Virus record (IMG/VR): IMGVR_UViG_3300047994_000374
Coordinates: 330,193 to 394,192 of that record
Strand: one strand, 5' to 3'
DNA length: 64,000 nucleotides
Both the position numbers and the translations under genes were made by a program. Below, one piece after another: positions 1 to 64,000 of this stretch; position 1 is the first letter of the stretch; the number at the start of each line of letters is the position of its first letter. The notes beneath the pieces are model-generated. The model ran no database searches and was not told the DNA's origin. It saw nothing but the letters and a program-made list of their open reading frames with translations.

Positions 1-102
1 TAGCTTACTTGCATCAATATTTACATGCGACGATGGAATGATGCCAAAGTTTGCGAAAATATGGCGAACGATTTCTTGTGTTAACTTGTTATTATGACTC
101 AT
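1..102 (-). CDS. hypothetical protein, 5' part (runs off window)
   Basis: ATG at 102 overlaps the TGA of the 99..407 gene (ATGA); open to window edge (MSHNNKLTQEIVRHIF...). Confidence 0.6.
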   Translation of the reverse strand, partial: MSHNNKLTQEIVRHIFANFGIIPSSHVNIDASKL

Positions 103-407
103 CGTTTAATTTGCCCTATGAGTTGTTTAAAATCAGGAAGCTTAAAATCTAATACAGGTAGCTTACTTTCAGAATTTTTAATATAAGATTCAAAATCAAA
201 CACATCACCTGTACTTCTACGACGAGAAAGTTCTTCCATGCAAATAACTGTTATCTCTTGATTAAATCCGAAATATCGATCGCAAACAATCATTTCACAT
301 AATTTTTCTGAACCATAAGTTTGGATGTTTGATTTAATTTTTTCGACATCCAATTTTACTTCTTCATCAGGAGTATCTACTAAGTATTCTTCAAAACTAT
401 TTTTCAT
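99..407 (-). CDS. hypothetical protein
   Basis: 102-aa ORF with ATGA overlaps at both ends. Confidence 0.75.
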   Translation of the reverse strand: MKNSFEEYLVDTPDEEVKLDVEKIKSNIQTYGSEKLCEMIVCDRYFGFNQEITVICMEELSRRRSTGDVFDFESYIKNSESKLPVLDFKLPDFKQLIGQIKR

Positions 408-775
408 GATTTTTTAATTTCCCAATATGTTTCCATTTTTACCTTCAATACTGCAAATTTTTTACTAAATACTTTCTTATTGGCACCATGAGTAAAAAAC
501 CAAAGTCGCATTCGCCAAAACAATGGCTTTACATTTAAAACTCTTCCAAGTACCAATAACTCCCTTACGGCTTTGAAAATATATTTGACAGTCAAAGATA
601 CGGCAGATTTATCAACGAGTGGATATCTGGCACAAACTCTTTCTACCAAATCAGTATTGTAATAAAGTGAAATTGGATAATTATTATTTAATAAATCAGC
701 CATTTCCTGCCTCGAATAACCATCAAAGTGAAATGTCTTTGTTTTTATTTTTTTATATCGTCTTGGCCAAAACAT
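404..775 (-). CDS. basic protein, possibly HU/IHF-like DNA-binding fold
   Basis: Segment TDLVERVCARYPLVDKSAVSLTVKYIFKAVRELLVLGRVLNVK resembles the HU/IHF helix1-helix2-beta pattern; preceded by GATATATAG motif. Confidence 0.45.
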   Translation of the reverse strand: MFWPRRYKKIKTKTFHFDGYSRQEMADLLNNNYPISLYYNTDLVERVCARYPLVDKSAVSLTVKYIFKAVRELLVLGRVLNVKPLFWRMRLWFFTHGANKKVFSKKFAVLKVKMETYWEIKKS

Positions 776-825
776 CTTTGAAACCTATATATCCAACCCA
801 GTAATATTTTTGTATTTTACTTAAG

Positions 826-1287
826 ATGGAAAAAGCCGTTAAAATCGCTTCACTTTATATAGCCACTTTAAGGGCAATGTCAATCATACATCAGTCTAAC
901 CACTGGAAATCAAAGGGTAATTCTTTTTATGGGCACCATTTGCTTTTTGAGCGTATTTACAACTCGGCATTAGAAAATTTAGATTTAGCAGCTGAAAAAT
1001 TTGTAGGATTATTTGGAGAAGAGTGTTTGGATTATCAATTTCAAAATAAACTTATTTTTGGCGTTTTATCTGAATACAACGATTTATCCGAAAAACCTTT
1101 TGAACAATCGCTTACTATCGAAAAAGCATTTTTAAAATTGTCCGCAGGTGCATACGACGCTTTTGATGATGAAGACAAATTATCATTGGGATTGGATGAT
1201 TTTTTAATGAAAGTCGCGAGTGAACGAGAAGAAGCAGTTTATTTACTACAACAAACCATGAAACCAAAAACTAAGGACTCCAAATGA
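826..1287 (+). CDS. Dps/ferritin-like protein
   Basis: HQSNHWKSKGNSFYGHHLLFERIY matches the Dps ferroxidase motif HW..G..F...H..FE..Y, followed by D..AE. Confidence 0.75.
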   Translation: MEKAVKIASLYIATLRAMSIIHQSNHWKSKGNSFYGHHLLFERIYNSALENLDLAAEKFVGLFGEECLDYQFQNKLIFGVLSEYNDLSEKPFEQSLTIEKAFLKLSAGAYDAFDDEDKLSLGLDDFLMKVASEREEAVYLLQQTMKPKTKDSK

Positions 1288-1616
1288 GCGACAAGAAAAT
1301 CATCGAAAAACTTCTCAAAATTGCAAGCAACCAACAAAAAATTATTGAAAAGCTGGCTCAAGCAATCCAACCTACAGTTGTTGATCCGCTTGCACTTTAT
1401 CTTAAAAGTGGTTTAGCTCAAGTAGCCGGTCTAAATATGGGTTTGAATGATGTTAATGTTCTTAAAGTAGATAAAACCCCAGAAGAAACTTACATGATGC
1501 ACATAACCGGCGTTCCAATTCCAAAACGCCAAAATTTCGTTCAAGTTATGATGAAACAGCTTGTTACCCAAAAGCCAGAGCTTGAAGGTAAAGTCGGTTA
1601 TATTTTTGCTGACTGA
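1284..1616 (+). CDS. hypothetical protein
   Basis: 110-aa ORF, ATGA-coupled to the Dps-like gene. Confidence 0.75.
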   Translation: MSDKKIIEKLLKIASNQQKIIEKLAQAIQPTVVDPLALYLKSGLAQVAGLNMGLNDVNVLKVDKTPEETYMMHITGVPIPKRQNFVQVMMKQLVTQKPELEGKVGYIFAD

Positions 1617-1924
1617 ATTAAATCAGCATACTTTTTGTCAAGGTTAATAGCATTTCTTTGTTGAAGTGCCGCCTGAAGACTATCATACACATTGATATCT
1701 TCTACAAGAGATAGATTTGTAATTGCCAGCATCACTTCGCCAAGTGCTCTTGATTTAAGTCCTTTTAAATCCGTCTCTGGAATTTCATATTTAGATGAAA
1801 TAACTTTGTAAAGCTTTAACTTCATGAGTAATTCATCAACTATAGAGTCTGGATTACTATTAGTTGTTTGGTTATCCTTATGGTAAGATTCGCACTCAGT
1901 CCAAAGCGTTTCGAAGTGTTTCAT
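1598..1924 (-). CDS. hypothetical protein (weak MazG-like helical pattern)
   Basis: 108-aa ORF; ALGEVMLAITNLS resembles a degenerate MazG E.GD helix. Confidence 0.6.
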   Translation of the reverse strand: MKHFETLWTECESYHKDNQTTNSNPDSIVDELLMKLKLYKVISSKYEIPETDLKGLKSRALGEVMLAITNLSLVEDINVYDSLQAALQQRNAINLDKKYADLIQSAKI

Positions 1925-2124
1925 TAATCTTGGTCTCGTGTTTCTTTTTTATCCATTGAAGTAATTTGTAATTGTTGCGATCCATCTTCTGATACGAAGA
2001 TTAAGAATGTGACGCCCCTTGAACAATCAATAAGGACCGGCGCCTCTAATTTTCCTACATAAAAAATATTCTTTTGACTGTCGGTTCGTGGTCGTAAATC
2101 TATTGTTAAATTTTTTCCTGACAT
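1924..2124 (-). CDS. hypothetical protein
   Basis: 66-aa ORF with AAGGAA SD and a TAATG overlap with the next gene. Confidence 0.7.
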   Translation of the reverse strand: MSGKNLTIDLRPRTDSQKNIFYVGKLEAPVLIDCSRGVTFLIFVSEDGSQQLQITSMDKKETRDQD

Positions 2125-2137
2125 TTATTATTTTCCT

Positions 2138-2668
2138 TTATGATTTCTTTGCTGGGAATATTAACATTGACATCATTTTGCCTTCGATAATGATGTTTGG
2201 GTTAGTTGCGATTAATCCTTGCAACTGATCTAATGCCCATTGCATTTTTTCGCGACCGATATCTTGATGCGTAATTTCTCTTCCACGAAATTTACAAATA
2301 ACCTTGATTTTATGCCCATCTTGCAAAAAGCTCTTAGCCTGCTCTAACTTATGCGTAAGATCATTAATATCAGTATTGGGGCGAAAACTAATTTCTTTTA
2401 GAAGTTGAGTTGGTTGATTTTTTTTAGCTTCTTGTTGCTGTTTTTTTTCTGTATATTTTAATTTTCCGTAATTTGTAATACGGGCGACTGGTGGGGAAGC
2501 CTTAGGATTTATTTCAACGAGATCAAGATTTTGCTCTCGTGCCATCTTTAAGGCTTCGAATGTTTGAATAACTCCAAGGCTCGATCCATCATCTAAAACT
2601 ACTCGAACCTCTGGAACTCTAATTTGACCGTTAATACGAACTCGTTTCTGATTATTATTTTGTTGCAA
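2138..2668 (-). CDS. infC: translation initiation factor IF-3
   Basis: RINGQIRVPEVRVV, LDLVEINPKASPPVARI.NYGK.KY, KEISFRP.TD..D..HK, FRGRE: both IF3 domains; TTG start. Confidence 0.95.
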   Translation of the reverse strand: MQQNNNQKRVRINGQIRVPEVRVVLDDGSSLGVIQTFEALKMAREQNLDLVEINPKASPPVARITNYGKLKYTEKKQQQEAKKNQPTQLLKEISFRPNTDINDLTHKLEQAKSFLQDGHKIKVICKFRGREITHQDIGREKMQWALDQLQGLIATNPNIIIEGKMMSMLIFPAKKS

Positions 2669-3002
2669 GTGTGCCGTTTGCCTTTCCTGTGATTATTTTA
2701 TATATTTCCTCATCTGTAGAATACGAATGAGCTTTATCTTCATGTAAAAAAGTTAAAATCTTACTGCCACTATTCATACAAGCGATCCAAAAACTTTCGC
2801 TTGCAATATTAAAATAGATCGCAACCCCACCTAAAACATCAAGACTTGTCTCAGTGGCAATGTGCAATGAGTCAAGCCATTTTAATATTCCATTAGCATT
2901 TGTTATGGCAATCATACTTGGTTCAGGATCATTTTCTTCAAGTGTATCTATCTCAAGATTTACAATATCTGGATGAATTTTTAATGTAGAATGTAAGTCC
3001 AT
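2655..3002 (-). CDS. hypothetical protein
   Basis: 115-aa ORF downstream of a sigma70-like TTGACA at about 3032-3037. Confidence 0.7.
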   Translation of the reverse strand: MDLHSTLKIHPDIVNLEIDTLEENDPEPSMIAITNANGILKWLDSLHIATETSLDVLGGVAIYFNIASESFWIACMNSGSKILTFLHEDKAHSYSTDEEIYKIITGKANGTLATK

Positions 3003-3039
3003 TTAGTTAAAAATAATCATTACGATTGATTTGTCAATG

Positions 3040-3258
3040 TTAAAGTGGTGATTCTTTCAATGCTTGTGATAGTTTATAGATCAATTTATACATTTTTGAT
3101 TGAAGCTCTTCCGTTGATAATCCGGAAGTGTCGCTCGCCGTTTTTTGAAGTCCTGATGCATGACGACCTTCCAATTCATCGCGAATATCTGAAATTTCTT
3201 TTTTCAACTCATTTGCAGTCTTTTTCATTCTTGTACTCGTGATGGTCCAAAAATCCAT
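3040..3258 (-). CDS. hypothetical protein (start probably the later MKKTA)
   Basis: Short coiled-coil ORF; an internal ATG overlaps the upstream stop (ATGA at 3225-3228). Confidence 0.6.
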   Translation of the reverse strand: MDFWTITSTRMKKTANELKKEISDIRDELEGRHASGLQKTASDTSGLSTEELQSKMYKLIYKLSQALKESPL

Positions 3259-3473
3259 TTAGCTACGCCCCAAAGAAAATATAACTTATTCAAAAGTCCA
3301 ACTGGAACTCCAAGAAAATTAATGTTTTTAATATTTACGCATTTAATTTCATGTTGGGGTTCGACAGTTGGTTGCATCTTTACAACTGCTGGTTCCCAAT
3401 GCTTGCTTAAAATAATTGCATTCACACCATCAATCACAAACTCACCATCTTTTTTAAAAGTCATTAGTGTCAT
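3225..3473 (-). CDS. hypothetical protein
   Basis: 82-aa ORF with GGAG SD and GATATAT motif upstream. Confidence 0.7.
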   Translation of the reverse strand: MTLMTFKKDGEFVIDGVNAIILSKHWEPAVVKMQPTVEPQHEIKCVNIKNINFLGVPVGLLNKLYFLWGVAKWIFGPSRVQE

Positions 3474-3511
3474 ATTTTATATCTCCAACTAATAATATAT
3501 CGAGTAATTAG

Positions 3512-3585
3512 TGCCCTTTGAGAATTTCGAAATCTCGCAACACATCCTGTTAGAAGGGACGGCTCTGCCTCTGAGCTAAAAGGGC
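3512..3585 (-). tRNA. tRNA with CUA anticodon (amber-suppressor-like), non-canonical
   Basis: Cloverleaf GCCCTTT/AAAGGGC acceptor (7/7 bp), GCTC/GAGC D-stem, anticodon arm GTCCC-TTCTAAC-AGGAT (C31.A39 mismatch), T-loop TTCGAAA (U53.U61 mismatch), discriminator A, no encoded CCA. Confidence 0.8.
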
Positions 3586-3596
3586 TTACGCTATAT

Positions 3597-3624
3597 AATT
3601 TATATCTTATATAGCTATTGTCAA
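3597..3624 (-). promoter_or_regulatory. sigma70-like promoter for the tRNA
   Basis: TTGACA-N16-TAAATT ending 11 nt before the tRNA 5' end. Confidence 0.5.
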
Positions 3625-3625
3625 G

Positions 3626-3958
3626 TTATGCAAAAGCTAACTTTAAACATTTACAAAAAATTTTACTATTTTCTCCTGGTTCTAAACAAATAGCAGTTAA
3701 GCTATCATCCAAATCTTCCTCTTGAAAATGAGCCCTTTTAATACCCAAATTGATGGCTTTATCATATAATTCTTCTAAAATTTCTTCATTTTCAACACTC
3801 AATAAACAAATATAATTAGAACTCAGATACCACTCATTTGTTATTTCAGGGTGGCGAATCGCAAAAGCCATTTGCGCGTGCATCGCTTGAACAGCCATTT
3901 GGCCAGGACTTAAATCTTTTCTTACGATCACATAAAGTTTATCGCCTTTATTGATCAT
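3626..3958 (-). CDS. peptidyl-tRNA hydrolase Pth2-like protein (PTRHD1-type)
   Basis: KLYVIVRKDLSPGQMAVQAMHA...F.E.DL...LTAICLEP is the PTH2-like fold; the canonical Lys of GK.AAQ is Gln here. Confidence 0.8.
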   Translation of the reverse strand: MINKGDKLYVIVRKDLSPGQMAVQAMHAQMAFAIRHPEITNEWYLSSNYICLLSVENEEILEELYDKAINLGIKRAHFQEEDLDDSLTAICLEPGENSKIFCKCLKLAFA

Positions 3959-3969
3959 CTACGAAATGC

Positions 3970-4422
3970 TCATTCGATACCTAACCAAGCTTCAATTTCT
4001 TCCGTTTTAATTTTTGTCCATCCACAAAGTTCTTTTATAATTTCATAAATAGATCGAGCTTGTGGTTTATTATTTGGGTCGCATTTAATTTCTACTGTTT
4101 TGTATGGTCGCCCTTTAAGAAACATATAGGCAAGCAATGTATGCCGCGCGCTGAAAGATAAATGTAGATTTAATTGCTGAAGTGTAGGTATATCAGCAGA
4201 TATCTCTTTCTGTTGCATACAAACAAGTTTTTGGCGAATATGTTTGATGGAATGTATGTATCCATGTAGCCTATTTTGATAGCTAAATTTTTCCCATCTC
4301 CTGGTTTTAAAATAAGGGATTTTTACGGGTTCAACTGCCTTAGTCTCTATGACCTCTACTGCAGGACTAACTGTTTCTGATTTAAAAATTTCCTTTATTG
4401 CACTTAACATTTGTTTCTCCAT
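3970..4422 (-). CDS. hypothetical protein upstream of Pth2-like gene
   Basis: 150-aa ORF with basic motif ARHTLLAYMFLKGRPY..VE. Confidence 0.8.
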   Translation of the reverse strand: MEKQMLSAIKEIFKSETVSPAVEVIETKAVEPVKIPYFKTRRWEKFSYQNRLHGYIHSIKHIRQKLVCMQQKEISADIPTLQQLNLHLSFSARHTLLAYMFLKGRPYKTVEIKCDPNNKPQARSIYEIIKELCGWTKIKTEEIEAWLGIE

Positions 4423-4456
4423 AAATTATTGTGATTGGTTTAAAATTCTACAACAA

Positions 4457-4495
4457 TCATTGTGGAGGTGCTCGTGCGCTGTTCTATGAGTTCAT
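4457..4495 (-). promoter_or_regulatory. leader peptide ORF with internal amber codon and RAPP arrest motif (MNS*NSARAPPQ)
   Basis: ATG AAC TCA TAG AAC AGC GCA CGA GCA CCT CCA CAA TGA, starting 5 nt after the GATATATAGT motif and ending 34 nt before the next ATG. Confidence 0.7.
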
Positions 4496-4500
4496 GATTA

Positions 4501-4510
4501 ACTATATATC
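4501..4510 (-). promoter_or_regulatory. recurrent phage promoter-like motif GATATATAG(T), representative copy
   Basis: Same or near-identical motif lies shortly upstream of starts at about 785, 3494, 5293, 13598 (+), 17183, 17473, 18069, 18810, 19431, 24188, 32717 and 63279. Confidence 0.65.
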
Positions 4511-4516
4511 CTATTA

Positions 4517-5269
4517 TTATGTTTTTAAAATATTTTGTAAAAAGGAGTGATCCTTGGTAAAAATTGGAATATTCGAATTAATCGTCCATTTTTGTTTTTC
4601 TATACCATCTTTCTCATGATTAATTTTATAGCAAGCCGCCCCTCTTCGAAATATTTCTGGAAGTTCATTAAAATCAATATTACATTCTTGGAATAATAAA
4701 TCTTTTTTTTCATCTATATTTAGTCCGTTTAACATTTCTTTAATCGTATTTTTATCATATTTTTTAAGGAGCCCATAGATGCACGCAAACTGAATGGATG
4801 TTAAGAAATTCTGTTGTTGTTCATAAATAATCGTATTAATCGTTTCCGTGATATTTGGGACACTGAAAATTTGTGCAGTAAATATAGGATCTGTACTCAA
4901 ATTCAACTTAACCGTGGAGGCGCACTCATTAAAATGCAAAGTAGCAATCGAAGCTGCAACAGAACATATTTTTTGAATTTTACCATCAAACCATAATGTT
5001 GTATCTTCGTTTTGGTCATTTCGACAAACCAAAAGAATTTGGTCGTTATGAGTGTAGGCAAATATAACTCCTTCAATTTCAGTGCATAGTCGATGCATCG
5101 TAGATAAAAGGCATTCTGAAAATTTCTGATCGTAAGGCTTCTCAATGAGCTGTGTTATTTTAGAGAATGACCTTCCATTGAGATTTATTATAATAGGTAA
5201 TCGTCCCATTAACTTATAATCAGCATTTGACTTATAACTCTCTATTCTATCTCTTAACTTAACTACCAC
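4517..5269 (-). CDS. Thg1-like (tRNA-His guanylyltransferase family) protein, degenerate active site
   Basis: Alignable to Thg1 and to 41895..42647, but INLNGRSF replaces R.DG..F and HNDQI replaces QSDEI. Confidence 0.8.
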   Translation of the reverse strand: MVVKLRDRIESYKSNADYKLMGRLPIIINLNGRSFSKITQLIEKPYDQKFSECLLSTMHRLCTEIEGVIFAYTHNDQILLVCRNDQNEDTTLWFDGKIQKICSVAASIATLHFNECASTVKLNLSTDPIFTAQIFSVPNITETINTIIYEQQQNFLTSIQFACIYGLLKKYDKNTIKEMLNGLNIDEKKDLLFQECNIDFNELPEIFRRGAACYKINHEKDGIEKQKWTINSNIPIFTKDHSFLQNILKT

Positions 5270-5449
5270 TATTCACTTCTCTTTCTTACTAACTATATAT
5301 CCATCCAAACAGATAGACCTCACACATAACAAAAACGCCCTAAGGAGATAAGCTTAGGTTGATCTGACACTTCTTAGATAATTATCCTAATTTGATCTGG
5401 GGTTTTGAACAACTTTTAAAAATCTACTTTGCACCATAAATCAACCACT

Positions 5450-6019
5450 TCAACTTTGAATGGAACTGGACTGAAGTTGAGTTAAACTATTTTTTATAGT
5501 TTGTATTAAATCATTATTACCTGGCATCTGCTGTGCGACCAGTCCAGTTTGTTCTACGCCTGAAATTTGATTTAAATTACTCGAATTCATTAGAGTGCTC
5601 GTCCAACTTGATATTTGTTGCGCTTGAACGGCTTGTTGAAAGGCATTACCCGAATTAAGCAGCGTTTTATAAACTTGCTGGAAAAATAACATTGTATTTT
5701 TTGTATTCGGATCGGGAAAGGCACTGGGATCGAAAGAAAAGTTGGCGTTTTTGAGCTTTTGAAAATTGTATTGCCCCATCGTTTGCTGATTTACGATACC
5801 ACTTAATCGGGCAACCAAATTATTAATAATTTCAACTTGATGTGGATTATAGCCTTTCAATAGGGTTGGCATCAAATCACTTGCGGCTCCAGAGCCATCG
5901 GCAGGCGCTTTTGCTGCAGCCGTAGGGGTTGTGGTAGTTTGAGCTATTTTGCGCAATATTCGTAGTCTTAATGTTCTATTCACGATAACAATAATACGGA
6001 TAAAATAGCTCATTGACAA
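5450..6019 (-). CDS. hypothetical Q/N/T-rich protein (start probably GTG near 5983)
   Basis: Long ORF with RKIAQ followed by a T/A-rich linker. Confidence 0.7.
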   Translation of the reverse strand: MSMSYFIRIIVIVNRTLRLRILRKIAQTTTTPTAAAKAPADGSGAASDLMPTLLKGYNPHQVEIINNLVARLSGIVNQQTMGQYNFQKLKNANFSFDPSAFPDPNTKNTMLFFQQVYKTLLNSGNAFQQAVQAQQISSWTSTLMNSSNLNQISGVEQTGLVAQQMPGNNDLIQTIKNSLTQLQSSSIQS

Positions 6020-6042
6020 TACAAATTTTAGAGGTTATCATG
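6014..6042 (+). promoter_or_regulatory. sigma70-like promoter
   Basis: TTGACA-N17-TATCAT upstream of the 6093 ORF. Confidence 0.65.
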
Positions 6043-6092
6043 GTAGATGCGGCAAATTAACCATTCAACAATTCGCCATTAAAGAGAATATT

Positions 6093-6803
6093 ATGAAATA
6101 CGAAAACGGAATAATAACATTAGATATCAATGACTTAAAGAGGCTTCCTGTTAGAATTCGTGGCGGTATGCTATCTACATTCGTCAATCAAGGGGAATTA
6201 TCTGCTATTGACCGAGATAATTTAATTTTGAATATTGGACTGGTTTCAAAACGCATAGGGGACTTTAGATTTTTTAATGGCAAAGGAAAAATCCCAATTA
6301 CTTATAACGCTCCATGCGATCGGTGCCATACAACCAGGCGAAAGATGATTACACCAACTGAATATCGTTTGGTTTTTTATCCCAAAGACCCCGTAGGAGC
6401 GGCGGAACATATTTGTATTAAATGCATTACGAAAGAAGAAGTTAGTAATTTGCCTCCGGGATTTCAGAGACAATATTATAAAATTGCAGGGGATTACGGC
6501 ATTTCTGATCTTCCAGCCGATGTCGTTCAAAATATTGAGAAGTATTTGTTGGAATGTCGAGCCCAAAGACTAACGAAAATCCCAATCATTGATATTGGGC
6601 TTATTGCAAAAATGGATACGAAAAGTTGTGGATGGGGTTCTGTAAAAAGAGTTTGTAATGATTTAGGGTGGTTTCGATTTACAAAAAAGGGAACTCATGC
6701 GGCGGTAAAGCAACATCGTAAAGTGATTGCCGCCTATGCAGACCATCTGGCGATTGAGGATGAACTTGAAATGGCACCAGAGTCTTCCACAAATCAATCC
6801 TAA
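6093..6803 (+). CDS. hypothetical protein with CxxC...CxxC zinc-binding motif
   Basis: 236-aa ORF, CDRC...CIKC, own sigma70-like promoter. Confidence 0.75.
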   Translation: MKYENGIITLDINDLKRLPVRIRGGMLSTFVNQGELSAIDRDNLILNIGLVSKRIGDFRFFNGKGKIPITYNAPCDRCHTTRRKMITPTEYRLVFYPKDPVGAAEHICIKCITKEEVSNLPPGFQRQYYKIAGDYGISDLPADVVQNIEKYLLECRAQRLTKIPIIDIGLIAKMDTKSCGWGSVKRVCNDLGWFRFTKKGTHAAVKQHRKVIAAYADHLAIEDELEMAPESSTNQS

Positions 6804-6877
6804 CGCGTTTGTTTATGGAAATCGTAGGAGCAGGTCAATTTAAATTTCAGAGCCCTCAAAAATCAATCTGGTCGGTT

Positions 6878-7585
6878 TTATACATTTAATATGGAGTTCC
6901 TTAAATATTCGGAAGGCGTACCTAAAACAATGGTTTCTTTTTCACTATAGTTTTTACTAACGGATATCTGTTTATGATTATTAATTAATTTTTTATATAT
7001 TTCGCTGATATAATTTTCATTTTCATAATTGTCCAAGAAAAGTTCGGATGAAGAAAATCCATATAATCCGGACGTTGCCAAATCAGATATTAATACTTTT
7101 TCCGAAATCTCACTCACCATATTGTTTTTAAGTAAAACATAACTGTAATCATGATTATTAGAGTTGAAAACATCTATATGTCCATCATATTTTTTTAATG
7201 TTTCTTTAATGGCTTCAACATCACGGTTATAAAGAATTGTATCTATATTATGAAAAATAATAGGTCCATGCAATTTGTGGAATTTTTCGACTTCAGAAAT
7301 ACCTAAAAAAGCGGATTGAGCTTGTCCATTAGTATCTGGCAGCTGAATTAAATTTTTATCATCAATCTTATAGTAAAGCATTATCTTTTTAAGATGACTA
7401 AAAAAATCACTATCCGCTTTATTTACAATTAAAAATACATTTTCGATTGATTTTGATTTTAATAATTCATTAAGTATTTCTGATAAAATAGTTCGATTGC
7501 CCCAAGGAAGTAAATATTTTGGTAGCTTATAGCCTTCATTTTTAAATCTGGAATATTTGCCCGCCATCGTTAAAATTAAATTCAT
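6878..7585 (-). CDS. sugar-phosphate nucleotidyltransferase (GT-A/NTP transferase)
   Basis: LILTMAGKYSRF...PKYLL, T.GQA, N.D, ISEK..IS..ATSGLY.F, LGTP.EY. Confidence 0.85.
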   Translation of the reverse strand: MNLILTMAGKYSRFKNEGYKLPKYLLPWGNRTILSEILNELLKSKSIENVFLIVNKADSDFFSHLKKIMLYYKIDDKNLIQLPDTNGQAQSAFLGISEVEKFHKLHGPIIFHNIDTILYNRDVEAIKETLKKYDGHIDVFNSNNHDYSYVLLKNNMVSEISEKVLISDLATSGLYGFSSSELFLDNYENENYISEIYKKLINNHKQISVSKNYSEKETIVLGTPSEYLRNSILNV

Positions 7586-7586
7586 T

Positions 7587-8261
7587 TTAGTGCCATTCGC
7601 AAGTTGGAAAAATTGTTACGGTCTTTAATACAACATTTGGTGGAAGTTTTGAAATATAATCAATCATATTCACAATATCAGTTGTTTGTAATAATTCTGA
7701 TGTATTGCCCGAATAAGGGTTAGTATTATTCCATAAAGGAGTGTTAATTCCACCGGGGCATATGGTGCTTATTTTAATATTTTTTTGAATGAGTTCTTGA
7801 TTTAGAGACTCGGCAAACCCATTGATACCATATTTTGATGAGCTGTAAATGGATTGCTTTTCTATTCCGTGTGTTCCCGAAACCGAACCAATGTTTATAA
7901 TTCTTCCAGCACACATTAACTTCATCGTCTCAAATGTACAATAAATAGTTCCCTTCAAGTTGGTATCGATAATATCATCCATTTCTTCAATTGTAAAATC
8001 TTGGAATGATTTTTGTTTAAAAATGGAAGCATTATTAATCAATAAATCTATTTTTGGTAAAATATCTTTTATTTTACTAAATGATTTCGATACAGATTTA
8101 TATTTTCTTATATCCGTTTTAATGTAATAGAAGTTTTTATTTAAAATGTTTGGTTGGGCTCGCGATAAACCAAAAACAATCCAGTCATTGGATAAAAAAT
8201 GTTCAGCTGCGCTCCGTCCAACACCGCTTGACACACCAGTTATGACAACTACTTTATTCAT
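7587..8261 (-). CDS. short-chain dehydrogenase/reductase
   Basis: TGVSSGVG Rossmann motif, LINNA, catalytic YSSSK, CPGGINT. Confidence 0.92.
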   Translation of the reverse strand: MNKVVVITGVSSGVGRSAAEHFLSNDWIVFGLSRAQPNILNKNFYYIKTDIRKYKSVSKSFSKIKDILPKIDLLINNASIFKQKSFQDFTIEEMDDIIDTNLKGTIYCTFETMKLMCAGRIINIGSVSGTHGIEKQSIYSSSKYGINGFAESLNQELIQKNIKISTICPGGINTPLWNNTNPYSGNTSELLQTTDIVNMIDYISKLPPNVVLKTVTIFPTCEWH

Positions 8262-9393
8262 TTAATTCTTTATTAAATTCTGAAAATAATAAGGCAGCAT
8301 CAACAATTTCGTCGTAAGTCAAATCATTAATGAAAACCGCAGTGCCAATTGAAGTTGGCACGGGTAAATTTTGATCTCCATTTCGATGTTTGATGGTATC
8401 TTGAAGCGATTCGAACAACAATAAATGATCGGCGAAGGATTCATGATAGGTTGGAAGTGCCATGCTTTTCGCTACACGCATTATTTTTAAGACATCTTCT
8501 TTTGCAAGCATATTTCTTTTATAAGAAAGAATACTTGAAAAAATAATATCTAAAGTAACCGCCTGCCCATGAGTTAGCGCTTTTACATTTTTATCAGCTA
8601 GCGACCTCATCTCTATAATTGGACTAAATGAATGTCCAAAATCAACAATTCGCTTTAAATTTTTCTCCCAAAGATTATTTTCTAATTCTTCTTTCATATC
8701 CTGAATTGCAAAATTAATAACATCATCTGCGTGTTCACAATCAAATTTTGTGTCTAAAAGGATTTTACCATGAGTTTCCAATATATTAAACAATGGTAAG
8801 TCTTTAATAACTGCCATCTTTAATATCTCGCCTAAACCTGAGCTAATTTCAATTTCTTCTAAAGTTTTCAAAAAAGCTTTGTCTAAATAAGAAGCTAATG
8901 GAGGGTAATAAGAACCTAATCGATTTCGCCTATCTTCAAAATTAATTCCTGTTTTAGCCGCGACGCTAACATCAATGATGCCCAATAAAGTCGTTGGCAC
9001 TCGAATATATGGAATCCCTCGCCGATATAATGTAGCAGCAAGTCCAGCTACATCAAGAATTACTCCCCCGCCGATAGCAATAATGGGTTCGCTTTTTCTT
9101 GAGGTGCCAAATTTTTCAATTTCTTCTAAAAGGTAAATTAAACTTGTTAAATTCTTTTCAGTTTCAACACCATTAATAACTACGAGCCTATAAGTTATTT
9201 GATGATGATCAAAATAATTTTTAATTGTTTTTAAGTATAAATTGCTAACCTTATTATCAATAACTACAACAGCTCTTTTCGTAGAGCAACAATCAAGAAT
9301 GTCATTATTTTTTATATCAAATATTCCTGGCGAATTTTTTACGATATAATTAATAGGTAGAGAAGTATTGATTGTCCAAGTTTTCATTTGCAT
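8254..9393 (-). CDS. sedoheptulose 7-phosphate cyclase, 2-epi-5-epi-valiolone synthase (EEVS) type
   Basis: DHQS-superfamily motifs GGGV..D, RRG.P.I.VPTTL, KTG.N, GE..K; EEVS-type MKEELENNLWE and RIVDFGHSFSP; HGQAV. Confidence 0.85.
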   Translation of the reverse strand: MQMKTWTINTSLPINYIVKNSPGIFDIKNNDILDCCSTKRAVVVIDNKVSNLYLKTIKNYFDHHQITYRLVVINGVETEKNLTSLIYLLEEIEKFGTSRKSEPIIAIGGGVILDVAGLAATLYRRGIPYIRVPTTLLGIIDVSVAAKTGINFEDRRNRLGSYYPPLASYLDKAFLKTLEEIEISSGLGEILKMAVIKDLPLFNILETHGKILLDTKFDCEHADDVINFAIQDMKEELENNLWEKNLKRIVDFGHSFSPIIEMRSLADKNVKALTHGQAVTLDIIFSSILSYKRNMLAKEDVLKIMRVAKSMALPTYHESFADHLLLFESLQDTIKHRNGDQNLPVPTSIGTAVFINDLTYDEIVDAALLFSEFNKELNE

Positions 9394-10373
9394 CCATTAG
9401 TTTGTAAATCGTGAAAAAGCTTCGAGGCGAGAGCGTAAAAGAAAATCATTTTAGTTTCATCAATTGCCATTTTAAAGGGTAACATTCGTATAAATTGTGA
9501 TATCTCTAATAATTTTATAATTTCAAATTGCTTATCATCACAAACTTTTTTAATGTATTTTGTAAACTCTTGATTAAAATAATCTAAGCCTTCGTAAGTT
9601 GGCAAATTTACTTTCACTTCATTTTCAGTTATTTCTACATCAATAGCATTATACAATTCATATTTTGAATTTGAAGACTGATATATTTGAGAATATTCTG
9701 CCAAAACAGAGTCAACAACATTTTCTTCATAAGGATCAATAAAAATAATTTGATCCTTTTCTGCAGAATATAGTGTATTTTCCAGTGTTAAATTTCCGTG
9801 AGTAAATGTTTCTGTAGGATTTACATAATTACTAAATCTTCCATAAAAATCATTTATTTGTGATAAAAATGATGGAATCTTTTCACCGTTAAAATACAAA
9901 AAATCATATTTAATAAATTTAGAAAATAAATTACTAGTATGACAGTCAGATAGTTTTTTGGAAACCTCTTCAAGCAAATAAAGATCAATGGACTCTGAAT
10001 TAGATGGAATAGAAATGTTATGCATCTTATTCATTGTACTTATTAAAGTTTTTGTAAATTTCTTAATTTGCTTTTTATCAGTAGTAGAAATTAAAAATTC
10101 GTGCCCAGTGATAAAATTTTCAAAATATTCCATATCAAAATAAGCAAAATCATTTTCATGACCATAATTTAATATTTTTGGAAAAACTTTTGGAAATAAA
10201 ATAGAATAGCGCTGCATACGCTTTAACTGAGAGTACCATCTTTGAAAGCCGTATTCACGATTCTCAACTAATGAGACTTCTTTGCGGACAAAATAATTTT
10301 CACCATCTTTTATTAAATAAGTGGCGCTTAATGATCCACCTTTTAGGCGTTTTTTTATCATATTCTTACTCAT
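9384..10373 (-). CDS. APH/choline-kinase-like phosphotransferase
   Basis: LKGGSLS glycine loop, MEY hinge, THGNLTLENTLY catalytic loop, FIDP. Confidence 0.75.
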   Translation of the reverse strand: MSKNMIKKRLKGGSLSATYLIKDGENYFVRKEVSLVENREYGFQRWYSQLKRMQRYSILFPKVFPKILNYGHENDFAYFDMEYFENFITGHEFLISTTDKKQIKKFTKTLISTMNKMHNISIPSNSESIDLYLLEEVSKKLSDCHTSNLFSKFIKYDFLYFNGEKIPSFLSQINDFYGRFSNYVNPTETFTHGNLTLENTLYSAEKDQIIFIDPYEENVVDSVLAEYSQIYQSSNSKYELYNAIDVEITENEVKVNLPTYEGLDYFNQEFTKYIKKVCDDKQFEIIKLLEISQFIRMLPFKMAIDETKMIFFYALASKLFHDLQTNGCK

Positions 10374-10413
10374 ACCTTCAATACAGAGTATACCAAAAAT
10401 TTGATATAAGACT

Positions 10414-11211
10414 ATGAAAACAGCGCTTATACTTTATGGATTTTTCAGAACATTTGAAGATGTAAAGGAAAGTTTAAAACAACATGTAATTGATCCATTA
10501 AATTGTGATGTTTTCTTTTGCTCATTTGAAACGATTGAGGCAAAAAAAGATGACGCACAAGACAATTCTAAATTAAAGTTGGTGGATGATAAAATTTTAA
10601 ATTTTTTTGGGTCCAGATTGAAAAAATATGAATTGCGCCCGCATGAACCAAATAAAGACAGGAAATTTATTTTTGATAAAAACTTACCAACATGGATTGA
10701 AATCGCGCAACAAGAAACATACAAAATCATATCAATGCAAGAAGGATTAACGAAAAGTATTAAAATATTTGAACAATATATTAAGGAAAATAATGAGCAT
10801 TATGATTTAGTTATATTGACTCGTCCAGATATTAAATATTATACAACATTCAATGCTTCCGTCCTTAATATGAAAAATATTAATTGCCCGCAGCATTTTT
10901 TAAATCCATACATTATGCCAGACCACTCAATTCGTGGGAATGAAACGGATATTAATAATAGAAAATTACGAGAAGGTGCCCGAGTATTTGGATTTGATAG
11001 ATGGCTAAATGATCAAATTTTATGTGGCACTCAAGAAAATATGTTAGTTTTTTCTAATTTATTTGATAAATTAGTTGAACATGTAAATGATGGAGTTTTA
11101 CTTAACAATGAGACACTTATCGGCGCGCACCTAATAAAAAACAATATTCAATTTGATGGTTGTGATTTTATTATTTATGAATTATGGCGAAATGAGTACA
11201 ATCATCTATAA
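10414..11211 (+). CDS. putative glycosyltransferase (paralog of 11245 C-terminal domain and 12846)
   Basis: KTALILYGFFRTF, YDLVILTRPD, NDQ motifs shared with two neighbours. Confidence 0.65.
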   Translation: MKTALILYGFFRTFEDVKESLKQHVIDPLNCDVFFCSFETIEAKKDDAQDNSKLKLVDDKILNFFGSRLKKYELRPHEPNKDRKFIFDKNLPTWIEIAQQETYKIISMQEGLTKSIKIFEQYIKENNEHYDLVILTRPDIKYYTTFNASVLNMKNINCPQHFLNPYIMPDHSIRGNETDINNRKLREGARVFGFDRWLNDQILCGTQENMLVFSNLFDKLVEHVNDGVLLNNETLIGAHLIKNNIQFDGCDFIIYELWRNEYNHL

Positions 11212-11244
11212 TTTAACCAATGTTAATTATAAGTTATAATAATA

Positions 11245-12846
11245 TTATTTCCACCATTGTCCATCATAACTTTGAGTCATGACACGCCCATCAGATCGAA
11301 TAATATTAAAAGCAATATCTTTTTCAACTACATGAATACCATGTCTATTTAAATGGTATTTTAAAAACACTTCGGGACGAGCCAAGCATTGTTTGCCATT
11401 TACATATTCCACTATCCTATCAAATAAATTGAAATATATTTTCATATTTTTACTATTGCCCACCGCAAACTGATCGTTCATTGCATTAGCGTAATATCTT
11501 CCAATAATAGGAACATTAATGACATTCATATCCCATTCATATATAGATGGTTTATTTGTAAATAATGCGTCAGATCGAAGTCGAATAATAATATCATAAC
11601 TTATATTATTTTCTCTTTCATAATTATCTAACATTTTTCCAGTTTGTTTAAGGCTATATAGCATGGAACCGTATGATAATAAATTTCCATTAGGCATATG
11701 ATCCTTATCTACTTGCGCCATCTTTGCATCATTATTTAGTTTAGCTATTGCATCTCTGGCGGACTCATATGTTTCTATATTAATTTTTTTTGGTTTTATT
11801 AGTTCATTTATTTGAGGAATAATCAATTCTGTTTTTTTATTGACGACACTTTGATCGCTTCCGTGCTTTGAAGCTGGCGCCCCCACGGTTTCCCATGTAT
11901 TGATAAAAATATCTGCCGTTTCTTTGTATGGTGATAAAATATTATTAATGAAAGAATGATAAGTTTGTTCAAAAGTTCTCATATGACCAGAAATACAAAC
12001 TGCAATTTTTAAATTTTTATGTATTGAATCCGTAGTTGCGTTTTGTGGATGAATTATTTTTTCTTGAGCATAAATCGGCGCCGGTTTCGGAATAAATATA
12101 TTTGTAATTGGAATATTTGAATTTTTAATATTATTTCCTGGCAAATCAATTTGAACGGGAATTGGAGCCGGGATTTTTACCTGATTAGCTACATTAGGTG
12201 CAAATTGATATGGCGATCCAATTTTAACACAAAACCACATGCATCTTTTATTGATATCACACTCATTATTATTTCGTGCCACCCAATCATATACATAGCT
12301 ACCAGAATTCAATTCATTTGTATTACACTTTTTAAAACTCATACCACATTCAGTTAGAATACGCTCAATTGTCGCTGGGCTTGGTCGAGCACTTATTCCA
12401 TTAAACGATGCGTCATATATGTTGCTATTATCTTGAATATTTATACACTTATACGGGTCTTCTGAATCACAAACTGCTGTTTCTAAAACAAGGTGCGTTG
12501 TAGATTTGCAGACATTTCGCAAATGTACTTCATAATTTTGTAAACATTGAATTAATCCTAAATCTAAAACAATATCAAATTTTTTATTATTAAATGGCCA
12601 ATTCGAATCCAAATCTGCTTGAATTGTTTTAATGCCATGAAATTTTTTATTAATTGTTTTAAGGTGAGCTTGCCTTGCATCAACTGCCGTGACATCCGCA
12701 CCAAGCCGCTGCAAAGTTATACTTATATCCGCTTGCCCGGCTCCAGCATCCAATATTTTTTTTAGAAAGAAAAATTTAGGACCATAAAAATCTACAATTT
12801 TTTTAATTCTTTTTTGATTCCACTCTAAATAAGGACCTGCAAACAT
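11245..12846 (-). CDS. class I SAM methyltransferase fused to putative glycosyltransferase domain
   Basis: N-terminal ILDAGAG, VTAVDA, FDIV; Pro-rich linker; C-terminal KIAVCISGHMRTF, YDIIIRLRSD, NDQFAVG. Confidence 0.75.
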   Translation of the reverse strand: MFAGPYLEWNQKRIKKIVDFYGPKFFFLKKILDAGAGQADISITLQRLGADVTAVDARQAHLKTINKKFHGIKTIQADLDSNWPFNNKKFDIVLDLGLIQCLQNYEVHLRNVCKSTTHLVLETAVCDSEDPYKCINIQDNSNIYDASFNGISARPSPATIERILTECGMSFKKCNTNELNSGSYVYDWVARNNNECDINKRCMWFCVKIGSPYQFAPNVANQVKIPAPIPVQIDLPGNNIKNSNIPITNIFIPKPAPIYAQEKIIHPQNATTDSIHKNLKIAVCISGHMRTFEQTYHSFINNILSPYKETADIFINTWETVGAPASKHGSDQSVVNKKTELIIPQINELIKPKKINIETYESARDAIAKLNNDAKMAQVDKDHMPNGNLLSYGSMLYSLKQTGKMLDNYERENNISYDIIIRLRSDALFTNKPSIYEWDMNVINVPIIGRYYANAMNDQFAVGNSKNMKIYFNLFDRIVEYVNGKQCLARPEVFLKYHLNRHGIHVVEKDIAFNIIRSDGRVMTQSYDGQWWK

Positions 12847-13583
12847 TACAAAATATCTCCACCTCGCGCAGAATGTTCATTTATAAAAAAATTACCATTA
12901 GCTCGTAATATGCGATATTTGATTTCTGACCGAGCTATAGGTATATTATAATAATCTATATTGAATTTTAACATTATTTCTGGGTGCCAAATGCAGCCCG
13001 AATTAAAATGAACATCGAGATTATTATAAACTCTTGCATATAAATCCATATTGCTTGAGTTACCAAAAGCAAATTGATCATTAAGTCCAGAGTAATTTCC
13101 AAATTTAGGAAAATAAACACCACCATGTAAAGAGTTTTCTAATTCATTCCTATCCAAAGGACTATCAAAAAATAAATCTGGACGACATCGAATAACAACA
13201 TCATATCTAAAATTATTTTCTTTTTCATATTCTATTTTTAATTGATTAGCTTTATTAATACCATAAAACATTCCAAACATTTGTTCAGCTCCTCTTGAGC
13301 CATGACCTAAACGATGCATGTATTTTTGAATGGAATATTTTTGCCTCTGCTCAATTAATATTTTTTTAGGATGATAAAGTTGCTCTAAATTGACAATATT
13401 TAATGGAACATATATTAAATGCTCATCACCCCGTCCACCATTCGTTTGATTATTGTATCCTATTGTTTCTTCGCTTGAAATGAAAATATCAGGATTACAA
13501 ATATCTAAAACATTCTTTTCTAATGTTTTATATGCTTTATCATAGCTTCTAAAATGACCAGATAATAGTAGGGCGACTTTCAT
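12846..13583 (-). CDS. putative glycosyltransferase
   Basis: KVALLLSGHFRSY, YDVVIRCRPD, NDQFAFG, HPE. Confidence 0.7.
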   Translation of the reverse strand: MKVALLLSGHFRSYDKAYKTLEKNVLDICNPDIFISSEETIGYNNQTNGGRGDEHLIYVPLNIVNLEQLYHPKKILIEQRQKYSIQKYMHRLGHGSRGAEQMFGMFYGINKANQLKIEYEKENNFRYDVVIRCRPDLFFDSPLDRNELENSLHGGVYFPKFGNYSGLNDQFAFGNSSNMDLYARVYNNLDVHFNSGCIWHPEIMLKFNIDYYNIPIARSEIKYRILRANGNFFINEHSARGGDIL

Positions 13584-13613
13584 AATTTTACTTTCTTGAT
13601 ATATAATTTATTA

Positions 13614-14048
13614 ATGATATGTAGAATAGCTCATCGAGGAAATTTAAATGGTCCCAATCCAGAAAAAGAAAATCATCCAAGTTATATTGAAGAAGCGATA
13701 AAAGCTGGATTCAATGCTGAGATAGATGTTTGGTTTATAGATAATAAATATATATTAGGGCATGATAAACCAGATTATGAAGTTCCGGAGAAATGGATAT
13801 TCGATAATAAAAAATATTTATGGTGCCACTGTAAAAATATAGAGGCATTATGGATAGTTTCTAAAAATATAAACGCATTTTTCCACGATCAAGATGATTG
13901 CACTCTAACTTCCAAAGGATATATTTGGACATTTCCTCGTAATTTAATATTAACCAATAGATCGATTGCTGTGATGCCCGAGCGAGTTAATGGTTGGAAT
14001 TTAACAGGTGTTTTTGGTGTATGCACAGATTATCCATATAAATATTAA
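13614..14048 (+). CDS. small GDPD/PLC-like phosphodiesterase-fold protein
   Basis: IAHRGN...EN, EIDVW, LGHD, LW.HCKN, GVCTDY; ATG 7 nt after the GATATATAA motif. Confidence 0.75.
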   Translation: MICRIAHRGNLNGPNPEKENHPSYIEEAIKAGFNAEIDVWFIDNKYILGHDKPDYEVPEKWIFDNKKYLWCHCKNIEALWIVSKNINAFFHDQDDCTLTSKGYIWTFPRNLILTNRSIAVMPERVNGWNLTGVFGVCTDYPYKY

Positions 14049-14066
14049 TATTTTCTTATAACTTGT

Positions 14067-15434
14067 ATGATTAAAGCATTAATTTTTGATTTTGATAATA
14101 CATTGTGTGAACTTGCTGAAGCGCATTATCAAGTTCTAAATGAAGCAATTGCAAAAGTAGCGGGACCAGAATATTTAATTGCCCGCAAAGAACAAGACAC
14201 AAAATACAACGGATTATCGACGAGCACAAAAATCAATATGCTCATTAAAGAAAAAAATCTTCCGGAAAAATTTGGACCAAAAATCCGGGAATTAAAACAA
14301 CAATTTACATTAGATTATATTAAAAATAATATTACTGAAAATAATAATTTAATTTTAAATTTAGCTAATTTACGTTCTGAAGGGTATCGCCTATGCTGTG
14401 CTTCTAATGCGCTACATGAAACGGTTAGAACTGGACTTGAGTGTTTAGGTATATTTGATCTATTTGATGTTGTTATAGGAAATGATCATATAAAAAGACA
14501 AAAGCCTTGCCCTGATATTTATTTGCAGTCATTTATTGAAATGGAATCTGATCCTCAAGAATGTTTAATCATTGAAGACAGCAAACATGGTAGGGAAAGT
14601 GCAGTCCGGTCTGGCGCTCATATTTGCACGGTTGATAATCCAAATGATTTAACTTATGATCATATGAAAAAATCAATTGATAAGGCAAACAAAAAAGAAC
14701 AAAAAATTCGATGGACTGATAGTAAATTAAATGTTCTTATTCCAATGGCAGGATTAGGAAGCCGATTTGCTGATGCTGGATTCAAATTGCCCAAACCGCT
14801 AATCGATGTTAATGGAAAGCCTATGATAAAAATGGTTATTGATAATTTAAATATCGATGCCAATTATATTTTTATTGTCCAAAAAGATCATTATGAAAAA
14901 TATAATCTTGAAATATTATTAAAGGCAATAGCTCCGGGATGTAAAATCGTGCAGGCAAACGGCATGAATGGAGGGGCAGCTTGTCATTCCTTGTTGGCAA
15001 AAGATTTAATTAACAATGATGATCATTTATTAATTGCCAACTCAGATCAATATGTAGAGTGGGATAGTTGCGATTTCTTATCTCAAATGCTTACAAGTGG
15101 TGCTGATGGCGGAATTGTAACATTTAAAGCAACTGGTAAAAAATGGTCATATGCCAAATGTGAAGAAGATGGAACGATTACTAAAGTTGCAGAAAAAGAT
15201 CCAATCAGTGAAGACGGGACAGCCGGTATCTACTGGTTCAAACATGGATCAGAATATGTTAGATCTGCCGAACAGATGATTAAAAAAGATATAAAAACTA
15301 ACAATGAGCATTATATTTGCCCTTCATACAACGAAGCAATTGAGAATGGATTGATTATTAAAAATTTTCCATGTAAAAAAATGGCGGGAGTGGGGACCCC
15401 TGAGGACCTCGAGGCATATTTAAAAAACTTATAA
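14067..15434 (+). CDS. HAD phosphatase fused to nucleotidyltransferase
   Basis: FDFDNTL, ASN, KPCPDIY, IEDS (HAD); IPMAGLGSRF...PKPLI, NSDQ, GTPEDL (NTP transferase). Confidence 0.88.
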   Translation: MIKALIFDFDNTLCELAEAHYQVLNEAIAKVAGPEYLIARKEQDTKYNGLSTSTKINMLIKEKNLPEKFGPKIRELKQQFTLDYIKNNITENNNLILNLANLRSEGYRLCCASNALHETVRTGLECLGIFDLFDVVIGNDHIKRQKPCPDIYLQSFIEMESDPQECLIIEDSKHGRESAVRSGAHICTVDNPNDLTYDHMKKSIDKANKKEQKIRWTDSKLNVLIPMAGLGSRFADAGFKLPKPLIDVNGKPMIKMVIDNLNIDANYIFIVQKDHYEKYNLEILLKAIAPGCKIVQANGMNGGAACHSLLAKDLINNDDHLLIANSDQYVEWDSCDFLSQMLTSGADGGIVTFKATGKKWSYAKCEEDGTITKVAEKDPISEDGTAGIYWFKHGSEYVRSAEQMIKKDIKTNNEHYICPSYNEAIENGLIIKNFPCKKMAGVGTPEDLEAYLKNL

Positions 15435-16217
15435 TATAAGAGATTTAACTTTATCAGCAAATCTTGCTGCGGATTTATCTTCCACCGTAGAAGCAGAATC
15501 TAATCCATGAAAATCCTCAAAACTTCTACTTGGATGGTCTGCGCAATCTGAACGACCTCTTGCTCGCTTCTCTTTAAAATCTTCTAAGGATCGGTTTACA
15601 TAGTGATTAAGCTGTATGGTTTGAGTTGAGAATGACTTTGAGAAGGCATTTGGGACAATCTCCATCTTTTCTGAAACTGCGTTATAACCCGGTTTAAAGC
15701 GAAAGTGATGGGGGTCCCCGGAAGCGCTTACGGTATATTTAGGCTGAACGATGGCTTTTGTATGTAAATTGACGACGAAATCATCTGGAGTTGCCATTGT
15801 ATAGTTTTCAATAACTAATCCTTCAGGACGCTTAATATGACCATTGGAACCAAAACACCGCCAATTGACATTTAATCCACCATAGTTTTCAAAATCTTTC
15901 AACACATTCTGGATATTATCTTCTTTCATAGGTACTAAAAATTCGTCGATGTCCCAGTAGCCGATCCATTTGTTTTCTGCCCCGAAGTGCTGAAGACAAT
16001 GATTAAAAGATGGCATTTGCATTGACCGACCTGGAAAATTGATTACAGTCACAATATGTTTTTGAATATATTTGGTTAGTGTATCTTTAATTGGAATGGC
16101 TGAACCATTATCGTAAATATAGAAGTGATCTACGCCAACGGCACGATGAAAAGACACCCACTCTTCTAAAAATGGAGTTTCATCTTTCGCAATGACAGAT
16201 ACAGATAAATTATGCAC
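15429..16217 (-). CDS. GT2/GT92-like glycosyltransferase
   Basis: AKDE...LEEWVSFH..VGVDHFYIYDNGS, WIGYWDIDEFL, K.I..P, LNHY. Confidence 0.85.
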   Translation of the reverse strand: MHNLSVSVIAKDETPFLEEWVSFHRAVGVDHFYIYDNGSAIPIKDTLTKYIQKHIVTVINFPGRSMQMPSFNHCLQHFGAENKWIGYWDIDEFLVPMKEDNIQNVLKDFENYGGLNVNWRCFGSNGHIKRPEGLVIENYTMATPDDFVVNLHTKAIVQPKYTVSASGDPHHFRFKPGYNAVSEKMEIVPNAFSKSFSTQTIQLNHYVNRSLEDFKEKRARGRSDCADHPSRSFEDFHGLDSASTVEDKSAARFADKVKSLIL

Positions 16218-16356
16218 GTCTTTTCCTTATAATGGTAATTTCTGGTTCAGTTTGTTTTTCAAATGGTTCACATTCACTACAACGAACTTTTTTAATCACT
16301 CCGCCCCAAATCGTTTCAATCTGACCCATACATATTTTGCATTTTAAAAATTCCAT
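16210..16356 (-). CDS. small zinc-ribbon protein (48 aa, below ORF-track cutoff)
   Basis: MEFLKCKICMGQ...VRCSECEP...; GAGG SD; stop overlaps the start of the GT gene. Confidence 0.65.
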   Translation of the reverse strand: MEFLKCKICMGQIETIWGGVIKKVRCSECEPFEKQTEPEITIIRKRRA

Positions 16357-16363
16357 CGAGTCC

Positions 16364-16672
16364 TCATAAAAAATTTTGAATCTTCATTAAGCTTAAAATA
16401 ATTTTATCTGCTTTATTTAAATTTTCTTTTGTAATATATTCTTGATCTAATTTAAAATTTAATCCAGTTTTATTTGTTAATTTAATTATATTCATTGACT
16501 TAATAAATGTATAATTTGTTTCTGATTCAACCTTGTCACGAATATAAATTGAAAGTCGAACGATTTCTCCATCTACATCAAAATCAATAAAAGTGCAGAA
16601 ATTAGAACAATAATTAAATCTATTGTAATTTTCGCTTATTTTATTTCCACAATAACAATATAAATCAATCAT
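16364..16672 (-). CDS. hypothetical protein, C-terminal xFx-tail family
   Basis: N-terminal CYC..., ends LMKIQNFL. Confidence 0.7.
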   Translation of the reverse strand: MIDLYCYCGNKISENYNRFNYCSNFCTFIDFDVDGEIVRLSIYIRDKVESETNYTFIKSMNIIKLTNKTGLNFKLDQEYITKENLNKADKIILSLMKIQNFL

Positions 16673-17148
16673 TAGATAAATGACATTAGTTTTTTAAGTC
16701 TCGGATCTAAATGTTTATCATCAATTGCAAACCCAGGATTATTTGCAATGAATTTCATAATCTCTGTTTGACAAGCCGCAAGCATTTCTTCTTTGAATTG
16801 ATTATGTTTTAAATTGAATGCAAGTCTTGAGAAAACCATCATCCTTTGTCCTGCCGCATTCTTTTTCCATGTATTACGAACTAATTTATTTCTTTTAGGT
16901 GCAGAAAAGACTTTCGTGGTTTCTGTCACACCATTAAAAATAAAAGACACGTCGCAGTAAGGAAATACATAGAGCCCCCAAGTATCTGCTTGAAATTCTA
17001 AACCAGTGTATTTAAGATTAACGGTCTTACAGTTTATTTGTCCATAAGAGTTTATTTTCGCATCAGGAAATTCTTTTTGAACAGCTTTTAATTTTGCTAC
17101 TTTGAATTCTAAATCATTGATAACAGATAACAATTGGGTAGTGGTCAT
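16672..17148 (-). CDS. hypothetical protein, C-terminal xFx-tail family
   Basis: Ends LKKLMSFI; layout similar to 22548..23057. Confidence 0.75.
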   Translation of the reverse strand: MTTTQLLSVINDLEFKVAKLKAVQKEFPDAKINSYGQINCKTVNLKYTGLEFQADTWGLYVFPYCDVSFIFNGVTETTKVFSAPKRNKLVRNTWKKNAAGQRMMVFSRLAFNLKHNQFKEEMLAACQTEIMKFIANNPGFAIDDKHLDPRLKKLMSFI

Positions 17149-17199
17149 ATACTTTCCGTTGGCGTTTAATATTGCCTAATTATTATATATCAAGTGTTT

Positions 17200-17415
17200 T
17201 TATTCTTCATCAAAAATTATTTTAGTTCTATTTTGGTGGCCGTGTATAAATAGCGCATCGTCCAAACTATGATATATGTTAATACTTGAGTGAGATCCAA
17301 TCCAACGAATAATGATTTCGCCTGTATCACAAATTAGACATCCCTCCGCTACAACCCCACATCCACTAACCCCCGAGACGTCTTCGTGACGATACATCTT
17401 AAACGTTTTTAACAT
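17200..17415 (-). CDS. small conserved phage protein
   Basis: RHEDVSGVSGCGVVAEG...RW...HGH pattern recalled from other phage proteins; function unknown. Confidence 0.7.
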   Translation of the reverse strand: MLKTFKMYRHEDVSGVSGCGVVAEGCLICDTGEIIIRWIGSHSSINIYHSLDDALFIHGHQNRTKIIFDEE

Positions 17416-17483
17416 GATAAGCCTTTATTTAGCGACTTGACTTGCTAATAAAATACGAAACCTTGCACCCGTCATATATCAAA

Positions 17484-18065
17484 TCAAATGTGTTCTGGAT
17501 CACAATCATACAATTTACAGAATTGTTTTAAGTCAGTTGGCGTGATATTGTCTGATCCAGCCTCAATTGAAGGATACATCAAAGTTCCAATTCCATCGAT
17601 TCCTGTTGCGTGCGATAGGCCTAAATAATGTCCCAATTCATGCTCCACAACTGATTTATAATAATCCTCTGTCATTCGATCCGTTACTAAATAGATATAA
17701 GGCATAAATGAAGAATTGTCATATAAACCCAAAGTGCTATGCTCATTTTGAGCATCTACCATCATAATTTTAGGATAATCTTCGGAAACCTTTAGAATTA
17801 TTAAAGAATTTTTGGTATCCAAATGATCTGTTGGAAGCTTTTCGATAGTAAATTGAACCTTATGATTTGTAGCCCATTCCCACTCTTCTGCTGCTTCTTG
17901 AATAGTATCTACTTCCCATGGCGTCATACTTTGGTCCAAATAAATAGATGTCTTTACGGGCAGTTTATGAACAACAGGATGGTAGAGTATCGGGACTGAT
18001 ACTTGGAATAGAACGAGCATTACGATTAAACTGCCAACCATTGACCAAAATAATATTCTCATCAC
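17484..18065 (-). CDS. membrane-anchored metzincin (matrixin-like) metallopeptidase
   Basis: N-terminal TM; HELGHYLGLSH zinc motif; Met-turn LMYP. Confidence 0.85.
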   Translation of the reverse strand: MMRILFWSMVGSLIVMLVLFQVSVPILYHPVVHKLPVKTSIYLDQSMTPWEVDTIQEAAEEWEWATNHKVQFTIEKLPTDHLDTKNSLIILKVSEDYPKIMMVDAQNEHSTLGLYDNSSFMPYIYLVTDRMTEDYYKSVVEHELGHYLGLSHATGIDGIGTLMYPSIEAGSDNITPTDLKQFCKLYDCDPEHI

Positions 18066-18083
18066 ATCTTATATATCAGTAAA

Positions 18084-18803
18084 TTAAGCTACAATTAAAA
18101 ACCTCGCCATCTTACTTTTCCTTACATACGCCGCGAACTTTTTAATTTCTTTTGTATTATTCGTTGCCAATACGACTTCTTCAATTTTCTCCACATTCGC
18201 TTTTTCAATATTTTCTGCAAATAGTCTCATGTAAGTAAATGAGCCCGATTGAATAATAAGATGCTCTACCTTCTTAATATCTGATGATTTTGTTAAATAT
18301 TTAGCTAACTCATATAAATATTTAGGTTTTTTTGTTGCAATAATAACATCTTTAAATTTTAATATATTTTGATTACCAATGCGCTTTAAATATAAATGAA
18401 TATATTTTGCTTTACCTGAATGAATAATAAGATTTTCAAGAGCCTTTACACCCGCGCCTTTTACAAAACAAGCGAATTTATAAATATACTCCATTTTATT
18501 TGATTGAATGACAATTTTTTGAAGTGCTTTTATATCACAATTTTGAATATCTTTAGCGAATAGAAAAGAATATTTAGGATTTTTAGATTTAATAATAATA
18601 TTTTGCTGTAAGTAATTGTTATGATTAAAATTTTTAGCAAAAAAATAAGCCAGGGCAGGATCATTTAATTCAATGATCTTGTCTCCCAGCTTATGAATTG
18701 CCTCTTTATTTTTTAGATTTAAATGAAGTTTATGGTCCTCCAGAAGTTTATTCCATTGAACCGCCTCATCTGAATAATCTATATTATCAAAAATATCATC
18801 CAC
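18084..18803 (-). CDS. helical repeat protein
   Basis: Repeats of about 27 aa, II.S...(K)Y.Y.FA..(I/V). Confidence 0.75.
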   Translation of the reverse strand: MDDIFDNIDYSDEAVQWNKLLEDHKLHLNLKNKEAIHKLGDKIIELNDPALAYFFAKNFNHNNYLQQNIIIKSKNPKYSFLFAKDIQNCDIKALQKIVIQSNKMEYIYKFACFVKGAGVKALENLIIHSGKAKYIHLYLKRIGNQNILKFKDVIIATKKPKYLYELAKYLTKSSDIKKVEHLIIQSGSFTYMRLFAENIEKANVEKIEEVVLATNNTKEIKKFAAYVRKSKMARFLIVA

Positions 18804-18821
18804 ATTAAACTATATATCGGC

Positions 18822-18866
18822 AAATAAAAAGCCGACCAAGAAACTTAGAATAACTTGGTCGGCTTT
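18822..18866 (-). terminator. intrinsic terminator after hsp20
   Basis: Inverted repeat AAAGCCGACCAAG...CTTGGTCGGCTTT followed by TTATTT on the minus strand. Confidence 0.7.
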
Positions 18867-18890
18867 CCCAAAATCTAATTTGAATAGATA

Positions 18891-19334
18891 TTAGGTTGGT
18901 TTAATTGATATTTTCTTAACCTCTTTAACTGGCTCTGGTTTTACCGGCACTGTTAAAGTTAAAACCCCATCCTTAAGTGATGCTGATATATTTTCAGTAT
19001 CGTGTCCATCTGGTATTGTAAATGATTTAAAAATTGAATATGAAGATGTTTCTGTTTTTCTTTGACCTTTTACAGTTAATTGATTTTCTTGTAATTCAAT
19101 TGAAATATCTTCCTCTTTAACCCCAGGAACATCAAAAGCAATTGAAAGATCCCCTTTTTCATTCTTTTTATGCTCAATACCTAATTTTGGAATAACGGGT
19201 TGAAACATATCGTTTGAAAAGGCTTCAATTAAATCATCGAACACATTATGAACATATTCGCGATTTGAAAGCTTACGGTCATTCTTTACAACAGGTAATG
19301 ATGATACTACTGGTGAATTCCAAATTTTTAACAT
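18891..19334 (-). CDS. small heat shock protein Hsp20
   Basis: DVPGVKEEDISIEL...LTVKG, F.IP, ISASLKDGVLTLTVP; AGGAG SD. Confidence 0.92.
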   Translation of the reverse strand: MLKIWNSPVVSSLPVVKNDRKLSNREYVHNVFDDLIEAFSNDMFQPVIPKLGIEHKKNEKGDLSIAFDVPGVKEEDISIELQENQLTVKGQRKTETSSYSIFKSFTIPDGHDTENISASLKDGVLTLTVPVKPEPVKEVKKISIKPT

Positions 19335-19446
19335 TGTATTTCTCCTTTTGTTTTTATAATGTTATCGACCTTTGGAGTGGTCATTTTTGACATATTAAGC
19401 ATCATGTTTATTATGTCAAGCTTTCTAAGAATATATATCAAAAATT

Positions 19447-20670
19447 TCACAGAATTTCTAAAATTTTTTCTAAAAAGTGATCGTGCCAATCATTATCTTT
19501 TTTAGCCTTATTTATGTAATCTAACATCGAATCTGCCTTATTTCCATACATCTGAAAAAACGGGGCAGCCCAAAAATCAGGATATTCTTGTACAAGTAAA
19601 GCAAAAGTTTTTTTATCGCCTGGGTTTTTAGCCTCCGCCTTATCTTTCAAGAACTTATAGGTAATGTCATATATTTTTATAGTATCTGATAGTTTTTCTT
19701 TAATTTTTAAAATCTCATCAGAAATTTCTTTAGCTAATACAGTCATTGCATCATCTTCTTGACCATTTAATATTAATCGAAGCATATTTCTTGGAGACCG
19801 AGCAACACCATCACAAAGTTTATGCAGCATCACATATTCTGAACTTTTAATTTTTACTCTATTAAAATTCGAATCGCAAACTACTACGCCTTCATAATTC
19901 TTACCGGGCCGCGAGTTAACATAGTCAATCGTTTCTTCAAGATTCGACAAAGAGTAATTTTTAACTTTTGGAAATGGAGCGCAAATAGAATGGTCCAAAT
20001 GAACTTCTTCGAGAGTTCGTAAATCCCTTGCCCCTAATAAAGTGATTCGATTTTCATTATACTCACAAACAACTTTATTCCATGGACCATTTAACTCAAA
20101 ACAATAAGTATAAGATGGATCTAAAAGATTCGTAAATTCATTAAAATCAATACTTAATGTTTCTAAAACTGCTTTTTCAAATAATGTGCGGAATGTAAAT
20201 TTGCCATTGTCCATTAAAATATTAGCATCTGGCACGGAACGAGTTGCTACACACCATACAGATTCAATTGGAGAATAATGCACGATGCAAAGCGACCCAT
20301 CTAATTTTTCAAATATTTTTAATTTAGGATCGTTCCAATTGATATTTGCCGCTTCTTTTTGTCCTTCATTAAAAAAACGAAAAAATGGACAAGCTACAAT
20401 AATTGTATCACCAGGGCACACATCATCATAATTCGCCTTATCTTTTACTTCATCAATTTCTGCCTCACATACAAGAGGGCGAAAATCAGATGGAGCTAAA
20501 ATTAAACCGCGGCACTGTTGGGATAACACATCATCCTCTTTTGAATTAATCATATTGTAATTCAAAGAAAACTTATGTCCAGAACCAGAAAATGAAGCTT
20601 CGACGCCATGTTCTCGTTCTAATTCAGCAAAAGTATGTGTCTTTAAATATTCTTGAACTAATAGTAACAT
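19447..20670 (-). CDS. T4 Rnl1-like RNA ligase
   Basis: CRG.IL, F.RFFN, motif I EKLDGS, FEL, motif IV EGVVV, RVKIKS..Y. Confidence 0.88.
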   Translation of the reverse strand: MLLLVQEYLKTHTFAELEREHGVEASFSGSGHKFSLNYNMINSKEDDVLSQQCRGLILAPSDFRPLVCEAEIDEVKDKANYDDVCPGDTIIVACPFFRFFNEGQKEAANINWNDPKLKIFEKLDGSLCIVHYSPIESVWCVATRSVPDANILMDNGKFTFRTLFEKAVLETLSIDFNEFTNLLDPSYTYCFELNGPWNKVVCEYNENRITLLGARDLRTLEEVHLDHSICAPFPKVKNYSLSNLEETIDYVNSRPGKNYEGVVVCDSNFNRVKIKSSEYVMLHKLCDGVARSPRNMLRLILNGQEDDAMTVLAKEISDEILKIKEKLSDTIKIYDITYKFLKDKAEAKNPGDKKTFALLVQEYPDFWAAPFFQMYGNKADSMLDYINKAKKDNDWHDHFLEKILEIL

Positions 20671-20883
20671 TTAATTTTTATTAAAATCCTCAGAGACTTC
20701 ATTAAGAACTTTTTCCGCTTCTTGTTTATCAGCCACTAATACAGAACAGACCAGCGCTGCCATACAATTAATTTCTAATTTTAGATCATCTCCGGACTTG
20801 ATTAGCAAGTGATAATTGAAAAAAGTTTTATCTGAAGGTTGATATCTACTTAAAAGCCAAATTTGATGGTGAGCTTCAGTCAT
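20671..20883 (-). CDS. hypothetical protein
   Basis: 70-aa ORF tightly packed in the operon. Confidence 0.65.
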   Translation of the reverse strand: MTEAHHQIWLLSRYQPSDKTFFNYHLLIKSGDDLKLEINCMAALVCSVLVADKQEAEKVLNEVSEDFNKN

Positions 20884-21311
20884 TTGCCAATCTTTCTCGG
20901 ATTTTTTGGTGTTGGGTAAAGAATTTCTTTAGCTTTTTCTCCAGCACTATGAAGAAGACTATCTAAACCTTTTTTGAAAAGGTCTGCATCAAAAGTGCCG
21001 TTTTCTAATTTGGATTGAAAATCTAGCAATGAGCTTTGAATATCTTTCATAGTTGCTCCAGCGGGAACAGAAATAACTTCTTTTTTAGACAAACCTTCTG
21101 GCTGCGCTCCATTTTTTAACAATTGTATTTTACCGGATATTTGATCGTTAAGCATCTTGGTCATCGCCGCCCCTAAAACCTGAAGTTCTTGGATCGATAT
21201 GTCGTTTAATTCTTGGTTATCAAGAGTATATCCAATCTCTTCTTCGAAGTGTGAAAGAAGATCTTTTCCTGCATCCGATAAAAGCCCATTACCTTCAAAA
21301 TATTTACTCAT
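20880..21311 (-). CDS. hypothetical protein
   Basis: 143-aa ORF, coupled to neighbours. Confidence 0.7.
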   Translation of the reverse strand: MSKYFEGNGLLSDAGKDLLSHFEEEIGYTLDNQELNDISIQELQVLGAAMTKMLNDQISGKIQLLKNGAQPEGLSKKEVISVPAGATMKDIQSSLLDFQSKLENGTFDADLFKKGLDSLLHSAGEKAKEILYPTPKNPRKIGK

Positions 21312-21554
21312 TTAATTTCCCTTGGTGTGCAGCATGCTCATAAATAAAACGACGCTGGCAATCGTAGTTGCCCAACTTACGGACATTCCCGAGATTGTCA
21401 AGCATACATTTTTACTTTCAGGCAAATAACTGGATAAAACATAAGTGATGCCAATCCAGCCACCAATGCCCAGAAATATTTTCCAAATCCATCCTGCGAT
21501 TAAAAGAAGCCACAGGACACAAATAATTCCCAACAATAAAATTCCGAAGAACAT
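21312..21554 (-). CDS. small membrane protein
   Basis: 2-3 hydrophobic segments; GAGG SD. Confidence 0.7.
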   Translation of the reverse strand: MFFGILLLGIICVLWLLLIAGWIWKIFLGIGGWIGITYVLSSYLPESKNVCLTISGMSVSWATTIASVVLFMSMLHTKGN

Positions 21555-21598
21555 GTTATCACCTCAATGTTGTTAGATGATAATTAGTAAATGGGAAG

Positions 21599-22540
21599 TT
21601 AAAAATCTGACTCCGGATTTCCGACCCTAAATAGAGGGAATCCAGCAGAATAAAGCCATTTTACAATTTGAAGTCGATCATCAAACCACCCTGACACATA
21701 ATAATTATTTTTAATATGATTATTATATATTTCCTCTTTAATCAATACATCTTGACGTCTATCTGCCGTAGGACGCATATAAAGTTCATATTTAATGTTT
21801 GGAAAATGTTTTTTATAAAATAATTCAGTTGGCACGCGGTCTTTTTCTTCTCGACCCGAAACAAATAAAATTTTATAACCAGCCTCATGATATAATTTCA
21901 TGCATTCAATAACGTGATCATGAGTATAGTCAAGATTGCAGGTGCTTGCATCATATGGATTTCTATCTTTATGAACTAAAGAAATAGTTCCATCATTGTC
22001 AAAAATAACGGCTTTTGGTAAAGATTTGTCCTGAATTATTGGTTTCCAATCTCGATCGTCGGTCATTTTACTGCCAATAAAAGTTTCCGTTCTTGGTTCG
22101 CGATTTTTAAAACTTTCTTTACCCGATTTATTCCACCATGTGCGAACAACCTTTTCTCCTACACAAGCTTTTCCTGAGCGCCCGCTATCTCTTATGATTG
22201 CCGTCTCAAGATCAACATAAAACAATTTCTCTTCCACAATCACATCTTTATTGGATGCTTTTGCTATTTTTGTAATATCTTTCCAGTGTTGGGCGCCTAT
22301 ATTCAAATTATCGACAATAACATTCTTATTATTTCGCAACGCTTCCGCAATAACAAACTTGCGCGTGTTGACGATGATCTTTTCGTAATCTTTACTCCAA
22401 ATTGAGCCGTTAAAAGAATTTCTAAGATCATCATTATTGACCCGAACAATATCATTAGGGGATTTTGCTATTTCTTGTTTTGTCCAAAAACTTTTACCAC
22501 TGCCAGGTATCCCGACACAGATCGTAATTTTTAATGTCAT
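21599..22540 (-). CDS. pseT: polynucleotide 5'-kinase/3'-phosphatase (T4 PseT/Pnkp-like)
   Basis: GIPGSGKS P-loop, N.DDLR; HAD DNDGT, SGR, MRP..D.R.D..K, FDDR. Confidence 0.92.
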   Translation of the reverse strand: MTLKITICVGIPGSGKSFWTKQEIAKSPNDIVRVNNDDLRNSFNGSIWSKDYEKIIVNTRKFVIAEALRNNKNVIVDNLNIGAQHWKDITKIAKASNKDVIVEEKLFYVDLETAIIRDSGRSGKACVGEKVVRTWWNKSGKESFKNREPRTETFIGSKMTDDRDWKPIIQDKSLPKAVIFDNDGTISLVHKDRNPYDASTCNLDYTHDHVIECMKLYHEAGYKILFVSGREEKDRVPTELFYKKHFPNIKYELYMRPTADRRQDVLIKEEIYNNHIKNNYYVSGWFDDRLQIVKWLYSAGFPLFRVGNPESDF

Positions 22541-22547
22541 AATTTCC

Positions 22548-23057
22548 TTAACTAAAATTTAGAATTCTCAACAAACTATCTGGCATATTCTTTTTTGTCA
22601 CATCATCAAGATCTACGTTTTGAAAATAACGAACAAGTTCTTCTTTAATTTTTGTTTTGACTTCTTGCGAAAAATTATTTTTATTTAAAACTTCTTCATA
22701 ATTAAAGAAATCCATAGGCTCTGTATGATATATATTACTATAAATGAATAACGAAATTAGAGAAGGAATGGTTGAAATGCCTTCAGCCTCATATTCTTTA
22801 CACTCTTCACAATTCAAATCGTCATAGTAAATGCTAACACAAGCCATTGAATGATCTCCGTAATGCTGCACCTCAAATGATATGGCATTAGCAATTGAAT
22901 TCACGCTCGGACTTGATAAATACTTAAATCCATTAGCGCCAGTCATTAATTTCAGATCGTCGTATTTTTCAAGCCATTCTTTCATGTGCTTGGTTTTATG
23001 ACATTCTTGAGCAATATATTTTTTAGTTTCGTCATTCATCTTGACAAATCTAATCAT
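22548..23057 (-). CDS. hypothetical protein, C-terminal xFx-tail family
   Basis: Ends LLRILNFS. Confidence 0.7.
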   Translation of the reverse strand: MIRFVKMNDETKKYIAQECHKTKHMKEWLEKYDDLKLMTGANGFKYLSSPSVNSIANAISFEVQHYGDHSMACVSIYYDDLNCEECKEYEAEGISTIPSLISLFIYSNIYHTEPMDFFNYEEVLNKNNFSQEVKTKIKEELVRYFQNVDLDDVTKKNMPDSLLRILNFS

Positions 23058-23075
23058 TATTATTTAAGTCGTCAA

Positions 23076-24179
23076 TTATTTTTTAGCGTTAATTTCATTA
23101 CTTAATTCGGTAAATAAATCTAAAAATACCTTGCAAGAATATAGTTGATGCTTTTTAATAATTTCGAAATCAAAACTATTCATGAGCCCTAACATCTGCA
23201 TTTCAAGATCAATTTTGTACTTTTTAAAAAAGTAACATAAATTTTCTAAATATTTAAAATTTTTAGACTTGTTGTCAATTGTTTTCTGTTTTGCATAGTG
23301 ACAAGCGCTAATAACAAAAATTAATCGTTCGGTAGCAATAAGTTCTTCAAAATCAATCGTCCCCATTCGTTTTTCAATGAGCGTATGGATAACTGGCTCA
23401 AAGCGCCTATAATATTCAAACCAACTTCGAAATCGAGTTCCAGCATCCATTCCAACATAACCAGCAATAATATGAGTAATTGAGTCAAGATCAACAACTT
23501 TAAAATCTTTAGCTTTGTCTAATGCTCTACTTGCCAAACTCCATCCCCGAGGACTAGGTTGCGCATAACTTTCGTCTTTCGTCTTACTAGAACATAATTC
23601 GGGGTTCGATCTTAAAAATCCCATGATGAGATCGTTAATTTTATTACTTCTGCCCCATTCACACCAACGATTGAAATCGAAATCAATAATATATTTTGCA
23701 CCTCTATCAAGAAGGGCAGAGCTGATTTGATTGGAGTATGTTCGTTCTTCAGGTAGGTTTCCAGTTAAAACACAGGCTACTGCGTTGATTGGCTGTCCGT
23801 TGATAGTTTTGTAGAGTAGAATCTCTAATAGTGGTGCAAGTGTATCGGGCGAAGCTTTATCGACTTCATCAAATAAAATAACCGTATCTGCCTTACCTTT
23901 GAGCTTTGGTAGGAAATGTGGCGATTTAAATTCAATCGTGTCCCCAGGAGAGTTAATATTCGGAAAACCTTGGAGATCCTGCCTCTCCACAACAGAAAGG
24001 TTGAGATAACTAACTTTGTATCCGCATTCTTTGATAGCTTGAATTGAAATATCTGTTTTACCTACGCCGCGTTTTGAAAACAAAAAGACATTCTGATTGG
24101 CATTAATAAAAAACTTGACAAGATTTAAAGCTTCCTCTTGGTCAATTTTTGGTAGGTTAAGTAAAGAATTATCCGACAT
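23076..24179 (-). CDS. MoxR-like AAA+ ATPase (paralog of 32734..33885, variant Walker A)
   Basis: FSKRGVGKT, LFDEVDKA, TGN, ALLDR, PSPRGW. Confidence 0.85.
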   Translation of the reverse strand: MSDNSLLNLPKIDQEEALNLVKFFINANQNVFLFSKRGVGKTDISIQAIKECGYKVSYLNLSVVERQDLQGFPNINSPGDTIEFKSPHFLPKLKGKADTVILFDEVDKASPDTLAPLLEILLYKTINGQPINAVACVLTGNLPEERTYSNQISSALLDRGAKYIIDFDFNRWCEWGRSNKINDLIMGFLRSNPELCSSKTKDESYAQPSPRGWSLASRALDKAKDFKVVDLDSITHIIAGYVGMDAGTRFRSWFEYYRRFEPVIHTLIEKRMGTIDFEELIATERLIFVISACHYAKQKTIDNKSKNFKYLENLCYFFKKYKIDLEMQMLGLMNSFDFEIIKKHQLYSCKVFLDLFTELSNEINAKK

Positions 24180-24214
24180 TACAAATACTATATATCGGTA
24201 AAACTTACTTTATT

Positions 24215-25315
24215 TCATAAATCGCCAGCCAATGACTTCTCAACGATCTCAGCGCAAAGTTTATCTAGTTCTTTAATGTTAGGTTGGTTAGGAAGAGTTG
24301 AAGTTTCATAAGCCCCTTTAACTTCTTTTTCGAGGGAATCCGCATAATCAATTAGCTTTTCATAAGACCAAGCACCATTTTTAATAGACAGCAGCTCCTC
24401 GGCATCATCCCTCATAACATTTAGTTTTCCAGTTTCTAAAACTTCCTTGCCCATTCTCAAAAGTCTGCATAGGTGACTCGCATGCTTTAAATCATAGCCA
24501 TGTTTTTCTTCTAATGCTGCTCGCTTCGGATTTCTATTTTTCTTCCATGATTGATAAGATTTATAGTCTTCAATTTTATTCTCAAGCTCTTTTTCTTTTT
24601 TAATGATTTGAATTAAATTATCATTCAGCCCAATCGTTCGAGCAGCTGCATTCCACTTTTCATCTCGCGTAATAGCCAGTTCGGAAAGAATATCGGAAAC
24701 CCTGTCTTCCAAATAAATTTTCTGACTTTCAGTAAATGGTTCAAAAACAGGATTCCAAGTTTCCATTTTCTTATTAATGAGACTTTTGATTGCATCATAC
24801 TGATTTTTATCAATCAAAGGTTTCTCCCCCATGCCTAAGCTTGCACGAGTGGGAGCTACTTCTAATTTTTGATCTAACCAGCGTTTATGGTTGATCAAAC
24901 GATGAGCTTGAGCCTTACTATAGCCCATGTATCTTTCTTTTAACTGTTTTGAAATAAACAGCTCTCGATTATCCAGAAGCAATTGACCAAGCTTTGTAAT
25001 TTTTAAATGGTATTGTAGTTCTGTGAAAAGTATTTCAAGTGCATTAGGGTTTCCAGCTGAAGCCAATGAAAAGAACTTCATAATATTGAAAATAGTACAA
25101 TCCGGATCATTCGTAATGAATTGTTCGAATTTTTTGTTGAATCCATGCAAATATTGATTGGGAACAGTACAAATTCCACGAACATCAACATCTGATTCAG
25201 GAGTGCTCAGTCCATATGCGTGAGAGCCATGAATCGTCAAGAAGATGGTATGTTTGGGCAGCCACTCAAGGTCTTTATTTAAATCTGAAAATAATGAATT
25301 AGGATCAATTAACAT
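24215..25315 (-). CDS. DNA polymerase beta-superfamily nucleotidyltransferase
   Basis: GSHAYGL.TPESDVDVRG, GNPN.LE.LF, GYD.KHASHL.RL. Confidence 0.85.
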   Translation of the reverse strand: MLIDPNSLFSDLNKDLEWLPKHTIFLTIHGSHAYGLSTPESDVDVRGICTVPNQYLHGFNKKFEQFITNDPDCTIFNIMKFFSLASAGNPNALEILFTELQYHLKITKLGQLLLDNRELFISKQLKERYMGYSKAQAHRLINHKRWLDQKLEVAPTRASLGMGEKPLIDKNQYDAIKSLINKKMETWNPVFEPFTESQKIYLEDRVSDILSELAITRDEKWNAAARTIGLNDNLIQIIKKEKELENKIEDYKSYQSWKKNRNPKRAALEEKHGYDLKHASHLCRLLRMGKEVLETGKLNVMRDDAEELLSIKNGAWSYEKLIDYADSLEKEVKGAYETSTLPNQPNIKELDKLCAEIVEKSLAGDL

Positions 25316-25324
25316 GAATTTACC

Positions 25325-25648
25325 TCAAAAAGAAACCGATTTACCGCATCCGCAAGTAGATTTCGCGGCAGGTATATTAAATTTAAATCCAGATGAAATC
25401 ATACTGTCAAAGTAATCAATGACAGTTCCCTCAAGATACTGAAGGGAAATGGGATCGCAAATTATTTTAATGCCATCTTGTTCAATAACTTCGTCAGTAT
25501 CTCTAATGTTCGTTTCAAATGACATATCCTGGGAAAAACCAGCACATCCATTTCCAATTAACTTTACTCGAACGGATTTATTTTCAATACCCTCCGATTC
25601 AGCAATTTCATTTAATTTTGCTATAGCTTTTTCTGTTAAAGTAATCAC
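25325..25648 (-). CDS. A-type Fe-S cluster carrier (IscA/ErpA/HesB family)
   Basis: ITLTEKA, GCAGF, D..SL.YL.G..IDY, CGCGKS. Confidence 0.92.
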   Translation of the reverse strand: MITLTEKAIAKLNEIAESEGIENKSVRVKLIGNGCAGFSQDMSFETNIRDTDEVIEQDGIKIICDPISLQYLEGTVIDYFDSMISSGFKFNIPAAKSTCGCGKSVSF

Positions 25649-25974
25649 GCGAATGCCTTTAATTTTAATAATTTTTCAATTATATTTTTGTTGGTGTCGT
25701 AATCTTTTCCCGGAATCATAAAACCTATACTTATCAATAGATTGGGCTCATAATCAAAAGAAGTTATAATTGAAAGCCTTGTGTAACCTGTAGCTTCTAA
25801 AGCATTAGAACCCCATAAAATATACTCTTCATTTCCAATTGTAATATGAAAAGTATAACCATTATTGATCTCATCATACCAATTTGATTGACAATTATCA
25901 CACACCCTTACTTTGTCAAACGAAAACGAATTTCCTCTTCTAACATCATCTTTATCACAAGCAGGGCAGTTCAT
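25645..25974 (-). CDS. zinc-ribbon protein, C-terminal KAFx family
   Basis: CPAC...CDNC; ends LLKLKAFA. Confidence 0.75.
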   Translation of the reverse strand: MNCPACDKDDVRRGNSFSFDKVRVCDNCQSNWYDEINNGYTFHITIGNEEYILWGSNALEATGYTRLSIITSFDYEPNLLISIGFMIPGKDYDTNKNIIEKLLKLKAFA

Positions 25975-26261
25975 ATGAATGCCTGCAAGCTTAATAATCT
26001 ATCAATCAATTTAATATTTTCTTCGTATGTTTCGCCAGGATTTACATAATAATTGAGCGATAAGTTTATTTTATCTTCACTTTCAATTAAAACCCAACAT
26101 TGTAAAAATGTTATTCCGCCATCTCTACTCTTGCTTGCACTTATAGTTTGAATTCCGTTAGCTACTTTTAATGTCAAGTTGTAAGAAGCATAATTAGCTC
26201 CATGTCGAAATATATATGAGTAGCATTTTTTACATTGAAATCCATTAAGCAAAACATCCAT
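25971..26261 (-). CDS. CxxC protein, C-terminal xFx family
   Basis: CKKC; ends LLSLQAFI. Confidence 0.7.
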   Translation of the reverse strand: MDVLLNGFQCKKCYSYIFRHGANYASYNLTLKVANGIQTISASKSRDGGITFLQCWVLIESEDKINLSLNYYVNPGETYEENIKLIDRLLSLQAFI

Positions 26262-26293
26262 TTCATTTTAATCAATACATGCTGGACACAACA

Positions 26294-27412
26294 TCATTCA
26301 CCAAATCTTACAACATCTTCATCATTGACACCAGCGGAAGTAAAAGCTATTGGTGTATTGCAATATCTTTCAACATACTTTAGGAAAGGTTTGATTTCTT
26401 CTTTATTCATGCCGTCATTCCACCCAAGTAAATCAATATATCCTGGTTCAATTTCTTCAAAATCTCCAGCTGAATTTACTTCTTTGTTATAAGAATTGCA
26501 TACACGAATAAATTTATTGCCATTCATGATATCAAGCTTGGACATGAGGATATGCGTAATTCCAGATTTTTTAATACCGTATTTGGACATAGGGAGATCT
26601 AAATAACCAATTCTTCGATCACGGCCGGTCGTCGCACCCTTCTCGCCGCCCGCTAATTGTAATGCAGAAGCTTCCTCTCCATGTATCTCTGTGATCATCT
26701 TTCCATTACCGCTCTTGGTTAGGTAGGGCTTTCCTGCGCCATAAACCCTGTCTAAATCAACGAAATGAAATCCAGATGAATAGATACCTGAAACCGTACA
26801 ATCGCTACTGGTGACGAAAGGATAGTCAATACCGACTGATACATCAATTGCTGACCCTTGAGAACCTTCAAACACCAAATTACTTTTTTCAAATTCTTCT
26901 TGCATTTTTAGAACTGGAATGAACTGAACACCAAGTTCTTTTAACTTTTCAATTACAGTAGCCTTATCTCGAATCAAATGGTAAAGACGAGTTCCAGTTC
27001 GACCAAATTTACTAATAGCAGCAGGTCCAACGCCCTTATTTGTTGATCCAATGTGTTTATTTTTTTCTTTATCTTCTGCAATATGTGCTTCGGTAATAAC
27101 AAATGCATCAGGGTCTACGATAATTGTTTTACCAACTCCAGGAAAATCTTTTGAGAATCCAAGAATCTCTTCCAAAAGTTCGTCAGGGTTAATATACATT
27201 CCATGCCCCAAATAAGACTTGATATTAGGGTTTCGATAATCAGCACTGGGTAAAATATGATGCGTATATTTCTTTCCATCGCGCCAAATCACATGACCAC
27301 AATTTCCAGCACCACTCGTTCGAATGACATAATCAGCATCCTTCGAAAAATAATGCGCCCAACGACCTTTTCCATTATCGCCCATTAAAAAATCAAGAAC
27401 TGCAATTTTCAT
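26294..27412 (-). CDS. purA: adenylosuccinate synthetase (short form)
   Basis: GDNGKG, GNCGH, IGST.KGVGP, EGSQG, YPFVTSS, GATTGR.RRIG, KLD. Confidence 0.88.
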   Translation of the reverse strand: MKIAVLDFLMGDNGKGRWAHYFSKDADYVIRTSGAGNCGHVIWRDGKKYTHHILPSADYRNPNIKSYLGHGMYINPDELLEEILGFSKDFPGVGKTIIVDPDAFVITEAHIAEDKEKNKHIGSTNKGVGPAAISKFGRTGTRLYHLIRDKATVIEKLKELGVQFIPVLKMQEEFEKSNLVFEGSQGSAIDVSVGIDYPFVTSSDCTVSGIYSSGFHFVDLDRVYGAGKPYLTKSGNGKMITEIHGEEASALQLAGGEKGATTGRDRRIGYLDLPMSKYGIKKSGITHILMSKLDIMNGNKFIRVCNSYNKEVNSAGDFEEIEPGYIDLLGWNDGMNKEEIKPFLKYVERYCNTPIAFTSAGVNDEDVVRFGE

Positions 27413-29496
27413 TTCTGCTCCAAAGAATCCATCTGGTTAATGTAAGTAATCATATCTTTAAGAACTGCGCCATGCATACTTTGATCGCTGACATAAGACA
27501 ACATGGGGTATTTTATTTTACACTTTGCTACATATCCAGATAAATTGTATTCTGGATGATCTTTTGCATATTGAGCTAAAGTTTCATCTGTAATCTCTCC
27601 ATACACACATTCATAAAGACGAATCATTTCATGCCCTGATCCATTTTGTCCTTTTGAATTAAAGATCAATTCATCACACTCTAAATACTTTAAATATAAA
27701 CTTTCAGGGTCAGCAATTTTTAATGTCGAAAAATAATTGCGAATATACATTAATCTGTTATTTGGGAATAATCCTTTAAAGAATTGATTTTTTACAAAAT
27801 CTCTTCCCTCACCAAAAACATCTCGGTCAAAAAAAGTTTTCAATGATTCGCAGTCTGAAAATGTATTTTTTATTTTATCCTTGCTAACCGTATCTAAAAT
27901 TCCATAAAAAGAAATATCACCCAGCTTATTGAACAAACTTAAATGACTTACATTGATAAGACGATCATTTACTTTAATGAGCTTTATGCTGGGATTATCA
28001 CTATCCAAAGTCAATTGACACAATATTTTTTTATTTTTATCTTCTTTAATTGATTTAAGGCTTGCTTGAGTAAATTTCCACCGATCAAAGTAAAAAACAA
28101 CGAGACGATCCTTTTTGGGAGCAGGCTTTGGATTCTTGGTAAAGATACTTGATAATTTTTTATGCCCCATCAAATCAAAATGAAAAGCTTGGTTCAGATC
28201 TTCAATCTTATAATCTTTATGAAGTTGAACAACATAGAGACCATCAAGTTCAGTATTTTCAAATGCTTTTTTAATATGACGATAGGTTGGTCTGTCAATA
28301 TCACAATCGTTCAGGTAAATATCTGTATTTTCTTCAAATGTGATGGTTGATTTGTGATTACCACCGTATTTTGAGTGTTTGGTATTATTTCGTTTAAAGT
28401 AGTATAAGGTATTTGCACCAACCCCAAAACCACTGTCAGGAGCCATACGAGCATCATTCCAAACGAATTTTTTCCAAATGGTATCGTTAGTATTTTCAAT
28501 AATATTTTTGCGAATTGTATTTAAAAGTAATGCATTTGCTTGCCAAAAAGTTGGACATGCAGAAATTTGATCTTGAATAGTTTTATTAATTTCCTCGCTC
28601 ATAGTTTGAAGACGATGGATAATAATTTGTTTCGTTTGATCGTCGAAGTAAAGTTGCTCTCGACTGGCGGAAAGACTAACCTCTCCGTTCTTGAAATAAA
28701 GAATTGCATTCCCTTTGATGTAGCGGGGTAAATTAATTTTAAATTTTGAAGTAGGATCAATATGGTAAATGTCTAATGGATATTCAATACCATCAACGAT
28801 AACTTTAACTTTTCTATTGTAGGATAATTCGGATTCAATTGCCCATGTATCCCCCTTTAAAAGAATAACCCGATCTGTCCAATTAATTGTTGTACCCTTA
28901 ATGATTGGTTTAACATCCCAATATTCACAGGCTTTTCTGGTGGAATCAATGAATAAATAAAAGTCCTCTTTCTTTACGGGAATCTGAATTTCAGTTCCAT
29001 TACGCTCTGTGGTTGGCTCTTGGAAAAGAAGTGCAAGCTTACCGACCTTGGTTTCATCGATATAACATGAGTAATTGTATTTTATTTTATCAAAAATGGT
29101 AATAATATTAAACGAATCGGAATAACTAAATGGAACTTTGCTTCCCAAACCAAATGCACCACTGAGTTCATTGGTATCACGCTTTGAAGATATTCCGTAT
29201 TTAATAAAAATATTTTCAATGCGATCGGGAGAAATGCCAATGCCCGTATCCTCAACCTTAAAGTAAGGCTCAAGGGTAGTGGGCAATGTAATCTTGATCG
29301 GAATTTCAGCACGCCCTGCTTCACGCATGGCATCTCGGGCATTGCAACTTACTTCCCGACAAATGGATCCGATGGGGTCTGAATACATTTTCGATCGTAA
29401 AATATCAAAAATAAAACTTTCGTCACCAATAGAAAAAGATTTGTCGCATAAATCATTATTAACTACAATAGGTAATTTGCTTTGTGGTAATTTCAT
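27409..29496 (-). CDS. rIIA-like protein with N-terminal GHKL (Hsp90-like) ATPase
   Basis: MYSDP..SICREVSCNARDA, DTGIG, YG.SSKR, GAFGLGSK, NGTEI; start placed at MKLPQ because upstream in-frame codons lie inside the IsrB element. Confidence 0.8.
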   Translation of the reverse strand: MKLPQSKLPIVVNNDLCDKSFSIGDESFIFDILRSKMYSDPIGSICREVSCNARDAMREAGRAEIPIKITLPTTLEPYFKVEDTGIGISPDRIENIFIKYGISSKRDTNELSGAFGLGSKVPFSYSDSFNIITIFDKIKYNYSCYIDETKVGKLALLFQEPTTERNGTEIQIPVKKEDFYLFIDSTRKACEYWDVKPIIKGTTINWTDRVILLKGDTWAIESELSYNRKVKVIVDGIEYPLDIYHIDPTSKFKINLPRYIKGNAILYFKNGEVSLSASREQLYFDDQTKQIIIHRLQTMSEEINKTIQDQISACPTFWQANALLLNTIRKNIIENTNDTIWKKFVWNDARMAPDSGFGVGANTLYYFKRNNTKHSKYGGNHKSTITFEENTDIYLNDCDIDRPTYRHIKKAFENTELDGLYVVQLHKDYKIEDLNQAFHFDLMGHKKLSSIFTKNPKPAPKKDRLVVFYFDRWKFTQASLKSIKEDKNKKILCQLTLDSDNPSIKLIKVNDRLINVSHLSLFNKLGDISFYGILDTVSKDKIKNTFSDCESLKTFFDRDVFGEGRDFVKNQFFKGLFPNNRLMYIRNYFSTLKIADPESLYLKYLECDELIFNSKGQNGSGHEMIRLYECVYGEITDETLAQYAKDHPEYNLSGYVAKCKIKYPMLSYVSDQSMHGAVLKDMITYINQMDSLEQK

Positions 29497-30542
29497 CCAA
29501 AAATGTGCAAGGATACCCACGGCTTTAGGCGTGGGAGGAATTGCACCCTCCGCTTTGTTATATGGATCATTTTAATCTCTTTCAAATTGACATGTTGTTT
29601 AATTCTTTTACCGTTAATTATACTATGTATCGCTACTTTGCCTTTTGATGTGCCACCAAGGTATACTAACTTGTCTTTGTATTTTATGACGCTTCCTCTG
29701 GATATACCTAAAGAAACTGTACTGCCATATGCTTTTCTTACATTACTTTTCTGGTTGTTCTGCACATGAATTTGTCTTCTATAATATTCAAGAAACTCTA
29801 CCTTATACATCCCATAATAAGGCTTAATTTTAGATTGTAAAGCCATTTCTGCTAAACTATGGGAATCCACATTATGCGCTTCCCATACATAATCTAGCTT
29901 ATTTTTAACCTTCTTGTAGTTATGAAGATCTCGATGTTCTTTTGTAGAGTAACCTTCTGTTTTGATAAGTGTAATTTTTAATTGTTCTACTTGAGAGTAA
30001 AACCAATCCTTACCTACTTCAAGGGGAGAAAAAGAAATGTTCCATTTCTTTTTTCCTTCTTTTGATAGGGCTTTGATGTCTTCCACATTAATAATAGTAA
30101 TAGGAATTATTTTAAGAAGTTGTTTGATAATTCTTAATTTAGCTCCCCATCTTGCCCTGGTAGATGGCGGAATACGATCTATATTTCGTAGAGATGATCT
30201 GTTTTCTCGATTAGCTCTGTATGGCGTTTTTCTTTGTCTTCTTGTTCTTCTTAAATTTCTTCTTGTTTCTACATGAGTTTTAACCCAATCAGGAGTATTG
30301 GTTGTCATATTTAAAATGATCGCTTTACTTGTAGCTACTGTATAACCCTCTCGTTTACTTCCAGGATCGATACCTAATGCTACTTCCTGATAGTTTCTAC
30401 TGGATGGTTCTGTAAGAAGCTTAATACAGAATATACCTTTTTGCCAATAAGCCTTTGCATGACCTTTGGACATAAGCTGTCTTGCTCGCTTCTCGGAGCA
30501 AGGCATCAACGGAATATTACTTGTATCAACTACTGGAACCAT
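29493..30542 (-). CDS. isrB: IsrB RNA-guided nickase (PLMP + RuvC, no HNH)
   Basis: PLMP, RuvC-I GIDPG, Arg-rich bridge helix RRNLRRTRRQR, RuvC-II VEDI, RuvC-III HNVDS; 349 aa with no HNH insert. Confidence 0.85.
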   Translation of the reverse strand: MVPVVDTSNIPLMPCSEKRARQLMSKGHAKAYWQKGIFCIKLLTEPSSRNYQEVALGIDPGSKREGYTVATSKAIILNMTTNTPDWVKTHVETRRNLRRTRRQRKTPYRANRENRSSLRNIDRIPPSTRARWGAKLRIIKQLLKIIPITIINVEDIKALSKEGKKKWNISFSPLEVGKDWFYSQVEQLKITLIKTEGYSTKEHRDLHNYKKVKNKLDYVWEAHNVDSHSLAEMALQSKIKPYYGMYKVEFLEYYRRQIHVQNNQKSNVRKAYGSTVSLGISRGSVIKYKDKLVYLGGTSKGKVAIHSIINGKRIKQHVNLKEIKMIHITKRRVQFLPRLKPWVSLHIFG

Positions 30543-30822
30543 TATTTCTTTCTTTTAATATACATCTAGAGTTCCCTTACGGGACTTGTTCAACTCGCTT
30601 CGACATAGGCAGATCGTAGAGGAGAAGGACTAGCGAAATATCCTTAACATACCTTGATCGATCCTTACCATAACGGATCAGATCTGCTTATTTAACATAT
30701 CAATTTGATTTTTTAACATCTCCTTTTCTGTTTTTGTCTAGAACAATAGTTTAGTCTTGATCAAAGCTAGTTGGTTAGATTAGCTCGCACAAGCCCACGG
30801 CTTTCAGCCGTGGGTTATTGAC
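29497..30822 (-). mobile_element. IS200/IS605-superfamily OMEGA element carrying isrB (non-autonomous, no tnpA)
   Basis: 5' end GTCAATAACCCACGGCTGAAAGCCGTGGGCTTG hairpin; 3' end CCTCCCACGCCTAAAGCCGTGGGTATCC hairpin; followed by ATGA. Confidence 0.8.
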
Positions 30823-30842
30823 TGTCTCAGTCGCGCTTGTTC
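30543..30842 (-). ncRNA. omegaRNA (5' guide from flank about 30842-30823, then scaffold)
   Basis: About 280 nt structured non-coding region between the element 5' end and the isrB ATG, as expected for IscB/IsrB loci; boundaries approximate. Confidence 0.65.
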
Positions 30843-30904
30843 ATTGAAAAGAATAGTCCAACAGATAATGCTACACATAAAATAAAGAATCCGAAACCAG
30901 TCAT
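30827..30904 (-). CDS. 25-aa single-TM peptide
   Basis: MTGFGFFILCVALSVGLFFSMNKRD; AAAGGA SD; TTGACA-N16-TATGTT upstream. Confidence 0.55.
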   Translation of the reverse strand: MTGFGFFILCVALSVGLFFSMNKRD

Positions 30905-30971
30905 TGATCACATCCTTTAGCGATCATTAACATAGTCTCGGATTTTCTATTGTCAATCCAACTTATTTATT

Positions 30972-32702
30972 TTAAGCGCGAATCTGCATTACCCTACCGA
31001 ACGGCGGCGTGAAATCAATGTAGCCAGAAGTAATAATCCAATAAACATCAATACCTGGATCGCGCATATTGGCTACATCTTGCATATCCAAATAGCCATC
31101 TGTAAGAACAATCAAAAAATCACATTTACCAATTTCTTTTTCATAATCAGCAAAGAATGGGCTCCAAATAGTTCCTCCGCGTCCCTTCGGAGTAATTTTT
31201 GATAATTCTTCTGGTTTGCAGGTTTTAATTTTTAACGCATCATTCCAATAAATTTCGGAATCGGCGCATACTAAGGTTCCTTCAGCCCTATCGTCGAGAC
31301 TTTGTAGTTGAGAAATTCCAAATGCCATGTCTTCTTGACTCATGCTTCCACTTGTATCCAAAAGGCATCCGAAATTAACACTGTAGCTTTTGCGCTTTGG
31401 ATTCATGAGACCTACGAACATAGGGCGACTCTTGAAACGATTCCAGTCATTACGACCATTACCGTTCTTTGCTCGTGAGACTCGTCCACGGAGAACGTCT
31501 TGCCAAGTAACTTTTGGTGCAGTTAATTTACCAAGTTCATCTTCGAGCCCAGCGGGAATGTGGCCTGCCATTTCTTTTGCGGTGCGCATAGCATCCGCGA
31601 GGCGTTTGGCAAGTTTATCTTCACTTTCTTCAGTATCCATATGTTCATCGACTGTGCCACCTCCATTGATCCCAAAAATGTCATAGCCTTCGCCACAAGA
31701 ATCGCAGCTGCCACAACCTTCTCCCGGTTGATCACCTTCTTGCCCATCACCTTCGCCGTTTTCACCAGGCTGATTTCCATGGTCTGGACAATCACACTTC
31801 TCACCCTCACCATGTTCGTGTTGATCGGATTTATCTCCGCCCTCGCCCTTATCACCTTTTTCTTTTTTGTCGCCCTTATCCCCTTTATCTCCAGCTTCGG
31901 CTTTATCGCCTTTACCCTTTGATTTATCTTTACCCTTATTTTTCTGTGGCTTTTGGTATTTACCAACACTTCCACACTTGGGGCACTTTGGAAGAAGATT
32001 ATAAAGGAACTCGTAAATCTTTTCAGGACGCTTCATATCGCCCTCAAGATCTGGATCAGCAAAAAAGAACTTAGTATTCTTTTCTCGCTTCTCAAGTTCT
32101 TGAATTTCTTTTTCGGTCAATTCACGATCTTCGTTTGGTTTTGGAAGTTTGAGCGTAGGATCTGTCGTATCAACAGCATTTGGATCGACATCTTCAAAGC
32201 CTGCAATTTTCTTGAAAGGATCTTTGAGCATTTCGGCATAATTCGCCAAGGTCATATATCGACCCAAATACTTAGTAAAATACTCTTTAGGATCCAATGA
32301 TCGTGCTCTCAAGTCTTCCATAACCATGCCATTGACAATATAATCAACAGCAATGTTCCAGAGCTTCGGAAGTCGACTGCCTCTTCGTTGAGGATGCATA
32401 TAGATTGCGTGCCATGCTTCGTGAGCCGCAATCAAACGCAATCCGATGGCACTTTGCTTTAAAACGAACTTTGGGTTCCAATAAAAGCGTTTTCCATCGG
32501 TTGCGGCAGTTGGCATACTTAAAGTGCAAATATGCTGAACTGGATACATCAGGCTGAAAATAAAACAATCGCCGCCCATTCCTGAGCCAACATTTGTATT
32601 ATTATATCTTGTAGCCAGATCGAGAAACATTTTTGAAAGTTTCACTTCTGCAGCAGCTACAAGCTTTTCATCGACTTTACCAAGAACTTTTGAGAATTTC
32701 AT
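30972..32702 (-). CDS. DUF2201-type metallopeptidase-vWA protein (MoxR partner)
   Basis: TAATDG, HEAWH zincin, WNIA.DY.VN; low-complexity GDK/Cys linker; MIDAS DTSGSM, GRGGT, TDGY. Confidence 0.88.
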   Translation of the reverse strand: MKFSKVLGKVDEKLVAAAEVKLSKMFLDLATRYNNTNVGSGMGGDCFIFSLMYPVQHICTLSMPTAATDGKRFYWNPKFVLKQSAIGLRLIAAHEAWHAIYMHPQRRGSRLPKLWNIAVDYIVNGMVMEDLRARSLDPKEYFTKYLGRYMTLANYAEMLKDPFKKIAGFEDVDPNAVDTTDPTLKLPKPNEDRELTEKEIQELEKREKNTKFFFADPDLEGDMKRPEKIYEFLYNLLPKCPKCGSVGKYQKPQKNKGKDKSKGKGDKAEAGDKGDKGDKKEKGDKGEGGDKSDQHEHGEGEKCDCPDHGNQPGENGEGDGQEGDQPGEGCGSCDSCGEGYDIFGINGGGTVDEHMDTEESEDKLAKRLADAMRTAKEMAGHIPAGLEDELGKLTAPKVTWQDVLRGRVSRAKNGNGRNDWNRFKSRPMFVGLMNPKRKSYSVNFGCLLDTSGSMSQEDMAFGISQLQSLDDRAEGTLVCADSEIYWNDALKIKTCKPEELSKITPKGRGGTIWSPFFADYEKEIGKCDFLIVLTDGYLDMQDVANMRDPGIDVYWIITSGYIDFTPPFGRVMQIRA

Positions 32703-32733
32703 TTAGATCCTATATTCTATATATCGCGAAAGA

Positions 32734-33885
32734 TTATGAGTTAGTTCCGTTAATTGAATCGTTGATATCGTTGATAAACTTCTTCCAATCAGGATGCTCA
32801 TCGAGATTGTGCGTAACGATACGTTGTGGCTGAATTTGACTACGGATCGTAATCAGCAACATCTCATGATCAACATTTTGGAAAAACTTACCAACATGCT
32901 TGAGCGACGCAGGGTGCTCAGTTGATTTTGCCGCGTCCAATTGATTTGCCAAACGGCTGCAGGTAATCATGCAAGTGACGAGTTGTTTGGTGCGCTCGAG
33001 AGCCTTATATTCTTGAAGGACGCTTTTTCCCTTAAAGATATCCTCAACCATTGGAAGAAGCTGACGATAGTGCTCGTAGTAATTTGCATAACGAAGACCA
33101 ACAGACTTACCAACGCAACCAGAAACCTTTGCATTGAGAAGTTCGGTGCTTGCATTCTTTTCTTCACCTTTAAAAAGAATGTTTGAAGAGCGGTGCCAAC
33201 CACGAGGCGACGGATCCGCATAACGATCATCGGGATTTACTTCACCAAACAAATCTTGAGGGTGATCATAAATATAAGTGGTAATGGCAGGGTGAATATT
33301 GCCTTCCTTACCTGCCCACTCGAGCCACGACGAAGCATCTGGCGAAACCAAATACTTTTCTGCGCGGTCAAGGAGTGGAAGTGAAGGACGCGAGCCACCT
33401 TCTGAAATCAAATTGCCCGTCATAATAACTGACTTGAGATTTGGAAGTTTATTTCCGTTGATCGTCTTAAATTGGGTGAATTCAAGAAGCGGAGCCCAAA
33501 GTGAGGGATCTGCCTTATCAACTTCGTCAAGAAGAGCGACGACGTCTTTTGCCCCCTTTCCTTCCGTAAACATAGGCTCGTAAAACTTTGGAAGAAGATA
33601 ATCAACGAACTTCTTCTGTTGCTGTGCTGCCATTACATTTGGAAAGCCACCGAGGTCAACGCGTTCCAAAACTGAAAGATTGATATAAACCTCATGACAA
33701 CCCGACTTTTTAATTTCTTGCTTTGCAATTTCCGTTTTTCCTGATCCTCGACGACCGAAGACGGCGATATTTTCTCCAAAGGTAATACTGGAGGCGATAT
33801 GCTCGGATAGTTGCTTGGTAGTAAGCTTCTCCATGTTGAAATCGGAAACTGACATCGAGGTTGAGTCATCTTTTGCTTTTGCCAT
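32734..33885 (-). CDS. MoxR-like AAA+ ATPase
   Basis: GRRGSGKT Walker A, LLDEVDKA Walker B, TGN, PLLDR, PSPRGW; adjacent to the vWA gene. Confidence 0.9.
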   Translation of the reverse strand: MAKAKDDSTSMSVSDFNMEKLTTKQLSEHIASSITFGENIAVFGRRGSGKTEIAKQEIKKSGCHEVYINLSVLERVDLGGFPNVMAAQQQKKFVDYLLPKFYEPMFTEGKGAKDVVALLDEVDKADPSLWAPLLEFTQFKTINGNKLPNLKSVIMTGNLISEGGSRPSLPLLDRAEKYLVSPDASSWLEWAGKEGNIHPAITTYIYDHPQDLFGEVNPDDRYADPSPRGWHRSSNILFKGEEKNASTELLNAKVSGCVGKSVGLRYANYYEHYRQLLPMVEDIFKGKSVLQEYKALERTKQLVTCMITCSRLANQLDAAKSTEHPASLKHVGKFFQNVDHEMLLITIRSQIQPQRIVTHNLDEHPDWKKFINDINDSINGTNS

Positions 33886-34030
33886 AATTGAAAATCCCTT
33901 AATATAAAATAGTTAATGTTGAATGTTTGTTTGCCGGGTTTGATGTCGGCGATTGGATAAAGTAAGTTAATCAGTTAATTTGAAGCGTCAAGCGGTAAAT
34001 CTAAAATCTAAGTATTTTGTGAAAGTTTGT

Positions 34031-34395
34031 TTATAAAAAAGCTTTAACTTTTGCAAGTTTTTCTACTAAAATGATTGCGTCGGAAGGATCTGTAAATGTA
34101 TCGTTTGAATATAAACGAGCAAGCATATGGGTTGCCGTCTTTTGATATACTTCGGTTGCATTATTTTTAATAAATAAACTTTTCTTCCAAACCCTAACTT
34201 CATAGTAAATTTTATTGGAAGAAAATCTTAAATGAAACCAATTAATAATTCCATCTTCAAGACCAAGTATTTGTGAGTCAGAACATTCGATATCTGATTA
34301 AAGAGGCTGTCATTGGTGAAATGGGAAATCTTTTCTTTCCAATCCTTACTCAATTCGACAAAATGAAACGACAAACAAAATATTAAATAACTCAC
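34031..34395 (-). pseudogene. disrupted member of the C-terminal KAFL family
   Basis: Stop-free frame 34297-34031 ending EKLAKVKAFL*, with no ATG/GTG/TTG near its 5' end; upstream part is in another frame (the 34228..34416 ORF). Confidence 0.55.
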
Positions 34396-34432
34396 AAATA
34401 CCAATAAAAATAGCATAAACTTATATTAAATC

Positions 34433-34741
34433 ATGAGCACTTCACCATCAAAATTATTAGAATTAGCCTCCGACTTTGAAGAGCAAACTACCAGCGGATT
34501 AACCTCTGTTGCTAAAAAAGATGAAAAACCTGCAGTTAAAGGTAAATTCGCCCTTCCGTCAACTCATCTTAAAGTTACTGATTCCAAAGACCATTACCCT
34601 TTAAATTCTGAAAAAGAGGGACACGCGGCTTTAACAGCAACTAAAAAACTCAATACGCTACCATCTTGGTTTAAAGGTTCGCTCGAAGAATTAAAATCAG
34701 CAGTTCAAAAAGCTGTTAAAAAAGCGTTCCCAAAACTATAA
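34433..34741 (+). CDS. hypothetical small basic protein
   Basis: 102-aa ORF with KFALP...DHYPL...HAAL pattern. Confidence 0.7.
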   Translation: MSTSPSKLLELASDFEEQTTSGLTSVAKKDEKPAVKGKFALPSTHLKVTDSKDHYPLNSEKEGHAALTATKKLNTLPSWFKGSLEELKSAVQKAVKKAFPKL

Positions 34742-34742
34742 A

Positions 34743-35093
34743 TTATCCCCAAACTCTTAAAAGCTTAACTTTATTTCGTATTCCTTCAATTCCAAGTTCA
34801 AATGGTATAATTATATCTTTATATATGGTATAGTCATCTGTTTTGTTGAGATTGCGAACTAGAACGCGCTTTAAATCAATATCAACGGTTACCACATAAT
34901 ATAACTTATTTATCGAAAAAGATATTCGATAACTTGTATATTTCAGTGGATTGACGAAATAAAATACATCAAATTGACAATTTTGATTCTTGCATCTCAA
35001 ATATTTCTTAATACCCACTGAAGTACTATTCATAACTTTTTCTACAAGTTTTTTTCTAGATCCACAAACTGGGCATTTGTCAATGGGTGGCAT
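34743..35093 (-). CDS. zinc-ribbon protein, C-terminal-tail family
   Basis: CPVC...C....C; ends KVKLLRVWG. Confidence 0.7.
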   Translation of the reverse strand: MPPIDKCPVCGSRKKLVEKVMNSTSVGIKKYLRCKNQNCQFDVFYFVNPLKYTSYRISFSINKLYYVVTVDIDLKRVLVRNLNKTDDYTIYKDIIIPFELGIEGIRNKVKLLRVWG

Positions 35094-35299
35094 TATTTTT
35101 TAAGTTCAGTTCGAATTGAAATACCATCAACTACTTGCGGAATTTCTTTGCGCACTTTATCGTCAATTTTTAGGGTATGAATAATAATTCCATAACCTTC
35201 ATCCATAAATCCAACCATACTATCCACATACCATGAATAATTAGAAAGTTTCATTTTTAATTTTAGTCTTGCTTGATTTGCGGCATTATAATTTGACAT
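35093..35299 (-). CDS. hypothetical protein
   Basis: 68-aa ORF, TAATG-coupled. Confidence 0.65.
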   Translation of the reverse strand: MSNYNAANQARLKLKMKLSNYSWYVDSMVGFMDEGYGIIIHTLKIDDKVRKEIPQVVDGISIRTELKK

Positions 35300-35308
35300 G
35301 ATATTTTC

Positions 35309-35755
35309 TCACATAAAAGCTGAAAGTTTTAAAACTTTTTCAACATTATTAATTAATCCATTTTCATAGGGTAAGTATATTTTTTCTAACACTATGGGCT
35401 TACCTATTTTATATAGGACGGTTCTTTTTTGATTCTTATTTGTCTGTGAAAGTCTTTTAGTTGAACTCAAACGATAAACTTTATCTTTAAAAATCACGTC
35501 GGAAGTGTAGGATACAATTCCTTCCCCATCTTTTATTCCATATACAATGTCGAAAGTATGGCCTATTGTATTTGGCGACTTGATTGGAGGAAATTCGCTA
35601 GAGACAAGAAACGAATCATCCTGTCCATTTACACATTCATAAATAAATCGGTTATTACCAATCTCTCGTCCAGTCAATATTAGATTACAGAGATGACAAA
35701 AAATCAGCACCCCAAAAATTTTATAATGAATGGAAGCTAACATTTTCTTGATCAT
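35309..35755 (-). CDS. CxxC protein, C-terminal xFx family
   Basis: CHLC; ends VLKLSAFM. Confidence 0.7.
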   Translation of the reverse strand: MIKKMLASIHYKIFGVLIFCHLCNLILTGREIGNNRFIYECVNGQDDSFLVSSEFPPIKSPNTIGHTFDIVYGIKDGEGIVSYTSDVIFKDKVYRLSSTKRLSQTNKNQKRTVLYKIGKPIVLEKIYLPYENGLINNVEKVLKLSAFM

Positions 35756-36324
35756 AAGAATGGTCGCACTTGATTTGAAACGAATTTAATAAGCTTTCCA
35801 TTATGCGGTAAGAAAAAATCCTTATCTTCAGCGCATTCTTTGCAAACACCCTGTTCCGTAATAGTTATTTCGTCTTCGTCAAGTTGAATAGAATAGATGG
35901 CTTCATTTGGACAGTCTTTGATCGTATTGCATCGTCTTTTCAAATAGGCTTCATGAAATTTAGCGCTATTGGCCCAATCTCTATATTCATAAGCTTTTTG
36001 ATCTTCATCCCAAGAAATATTTTCATCTGTAGTGTAATCGGTTATTTTTGGCTTTATAACACATTGCTCAAATAATTTTCTCAAACACTTTTCGCAAAAA
36101 CTAAATTTATAGTTATTGAGATCAAATAAATGATATGAGTTATAACCACCCATAACCGAAACATCTTTTAATCCAGCTGCATCTCCATTATCAATTCCGT
36201 TGATCATTGTCATATCATCGCCGCAAAGATTGCACGGTTTTTCTTGAATTAATCCCGAATCATTACAGGTTCCGCAATAACTGCTACGCCCCTTATAATC
36301 GCAATGACAACAAATTCGCGGCAT
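35752..36324 (-). CDS. Cys-rich zinc-binding protein
   Basis: Several CxxC pairs; ends VRPFL. Confidence 0.75.
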   Translation of the reverse strand: MPRICCHCDYKGRSSYCGTCNDSGLIQEKPCNLCGDDMTMINGIDNGDAAGLKDVSVMGGYNSYHLFDLNNYKFSFCEKCLRKLFEQCVIKPKITDYTTDENISWDEDQKAYEYRDWANSAKFHEAYLKRRCNTIKDCPNEAIYSIQLDEDEITITEQGVCKECAEDKDFFLPHNGKLIKFVSNQVRPFL

Positions 36325-36325
36325 A

Positions 36326-36628
36326 TTATTCCTGAAACAACTTATTAATAATTCCGTCCATGATCATTCCAATTGTCCCGCCCATCAAAATCCACAGAAC
36401 TAAAGATTGAATCTGAAAAACTTGACCGGATAGAAAATAAACAATCCATCCCGCATGACAACCGACACAAAATACGCACTCAAACAACCCAAAGAAGAAT
36501 GTTCCGACAAGGCTATTTCGAATTAAGGTATTGCGAGCCCATGATAAAACACCGAAGGGTCCAGAATTATCTTTGAGTAAATGAGTAATGCCGTAGATTG
36601 AGAATAAGATGAGAAGTGTCTGAAACAT
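36326..36628 (-). CDS. DUF1360-like membrane protein
   Basis: Hydrophobic helices, D.SGPF, C.FC.G.H motif. Confidence 0.65.
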   Translation of the reverse strand: MFQTLLILFSIYGITHLLKDNSGPFGVLSWARNTLIRNSLVGTFFFGLFECVFCVGCHAGWIVYFLSGQVFQIQSLVLWILMGGTIGMIMDGIINKLFQE

Positions 36629-38499
36629 TACTTAGAAACCATGGACAAGAAATCTTCTTCAGAAATGAGCGTAGTTCCAAGCTTACGAGCTTTTTCTGCC
36701 TTGGTGGTAGTTGAGTTTTCTGCATCGGCAATTACCAAATAAGACAATCCTTTTCCAACACTCTTAACACTTCCACCAGCGTTTTCGACCATTTTTTCAA
36801 GGTCAGCCCGTTTGTTGAGCATACTTCCCGTAAAACAAAAGCTTTTTCCAGTTAGCGATCCCATCGTTTTTTCCTTTATCTTAACTCCGTTGTTCAATAA
36901 TTGTTTAATCACTTCTTTGTAATCTTGCAAGCCCTGAACAAGTGATTTTGCTTTTACAGGACCTAATCCCTGAATTTTTTCGAAATCAGCAGCAGTCATA
37001 GCTTGAATTTTTTCGAGTGTATCATATCCAGCCTCAACAACTAATTTAAGTGAGCTGGTCCCAATCATCGGAATTGAAAGAGCCCCAAGCATGGTTTCTA
37101 ATGGAATAGTAGAGTAAGCCCAAAGATTATTGTAAGCTGTTGTGGCAGATTTTTCGCCCATTCGTTCTACGGTCATTAAGTCTTTGATGGTTAGGGCGTA
37201 GATGTCAGCAACGGTTTGAATTTTTTTATTTTCAACCAATCGTTCAATGAGAGTTTCGCCAAAGTCAAGAATGTTGAGTTCGGAGATCCAATTTTTGATC
37301 CGCCCCTTGACTTGTGCTGGGCAGTTAAAATTAGGGCAAGTTAAGTTCTCGCCATTCATTTTGAGCGTGGAGTTGCATTCTGGACACTCAGTTGGAATTG
37401 GGCAAATGGTATTGGTTGAATTGATTACCTTTTCAACACGAGGAATAATCTCGTTCGCCTTACAAATGAGAACTTCCGCACCAACATCTAAACCAAGTTC
37501 AGTAATATAGGCGATGTTATATACGCTCGCCTTTTCTACGGTCGAGCCTAACAAATTTACAGGCTCAAACCAACAAACTGGAGTTATGCGACCGCTGTTA
37601 CCCGATTGCCAGGAGATTTCTTTAACTGTGGTTTTTACGAATTGATTGGCGAATTTAAATGCAAGCTTAGATTTTGGCCTCAGGTTAGTTGAACCGAGAG
37701 ATTTTTGAAATTCTACATCATTGCAATTAACAACAAGTCCGTCAATCTCATAATTCAATGAAGATCGGGTGGTGTCTTGATATTGTTTCCAAAGTTCATT
37801 CACTTCTCCGGCATTTTTACAAATTTTATAGTTTGGAACAATAAATTTATTCTTCTCCAAAAATTCAAACATCGAACTTTCAGTTTTAAATTCGTCATCA
37901 TTTCCAATTACTTGATAAAACATAAGGGTTAAATTTTCACAACCCTCTCCAGTAAGCCTTCTGCATACGCCACTGGCACCATTTCGTGGATTCGCAGCTT
38001 CAGGAAAAAACTTTTGATGATCTGTTTTGGTAAGAACAATTTCTCCACGAATAGTTCCTGTAAAGTTATCAGAAACAAAATTTACATTGCCCTTCATTTT
38101 GCGAACATTGTTGATGATATCTTCGCCCTCAAGTCCATTTCCTCGACAAACTCCACGCACCAATCGCCCATTTTCATATTGACAGCCAATGCTTAGTCCA
38201 TCCAACTTCTCCACGACCAATACATCTTGATTTTTAAGAGTGTTGTTGAGCCACTTGGACATTTCATCTGGATAATTAACTTTATTCAAAGAACCCAATG
38301 GAGTAAGATGCTTTTCTTTTTTCCAAGCATCTACTCCGTCTGCTCCAACTTTCGAAAGAAGCGGATGATTAGGATCTAAACATCCAAGCTCATAAACTAA
38401 AGCGTCATAGGTATCGTCATCCATAATTTCCGATCCGTTATAATAAGCGGTTTGGGCATCAGAAATTTTTTTTGACAACTCTTCGATTTTATTTTTCAT
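36628..38499 (-). CDS. ligA: NAD-dependent DNA ligase
   Basis: YY...DD.YD, EKLDG, RGE, NPRN, DG.V, zinc finger CPEC..C....C, HhH, BRCT. Confidence 0.96.
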   Translation of the reverse strand: MKNKIEELSKKISDAQTAYYNGSEIMDDDTYDALVYELGCLDPNHPLLSKVGADGVDAWKKEKHLTPLGSLNKVNYPDEMSKWLNNTLKNQDVLVVEKLDGLSIGCQYENGRLVRGVCRGNGLEGEDIINNVRKMKGNVNFVSDNFTGTIRGEIVLTKTDHQKFFPEAANPRNGASGVCRRLTGEGCENLTLMFYQVIGNDDEFKTESSMFEFLEKNKFIVPNYKICKNAGEVNELWKQYQDTTRSSLNYEIDGLVVNCNDVEFQKSLGSTNLRPKSKLAFKFANQFVKTTVKEISWQSGNSGRITPVCWFEPVNLLGSTVEKASVYNIAYITELGLDVGAEVLICKANEIIPRVEKVINSTNTICPIPTECPECNSTLKMNGENLTCPNFNCPAQVKGRIKNWISELNILDFGETLIERLVENKKIQTVADIYALTIKDLMTVERMGEKSATTAYNNLWAYSTIPLETMLGALSIPMIGTSSLKLVVEAGYDTLEKIQAMTAADFEKIQGLGPVKAKSLVQGLQDYKEVIKQLLNNGVKIKEKTMGSLTGKSFCFTGSMLNKRADLEKMVENAGGSVKSVGKGLSYLVIADAENSTTTKAEKARKLGTTLISEEDFLSMVSK

Positions 38500-38536
38500 A
38501 TGAGTTGTCGTGAGGGCTTGATGAAATGGGAATTGT

Positions 38537-39094
38537 TCATTTAAATTTTTCGATCAAATTTAAATATGAAATTCCATATAACTTTACCCAACTCTTATAT
38601 TGGTCGGAATTGTATTTAATTCGTATTGACTTTTCATTATCGGTATTCCTACTAACTGATAATTTAGTTCCATGCGCAGATTGAAATAAATTACCTTGGC
38701 GTTCCATATCTTTTTTATTCAAATAGAAAAAATCATGTTCGATATGATCTGTTCGTATATCCGCACAATAAAAAATATAATGATCATTATCCTGCCATGG
38801 TCTTATCTGAACTAAATTCATACCGTCATTTGACGAGGTAATGAGGCTAACTTTAATCTCACCAGATTTATTTTTATGAGTTAAATCACCACTATCTAAA
38901 TCTTTTGGACCGCTTAAATTCAATTCCTTTTTAAGTCTATTAGCAATTCTTGTTCCGTAAGTTTGTGGAGTTAAAAGAAGCATACAATATATAAAATCCT
39001 CCCATGGCTCATCAAAAGCCCACTCTTGATTCTTGCTTGCTTTAGCACGAATTTCTTGTAATTCTCTGCCCATATCAACGATTTTATTATTCAT
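38537..39094 (-). CDS. putative PD-(D/E)xK nuclease (restriction-endonuclease-like)
   Basis: GD...GEIKVS motif; ATGA-coupled to the MTase gene. Confidence 0.5.
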   Translation of the reverse strand: MNNKIVDMGRELQEIRAKASKNQEWAFDEPWEDFIYCMLLLTPQTYGTRIANRLKKELNLSGPKDLDSGDLTHKNKSGEIKVSLITSSNDGMNLVQIRPWQDNDHYIFYCADIRTDHIEHDFFYLNKKDMERQGNLFQSAHGTKLSVSRNTDNEKSIRIKYNSDQYKSWVKLYGISYLNLIEKFK

Positions 39095-39888
39095 TTTTCT
39101 GTTAATTTCTTAATATGATTTTGATTGATGTTAGATTGCGCCTTGTTAAAATATTTTTCGTCTAATTCAATGCCTATAAACTTTCTGTCTAAATTAATTG
39201 CGGCTATACCAGTGGTTCCATGTCCCATACAACAATCTAATATTGTATCATTAATATTTGAATATGTTTTTATAATATATTCCATTAATGCAACTGGCTT
39301 TTGAGTTGGATGACCGCCTTTAATTCGTGGGTTGGATATTTTAACGACGCTCTTTGCGTGCCTAAATCCATCATTATTTTTTTTAGAGTTCGTTTGTTTT
39401 CCATATCCCTCTCCTTTTGATTTTATTTTTCTATTTATTTTGTATGGCGCGCCTTTTGTTTTTTGTTCATTATAAGTTCCTTTTTTATTATAAAAAACCA
39501 AAATACTTTCATGTGCCCGTAAAGGTTGATGTTTGATATTTAATTGACCAGAGCCGATTGTTTTTTCCCAAATAACTTCATATTTAAAGTTGTCAATATT
39601 GCTCATTATTAATTTGCTGCTGAATGGTTGAGCAGCAGTTAATACAATAATTCCATCATCTTTGATAATTCGATTGAACTGTTCCCACATCTTATCAAAT
39701 GGTATAATTTCATCCCATTTATTTTGAGTGGTTCCATATGGCAAATCGGTAGCTATCAAATGAATAGATTGATTTGGTAATTTAGACATTTCTTCCAAAC
39801 AATCTCCATTAATTAGTTTAGAATTAAGTCTATAATCATTCGCAGCGATACTACTAAATAATATTTTTTTAATAAATTTTATGGTCAT
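39091..39888 (-). CDS. DNA N6-adenine/N4-cytosine methyltransferase (beta class)
   Basis: GDCLE, TDLPY (DPPY-like), HPTQKP, LDCCMGHGTT, FIGIE. Confidence 0.92.
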   Translation of the reverse strand: MTIKFIKKILFSSIAANDYRLNSKLINGDCLEEMSKLPNQSIHLIATDLPYGTTQNKWDEIIPFDKMWEQFNRIIKDDGIIVLTAAQPFSSKLIMSNIDNFKYEVIWEKTIGSGQLNIKHQPLRAHESILVFYNKKGTYNEQKTKGAPYKINRKIKSKGEGYGKQTNSKKNNDGFRHAKSVVKISNPRIKGGHPTQKPVALMEYIIKTYSNINDTILDCCMGHGTTGIAAINLDRKFIGIELDEKYFNKAQSNINQNHIKKLTEK

Positions 39889-39925
39889 AAATTATATTCC
39901 AAACTAGTCGTATTTTAATAATAAA

Positions 39926-40510
39926 TTATTTATGCTTTCGAGATTTCTTAACAATTTTCTTTTTTGAACCAGCTTGAAACATAATAACATATGGCGGTCG
40001 AACTCCTCCACTAAAATTTGTAGCCGCTTCTAATGCCAACTTAACTCGTTCAGCGGGTTTTAAATTTGATCCTTCAGTTGCGAAAAAACAGCCCTTTGAA
40101 TATACAGCACCACATCCGGCAGCATCATAAGCGGCGGCACTCATACCAACCTGATAATCACCCATGATGTTATAAAGTACGCCTTTATAGCCGACTAAAA
40201 AATTGCCGCACTGCGTCGCATCCTTATCACCAAAGCCATTTTGCGAAAAACATTTACGAAGTTCATCAACAAAGTCCGTTGTCATATATTGAAAATCTTC
40301 TTGATGAACTGTTTGAGCTGGCGGAGAAAATTTGAAACGAAGAATATTTAACATACGAAATGAACTTGTCCCTCCAATAAGAAACGGTCCATTTTGAAAA
40401 ACTTTCGGATCTGTTCTAACTGTAATGTCCAGTCCAGCCACGCCTGCGGAATCCGCTCCGATGAATAAATCACCGGTTTGTTTATCTACTAGTCCAACAA
40501 TTGCTGTCAT
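39926..40510 (-). CDS. Ntn-hydrolase, HslV/proteasome-beta-like peptidase
   Basis: N-terminal nucleophile M-T-A-I-V-G, GADS, PKVF, A.GCGA, AL.AA. Confidence 0.75.
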   Translation of the reverse strand: MTAIVGLVDKQTGDLFIGADSAGVAGLDITVRTDPKVFQNGPFLIGGTSSFRMLNILRFKFSPPAQTVHQEDFQYMTTDFVDELRKCFSQNGFGDKDATQCGNFLVGYKGVLYNIMGDYQVGMSAAAYDAAGCGAVYSKGCFFATEGSNLKPAERVKLALEAATNFSGGVRPPYVIMFQAGSKKKIVKKSRKHK

Positions 40511-40514
40511 GATT

Positions 40515-40787
40515 TTATATCTTTCTTTTTGTTATTTTTAATTTTAGAAAACTAATTCTTCCAGCTTTTTTATTACACTCTGGACAGCATAAACTAACAT
40601 TGCATAAATCACTTGAACCGCCTTCACTTAATGGAACCAAATGCTCCACCGTCAAATCACAACCTAAAAATATCTTTCTACAAAAATAACAAGGAACGAA
40701 CGGTTTGTCAATGAGTAAGATTTTCTTTAACTTTTGATTAATCTTTAGTTGTGCAAATCTTTTCTTGCGACGGTCATAGCGGCTCAA
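40515..40787 (-). CDS. small HNH endonuclease
   Basis: CYFC...TVEHLVPLSEGG...N....CPECN. Confidence 0.8.
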   Translation of the reverse strand: MSRYDRRKKRFAQLKINQKLKKILLIDKPFVPCYFCRKIFLGCDLTVEHLVPLSEGGSSDLCNVSLCCPECNKKAGRISFLKLKITKRKI

Positions 40788-40793
40788 AAGAAT

Positions 40794-41894
40794 TTACTGC
40801 CCCTTACCCAAAAACGCTTTAATGCATGTAATGATCTCGCTCCGATCCTTCATCAGACTTCGATTGACTTTGACTTCATTTCCAAAAGCAGCATCTAAGC
40901 TTTCAATAAATCCACTACGATATCCGGAAATTTGACCAAAGCTAAACGAATTTGAGTTCGGAATAATGCGATTTTTTAAAGTGGCAATAGCTTCATTTGT
41001 ATCCGTGCTTCCACCATTATCACCATCCGAAAAATGTATCGGATACACATTCCATTCACCAAACGGATAATCTTTCTCCATGATCTCCGCACATTGTTTA
41101 TAAACGGATGAGATTTGAGTTCCACCCGCTTCGCTAATGGTAAAAAATTCTTCTTGAGTCACTTCTTTACTTTCGCTATCATGAACCAACCAACGCGTTT
41201 CAATATCCTTGTATTGAGATTTCAGCCATAGATTAATCCAAAATGCAACCGATTTTGAAATATGTTTTTCTTCCGGACCCATTGATCCAGAGCAGTCCAA
41301 CATATAAATGACTACCGTATTAATATTAGGTTCATTGGTTGGTTTTGCAGTTCGATACCTCTTGTCCGCTTTGATTGGAGCAAAGGTTGGTTTTTCAGGA
41401 TTGTAATCTCCCGAAGAAATATTTCGTTTCAGACTTTCTTTAAAGGTTCGTCGAAAATGTCTCAATCCCTCGGCGCCTTCGGTTCCGATGCCAGTGTATT
41501 TATTTTTGGCATGAGCAATTTTTCCCTTACCTTTGTTTTCTAATGCGGGAAGTTGAAGCTCTTCTCCTAAAATTTGGGCAAGTTCATCGGGAGTAAATTC
41601 AGCCTCAAACCCATGCTCACCCGGATCTGTTCCTGCTTTTTTGCCCTTGCCTGCCTTTCCTTGTCCATCAATAGGATCTCCTGCTTCTCCATCGCCTTGA
41701 CTTGCTCCACCATTTCCATTATTTCCAAATGTAAAACGAGGAAGATCAATATTGTCAATCGGAACAGAAATAAGTTTGTCTCCTTGTTTAGCGATCATTT
41801 TTTCACTTGAAATATATTTGCCAAGATTGCTTTTAACTTTTTTCTTGACGATATCTTTAAAGCGATTGACATCTGAACCAATTCGATTTGACAT
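40794..41894 (-). CDS. YeaH/YhbH (DUF444) family vWA protein
   Basis: RF..IVK, P.F.FG, KKAG..PGEH, EELQLP, DCSGSM, FF...E.GGT.ISS, WNVY..HFSDGDN. Confidence 0.88.
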   Translation of the reverse strand: MSNRIGSDVNRFKDIVKKKVKSNLGKYISSEKMIAKQGDKLISVPIDNIDLPRFTFGNNGNGGASQGDGEAGDPIDGQGKAGKGKKAGTDPGEHGFEAEFTPDELAQILGEELQLPALENKGKGKIAHAKNKYTGIGTEGAEGLRHFRRTFKESLKRNISSGDYNPEKPTFAPIKADKRYRTAKPTNEPNINTVVIYMLDCSGSMGPEEKHISKSVAFWINLWLKSQYKDIETRWLVHDSESKEVTQEEFFTISEAGGTQISSVYKQCAEIMEKDYPFGEWNVYPIHFSDGDNGGSTDTNEAIATLKNRIIPNSNSFSFGQISGYRSGFIESLDAAFGNEVKVNRSLMKDRSEIITCIKAFLGKGQ

Positions 41895-42647
41895 TTAGAT
41901 TAGCCTCATGATGTAATTAGGGTCTTTTGAGAAGATGGGAATTTCATTATCCACTTTCCATTTACCTCTTTCAACAGAAAATGGCTCATTCGTTTTTACA
42001 TTGATGCCGGAGATAGTTGTTTTTTCTTTAATGATACACCTACCGCGCTTTTGAGAAGTTGGCAAGTCGTTCCAATTAAATCCTTTTTGATAGCACATTT
42101 CTTGAAGCTGTGAAGTATTTTTAAGATTGCATTGATTGTGAGAATAAAGGCTTCTTGTAAGCATTTGAATACTGTTTCTGGTTGCATCTTGTTGGCGATG
42201 GAGAAAAGCGTTATTCACCTCTTCTTTAGGAACCACAAATGCTCGGCAATCAAAATGAGCGACCTTTAACTTTCCAAAAATTCGATCAGAAATAGAAGTG
42301 AAATAAGCGGAAGCCATGGAAGCAGCAACAGAACTCATCTTTTGAATGTTGTTTCCATGCCAACTTTCAGTGTTCAGTTGTTTATAATTGTTAATCAGAA
42401 TGCTAATTTCATCAGACTGAATATATGCTGCAACTACATTTTGAATATTGTTGCAAAGATAAAGTGCAGTATCATTCATACAAGAAACAAGATTTTCGTC
42501 AAATGGTCTTTCGCACCCCTTCGTATAGCTATGAAAAGAAACTCCATCCAACCGAAGAATAACTGGAAGGCGCTCTGGAAGTTTAATTCTCCAAGAGTTT
42601 TCATATTTCTTTATACGATCGCCTAATTGATCTTTACCTGGTTTCAT
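41895..42647 (-). CDS. tRNA-His guanylyltransferase Thg1-like protein (intact motifs)
   Basis: LRLDGVSFH, YIQSDEIS, FDCR, RQQD..RNS, WNDLP...KRG. Confidence 0.92.
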   Translation of the reverse strand: MKPGKDQLGDRIKKYENSWRIKLPERLPVILRLDGVSFHSYTKGCERPFDENLVSCMNDTALYLCNNIQNVVAAYIQSDEISILINNYKQLNTESWHGNNIQKMSSVAASMASAYFTSISDRIFGKLKVAHFDCRAFVVPKEEVNNAFLHRQQDATRNSIQMLTRSLYSHNQCNLKNTSQLQEMCYQKGFNWNDLPTSQKRGRCIIKEKTTISGINVKTNEPFSVERGKWKVDNEIPIFSKDPNYIMRLI

Positions 42648-43015
42648 AGGAATGCCTTCATTTTCATTAATTTTGTTGCGTATTTTTCTTTGTCTTTGTA
42701 AGGAATATTCATTTTAGCTTGAAGTAATATTTTTGGCTTCCCATATTTATCAAACCCTTTTATTTCTAGACCTTTTGGTGAGGCATAAAATAAAACGATT
42801 TTCCCATTTATTTCAATCGGAATTTCCCAATGAGTAATCGTTTTGGCCCGCGCATCGTAGGTAATATAAAAATTCCAACTCTCACATCGATCACAGTGAA
42901 ACTCAACTTCATTCGTGTAATTATCGACTTGAAATACCACACCTGCGTTGCAACAATAAGAATGAATGGGAATTGTGGATCCGTCAGCCGTTGTAATCTC
43001 TTTTCGTAAAATCAT
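42644..43015 (-). CDS. Cys-motif protein, C-terminal KAFL family
   Basis: CC...CDRC; ends LMKMKAFL. Confidence 0.75.
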   Translation of the reverse strand: MILRKEITTADGSTIPIHSYCCNAGVVFQVDNYTNEVEFHCDRCESWNFYITYDARAKTITHWEIPIEINGKIVLFYASPKGLEIKGFDKYGKPKILLQAKMNIPYKDKEKYATKLMKMKAFL

Positions 43016-43350
43016 AAAAAAGCTTCCAATTTTATAATTCTTTTTACAGTTTCAATATGATTTTGAATTGGCGTAAATTTATTCATTTTAAATAACATTC
43101 GTTGTGTTATAGTATCATAGACGATGGTATAAGGCTTAACAATTGAGTCGGGCGTTAAATTTCCACTTGATAAGCTATATCTTGAGTTAGCTTGAAATAT
43201 TATAATTTCATAACTCGAAAGCTTATCCTTATCATTCATCTCTGTCCAACATCTAAAATAACCACAGATACATCTTATTAAATTTACATCTCTTGGTTCT
43301 AAAGTTTGTTTGCAAAAATCATGAGGACAATGAGTAGGAACTAAATTCAT
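43012..43350 (-). CDS. Cys-motif protein, C-terminal AFL family
   Basis: CPHDFC...CIC; ends IIKLEAFL. Confidence 0.75.
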   Translation of the reverse strand: MNLVPTHCPHDFCKQTLEPRDVNLIRCICGYFRCWTEMNDKDKLSSYEIIIFQANSRYSLSSGNLTPDSIVKPYTIVYDTITQRMLFKMNKFTPIQNHIETVKRIIKLEAFL

Positions 43351-43703
43351 AGAAAAGCTTTCATTTTGATCATTCGTTCAATGAAACTTATTCTATCTTC
43401 ATATGCCACCCAAATAAGTCCTCTATAAAAATTTTGATATAGTGAGCTGCCCAATCTGACCGCCGAAACCCTATCAATCATTATGTAGTTTTTGCTTCTA
43501 TTAGATGAAATAATCTTATAAGTCTGGTTATCTATAGTTTCAAATAATCGATAATACGTTATTTTTTCTGTTTCAGGTTGAATTGCAATTTCGGTACCAA
43601 AACAATCACGTTGTTCACATTTCCAAGTAAATTCATGTGGTAAAGGGGAAATTTCACGCGTTTCTAATTTTAGACCACAGCTCGAACAAATAAATTCTTT
43701 CAT
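43347..43703 (-). CDS. zinc-ribbon protein, C-terminal KAFL family
   Basis: CSSC...C....C; ends MIKMKAFL. Confidence 0.75.
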   Translation of the reverse strand: MKEFICSSCGLKLETREISPLPHEFTWKCEQRDCFGTEIAIQPETEKITYYRLFETIDNQTYKIISSNRSKNYIMIDRVSAVRLGSSLYQNFYRGLIWVAYEDRISFIERMIKMKAFL

Positions 43704-44053
43704 AAAAATACCTGCATTCTAACTATTTTCTTTAAAAATTTTATTCGTGATTTGAAAGGGACATATTGATCACTTTCAAAAACCAGGCCAGTATTTTTTA
43801 ATATATTAGTTTGTATCTTATTATAAGAGCCATCAGATACAGAGTTGCTATATATTTCAAAACTAAATCCATCTATTACGGTTATAAAGTTGTAGTCTGT
43901 AATTTTTTTATTTTTTCGATGAATAAAGGAAACTTCACAATTATTACCTACATCGGAATTAGGGCATTCAAATAATTGTCCCTTTAAATCTTTTACATAA
44001 ATTTTATTATAGGGCTCAAGGACAGCCCCGCAACAACCACATTTAACTTTCAT
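43700..44053 (-). CDS. zinc-ribbon protein, C-terminal xFL family
   Basis: CGCC...CP; ends IVRMQVFL. Confidence 0.75.
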   Translation of the reverse strand: MKVKCGCCGAVLEPYNKIYVKDLKGQLFECPNSDVGNNCEVSFIHRKNKKITDYNFITVIDGFSFEIYSNSVSDGSYNKIQTNILKNTGLVFESDQYVPFKSRIKFLKKIVRMQVFL

Positions 44054-44074
44054 CCTATTTTAATCTTTCAAAAA

Positions 44075-45292
44075 TTAATAAGAAGTAAGCCAATAAGGAA
44101 AACCGAGCGCTAAAAATGGATTGTTTAAATTATCAGTCATTTGAAATGTGGTTCTTGTTGCAGCGCCATAAGCAGAAGGTTTTGGATCTGTATATGAAAA
44201 AGTTAATTGCTGTTCGGTGGTTAAAATGTTTGTTGAATTATTCCCGCCCAATATCCATAAACGATCATCTGTAATCATAAAAGAAAAATTTGAAAGAATA
44301 CCTGGAACAGAACGAGATGGATCGCCTGGAAGTATATTCATCATGTCCGTCCAAGTCAATGGATCGGTTAAATCGCATTGTAAAATAGAAGTGCGATTCG
44401 GAACCAATGGATTTGCCGAATATCCAATGAGATAACCCTGCGCGCCGACTGTAAAAAACTTTCCTGAAGAAATGGGAAAAGGAAGATTGCCTACTGCGGT
44501 AAAAATGCTTGGAGTTGCTATAGGGGCTCGATAAATGGTGGAAACTGGATTATTGACAGCATTTTCGCCGGCAAAAAGAAAAATGTAACCGTCTGCCATC
44601 CCAACTGATGAGGAGTAAAGTGGTGCCGGTAGGAAATTAGAAGAAGCTGACCATGATAAAGGAGAGCTGGTCAGAGCGGTTTGAATTCCAGTGGTCGCTC
44701 CGCCAGTTGTAAGCCCGCCGTAAATATAAATCCGATTGCTGCCTCCCAACATCATTAAACTGCCATTAGAGACGGCGACATTTAAATGGCTGCCAAGGTC
44801 CGTCCAAGTGGTGGGAGAGCTTGTAGGAGCCGAATAGACATGATTGGTGGGCTGTCCATAACCATCCGAGCCGCCAAACAAATAAATCGTCGAACCAATA
44901 ATCGCTAAATGACTATGAGAAAGTGCAGAAGGTAGAGTTCCAACCTGAGTCCAAGTTGCTGGAGTATTAAGGCTGGATCGTAATATTTGATTGCTATTCG
45001 ATCCACCAAAAAGCCAGGAATATCCATCTACAATAGCGAGTGAAGCTCCATTTGCAGGAGAAGGTAGTGATTTTCTACTGACCTGAAACCATTTATCGGG
45101 ATTGGGGAGAAAATAATTAATTACTGCATAACCATCTAATACTTCGTAGGCTTTTACTTCATTAAAAGCATTTAGCCCTGCTTTGTAGCCATCAAATTGC
45201 AATGCGTTAAAGTCGGGTGCGCTTGTTATCCAAAAACGCTTCTGATTAGGATAACTATTTGGATCATTTGCAATCATTTTATAGCGCGTCAT
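44075..45292 (-). CDS. Kelch-repeat beta-propeller protein (possibly virion-associated)
   Basis: Repeated LP.......(I/L)Y.FGG...W units; S/T/G-rich. Confidence 0.8.
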   Translation of the reverse strand: MTRYKMIANDPNSYPNQKRFWITSAPDFNALQFDGYKAGLNAFNEVKAYEVLDGYAVINYFLPNPDKWFQVSRKSLPSPANGASLAIVDGYSWLFGGSNSNQILRSSLNTPATWTQVGTLPSALSHSHLAIIGSTIYLFGGSDGYGQPTNHVYSAPTSSPTTWTDLGSHLNVAVSNGSLMMLGGSNRIYIYGGLTTGGATTGIQTALTSSPLSWSASSNFLPAPLYSSSVGMADGYIFLFAGENAVNNPVSTIYRAPIATPSIFTAVGNLPFPISSGKFFTVGAQGYLIGYSANPLVPNRTSILQCDLTDPLTWTDMMNILPGDPSRSVPGILSNFSFMITDDRLWILGGNNSTNILTTEQQLTFSYTDPKPSAYGAATRTTFQMTDNLNNPFLALGFPYWLTSY

Positions 45293-45365
45293 GTTATAAT
45301 AATGCGCTTTTAGTAGTTTTAATTAAACTGGAAGAGAAAAATATGACATAAGTTCGCATATAAGA

Positions 45366-46535
45366 ATGAAAACATGTAAAACATGCAAAATAGAAAAATT
45401 AGAAACAGAATTTTATCCAAATTATAAATCGCCCGGCAAAACTGAAAGCAATTGCAAGGTATGTAGATATGAAAAAGATAAATTAATTCCAAAAATTACT
45501 TACCCCATAATGATGGACGGATATAAAACCTGTCAAATATGCAAAGTAAATAAAAATGTATTAGAATTTGGACTTAATAGGGCAATTAAAACTGGACGCC
45601 AACCTATATGCAAAACCTGCAATAATATTAAAATAAATTTAGATCGCCGACGCAATGGTCCAATATATAAGCCGCTCAATATTTCTATATTAGTCCCACA
45701 AGATACTGAATACAAATGTGCTATTTGTGAAGTTTGTGATACTAAATTTGCTATGTGCCGCCCTAATCATAAGAGATGTAATAATTGTACAGATTTGGTG
45801 TGCGACATCCATGGAAAATTTGGCAAAAGAATAAAACATAAAATGCCACCAGGAGCAATTCGAATTCAACTAGCTATCGATGTTGCAAAAATTTTTATAA
45901 CCACAGATAAATGTATTTATTGCAAACGACAGTTCACAATTGAAAATAATAAAAATATCGATCATATTAATCCATTAAATCTTGGCGGGATACATGAATT
46001 AAAAAATATTGCAATTTGTTGTAAAGAATGCAATCGATCAAAAAATAGACAATCATTATATGATTGGCTTAATTTGTGCAAATTAATTGCTAAAAATAGC
46101 GTTGAAGAAATATGTTTAAATTTGAAATCACCGCCATATTTATTTTCCAACTTAGAAAGACAATGTTTAATTTGCTCTTGCAATATTAATGGATATCATC
46201 ATTTCGCCAAAACATGCAGCACATGCCGTACTCTTGTGAGAAAAATAGGTAGTTCCTTATCTTCTACCAGAAAAGGAAAGTCTGCAAAAGTGACTGCAGA
46301 TGTGTCAAATCATGTAGCTCGCAAATGGATATCAACAAATGAATGTTGCTATTGTAAAAGAGGATTCGACAATTTTATAACTAAAAGTATAGATCATATC
46401 AATCCATTTTATTTAAATGGAAATAACACAATAAATAATTTAACCATTTGTTGTTTGGAGTGCAATAGAGCTAAATATGCTTTTTCATTAGAGCATTGGA
46501 TTGATTTGTGTAAACTAATCGCTATGCATAACTAA
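45366..46535 (+). CDS. HNH homing endonuclease with two tandem HNH domains
   Basis: N-terminal C..C...K...EF zinc repeats; CIYC..DHINP..N...CCKECN and CCYC..DHINP..N...CCLECN; opposite strand to neighbours. Confidence 0.85.
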   Translation: MKTCKTCKIEKLETEFYPNYKSPGKTESNCKVCRYEKDKLIPKITYPIMMDGYKTCQICKVNKNVLEFGLNRAIKTGRQPICKTCNNIKINLDRRRNGPIYKPLNISILVPQDTEYKCAICEVCDTKFAMCRPNHKRCNNCTDLVCDIHGKFGKRIKHKMPPGAIRIQLAIDVAKIFITTDKCIYCKRQFTIENNKNIDHINPLNLGGIHELKNIAICCKECNRSKNRQSLYDWLNLCKLIAKNSVEEICLNLKSPPYLFSNLERQCLICSCNINGYHHFAKTCSTCRTLVRKIGSSLSSTRKGKSAKVTADVSNHVARKWISTNECCYCKRGFDNFITKSIDHINPFYLNGNNTINNLTICCLECNRAKYAFSLEHWIDLCKLIAMHN

Positions 46536-48042
46536 TATGTTCTTTAGATGATGTATAGTCACTGGGCAAATCTATTTTACTTACAAGATATAATTTATTT
46601 TTTGCCCTTGTGAAAGCCACATATTTTAGGTTAATTGCTTCTTCATTACCTCCGCCATAAGTGTCAATTAAAACAAAAACATTGTTTTGCTCTCGCCCTT
46701 TCATTTTATGTGTGCTTCCCCATAAAACAATTTTCTTTTCATCATTTTCTTTAAATAGATTTTTTATATTTTCGTTAATATCAGAAATTGATTTAGCCCC
46801 ATCACAAAGAATTCTTAAACATTCAGCTTTATCAGATATAGTTTCAGTTCCAGCCTTTGGATACTTGGCGATTAAATTTTTCTTTTCAGTTTCTTCCCAC
46901 TTTTCCAACCAATTTAAAAAAGCATCCACCGTCTTGCGCTTTGATTTCTTGATAAGATAAGCCAAATTATCACCTATATCTCTACCCAAAATATTTGAAG
47001 GAATGTTGTTTTTTAACATTAGCAAGCAACCTTTAATGAGCGGAGCATTCGCACGAGAAATAATATAATCTCCTGGTTTTGCTGTCTTCATTAAATCATT
47101 GAAATGTAAGTTGATAATTTCGCCATCAATAGCTCCATCATACATTTTAATATCTGGAACAAGTGTTTGCGCAAGATTAACTACTCTTTTTGGACATCGA
47201 TAGCAAATTGGAAGTGTCAAAACTTTCGGATTGAAACGTTTTATTAAGTTTGGAAAAACATTGCCATCTGCTCCGTTCCAGCCATAAATTGCCTGATTTG
47301 GATCGCCGACGCCAACTATTCTTCCATCCGATTTGCAAGCCGATATAGCAACCTCAAGCTGACAAGCCGACAAATCTTGAAGTTCGTCTATCATCACCAT
47401 ATCCATAGATGCAACTTTAAGTCCGTATACAACACAAAACCATACCATATCTGAGAAATCTATAATACTTGTATTTTCCTTACAAATTCTCAGGGCTTGA
47501 ATCACATATTTGATAAATTGTTCCGACGTTTCTTCACACAAATCAATATCATATTTGATAAGCAATTCATCTATTTTTGAAGGAACGTCGGTTAGAGTTG
47601 CTTTGCATAATTCAACTGCCTTACAAATGCTATTGATTAGATCGTAATTTGCACGTTCATCTTCAAAAAAGGCACTAACAATTTTCCAGCATTTCTTTTC
47701 ATCTAATTCTACTTGGCCAAATTTTTGTTTGATAGCTCTAAAGCCTAGTGAATGAATTGTGCTGCATTCAATTCGATCTGAAAGTTTATATCTAAGATCT
47801 TGTTGGATAGATTTATTGAAAGCACAAAATAAAACTTTCTTACCCTTCAAAACATATTTACTGCCCTCAACAAGTGAGGTAGATTTAGCCGATCCTGCAC
47901 GAGCAATAACCAATATATGTCCAGTCCCTTTAGAAATTTCTCGAAACAGATCTTTTTGAAATTCCGACCAATTATGTTTTACTGGTGGCTTTATAATGTA
48001 TGCGCTCTCTGGCTTTTTTGTTTTGGGAGGGAATTTTGACAT
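46522..48042 (-). CDS. UvrD/Rep-like SF1 helicase
   Basis: ARAGSAKST, AFNK, TIHS, IDELQD, VGDPNQAIYG, CYRCP, STHKMKGRE, YVAFTRAK. Confidence 0.92.
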   Translation of the reverse strand: MSKFPPKTKKPESAYIIKPPVKHNWSEFQKDLFREISKGTGHILVIARAGSAKSTSLVEGSKYVLKGKKVLFCAFNKSIQQDLRYKLSDRIECSTIHSLGFRAIKQKFGQVELDEKKCWKIVSAFFEDERANYDLINSICKAVELCKATLTDVPSKIDELLIKYDIDLCEETSEQFIKYVIQALRICKENTSIIDFSDMVWFCVVYGLKVASMDMVMIDELQDLSACQLEVAISACKSDGRIVGVGDPNQAIYGWNGADGNVFPNLIKRFNPKVLTLPICYRCPKRVVNLAQTLVPDIKMYDGAIDGEIINLHFNDLMKTAKPGDYIISRANAPLIKGCLLMLKNNIPSNILGRDIGDNLAYLIKKSKRKTVDAFLNWLEKWEETEKKNLIAKYPKAGTETISDKAECLRILCDGAKSISDINENIKNLFKENDEKKIVLWGSTHKMKGREQNNVFVLIDTYGGGNEEAINLKYVAFTRAKNKLYLVSKIDLPSDYTSSKEHISYA

Positions 48043-48046
48043 GATT

Positions 48047-48325
48047 TTATGAGAAGTTTAGAACTTTCTGTATTTTATTAATAACGCTTTTATCCGTAAA
48101 GTCAAGGTCAATGATAACATATCCGTCTGCCCTATCAAATCTAATATGCAATTTCTTCTCTGGAAAGACATAAGTCCAATGATCAGTCCAAGCAGAATAA
48201 ACTTCATCAGACTTTACAAAATATGTAAGACAATCTTTAAAACATTTTAATTTATATTCGTAAGCATAAAACCAACTCTTAATTAATTCTTTATCACAAA
48301 CAATGCAATGAGTAGGGATATTCAT
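48047..48325 (-). CDS. zinc-ribbon protein, C-terminal xFx family
   Basis: CIVC...C...C; ends IQKVLNFS. Confidence 0.72.
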   Translation of the reverse strand: MNIPTHCIVCDKELIKSWFYAYEYKLKCFKDCLTYFVKSDEVYSAWTDHWTYVFPEKKLHIRFDRADGYVIIDLDFTDKSVINKIQKVLNFS

Positions 48326-48624
48326 TAAAATACAACAATCGTTTTCAGTTTATTTAAAATATTTTTATTATCGATATCTAATTTAATTCTCAATGTATCA
48401 ACTCGTAATTCTACTCCACTCACTCGGCGCCAGGATAACAAATCATTCTCTAAATTATAATAGAAGTTAATTCCGTCAATTTTAAATCCCAAAGCATATA
48501 ATTCACCAGCAAAAAAATATTTAATACAATTACCGCAATCACAAACTCGACCAATTATCTCAACATTTATACTTGTCTCTTCATCTTTTGTAAAACCACT
48601 ATCACAGCTTGGACAGGTTTTCAT
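48325..48624 (-). CDS. zinc-ribbon protein, C-terminal-tail family
   Basis: CPSC...CDCGNC; ends LKTIVVF. Confidence 0.72.
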   Translation of the reverse strand: MKTCPSCDSGFTKDEETSINVEIIGRVCDCGNCIKYFFAGELYALGFKIDGINFYYNLENDLLSWRRVSGVELRVDTLRIKLDIDNKNILNKLKTIVVF

Positions 48625-49346
48625 GAGAAATTAATAATCAATTGAAGCTTTTGTTCCAATTTATTTCCACGAAGCTTTAAAATGCCAATAGGGTCTATGT
48701 CAATTTTAAAACATTGGGGCGAAAAATATTCAATAGTTTTTTCATCTAATCGAACTGTTGTCATTAAATTATACTCCGGATTAATAAATACGTGAGTAAT
48801 TTCGCCACCATGATTTAAAATAGCAACAAATAAATGATCTTGTAAATAATTACTCGCCTTCTTACTACATATATATTCTTGCCGCTCTTTATCTAATTTT
48901 AATTTAGATTTGCAAATAATACATCGATTATCAACCAACTCCATAAATTCATTTTCAGTCATAAGAATGCTTTTATACTCTGAAATTTTTTTTCTAAATT
49001 TTTTACAATCTTTAATAATTTGTGGAAGACTTGTTGATTTGAATAGGGTGTTTTTAATTTCTATCGAAGGCGTTTCTCTAAACATATCTTCAACGATAAT
49101 AGTAGGATCACCAAAAGTATAGTTCATCCATATGTGCTTGTCAAGATTATAAAATATTCGATAAGGAGGGTTTAATTTATTTTCATCTGTAGAAACGATA
49201 CAAAATCTATAATACTCTGCCTCATCCCCTAAACATTGATCTTTTCTTTTGCAATAAACTCCATATCGAGAATCGTCTTGTGAATATGTTATTTCCATTT
49301 GCGATTCACAAAATGGACATTTTACTTTCTCAACATCTGTAATCAT
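48621..49346 (-). CDS. two-domain zinc-ribbon protein, C-terminal xFx family
   Basis: CPFC and CIIC units in tandem; ends LQLIINFS. Confidence 0.75.
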   Translation of the reverse strand: MITDVEKVKCPFCESQMEITYSQDDSRYGVYCKRKDQCLGDEAEYYRFCIVSTDENKLNPPYRIFYNLDKHIWMNYTFGDPTIIVEDMFRETPSIEIKNTLFKSTSLPQIIKDCKKFRKKISEYKSILMTENEFMELVDNRCIICKSKLKLDKERQEYICSKKASNYLQDHLFVAILNHGGEITHVFINPEYNLMTTVRLDEKTIEYFSPQCFKIDIDPIGILKLRGNKLEQKLQLIINFS

Positions 49347-49726
49347 ATAAAAGCCTTTAAATTATTTACTTTATCAATTAATTTTTTACATAAAGCAATG
49401 ATACTTTCGACATCATAAACAATTTCTCCAATATCTTTTGGAAAAGAATAATCTTCAGAAATTGGTATAATTCGATTGGTATTTGTTTTAGTAAAAGACT
49501 TTAAAACAAACGTCCTACTATTAAGTGAAACGACAAGCCACACATCTGTTTCAATATAATAATTTACTTTAATTTCATCATCATAATTATTCGGACAAAA
49601 GATACAAAAACGGTAATAACCAGACCTAGTGCATCCGTCACCGCACATATAAGAAGTTCTACTTGAGTTAGCAATGAATTCATGATTACAAAATGGACAC
49701 CGCGCGTTTTTCGTATTCGATATCAT
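49343..49726 (-). CDS. zinc-ribbon protein, C-terminal KAFx family
   Basis: CPFC, YYRFCI shared with 48621; ends VNNLKAFI. Confidence 0.75.
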   Translation of the reverse strand: MISNTKNARCPFCNHEFIANSSRTSYMCGDGCTRSGYYRFCIFCPNNYDDEIKVNYYIETDVWLVVSLNSRTFVLKSFTKTNTNRIIPISEDYSFPKDIGEIVYDVESIIALCKKLIDKVNNLKAFI

Positions 49727-50034
49727 AGAAAAGCTTTCATTTTTTTAATTCTACGTAGTTTATTTATGATATCTTTGTCAGTAAAATCAAGCCCGGCGAT
49801 TTCAAAACTATAGTAGTAATCACCACGTTCGATCATAATAGATAGAAGTCCTCTACTATAACTAAATCGATCATTATCAACATATAAGACTGAAGTGTAA
49901 ATAGAATTGTCTTTAATGAAAATTCTAAATGACGAATGTTGAAAATTTACACATTTTATATGGTAGAACTGACTTTCCGGGTACTCTTCTTTCTTAACCA
50001 TATTACCAAAACAAACTTTACAAATCATATCCAT
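49723..50034 (-). CDS. zinc-ribbon protein, C-terminal KAFL family
   Basis: CKVC; ends IKKMKAFL. Confidence 0.75.
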   Translation of the reverse strand: MDMICKVCFGNMVKKEEYPESQFYHIKCVNFQHSSFRIFIKDNSIYTSVLYVDNDRFSYSRGLLSIMIERGDYYYSFEIAGLDFTDKDIINKLRRIKKMKAFL

Positions 50035-50035
50035 T

Positions 50036-50374
50036 TTAGAGAAGTCCTTGTAATTTTGACATTCGGATTAAAAATTTATCTACTTTTTTCATCATATCTT
50101 GCGCTGGTATATTAAATTTTTTGTTTCCAGGATTAAAAAGATCGTCGAGAAAATTAAGTTGATAGTAGAACCGCACGCGATCTGCTATATTTGTTTCCCG
50201 GTCCGCATAAATAATAATTAATCCTTGACCTTTTGATGTATTTAAGTTGTTAAAATCTATATCAATACTCCATTGGTATAATTCGGCCCGCGTCCATGTT
50301 ATTATGTCTGGACCATTTGTTATACAAGACCAATCATTAAGCAAAATGTTTTGATTAAATTTTATTCTTGCCAT
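50036..50374 (-). CDS. hypothetical protein
   Basis: 112-aa ORF in the array; ends MSKLQGLL. Confidence 0.7.
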   Translation of the reverse strand: MARIKFNQNILLNDWSCITNGPDIITWTRAELYQWSIDIDFNNLNTSKGQGLIIIYADRETNIADRVRFYYQLNFLDDLFNPGNKKFNIPAQDMMKKVDKFLIRMSKLQGLL

Positions 50375-50375
50375 T

Positions 50376-50774
50376 TTAAGTAAAAACTTCTATTTTCTTA
50401 TATCGCTTGTATATTTCTTTGCACGCCTCAACCATTTGGCATAGTGTATTTAATTTTCCGTTGTATTTCGAAGATAAAGTTCCGGAAAGTAACGGTTCAT
50501 ATATATCTTTCCAAATTACAAATTTTTTGCCCTTTAAAAAACAAAATGTTTTATCACCTACATAATATTGCAATCCGTCTTCAGTCAGACAACAATTGTA
50601 ATAAGTACCCGATACACAAGATGGATTATCTTTCTCGGACCAACCATTAGAGCTTTCACAATAATATGCACCCCTTTCTTTATTAAATTTAAAGGGAGAG
50701 CCTCAAAATGGACAGTCTTCATTTTTAATAATGTTGTCCCACTTTATTCTATCAGCTTTTGTTATTTTATTCAT
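50376..50774 (-). pseudogene. zinc-ribbon family gene with in-frame TGA at codon 24 (CPF*); nonsense allele or recoded
   Basis: ATG 50774, 23 codons to TGA at 50705-50703, then the frame continues into the 50376..50573 ORF; 132 aa ending KKIEVFT. Confidence 0.65.
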
Positions 50775-50913
50775 GATTTATTGGCGACATTGTAGAAATT
50801 TAATTATAATCATTTCTTTTCGCGTCGGCAAATGGGAAAATCTATCCTTTAATTTGTATATCTATGTAAGTATGGCAAGTGAAAGGGAAGAAACATTTTT
50901 TTAGGAGACCTTC

Positions 50914-50988
50914 ATGACATACATTCAACCAACTTGGTTTATAGACCCAGTTTCAGGAAGCGATACGGCGTCCGGATTAGACTCATGA
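50914..50988 (+). pseudogene. 24-aa gene remnant (MTYIQPTWFIDPVSGSDTASGLDS)
   Basis: Strong AGGAGA SD; W/Y-x-I-D-P-x-x-G-S-D-x-x-x-G resembles the N-terminal motif of beta-helix/tail-fibre-type proteins, but the ORF stops immediately. Confidence 0.45.
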
Positions 50989-50998
50989 GGCGTTCTGT

Positions 50999-52126
50999 TT
51001 ATTTGACACCATATAATATTTTGAAATCTTGCTCCCAAATAGTAATTAAATTATAACCTTTTGAAATTAAAAATCTTTCTTTTTCAACAGTTTTTTGATA
51101 AAGTTCGCCATATGTTTTTTTAATTACTGGGTGAATTGCATCTAGATCGAATACTCTTGGATTCCCATGCCAATAATCACCATAAAATTCATATATAGTG
51201 TTAGTGGTCGTATCAAATGCATCGGGTTTAAAAATCCTTTTTTCAATTTTTAAAGTTTTATTTCTAAATTCTACTGGTATTTCAATAAAATTAAGCCATT
51301 GTGTTTCAAGTTTTGAAATAATTCCAACACATTTTTTGCACCCATTTCCAAGCAAATGATTATAAGGTATTTGTAAAAATTCACCATGCTTTGGGCAGGT
51401 AATTATTATATTAGTATCAGCATTATGCCATATTACTTTTGAATAGTCATATTTATTATCATGAATTATTTTGGCCTTTTTAGCAAAATCTATAGCATTT
51501 GATCTTTTAGAATTATTTGATGCTATGTGTCCACAAGTTGGACATCCTTGTCCAGCTAAATGTGCTGATGGCGACTGTAGAAATTCATTATGAATTCGAC
51601 ATATTATTATAGTTGGAGTTGTGGCGTTTATATAATTAAATTTAGAGTAATCAAATTTATTTCCATGAATATTTTTTATTTTGCCAAAAAATTCTTTTGC
51701 TGCCTCGTTTATTTTTGATAAAGAGAAATTTATTTTAGTGCAAGCAGGGCAATATCTTCCATTGAGATGCTCAGAGGGCATCTGAGCAAATGGTCCGTGG
51801 CTTTTACATATTATGGTTATTTTAGTATGATTATTAACGTAATCAACGCAAGAGTAATTATATATATTACCATGAATTTTTCTAGATTTTTTAATAAAAG
51901 TTTTATTAGTAAATTTCAATTTTGATGAGACTTTTAAAGTACCACATTTTGGACATCCCGCTCCCCTTATATGTGATGGACAAGTTTGCACGAAATCGCC
52001 GTGTTTTTTACATGTAATTATTACTTTTGCCTCATATTTTACATATATGACTTTATCGTAATTATATTTATTTTTATGAGTTTCTTTAAATTTTAAAATT
52101 ATGGTTTGTTGATTATATTTACCCAT
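50999..52126 (-). CDS. homing endonuclease: DUF723-like zinc repeats plus C-terminal PD-(D/E)xK/Vsr-like nuclease
   Basis: Four repeats of H..KY.YS...Y......I.C..HG.F.Q.P..H..G.GCP.C; PDAF...YEFYGDYWHG...IWE. Confidence 0.85.
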   Translation of the reverse strand: MGKYNQQTIILKFKETHKNKYNYDKVIYVKYEAKVIITCKKHGDFVQTCPSHIRGAGCPKCGTLKVSSKLKFTNKTFIKKSRKIHGNIYNYSCVDYVNNHTKITIICKSHGPFAQMPSEHLNGRYCPACTKINFSLSKINEAAKEFFGKIKNIHGNKFDYSKFNYINATTPTIIICRIHNEFLQSPSAHLAGQGCPTCGHIASNNSKRSNAIDFAKKAKIIHDNKYDYSKVIWHNADTNIIITCPKHGEFLQIPYNHLLGNGCKKCVGIISKLETQWLNFIEIPVEFRNKTLKIEKRIFKPDAFDTTTNTIYEFYGDYWHGNPRVFDLDAIHPVIKKTYGELYQKTVEKERFLISKGYNLITIWEQDFKILYGVK

Positions 52127-53507
52127 AAATCCTACTTTGTATTGTTTTAAAATCTTCTTCAATTAATAATTCGCCATTTTCCCAAACCGTTTTCATGACG
52201 GTATCAGTTTGAAATTCATTGACGGTTTTATATTTTCCATCACGACATACCAAATCTAATAAACCTCGCTTAGATCGTTTACCACTATCCGTAATAGGAT
52301 CTTTAAATACTGGATGCTCTTTTCCATCTACCATGATAGAGCTTGCCTTAAACGCAAATTTTTGAGTATCTCTATTCATTGTATTCATAGTGGAACCCTG
52401 TAAACTTGCCCCGCCCATTCCGAAAGTTATATTCGAAATGCTGAAGCCTAACCCTTTGACTAATTCTAATAGTTGTGCAATAGATGTAGGATTAACACCA
52501 TCTCCTTGTAAAATTCTCACGTTATTCAATACTTTATATCCTTTAGTATTAATCATTGTTCCAAATTTATCAGCTAAAATATTTAAACATTTCGGAATAA
52601 CTTCATGAGGATCTCCACTGTCCAATCTAACAACGAGAGTGGCTCCAGAGTTAATAACTTCTTCTTTTAGTTCAGTGCCCCACATTTCACACGCTTTATA
52701 AATATTAAAACTATCTGAAACGCACGCAAATAGTTTTCCCGGCTTTCCAAATAGCTTAATCATATTTCTATAAGCATCTAATTCATGCTCTTGACCCCAT
52801 GAACAAATGGTTGAATGTTCGCTCGCATTTGCACTTACTCCAATGCCAGTTTTAATATCAGCATTGTAATAATCCCTGGCACATAAAAGCCCTACAATCG
52901 TATCGGTTCCGGCAAAGGAAGTAAGTTCAGCAGCTCCTCCCAGAGCAGCTGTTTCTTCCGTAGAGCTTCCTCTTGCTCCAAATGACAATAGTTTATATGG
53001 AATTTCTGCATCAGGATCGTCAGCCGTTTCAACTAAACTTTTATAAATTAGCTGACGTAAATAATAAGATTGAGTCGCCACCGTCGAACTGTACCAAACT
53101 TTTAAGAGCAAAGTTTCCATCCAATTAACAACCCAAAATACTTTAGGGTCAGTACTCTCCAAAGACATAAGGATATTGGAATTTGGGATTCGTAGCCCTT
53201 CTGGAACAGCTCTAATACGAAGCGGCAATTTACCTTTTAATTGGGTGGCAATATACATCCACCCATCATAATTAAAATCAACACCCATTGCAGCAAAAAC
53301 TTCTTTTGCCTCTTCAACATCTTCAACAGTAACAGTTCCAGATAAAAATTCTTTAAGATAATATTGAAGTCCAAAGAAAACAGTTTCTGGGTAAATTCCT
53401 CCGCGACTTTCAATATAACTAAAAAGCTTTTCTGCGTTTTCACAATATTGAAATGCCTGTGAACCTTTATATGCGTCCGTTTTTAAAATTAAATTTTTGT
53501 TTTTCAT
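52119..53507 (-). CDS. nadV: nicotinamide phosphoribosyltransferase (NAMPT)
   Basis: TDAYK, FFGLQY, ET.LL..WY..TVAT, FGARG, SEHS, VSDS, RLDSGDP, QGDG, FGMGG, RDTQKFAFK; start at MKNKNL (AAGGAA SD). Confidence 0.95.
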   Translation of the reverse strand: MKNKNLILKTDAYKGSQAFQYCENAEKLFSYIESRGGIYPETVFFGLQYYLKEFLSGTVTVEDVEEAKEVFAAMGVDFNYDGWMYIATQLKGKLPLRIRAVPEGLRIPNSNILMSLESTDPKVFWVVNWMETLLLKVWYSSTVATQSYYLRQLIYKSLVETADDPDAEIPYKLLSFGARGSSTEETAALGGAAELTSFAGTDTIVGLLCARDYYNADIKTGIGVSANASEHSTICSWGQEHELDAYRNMIKLFGKPGKLFACVSDSFNIYKACEMWGTELKEEVINSGATLVVRLDSGDPHEVIPKCLNILADKFGTMINTKGYKVLNNVRILQGDGVNPTSIAQLLELVKGLGFSISNITFGMGGASLQGSTMNTMNRDTQKFAFKASSIMVDGKEHPVFKDPITDSGKRSKRGLLDLVCRDGKYKTVNEFQTDTVMKTVWENGELLIEEDFKTIQSRIYG

Positions 53508-53517
53508 TTTATTTTCC

Positions 53518-54531
53518 TTATCGCTTTGAAACCATATGTGATACGACATGAAAATGATCTTCAAAAAACTGATCTTCCATGGTATAGACATCACTTAGTG
53601 GGTACCAATGCGCCGCTCTGGCATCGTCGCCACCAGCTACTTTAGGAAGTGCACCAGCTCCCAGGTCAATTAAAAATGTAGTACTCAGCACACGGCCCCT
53701 AGCGCTGCGATTTGGGTCATCAAAAACTTGTCTATCCACAATAGCTCGCTTCAACTCTGGAGTATTGATTTTAATGCCCGTTTCTTCTTTCAATTCTCTT
53801 AGTGCCGCATCAACCAATGTTTCTTTTGGATTAACGAAACCACCAGGCATTGCGAGAAGCCCAATGCCATAATTTCTTCCGCGTTCGACCAACAGCACAT
53901 GTCCAGACTTAATAACGATACAGTCTACAGTCATATGGATTACCGGAAATGGACTTCCCAACCAACTTGCTTTATACTGATCAATATAGTCTTTTTCTTC
54001 CTTGATTGCTTTAAACTCTTTGGTTGATTTAAAGTTTTCAAGAAAAGTCACAACACATTCTGGAACTAATTTCTTATAAGCATTATCATGAGAGAAATAA
54101 TAATCTCTAATATGACTTGCATGAAGATCGAAGTGAGTTTTAAATGGCACAAACTTAAATTGAGGAAACAGTTTGAGATAGAAAGATGTTTCATCACTTT
54201 CGTATCCAATCAATGCCGTATTTTCATTATCGTCCGTGATGTTTCGAATTTTTTCTTGAAGAATTGAAATCCAAGTATTATCATTATAGAGATAATCTTT
54301 CATATGGATAAACTTAATTCGATTCAAATCTTCAGGTTCAAAACATCCCGAGATCATTTCTTGCCGCTCTTGACTGGTCCATGGATTTCGAGTGGAACGA
54401 GCACATCCGCTTGATCCAATGACTACAATAACATCCTTAGAAATACGAAGGGCTTCCTTAATAATAGAGTAATGAGCTTGATGGAAAATGCTGAATCTTC
54501 CAATAAAAACGCAATGATCGTAGGTATACAT
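53518..54531 (-). CDS. nadM: bifunctional NMN adenylyltransferase/Nudix hydrolase (NadM-Nudix/NatV type)
   Basis: FIGRF..FH.AH, IGSS...RNPW; Nudix box PGG.V...E....AALRELKEETG; FEDH. Confidence 0.93.
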   Translation of the reverse strand: MYTYDHCVFIGRFSIFHQAHYSIIKEALRISKDVIVVIGSSGCARSTRNPWTSQERQEMISGCFEPEDLNRIKFIHMKDYLYNDNTWISILQEKIRNITDDNENTALIGYESDETSFYLKLFPQFKFVPFKTHFDLHASHIRDYYFSHDNAYKKLVPECVVTFLENFKSTKEFKAIKEEKDYIDQYKASWLGSPFPVIHMTVDCIVIKSGHVLLVERGRNYGIGLLAMPGGFVNPKETLVDAALRELKEETGIKINTPELKRAIVDRQVFDDPNRSARGRVLSTTFLIDLGAGALPKVAGGDDARAAHWYPLSDVYTMEDQFFEDHFHVVSHMVSKR

Positions 54532-54595
54532 TTGTAATTCCTTTATGTTTTTGGATGCAGTAACGTCTCCTCAGTGGAAACTTGCATCTAATTGT

Positions 54596-54624
54596 AATAT
54601 AATACTATGCCCATAGACTGTCAA
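54596..54624 (-). promoter_or_regulatory. sigma70-like promoter of the NAD salvage operon
   Basis: TTGACA-N17-TATATT upstream of nadM. Confidence 0.6.
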
Positions 54625-54628
54625 TAGC

Positions 54629-54949
54629 TCACTTCATTTTCCTCAAATAATCTTTCCAACAATCCCAAGCCGCCTCTTCTGAGCAATGATATGAAACTTC
54701 AAGTTTAAGCCCCTCTTCTTTGTTCACAAAAGCTATCCAAGTTTCACTTACCCAAACAAAATTACCATCTTTGTTTTTTCGATCATATGGTCCAAGCTTA
54801 TCTATATGGCACTGTACGATATCGATCTGTTTTGCGTTTAAGGCATCTCGTTCTTCTTTATATTGTTTTGAGTATTTGCCTTTGACATCGGTCTGATCAT
54901 TCTTTTTCAGGACATTGTAGATTGGCGTAGTTGTGTTTTCGTTAATCAT
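54629..54949 (-). CDS. hypothetical protein
   Basis: 106-aa ORF, TAATG-coupled. Confidence 0.7.
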   Translation of the reverse strand: MINENTTTPIYNVLKKNDQTDVKGKYSKQYKEERDALNAKQIDIVQCHIDKLGPYDRKNKDGNFVWVSETWIAFVNKEEGLKLEVSYHCSEEAAWDCWKDYLRKMK

Positions 54950-55872
54950 TAGAAGTCTCCAGATGCCCCACCACCCCCAAAAGATCCTCCGCCAAAGTCA
55001 CTGCCCCCGCCCCAATCAGAGCTACCACTGCTGCTTGAACTATCACTATCATCACTACTATCATTATAACTAATAGGGCTGGTTGTGATAGAAGTATATG
55101 TATAAGTTGAGGCATTATTGGCAGTTGATTTCTTTGTTTTTACTGGCGCATACATTGTTGTTGATGATCCGATTGCTGGAACCACATAAGACGAAGTTGA
55201 ATGAGTAAATACTGGCTCTCGCTCTTTCCAGCCCCTATCACGCAACAAATTAGAAGTTTTTTCTTGTGATCGCCTAATGAAATAAATCAGAGCTACCCAT
55301 GCTAAAATGAAAATTAATAATACGGGAACAAAGACCATAAAAAATGTGTTATCTGAAGTTTTACTTACAGCAGGCTCAGCTTTATGAGAAACAATCGCAG
55401 CATCAATCGCGTCAAAAGTAGCTCCTAATCCGCCCTCTACATCGTGATCTTTCAAATGAGGCTTGAGTGTGTTTTGGAGAATTTGTCTCGCCATAAGGTC
55501 AGGCAAGTCCCCTTCCACGCCCTTACCCACTTCAATGCGAGTCTTATGCTCCTTCATTGCAATAATCACAAGAACGCCATTATCTGTGCCCTTCTTACCC
55601 ACTCCCCAAGCTCTTGCCGTAGCGAAACCAACATCACTAATTTCCTCGCCATCCAATGAAGGAACAATTAGGGCAGCATATTCATTGTCTGTCTTTGCGT
55701 TGATATCTTTTAACTTTGCGTCCAACCGTTCATGAGCATCCGCAGTTAAAACGCCTGATGCATCTGAAATGGCGCTCAAAGGCTTAGGAGATGGTGGTAC
55801 AGTCCAGGCGAAAGCGCTGATTGAAAATAAAATACCAATGAGACCAATACTAAAAGTAATTAACTTACTCAT
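54949..55872 (-). CDS. TPM-domain (YgcG/DUF477) membrane protein
   Basis: Signal peptide, D..GVL, WGVG.KG.DNGVL, RIEVG.G.EG.LPD, TM helix, Ser/Gly tail GGGSFGGGGASGDF. Confidence 0.9.
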   Translation of the reverse strand: MSKLITFSIGLIGILFSISAFAWTVPPSPKPLSAISDASGVLTADAHERLDAKLKDINAKTDNEYAALIVPSLDGEEISDVGFATARAWGVGKKGTDNGVLVIIAMKEHKTRIEVGKGVEGDLPDLMARQILQNTLKPHLKDHDVEGGLGATFDAIDAAIVSHKAEPAVSKTSDNTFFMVFVPVLLIFILAWVALIYFIRRSQEKTSNLLRDRGWKEREPVFTHSTSSYVVPAIGSSTTMYAPVKTKKSTANNASTYTYTSITTSPISYNDSSDDSDSSSSSGSSDWGGGSDFGGGSFGGGGASGDF

Positions 55873-56741
55873 TTTAAACAAATTTCCCTAAAGGTTTCGA
55901 ACACTGGACTGCCTTCTCGCTTATCATACACTGCAAAAACAATATGATCAAAATTTGGAATTGCTTTTAGCTCGTCTTGAAAAATTTCCGCGACTTGAAT
56001 GGGATTGTTTCCGAAAGCGCCGCAGCCCCAAGCTCCCAAAATAATATTACGATGACCATGATTCCGAGCCACCTTCAAGATTTTATGAATTCTTGTTCGC
56101 AATACTGTATCCAATTTTTCTTCATCCACTCCTTCCATGCCCCGTTTTCTTGGAGCTGGACATGTGATGATGGAAAGGTTAAATGGGATTTCAATCAAAT
56201 TTAAATCTTCATCACGAAAGAACGGAACATCAGGAGAATAAATAACACCATCTGTATAATATTCATCGCCCTGCATAATATTTTGATTATAGAAGAGGGG
56301 CTTATTTTTAATACATGGATACAAGGCGGACCCACGACACAACTCTTCTTCTTGAGCTGGACTTCCATCAAGGAAAGCACCGCCCGGACAAATACCGGAA
56401 GCAAAATTCAAAGCTACGACATTCTTTTTGCCAGATATTATTAATCGTTGAGCTACATGCGCCGCCTTTTCATTCACAACTTCAATGGTTGGATTTACAT
56501 TTGGAATATAGTATTCATAAAGCTTTGTTGGAATGGGATCGGGATAATAAATCGTTCCATTAAAAGCTTTATCATAATCTGTGCCAATCTCTACAATTTT
56601 TCCTGATGGAGATGTGTATTGTCGATTCTTTATAATTTCAAGCGTTTCATTGGCGATTTGAATATTAACATTACGAGCTTGCTGGACTTCCACTGTTCGA
56701 TGATTTGTCACTTCGGCTCCACCTCTTTTAATTTTAAACAT
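55869..56741 (-). CDS. TIGR02452/DUF2263 macrodomain, bacterial-type ADP-ribose glycohydrolase (PARG-like)
   Basis: LNFAS...PGG.F..G..AQEE.LCR, YSP.VP.FR, ILGAWGCGAFGN; exact start uncertain. Confidence 0.9.
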   Translation of the reverse strand: MFKIKRGGAEVTNHRTVEVQQARNVNIQIANETLEIIKNRQYTSPSGKIVEIGTDYDKAFNGTIYYPDPIPTKLYEYYIPNVNPTIEVVNEKAAHVAQRLIISGKKNVVALNFASGICPGGAFLDGSPAQEEELCRGSALYPCIKNKPLFYNQNIMQGDEYYTDGVIYSPDVPFFRDEDLNLIEIPFNLSIITCPAPRKRGMEGVDEEKLDTVLRTRIHKILKVARNHGHRNIILGAWGCGAFGNNPIQVAEIFQDELKAIPNFDHIVFAVYDKREGSPVFETFREICLK

Positions 56742-56908
56742 CACCATCCATGTTTTCTTAAATTTTTGATATCTTCTTTAATCTGATTTTGCCACTCTTC
56801 ATCTGAATTAAATTTTTCACGTGGAACAAACCATTCAAACCAATGTTGCTCACAATAATCCTCAGGAGCATCGTATACAGTTTCTTCGTTACACTGAATG
56901 CATTTCAT
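56741..56908 (-). CDS. small zinc-binding protein (55 aa)
   Basis: MKCIQC...YCEQHW; stop overlaps the next ATG. Confidence 0.6.
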   Translation of the reverse strand: MKCIQCNEETVYDAPEDYCEQHWFEWFVPREKFNSDEEWQNQIKEDIKNLRKHGW

Positions 56909-56917
56909 TTTTCAAAC

Positions 56918-57193
56918 TCATCCTGTCTGTTCATATAGAGTTCCACTAATTGCATGAAAAGCAGCATTTAATCCATCTGCCTTTCCAGTATAATAAGGAA
57001 TATCATAGTCTTCCGGATGACTATTGCCCGGATCTGAACGCCTGTTATTAGAAATTATTTGAGCTTTATTTGCTTTTTGAACTGCAATGGCAATCATTTT
57101 TTCAAAAATATCTTGTAACTTTAATATTTGTTCGCCATCTAAATTAGCCGCAGCAAATAATTCTTGGTATTCTTTTTCGTCGAATTTTTTCAT
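56918..57193 (-). CDS. hypothetical protein
   Basis: 91-aa ORF. Confidence 0.65.
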   Translation of the reverse strand: MKKFDEKEYQELFAAANLDGEQILKLQDIFEKMIAIAVQKANKAQIISNNRRSDPGNSHPEDYDIPYYTGKADGLNAAFHAISGTLYEQTG

Positions 57194-57265
57194 TTTACTT
57201 TATCAGCAGTAGTTTTAGCAGTATAACAGTTAGAAATCTTATTATCAAATATAACATCTGATATG

Positions 57266-58555
57266 TCATTTCTTTTTCTTGCCAGGGACTGTAATCTCCT
57301 GACCTGAAAGATCAAAAAATCCATCTGCTTTCCAAATGAATTCTCTTGGACGATCTTCCAAACGTAACAAGAACGCTGCCGAAGGCAGCGATTGTTCATG
57401 ATTACAACTTGCGTTGTAATCCGCATCTGTCTGAAAGTGACAGTGTTTACAACTGAACAACTTACCTTTGCGGTTCTTGCTACTTACATAACCACATGAT
57501 GAACATCGTTGAGAACGAAAAGCAGAGCTTTGCAGATTCACCTGGACGCCAGAATCTTCTGCATAGTTCATGAGCTTCTCTTGGATCAACATTTCACCAA
57601 AGTAGTTTAAATACTTACCTACATTCTTTCCTTTCCTGAAGTTACTTATTCTTTCTAAATTAATCTGTTTTACATCTGATAGATTTAACTGCTTTACAGA
57701 CCACCCAATAAAATTATCTCGATGTGCAAGGGCTTTGTGAAAGGCTTTCAAGCCTTTCACTTTATGAGATATCTTCTTGCAGATGGTATCTATGGTATGT
57801 CCATGGACATCTTGTGGAGTAGTCTGCTTGTCTGATAAGCTAATACATGTTTTCATACCTGTATCTGCACCTACAATTTTACCTGATGTTTTAGATGGAA
57901 CCTTCGTTATTTCATAACGAAGAGCAATGGTATCTTTTTCAACCTGAAAGGACTTCAAAAGATTACCTTTTTCTTCAAGCTTTCTGGAATGTCTTGTATG
58001 CTTGATGGGAAGTATAATCTTGCCAAACTTTTTACCTATGGAAGATAAAGTAATCACTCCATCAAAGTAAGAGATGTCTTTTGCATCTTGATAATTGCAG
58101 CAGATGGAATTTAACTCTGGAAAGACATGAGAAAGATCAGGCTTGATAAGCTTTGCTTTGAGCAATTTCTTCGAAATTGCCCGAGTTCTTTTGCCTTGAG
58201 ATTTGAACTGTTCAAGTACATAAAGAAGTCTTTTTCGTTTCGTAATATGTGCAAAAACAATACCTAATGCTTGAGTAGCTGCACATTTTAAAGCTCGTGC
58301 AGAACATGGAGTTTGAAATGAGATGTTCTTGGTAGATAAAAACATAGGGCAATCAAGAAGATCATGTTGAACATCAAGAACCTTCATACCTGATTTTGTT
58401 TTGAAAGAAATCTTGTTATTCCAAAGATAATCTACACAATAAGAAACAGCTTTTTGATATTCTTGGATGAAAGATAATAACATATAATGCTTGTCGGAAT
58501 TGCATTCCGCCAAGCTTAACTTGGATGATTTTATTTTTCTTCCTTTATTTTTCAT
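57266..58555 (-). CDS. tnpB: TnpB RNA-guided nuclease
   Basis: RuvC-I VGADTG, RuvC-II NLE, zinc finger SQRCSSCG...FSCKHC, RuvC-III DADYNAS. Confidence 0.88.
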   Translation of the reverse strand: MKNKGRKIKSSKLSLAECNSDKHYMLLSFIQEYQKAVSYCVDYLWNNKISFKTKSGMKVLDVQHDLLDCPMFLSTKNISFQTPCSARALKCAATQALGIVFAHITKRKRLLYVLEQFKSQGKRTRAISKKLLKAKLIKPDLSHVFPELNSICCNYQDAKDISYFDGVITLSSIGKKFGKIILPIKHTRHSRKLEEKGNLLKSFQVEKDTIALRYEITKVPSKTSGKIVGADTGMKTCISLSDKQTTPQDVHGHTIDTICKKISHKVKGLKAFHKALAHRDNFIGWSVKQLNLSDVKQINLERISNFRKGKNVGKYLNYFGEMLIQEKLMNYAEDSGVQVNLQSSAFRSQRCSSCGYVSSKNRKGKLFSCKHCHFQTDADYNASCNHEQSLPSAAFLLRLEDRPREFIWKADGFFDLSGQEITVPGKKKK

Positions 58556-59126
58556 GTAGTAGTAATATTTTTTTGATTTTATCAGCTTTATTTTTTGCTC
58601 TTCTTAAACCATAAATACGACAACAAAAAGAGGTAATAACAGAAACTAAATCTTTCATCAAATCTTCTTTATCCTCTTTTACTTCATTCATCACCAAAAC
58701 TTGACAGTTTAATTTAGCTAACAAGTTTTGAAGATAGGTAAAGCCAAATCTGGTAAGTCTATCCTTATTCTCTATAATAAGCATAGTAGGAGATAAGTCA
58801 AGCATCTTCCAGAGCTGTTGTCTTTTATCATTCATACCCGATGCAACCTCTTTAAAGACTTTGTGGACTATAATGCCTTTTGCTGCGCAAAAGTCTTCAC
58901 ATCGTTTTACTTGATAATCTAATTCTTTTTTTCTTGACTGATTCGATACTCGTGCATATATTACATTTTTAGTATTCGAAGAAGATATAGGGTTGATGAT
59001 TTCATCATCAACCAAAATAGTTCCAGAAGGAGTTTGGCGTGCATTAGGAATGCTTTTCGCTTTAAACCAGCGAAAAGCCGTAATATAAGAGATACCTTGT
59101 TTTTTAGCCCATTGACTTAGTTTCAT
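58545..59126 (-). CDS. tnpA: IS607 serine recombinase/transposase TnpA
   Basis: MKLSQWAKKQGISY.TA.RWF wHTH, IYARVS, EVASG, DRLTRFGF, DL..DLVSVITSFCCRIYG.R. Confidence 0.93.
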   Translation of the reverse strand: MKLSQWAKKQGISYITAFRWFKAKSIPNARQTPSGTILVDDEIINPISSSNTKNVIYARVSNQSRKKELDYQVKRCEDFCAAKGIIVHKVFKEVASGMNDKRQQLWKMLDLSPTMLIIENKDRLTRFGFTYLQNLLAKLNCQVLVMNEVKEDKEDLMKDLVSVITSFCCRIYGLRRAKNKADKIKKILLLHEK

Positions 59127-59160
59127 AATATATATGATATAATATGCATAGAAAAGAACA

Positions 59161-59574
59161 TTATTTCGTTGAAATTACTTTACACATAATTGCAATCTTA
59201 GCACTTACATTTCCGCTATGCAATGTAAAACCATCTCGTCCATTTGATGATCGATTTACTTCACAACTAGCTTCTGCTTTCACTGCTGCAATTTTATTAT
59301 TTTGAACTTGATTACAGGTAACATCAACATACCATTTTTCAGCTGCTCCATCTTTAAATGAGACTGTGGACATAGAGCGAGTACATTTCCAATCAGCCAA
59401 CTCAATAGGTAACCCAATATCTCGTTCGGTTGAATAGTCCTCATCAAATGAATAAGACCTCCCTCCCGTAATTAATAGCGTATTGAAAGTGGTTTTGTAT
59501 TGAGGAGTGTCAGCAAAATTTAAAACAGATAATAATAAGACAGCTATTGTAATTAAAATACTTGATAGTTTCAT
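59161..59574 (-). CDS. secreted hypothetical protein
   Basis: Signal-peptide-like MKLSSILITIAVLLLSVLNFA; AAGGAA SD; four Cys. Confidence 0.7.
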   Translation of the reverse strand: MKLSSILITIAVLLLSVLNFADTPQYKTTFNTLLITGGRSYSFDEDYSTERDIGLPIELADWKCTRSMSTVSFKDGAAEKWYVDVTCNQVQNNKIAAVKAEASCEVNRSSNGRDGFTLHSGNVSAKIAIMCKVISTK

Positions 59575-59774
59575 TTGACTTCCTTTATAAAAATTTGATT
59601 GCTCGGCGCACATTTCACATAGTCCGTACAGCTAATCACATAACCAGCGTCACCACCACAAAGCACATCACATTTACGATTGCGTTCCTGTGAACCCAAA
59701 GTCGAAGCAACAACTAAGAATGCAGCCAAACCCACTATTATAAATATTACTAATGCCAACATACGGTCATTCAT
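59571..59774 (-). CDS. small membrane protein with Cys-rich tail
   Basis: N-terminal TM, four Cys; ATGA overlaps. Confidence 0.65.
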   Translation of the reverse strand: MNDRMLALVIFIIVGLAAFLVVASTLGSQERNRKCDVLCGGDAGYVISCTDYVKCAPSNQIFIKEVK

Positions 59775-60007
59775 TTGGTATCCTTATTGAACATATTTAT
59801 TAACCAATACGGGGGATTCCAACTACCAAAGACTTTGCCTAAATAACGATGAAAAAGAATGGTAACATGGTCTTCTGGCTTATGATCCATATAAAAACGA
59901 AAGCGAAGTAAATTTAACCAATCCGGACCAACAAAATCCATTTCTACCCGCGCCTTATCATGGAATACTCCGTCAATGATTTCGCCCGTTTGATATCGTT
60001 CCCTCAT
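59771..60007 (-). CDS. hypothetical protein
   Basis: 78-aa ORF, coupled to neighbours. Confidence 0.65.
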   Translation of the reverse strand: MRERYQTGEIIDGVFHDKARVEMDFVGPDWLNLLRFRFYMDHKPEDHVTILFHRYLGKVFGSWNPPYWLINMFNKDTK

Positions 60008-60286
60008 TTAATTACTCTTTGAGTAGTTGGTTTTAGCATGAATAAGTGGAAGTGCAATCTCTTCATCATCTTCCAATAAGGATTGATTTGCCGTGAGATC
60101 GTATTCATGATTTTCAACGGCAGTAAAATATTCGTCCTCTTCCCAACCTGAAGTCGCTAAAAACAAAGTCCATAGTGCAATAAACTTTCCATCCGCGCCT
60201 TCTTCTGGCGTACCTTCGGGATGAAACGCCTCAAGTAAAGCGAGAAATACATGATCAACTGCCTCGAAATCCATTTTATTTTTCAT
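60008..60286 (-). CDS. acidic hypothetical protein
   Basis: 92-aa ORF. Confidence 0.65.
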   Translation of the reverse strand: MKNKMDFEAVDHVFLALLEAFHPEGTPEEGADGKFIALWTLFLATSGWEEDEYFTAVENHEYDLTANQSLLEDDEEIALPLIHAKTNYSKSN

Positions 60287-60339
60287 TAGTGAGCCTGAGT
60301 TAGAGTTAGGCTAATAATGTATTCACGAATGGATGTGTG

Positions 60340-61626
60340 TCAAGGATTTTCGAATAGGTTTATATATTGAAGGGCTGCTTTTTCCCAGCTATTTTCTTTC
60401 ATAAATTTGATTTGTTTTTCAACTTGTGCAATAGGAGCTTTCCAATCGCTAAATAAGATATCTAATTCTTTGGCAATATTTTCTGCCCCATCTGCCTTGA
60501 TAGTTGGCAAATCTGAAAAATGATGCCCTGTAGAAGTAATAACAGGCAAGCATTTAGACATTGCTAATCGTGCCATTCCTGAAGCCCCATATACAACAGA
60601 ATGCGGATCAGAACTATAGGGAAATACAGCTACTTTATTCGTTCTAAAAAAAGCATCAACTACTTCATCTGATTGAAAGCCTCGAATAAGTCCTATATTA
60701 TTTTCAATCCCAAGTTCTTTAATCAATGTTTCAAGTTCTTTATAATATATCTGATGTTCAACTTTTGCATGAGGACTTTCCGACATAATTCCCGTAAAGA
60801 AAACATCGGGATATTTATTTTTTAATAATGCAACAGCTCGTAATGAATCACTCCAATTTTTATAAGGGAATAAAAAGCCAGCCTGAATAAAAGTATGCTC
60901 CGTCTTATAGAAATTCCAAAGCTTTTCTTCATTAAATTTATAGCAGCCGTGAGGAATAACATGAACTTTGGCAGAAATTTTCTTTTCTTCTTTTAAATTA
61001 TATCGAGCCTCTTCTAAATGAACGACAACTTCTTTCATTGCCGCTTCTACAATCAGTTTGTCATGATGATGAGGGAAAACTGAGTGTTGAATCACAATAG
61101 TTCTATAATCAAAAAGCTGGGTAAGCATTGAAAGCCACACCGTTGCTTTTGGAAAAATACCGAATTCATGATTAATTAAAATGATATCAGGATCATATTC
61201 TTTAAGCTGATAAATGAGATCTGAAAGTTCTTCACCTCGTCTCCAACATTGAACAACATCGGATTCATCTAATATACGGTCACCAAACTGATGAATATTT
61301 ACAGTTGGTTTTTTATTTCGTTCCATAAATAATTTGAATTGACCAATATGTTTCGCAATTTCTGGAAAAAGAAATCCGCTAAATGTGCTTAAACCACATT
61401 CTTGAGCCCAATTCGAAACAAATGCAACTCTCAAACTTTTCGCAGGAACTTTATTAAACTTATATCGAATTGATCCATGTTTAACTCTTCCATTTAAAAT
61501 TAATTCTTTGGAAGGAACATCGTCTAATTCTTTGGGAACTTCTAAAATGGTTAGGTTAGAACTATCAAATAAATCATGGGATATCGCGCAAATTTGGTCA
61601 TGTTTTATGCCAGCGTATCTAACCAT
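60340..61626 (-). CDS. GT4-family (GT-B) glycosyltransferase
   Basis: CGLSTFS, HEFGIF, VIPHG, GFLFPYKN, VFPY, SG...LAMS..LPVITS, SWE..A. Confidence 0.85.
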   Translation of the reverse strand: MVRYAGIKHDQICAISHDLFDSSNLTILEVPKELDDVPSKELILNGRVKHGSIRYKFNKVPAKSLRVAFVSNWAQECGLSTFSGFLFPEIAKHIGQFKLFMERNKKPTVNIHQFGDRILDESDVVQCWRRGEELSDLIYQLKEYDPDIILINHEFGIFPKATVWLSMLTQLFDYRTIVIQHSVFPHHHDKLIVEAAMKEVVVHLEEARYNLKEEKKISAKVHVIPHGCYKFNEEKLWNFYKTEHTFIQAGFLFPYKNWSDSLRAVALLKNKYPDVFFTGIMSESPHAKVEHQIYYKELETLIKELGIENNIGLIRGFQSDEVVDAFFRTNKVAVFPYSSDPHSVVYGASGMARLAMSKCLPVITSTGHHFSDLPTIKADGAENIAKELDILFSDWKAPIAQVEKQIKFMKENSWEKAALQYINLFENP

Positions 61627-61639
61627 CGAACCCTACTTA

Positions 61640-62608
61640 TTATAGAAGACTATTTATTTTCTTGACAAAGTCTCTATAAACATTCGGATCAATTGGCAGT
61701 TTAGATGTATGCTGCATGTTTAATGTTTGAAAATTTTCTCGAAGCATTTTTTTATTCACATTATAGTAGGATAAAAACGCTCCATTTTTCGGAGAAGTGT
61801 CAATTAATTTATCGTGGTGGTGAATGGCGATATATGGATTTCCAGTCATTTCAGCCAATACAATGCCATGAAAACGTTGAGTGATGATTGCATCGAATTT
61901 ACCCAAGTAAGATGCTGTATCTTTAAAGGTAAGTGTATTTGGAGTAACGGAGCGTTTATGATTACGATGGTCCATATGTGCGATAAGCTCAGCCGTAGCC
62001 AAATCGTCATGAGTATCGTTAGATTGGCACATCGACATGAACTTAATATCGCATTTTTGATCCGATACAAGCCAATCCAAGAACTGACTAAATTCTGATT
62101 TGAAATAAGCCCAAGCCGCATGTTGCCAATGAGGATCAGAATATCTTGGTACTACGCTTACATTGGGCAGAATTAATACCGAGTTCTTATATTTGTTGGG
62201 ATTAGGTTTAACTTGTGATTGAAGCGCATAAACCAAATCAGGAACGAACTCTGTATTGGGATTAATGGCTTTTAACTTGTCAATTGCCCCCGGCGAACGA
62301 CAGGCGATGTATTGGGCTTTGGATATAAGAAGCTGATGCGTAGCTCCAATGTCTGTTTCTCCACCAACGCCCATATAAAATATCTTCTTTTGCTGAAGAA
62401 TGGACAAAGCATCTGCATCAATCTTTGGTTCGGCAAATAAAAATGAGCCACCACCAAAGAAAACGGCATCAACATGTGCTATATTGTCTTTCGTAATACA
62501 ATCAGTGAATGTAAAAGTAAAGTCAGGAAACAAATGTTGATATGCTTCTATAAAGAATTGGTCCCCAAAATTTTTCTTAAAAAAGAAACCCCAGACTAAA
62601 ATTTTCAT
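61640..62608 (-). CDS. polysaccharide pyruvyl transferase family protein
   Basis: GFF...NFGD, GGGSF, GVG, R, PDLVY, RFHG.VLA...P.IAI....K. Confidence 0.85.
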   Translation of the reverse strand: MKILVWGFFFKKNFGDQFFIEAYQHLFPDFTFTFTDCITKDNIAHVDAVFFGGGSFLFAEPKIDADALSILQQKKIFYMGVGGETDIGATHQLLISKAQYIACRSPGAIDKLKAINPNTEFVPDLVYALQSQVKPNPNKYKNSVLILPNVSVVPRYSDPHWQHAAWAYFKSEFSQFLDWLVSDQKCDIKFMSMCQSNDTHDDLATAELIAHMDHRNHKRSVTPNTLTFKDTASYLGKFDAIITQRFHGIVLAEMTGNPYIAIHHHDKLIDTSPKNGAFLSYYNVNKKMLRENFQTLNMQHTSKLPIDPNVYRDFVKKINSLL

Positions 62609-62613
62609 AACGA

Positions 62614-62874
62614 TTATTCTTCGTTATGAGCGAAAGTTTTCCAGCTTATCTCGCGAACGTTCGATACATGCCACTTGATAAGAAGGATGTATTTTCCTGA
62701 TGCCGTAGAGCGAACTTCATAACGAAGGTCATCTTCATGTCTTGGTGAGCATGGTGGGACATTCAGGTTATCAGTGAATTTAACTTCAACACGACGTGGA
62801 AAATGATGCAATTCAATTCGAACCGTATCTTTACCCGCAACAATTAATTCTCCAGCCTGCATACAAACCTCCAC
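62614..62874 (-). CDS. hypothetical protein (start probably MQAG after GGAGG)
   Basis: 86-aa ORF; SD precedes the internal ATG. Confidence 0.65.
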   Translation of the reverse strand: MEVCMQAGELIVAGKDTVRIELHHFPRRVEVKFTDNLNVPPCSPRHEDDLRYEVRSTASGKYILLIKWHVSNVREISWKTFAHNEE

Positions 62875-62924
62875 ATAATATTAAACTTTATCTAATATTA
62901 TGCAGGGATATGCCGTCAAGGAGT

Positions 62925-63215
62925 TTAATTTAATACAGCGACAACGTTTTCTTCGCGCAAAACCCAAAGCTTATCATCACCGCTCTTCACTTCAATAGCC
63001 AAAGTCTTATTGAAAAAGATTTGATCTCCAATTTTAACTTCAAGTGGAATAGATGCGCCGGTTGAGCTTAACTGCCCGCTACCAACCGCTACAACCGTCC
63101 CACGCACCATCTTGTCAGTTCCATTGGTTCCTGGAATGATAATGCCTCCTGCGGTCGTTTCTGCCTCTTTAACAACACTTACAGCCAAGAAGTCTCTGAT
63201 TACTTTAATGCTCAT
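62925..63215 (-). CDS. groES: co-chaperonin GroES
   Basis: TTAGGIIIP mobile loop, GTVVAVGSG, VKIGD, LRE..V.A. Confidence 0.9.
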   Translation of the reverse strand: MSIKVIRDFLAVSVVKEAETTAGGIIIPGTNGTDKMVRGTVVAVGSGQLSSTGASIPLEVKIGDQIFFNKTLAIEVKSGDDKLWVLREENVVAVLN

Positions 63216-63309
63216 TTGTTTTCTTTCCTTTATCTCTTTATTAGGTAAATTATAATCGACAGCAATGCCAACAATAGTAATATATCAGCGGTGTATTTTT
63301 CTTTATTAC

Positions 63310-63720
63310 TCATTGGAATGCCTTTATCTTATTTAATTTGTGGCAAGTTTTAATTACTTCACAAAGGGTATCAACTTGTCCCTCGACTGATCCATAATTC
63401 AATGTTGCTTCTCTTACGGGATATCCCATGGGATCTTTAAATAAATCTGTTATCATAGGGAAACCATTAAATTCTGTCATTCTAGCAGGATACACCGAGT
63501 CCTGTGAAATGATCTCGTTATCACTATTTCTAAAGCAATGAAACAGTTCTATAATTATTGTGTTTTTAGAAACTTTTGTATTGTAAAGTTCAATTCTAAC
63601 CAAATAATCTTTTAAATAAATTTTAAAAACTACTCGTGTCCAATGTTCAATAAAATTGGTTATCTGCTTACGAAAATAAATCAGATCTAATTTATCTTGA
63701 AAATCGTAGCGAATATCCAT
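63310..63720 (-). CDS. hypothetical protein, C-terminal KAFx family
   Basis: Ends LNKIKAFQ; TTGACA promoter upstream at about 63749. Confidence 0.72.
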   Translation of the reverse strand: MDIRYDFQDKLDLIYFRKQITNFIEHWTRVVFKIYLKDYLVRIELYNTKVSKNTIIIELFHCFRNSDNEIISQDSVYPARMTEFNGFPMITDLFKDPMGYPVREATLNYGSVEGQVDTLCEVIKTCHKLNKIKAFQ

Positions 63721-63882
63721 GTTTTAAAAGTAAGTATGGTTAAGAGAATGTCAAGATGGTGGGAATTTTAGAAATAAGCTTTTCTTCCGGCATAAATATT
63801 AACTCTTTAGCAATTTCTTTTTCTAAAGGGATCGAATTATGCGATACACTAATCGAATCTTGAGATCCAAGTCCTTATCCGA

Positions 63883-63999
63883 TTAATTTTCACCCCAAAT
63901 CACATCATCTACTTCAACGGTAGGAATATAATCAGGATCACCAGCCAAAAACATTGCATCAAGCAAATCTGAAAGATCAGCTGCTTCATAGGCTTTTTC
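63883..63999 (-). CDS. 3' end of a hypothetical protein entering from outside the window
   Basis: Open frame EKAYEAADLSDLLDAMFLAGDPDYIPTVEVDDVIWGEN*. Confidence 0.55.
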   Translation of the reverse strand, partial: EKAYEAADLSDLLDAMFLAGDPDYIPTVEVDDVIWGEN

Positions 64000-64000
64000 T

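What the first reader, a model, noticed from the sequence alone, without database searches (positions are those of the whole stretch)
16364..63720. About 20 dispersed small proteins share a C-terminal (K/R)-(L/M/I)-x-(A/N/V/S)-F-x-COOH tail
Seen: tails KIQNFL (16364), KLMSFI (16672), RILNFS (22548), KLKAFA (25645), SLQAFI (25971), KVKAFL (34031), KLSAFM (35309), KMKAFL (42644, 43347, 49723), KLEAFL (43012), RMQVFL (43700), KVLNFS (48047), LIINFS (48621), NLKAFI (49343), KIEVFT (50376) and KIKAFQ (63310), plus looser variants. Most start with a CxxC zinc ribbon, have highly divergent middles and occur in tandem arrays (42644-44053, 48047-50774). Inference: a constant basic amphipathic helix ending in a penultimate Phe on variable bodies suggests a docking or sorting tag for one shared partner, i.e. 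a diversified adaptor or effector arsenal. Analogies from established biology are the proteasome HbYX motif, the HslU C-terminal RFIL tail that binds HslV, and T4 clamp-binding tails. The window encodes an Ntn/HslV-like peptidase and MoxR AAA+/vWA proteins as candidate partners.
Basis: partly seen in the sequence, partly recalled or inferred. Interest (0 to 1): 0.75.

Follow-up and report, generated by a model that had tools for sequence, protein, structure and literature searches.

The report
Shared Phe-x-end tail on phage proteins
About one in seven genes of this 394-kb soil/moss jumbo phage, and many genes in its relatives, encode small fast-evolving proteins that all end in the same short helix with a phenylalanine exactly one residue before the end, a conserved constant region on variable bodies whose binding partner, if any, is still unknown.

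Summary
All 17 listed tails are at the stated coordinates. Genome-wide (394,192 bp virus record), Phe is at position -2 in 105 of 621 ORFs (17% against 4.7% background, p about 1e-29). A strict tail pattern occurs 74 times against 1.6 expected. The constraint is on the protein: synonymous codons match genome usage, and in orthologs tail codons have near-normal pS but 2.5-fold lower pN. The tail is the end of a 13-17-residue helix, [RK]-h-x-[KR]-[LIM]-x-[AGST]-F-x-COOH, as conserved as the zinc ligands. About 60% of carriers form one zinc-ribbon superfamily of full-length homologs. At least four other families (A, D, F, G) have no detectable body homology yet carry the same tail. The tail persists in distant metagenomic homologs and in related jumbo phages up to 481 kb. 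There is no Pfam, PHROG, PDB or AFDB match. My best reading is a constant C-terminal helix built into each small fold that also serves as a common docking or assembly surface. A purely structural core helix is nearly as likely. No partner was identified. The HslV-like peptidase, ClpP, MoxR/vWA and tubulin are clade core genes and do not track tail load.

The parts
16364..16672 (-). 102-aa tail-bearing ORF, ends ...LMKIQNFL; outside the zinc-ribbon superfamily by profile
16672..17148 (-). 158-aa tail-bearing ORF, ends ...KKLMSFI; no zinc ribbon, no Pfam/PHROG family
22548..23057 (-). 169-aa tail-bearing ORF, ends ...LRILNFS; no zinc ribbon, no Pfam/PHROG family
25645..26261 (-). Two ATGA-overlapped zinc-ribbon family members (109 aa ...KLKAFA; 96 aa ...SLQAFI). 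The 109-aa protein is the one modelled.
34031..34258 (-). 5'-truncated remnant of a zinc-ribbon family member that keeps ...KLAKVKAFL; aligns to residues 35-109 of foreign homolog P0082
34743..35093 (-). 116-aa zinc-ribbon family member with a variant tail ...KVKLLRVWG (Trp in place of Phe); conserved in relative L028
35309..35755 (-). 148-aa tail-bearing ORF ...KVLKLSAFM; its ortholog in L028 is 48% identical in the body but 86% identical in the last 14 residues
42644..44053 (-). Tandem array of four ATGA-overlapped tail genes (123, 112, 118, 117 aa; ...KMKAFL, ...KLEAFL, ...KMKAFL, ...RMQVFL); orthologous array in L028
48047..50573 (-). Tandem array of seven small genes. Five have the canonical tail (48047, 48621, 49343, 49723, 50376). 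One ends at the Phe (48325-48624, ...KTIVVF). One has Leu for Phe (50036-50374, ...KLQGLL).
63310..63720 (-). 136-aa tail-bearing ORF ...LNKIKAFQ; no zinc ribbon, no family hit
39926..40510 (-). HslV-family Ntn peptidase (PHROG 1040, E 1.6e-15), begins Met-Thr.
30972..33885 (-). vWA-like/metallopeptidase (DUF2201_N + DUF2201) and a MoxR-like AAA.

Best explanation
The tails are the last residues of a 13-17-residue C-terminal helix with consensus (from -12) h-h-x-[RK]-h-x-[KR]-[LIM]-x-[AGST]-F-[LSTI]-COOH. This helix is the constant region of a huge, lineage-specific arsenal of small early/accessory proteins in a clade of soil and moss jumbo phages. Each protein is a small, mostly beta-rich, fast-evolving body (a zinc ribbon plus beta-sheet in about 60% of cases; other bodies in the rest) capped by this helix. 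I infer that the helix does two jobs. Its hydrophobic stripe (-12, -8, -5, -1 plus Phe -2) packs on the body and completes the small fold. The invariant Phe-x-COOH end and the conserved basic residues (-9, -6) form a common surface through which all these proteins meet one shared partner or assembly, while the variable bodies bind different targets. Shown: enrichment, protein-level selection, strict register, helical prediction, presence on bodies with no detectable homology, and conservation across the clade. Inferred: packing geometry, the existence of a shared partner and its identity.
For: Phe at -2 in 105 of 621 ORFs; the strict motif occurs 74 times against 1.6 expected. Synonymous codon use at motif positions resembles genome usage, with TTC over-used for Phe. 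In six ortholog pairs the tail codons have pS 0.26 against 0.33 for the body, but pN 0.049 against 0.124. In the 108-sequence family alignment the tail columns carry 2.1-4.1 bits, like the zinc ligands (3.8-4.3) and unlike the middle (0.3-1). Members defined only by tail-trimmed body profiles end in h-x-x-F-x in 87% of about 200 sequences. Families A, D, F and G have hhalign probability of at most 0.7% to the zinc-ribbon superfamily and to each other when tails are trimmed. With tails on, the best alignments fall on the last 15-30 columns. Family D bodies are MORN-like hairpin units, which suggests a different scaffold. Foreign homologs of Z (91 representatives) and of A (P0111, P0112) keep the tail at 15-30% body identity. 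Related phages have arrays with Phe at -2 in 26/33, 23/37 and 17/28 ORFs; there the other tail positions drift but F-x-COOH stays. AF2 predicts a terminal helix as the best-modelled element in both Z (residues 92-108, pLDDT 83) and A (56-68, pLDDT about 77). The tail genes are real genes under purifying but relaxed selection (dN/dS 0.15-0.45 against 0.04-0.11 for neighbours).
Against: No partner was identified, and co-occurrence does not single out any candidate. In the largest family the helix looks like an ordinary core element of a compact domain, which alone could explain much of its conservation. Tail flavours are family-specific (KLKAFL, DPKLKAFT, DITxxRLxxLxxFS, EEFxxxLKLKAFW), as expected if tails co-evolve with their own bodies. 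The small families have few members, so failure to detect body homology is weak evidence of non-homology. The AF2 models are of moderate (72) and low (64) confidence, and coordinates could not be inspected for burial. The helical hydrophobic moment is not exceptional.
Confidence: 0.45

Rival explanations
1. Purely structural: all carriers descend from one ancestral small protein (beta body plus C-terminal core helix) that expanded and diverged beyond recognition. The helix is conserved only because it is the hydrophobic core of a minimal fold, and there is no shared partner.
For: About 60% of carriers are demonstrably one superfamily by body homology. AF2 gives a compact domain whose only helix is the tail. 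The family alignment shows alternating conserved hydrophobic strand positions, which I read as facing the helix. Tail flavours track families. Tandem duplication explains the arrays.
Against: Families A, D, F and G show no body relation at all, and D has a MORN-like scaffold. The C-terminus sits exactly one residue after Phe in 87% of body-defined members at 15-25% identity, whereas termini of ordinary families usually vary. The basic positions -9 and -6, which by simple helical-wheel geometry flank rather than lie in the main hydrophobic stripe, carry 2.6-3.3 bits.
Confidence: 0.33
2. Protease-linked tag: the Phe-x-COOH tail docks into, or is recognised by, the phage's orphan protease cores (the HslV-like peptidase or the two ClpP paralogs, neither with a cognate unfoldase in the genome) or by a host unfoldase. 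The small proteins would then be adaptors, activators or timed-turnover substrates. This is a specific version of the docking idea and the reader's favoured one.
For: A penultimate aromatic plus a free carboxylate resembles HbYX and the HslU tail (established knowledge, from memory). The genome has an HslV-family peptidase with an N-terminal Thr and two ClpPs, and no ClpX-type AAA_2 above threshold. The HslV-like gene lies next to a tail array and this synteny is kept in L028.
Against: These proteases are equally present in tail-poor G001. Known HbYX and HslU tails sit on hexameric ATPases, not on monomeric 100-aa proteins. No binding computation was made for these pairs.
Confidence: 0.1
3. 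Membrane-targeting helix: the basic, hydrophobic C-terminal helix works like the MinD or FtsA membrane-targeting sequence and brings the proteins to the inner membrane.
For: Net charge +1.7, several Leu/Ile plus Phe, helical prediction. Relatives have even more hydrophobic ends (...YLLFS).
Against: The hydrophobic moment is unremarkable (0.33 against 0.26). Membrane-targeting sequences tolerate variable C-terminal extensions, whereas this register is fixed. AF2 places the helix confidently, with pLDDT higher than is usual for a free terminal helix.
Confidence: 0.06
4. Translation-level signal: the last roughly 12 residues act as a nascent peptide at the stop codon, or the underlying RNA acts directly, to promote termination-reinitiation on the ATGA-overlapped downstream gene.
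For: The register to the stop codon is strict. Tail genes overlap the next start by ATGA in 58% of cases against 13% for other small early genes (OR 9.3, p = 6e-13).
Against: 42% of tail genes are not overlapped and keep the tail. The association follows from tandem duplication of whole gene units. The motif has helical periodicity, which a nascent arrest peptide would not need. Synonymous sites in tail codons diverge almost as fast as in bodies (pS 0.26 against 0.33), and codon choice is not fixed, so an RNA-level signal is excluded.
Confidence: 0.04

Closest known systems
Lineage-specific expansion of small zinc-ribbon proteins in jumbo phages (about 35 copies in Bacillus phage G; Iyer et al. 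2021, PMC7824862)
   Same: Dozens of tandem small zinc-ribbon paralogs in a jumbo phage, function unknown.
   Different: No sequence match to cultured phages. Here the defining feature is a C-terminal Phe-x-COOH helix that also occurs on bodies without a zinc ribbon. The text searched in that paper mentions no such tail (the term 'C-terminal helix' does not occur in it).
HbYX motif of proteasome activators and the HslU C-terminal tail that docks into HslV (from memory)
   Same: Hydrophobic-aromatic-any-COOH at the extreme C-terminus with a fixed register; an HslV-family peptidase is encoded nearby.
   Different: The aromatic residue is Phe, not Tyr. The carriers are about 100-aa non-ATPase proteins rather than AAA+ rings. 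No docking was shown. The peptidase is present regardless of tail load.
MIM1 C-terminal helices of ESCRT-III proteins that bind the MIT domain of Vps4, consensus (D/E)xxLxxRLxxL(K/R) (from memory)
   Same: A family of paralogs shares a C-terminal helix. The pattern L(-12)xxR(-9)L(-8)xxL(-5)K(-4) of the Z tails fits the MIM1 core.
   Different: The tails carry an extra A-F-x end. No MIT-domain protein was recognised. The phage's classical AAA ATPase has an N-terminal region that, by my reading, looks Bcs1-like (not formally tested). The resemblance may be a generic heptad pattern.
Poxvirus ankyrin/PRANC (F-box-like) families and other viral adaptor arsenals (from memory)
   Same: Logic only: variable target-binding bodies joined to one constant C-terminal docking element for a single hub.
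   Different: No homology, a much shorter constant element, hub unknown, bacterial virus.
Bacterial short C-terminal motifs: MinD/FtsA membrane-targeting helices, FtsZ C-terminal peptide (D-I-P-A-F-L-R-K), beta-clamp motif QL[SD]LF, PIP box (from memory)
   Same: Short hydrophobic/aromatic C-terminal elements; [LI]-x-[ATS]-F-L resembles the I-P-A-F-L core of FtsZ and the h-x-x-F-h core of PIP boxes.
   Different: The flanks are basic rather than acidic (unlike FtsZ). There is no Gln at the clamp-motif position. No match to the two clamp profiles tried. These are leads from memory, not tests.

Membership tests
Any curated protein family (Pfam-A, PHROGs) | Significant profile match | tested here: not met
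   The window tail proteins scanned have no Pfam hit above cut-off and no PHROG hit. Larger tail proteins from this genome and G002 also have no Pfam hit above cut-off. PDB sequence search gave best E 0.08 over the zinc knuckle only.
Zinc-ribbon fold | Two zinc knuckles (CxxC ... C/H ... C/H) in a small beta structure | tested here: met
   C3 and C6 are invariant; C25 and a His at about position 26 are nearly invariant in the 108-sequence alignment. AF2 gives N-terminal beta hairpins. This holds only for families Z/E/H (about 60% of carriers) and locally for B and C.
HbYX / HslU-type protease-docking tail | Penultimate aromatic residue with a free C-terminus in fixed register | tested here: met
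   Phe at -2, one residue before the end, in 59 of 146 loose-motif sites and in 87% of body-defined members; the residue is Phe rather than Tyr.
HbYX / HslU-type protease-docking tail | The tail is carried by a ring-forming AAA+ unfoldase or dedicated activator | tested here: not met
   Carriers are 65-240-aa proteins without ATPase domains.
HbYX / HslU-type protease-docking tail | The tail inserts into inter-subunit pockets of the peptidase | not tested
   No complex of a tail with the HslV-like or ClpP proteins was computed. Co-occurrence is uninformative.
Beta-clamp / PCNA / gp45 binding motif | Consensus QL[SD]LF or Qxx[LIM]xx[FY][FY], and a clamp to bind | tested here: not met
   The position equivalent to Gln is K/R or hydrophobic. 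No gp45 C-domain or DnaN domain-3 match in the genome. The host clamp is unknown.
MinD/FtsA-type membrane-targeting sequence | Strongly amphipathic terminal helix, tolerant of terminal extensions | tested here: inconclusive
   muH(100 degrees) is 0.33 against 0.26 for random 13-mers; 29% of random segments reach the tail mean. The register is fixed, unlike known membrane-targeting sequences.
ESCRT-III MIM1 / MIT system | C-terminal LxxRLxxL[KR] helix plus an MIT-domain AAA ATPase partner | tested here: inconclusive
   The pattern fits positions -12 to -4. The only classical AAA protein found (PF00004) gave no MIT hit. Its N-terminal region was judged by eye only.
ssrA-like ClpX C-degron | Terminal Ala-Ala-COOH or close variant | tested here: not met
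   The last two residues are F-[LSTI].

The most novel reading that the evidence does not exclude
The Phe-x-COOH helix is a portable docking or sorting tag specific to a clade of tubulin-, ClpP- and HslV-encoding jumbo phages. It would recruit up to about 90 diversified early proteins per genome to one hub (for example an orphan phage protease core or a phage-built assembly). That would make it a bacterial-virus counterpart of eukaryotic-virus adaptor arsenals, readable directly from the sequence.
Probability: 0.3. Interest if true: 0.85.

Novelty: new variant of a known kind. Interest (0 to 1): 0.62.

Why it matters
Jumbo phages carry hundreds of small genes of unknown function. Here a single six-to-twelve-residue C-terminal signature ties together about 15% of the genes of one phage and comparable arrays in relatives, including proteins with no other detectable similarity. 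If the tail is a docking or sorting element, it defines at a stroke a whole effector set and gives a simple experimental handle (tail peptide, F-to-A mutant, one-residue extension) for finding the hub. If it is only a structural core helix, it is still a clean example of how a minimal fold diversifies while keeping one element and an exact terminus, and it provides a sequence marker for annotating this uncultured phage clade.

Tried and rejected
(1) Nucleotide-level signal (promoter, RBS or recombination junction under the tail) was rejected: codon choice at motif positions resembles genome usage, and synonymous divergence in tail codons is near that of bodies.
(2) Chance was rejected.
(3) Homodimerisation of a zinc-ribbon member through the tail: the complex-prediction job returned 'no answer' (score 0.01, controls not run). 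This is not evidence either way.
(4) Fold assignment: Foldseek against PDB, VIA-align across PDB representatives and Foldseek against AFDB clusters gave nothing significant (best Z 5.0, best E 0.13). The weak look-alikes are generic beta-sheet-plus-helix proteins such as p32/Mam33 and levivirus coat proteins.
(5) The ESM Atlas gave only unnamed viral clusters below the trust threshold.
(6) Partner by co-occurrence failed: all candidates are clade core genes.
Searching with the HslV-like protein found no relatives by that method.
(8) Family D had no outside homologs.
(9) Cultured-phage collection: no DNA match and no family match.
(10) Literature: no description of this tail was found.
(11) TAG recoding by the suppressor tRNA: no sign of it.
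(12) Chimallin-type nucleus-forming phage: the seven large proteins scanned gave no RNA-polymerase or chimallin hit; this was not an exhaustive test.

Full report
SOURCE AND CONTEXT. The window is the last 64 kb of a 394,192-bp, 36% GC virus record (one contig, CheckV completeness 92%). Near-identical DNA occurs in moss and soil metagenomes. There is no DNA match among cultured phages, and the UvrD-like helicase is at most 34% identical to any of them. The genome encodes a portal, a terminase with a LAGLIDADG insert, DnaB, RNR, a Pol III alpha in two pieces, a PhuZ/TubZ-like tubulin, a trigger factor, two ClpP paralogs and an HslV-family peptidase. It also encodes a MoxR-like AAA next to a vWA/metallopeptidase protein. 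A portal search finds more than 100 related IMG/VR contigs at about 70% identity, up to 481 kb. The phage therefore belongs to a sizeable uncultured clade of jumbo phages.

CHECK OF THE OBSERVATION. The one at 34031 is the end of a 5'-truncated family remnant. The signal is far beyond chance and is not confined to the window. Phe occupies position -2 in 105 of 621 crude ORFs (17% against a 4.7% Phe background, binomial p about 1e-29), and in 22 of 97 window ORFs. A strict pattern occurs 74 times at the C-terminus against 1.6 expected from its internal frequency. An extended pattern occurs 41 times at the C-terminus and only 5 times elsewhere. The register is fixed: 59 of 146 loose-motif sites have exactly one residue after Phe. 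The carriers cluster at 0-60, 80-110 and 340-394 kb; almost none lie in the rest of the genome, which holds the portal, terminase and most large genes.

PROTEIN OR NUCLEIC ACID? Codon choice at the motif positions resembles the genome's, although TTC is over-used for Phe (TTT/TTC 50/50 against 74/26; four Ala codons, five Leu codons and both Lys codons are used). An 8.9-kb syntenic relative (L028) allowed ortholog comparisons. Tail genes have dN/dS of 0.15-0.45 against 0.04-0.11 for neighbouring housekeeping genes. In the last 14 codons, pS is 0.26 (body 0.33) while pN is 0.049 (body 0.124). One ortholog pair is 48% identical in the body and 86% identical in the tail. The constraint is therefore on the amino-acid sequence, and the ORFs are real genes.

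ANATOMY OF THE TAIL. It reads -12 L/F/I, -11 L/I/V, -9 R/K (71 of 92), -8 L/I/Y/F, -6 K/R, -5 L/I/M (87 of 92), -3 A/T/G/S, -2 F, -1 L/S/T/I, and a Pro is common near -19. In a 108-sequence alignment of the main family the tail columns carry 2.1-4.1 bits. That equals the zinc ligands (3.8-4.3 bits) and far exceeds the middle of the protein (0.3-1 bit). AlphaFold2 on that alignment gives an N-terminal zinc ribbon, a sheet of about seven strands and a single helix, residues 92-108 of 109. The helix is the most confident part (pLDDT 83; overall pLDDT 72, pTM 0.58). No solved or predicted fold matches significantly.

ONE FAMILY OR MANY? BLASTP on tail-trimmed sequences leaves most carriers as singletons. 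Iterative profiles on tail-trimmed sequences, enriched with relatives, merge families Z, E and H into one zinc-ribbon superfamily. It has about 200 sequences, roughly 50 of them from this genome, and 87% end in h-x-x-F-x even though the tail played no part in defining membership. Six smaller families stay apart. A, D, F and G have hhalign probabilities of at most 0.7% to the superfamily and to each other. B and C share only a 12-18-column zinc knuckle with it, and in C that knuckle sits at a different position. With tails left on, the best inter-family alignments fall exactly on the last 15-30 columns. Family D bodies are MORN-like hairpin units. Family A is modelled, at low confidence, as an N-terminal helix, a hairpin and the C-terminal helix. 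Outside homologs of A at 25-28% identity keep both its N-terminal motif and the tail. On a foreign contig, two 75-78-aa proteins without a zinc ribbon sit next to two zinc-ribbon members, and all four carry the tail.

BEYOND THIS GENOME. The family profile finds 91 foreign representatives among 1.84 billion proteins, nearly all 90-120 aa, starting M-x-C-P-x-C and ending in the tail. Related jumbo phages have arrays in which 26 of 33, 23 of 37 and 17 of 28 ORFs have Phe at -2. In those arrays the preceding residues drift (for example K-x-K-x-Y-L-V-F-S) while F-x-COOH stays. Whole-genome figures are 9.5% for the complete 481-kb relative G002 (background 4.3%) and 5.7% for the 83%-complete G001 (background 4.5%).

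WHAT IT DOES. No direct evidence exists. Three features point to a constraint outside the individual body: the identical element on bodies with no detectable homology, conserved basic positions that by helical geometry flank the main hydrophobic stripe, and an invariant distance to the free C-terminus. One feature points to an ordinary structural role: in the main family the helix is the only element that can cover the sheet. I therefore favour a dual role, a fold-completing helix that also presents a constant docking or assembly surface (confidence 0.45). The purely structural reading is close behind (0.33). Candidate hubs could not be ranked. The HslV-like peptidase, both ClpPs, trigger factor, tubulin, MoxR, the vWA-peptidase and an AAA ATPase are all present in tail-rich G002 and tail-poor G001. 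No match to the gp45 clamp C-domain or DnaN domain 3, and no ClpX-type ATPase above threshold, was found. A translation-coupling role was considered because tail genes overlap the next start by ATGA in 58% of cases against 13% for other small early genes. However, 42% keep the tail without any overlap, and tandem duplication explains the association. Resemblances to HbYX/HslU tails, ESCRT-III MIM1 helices, the FtsZ C-terminal peptide, clamp motifs and MinD-type helices are recalled from memory and are leads only.

VERDICT. The family is undescribed in the libraries and papers searched, but it fits the known pattern of lineage-specific expansions of small zinc-ribbon proteins in jumbo phages (PMC7824862). 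What is new is a clade-wide Phe-x-COOH helix shared with bodies of no detectable homology.

Noticed in passing
window 3511-3585 (-): A tRNA with anticodon CUA (amber suppressor type; ARAGORN labels it tRNA-Pyl). TAG ends only 29 of 621 crude ORFs, and read-through beyond TAG gives short extensions (median 9 codons), so there is no sign of TAG recoding.
   Followed up: partly
G000 301989-307108 (outside the window; loci L024/L025): The Pol III alpha gene is in two pieces (897 aa and 417 aa). The piece ends look like a split intein (the second piece starts with a C-intein-like segment ending ...SN|SHS). A 391-aa Cys-rich ORF lies between them.
   Followed up: partly
G000 327782-328901 (just upstream of the window; L026): Two adjacent bona fide ClpP paralogs (E about 1e-46), with no ClpX-type ATPase detected in the genome. 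A trigger factor gene lies at 308.5 kb and a classical AAA ATPase at 322 kb. All are conserved in relatives G001 and G002.
   Followed up: partly
G000 154822-156240 (L017): A PhuZ/TubZ-like tubulin gene (Pfam Tubulin E 3e-13), conserved in relatives. The seven large proteins scanned gave no RNA-polymerase or chimallin hit.
   Followed up: partly
G000 40431-40919 (L002 11435-11920, -): A 162-aa ORF carries the tail twice (internal ...KLKAFF and terminal ...KLKAFW). The junction is a run of eight T's; one T fewer would give a stop right after the first tail and an ATG close behind. It is therefore a homopolymer frameshift, real or a sequencing error, that fuses two tandem family D genes.
   Followed up: yes
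window 34031-34258 (-): A family member lacking its zinc-ribbon N-terminus (open frame without a start codon until 34126). It is probably a decaying copy that still keeps the tail.
   Followed up: yes
G000 280071-283031 (L023): The large terminase (986 aa) contains a LAGLIDADG-type insert, probably an intein or homing endonuclease.
   Followed up: no
window 57266-59126 (-); also G000 25394-26427 and 99719-100183: A 429-aa ORF overlaps a 193-aa ORF, and both have paralogs elsewhere in the genome, including two identical 154-aa copies. By my reading of the sequences alone this looks like an IS607-like serine-recombinase/TnpB pair. A separate cluster of four 374-393-aa TnpB-like paralogs also exists.
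   Followed up: no
window 40794-42647 (-) and 4517-5269 (-): A DUF444 (YeaH-like) gene, 98% identical to its ortholog in relative L028 but absent from G001 and G002. Next to it is a Thg1-like gene (Pfam Thg1 on the L028 ortholog) that has a paralog at window 4517-5269.
   Followed up: partly
genome-wide: Tail genes are linked to the next gene by a 4-nt ATGA start/stop overlap in 58% of cases against 13% for other small early genes. 49 of 90 tail genes are followed by another tail gene.
   Followed up: yes
window 44075-45292 (-): A Kelch-repeat beta-propeller protein (405 aa) directly upstream of the four-gene tail array, conserved in relatives at about 38% identity.
   Followed up: no
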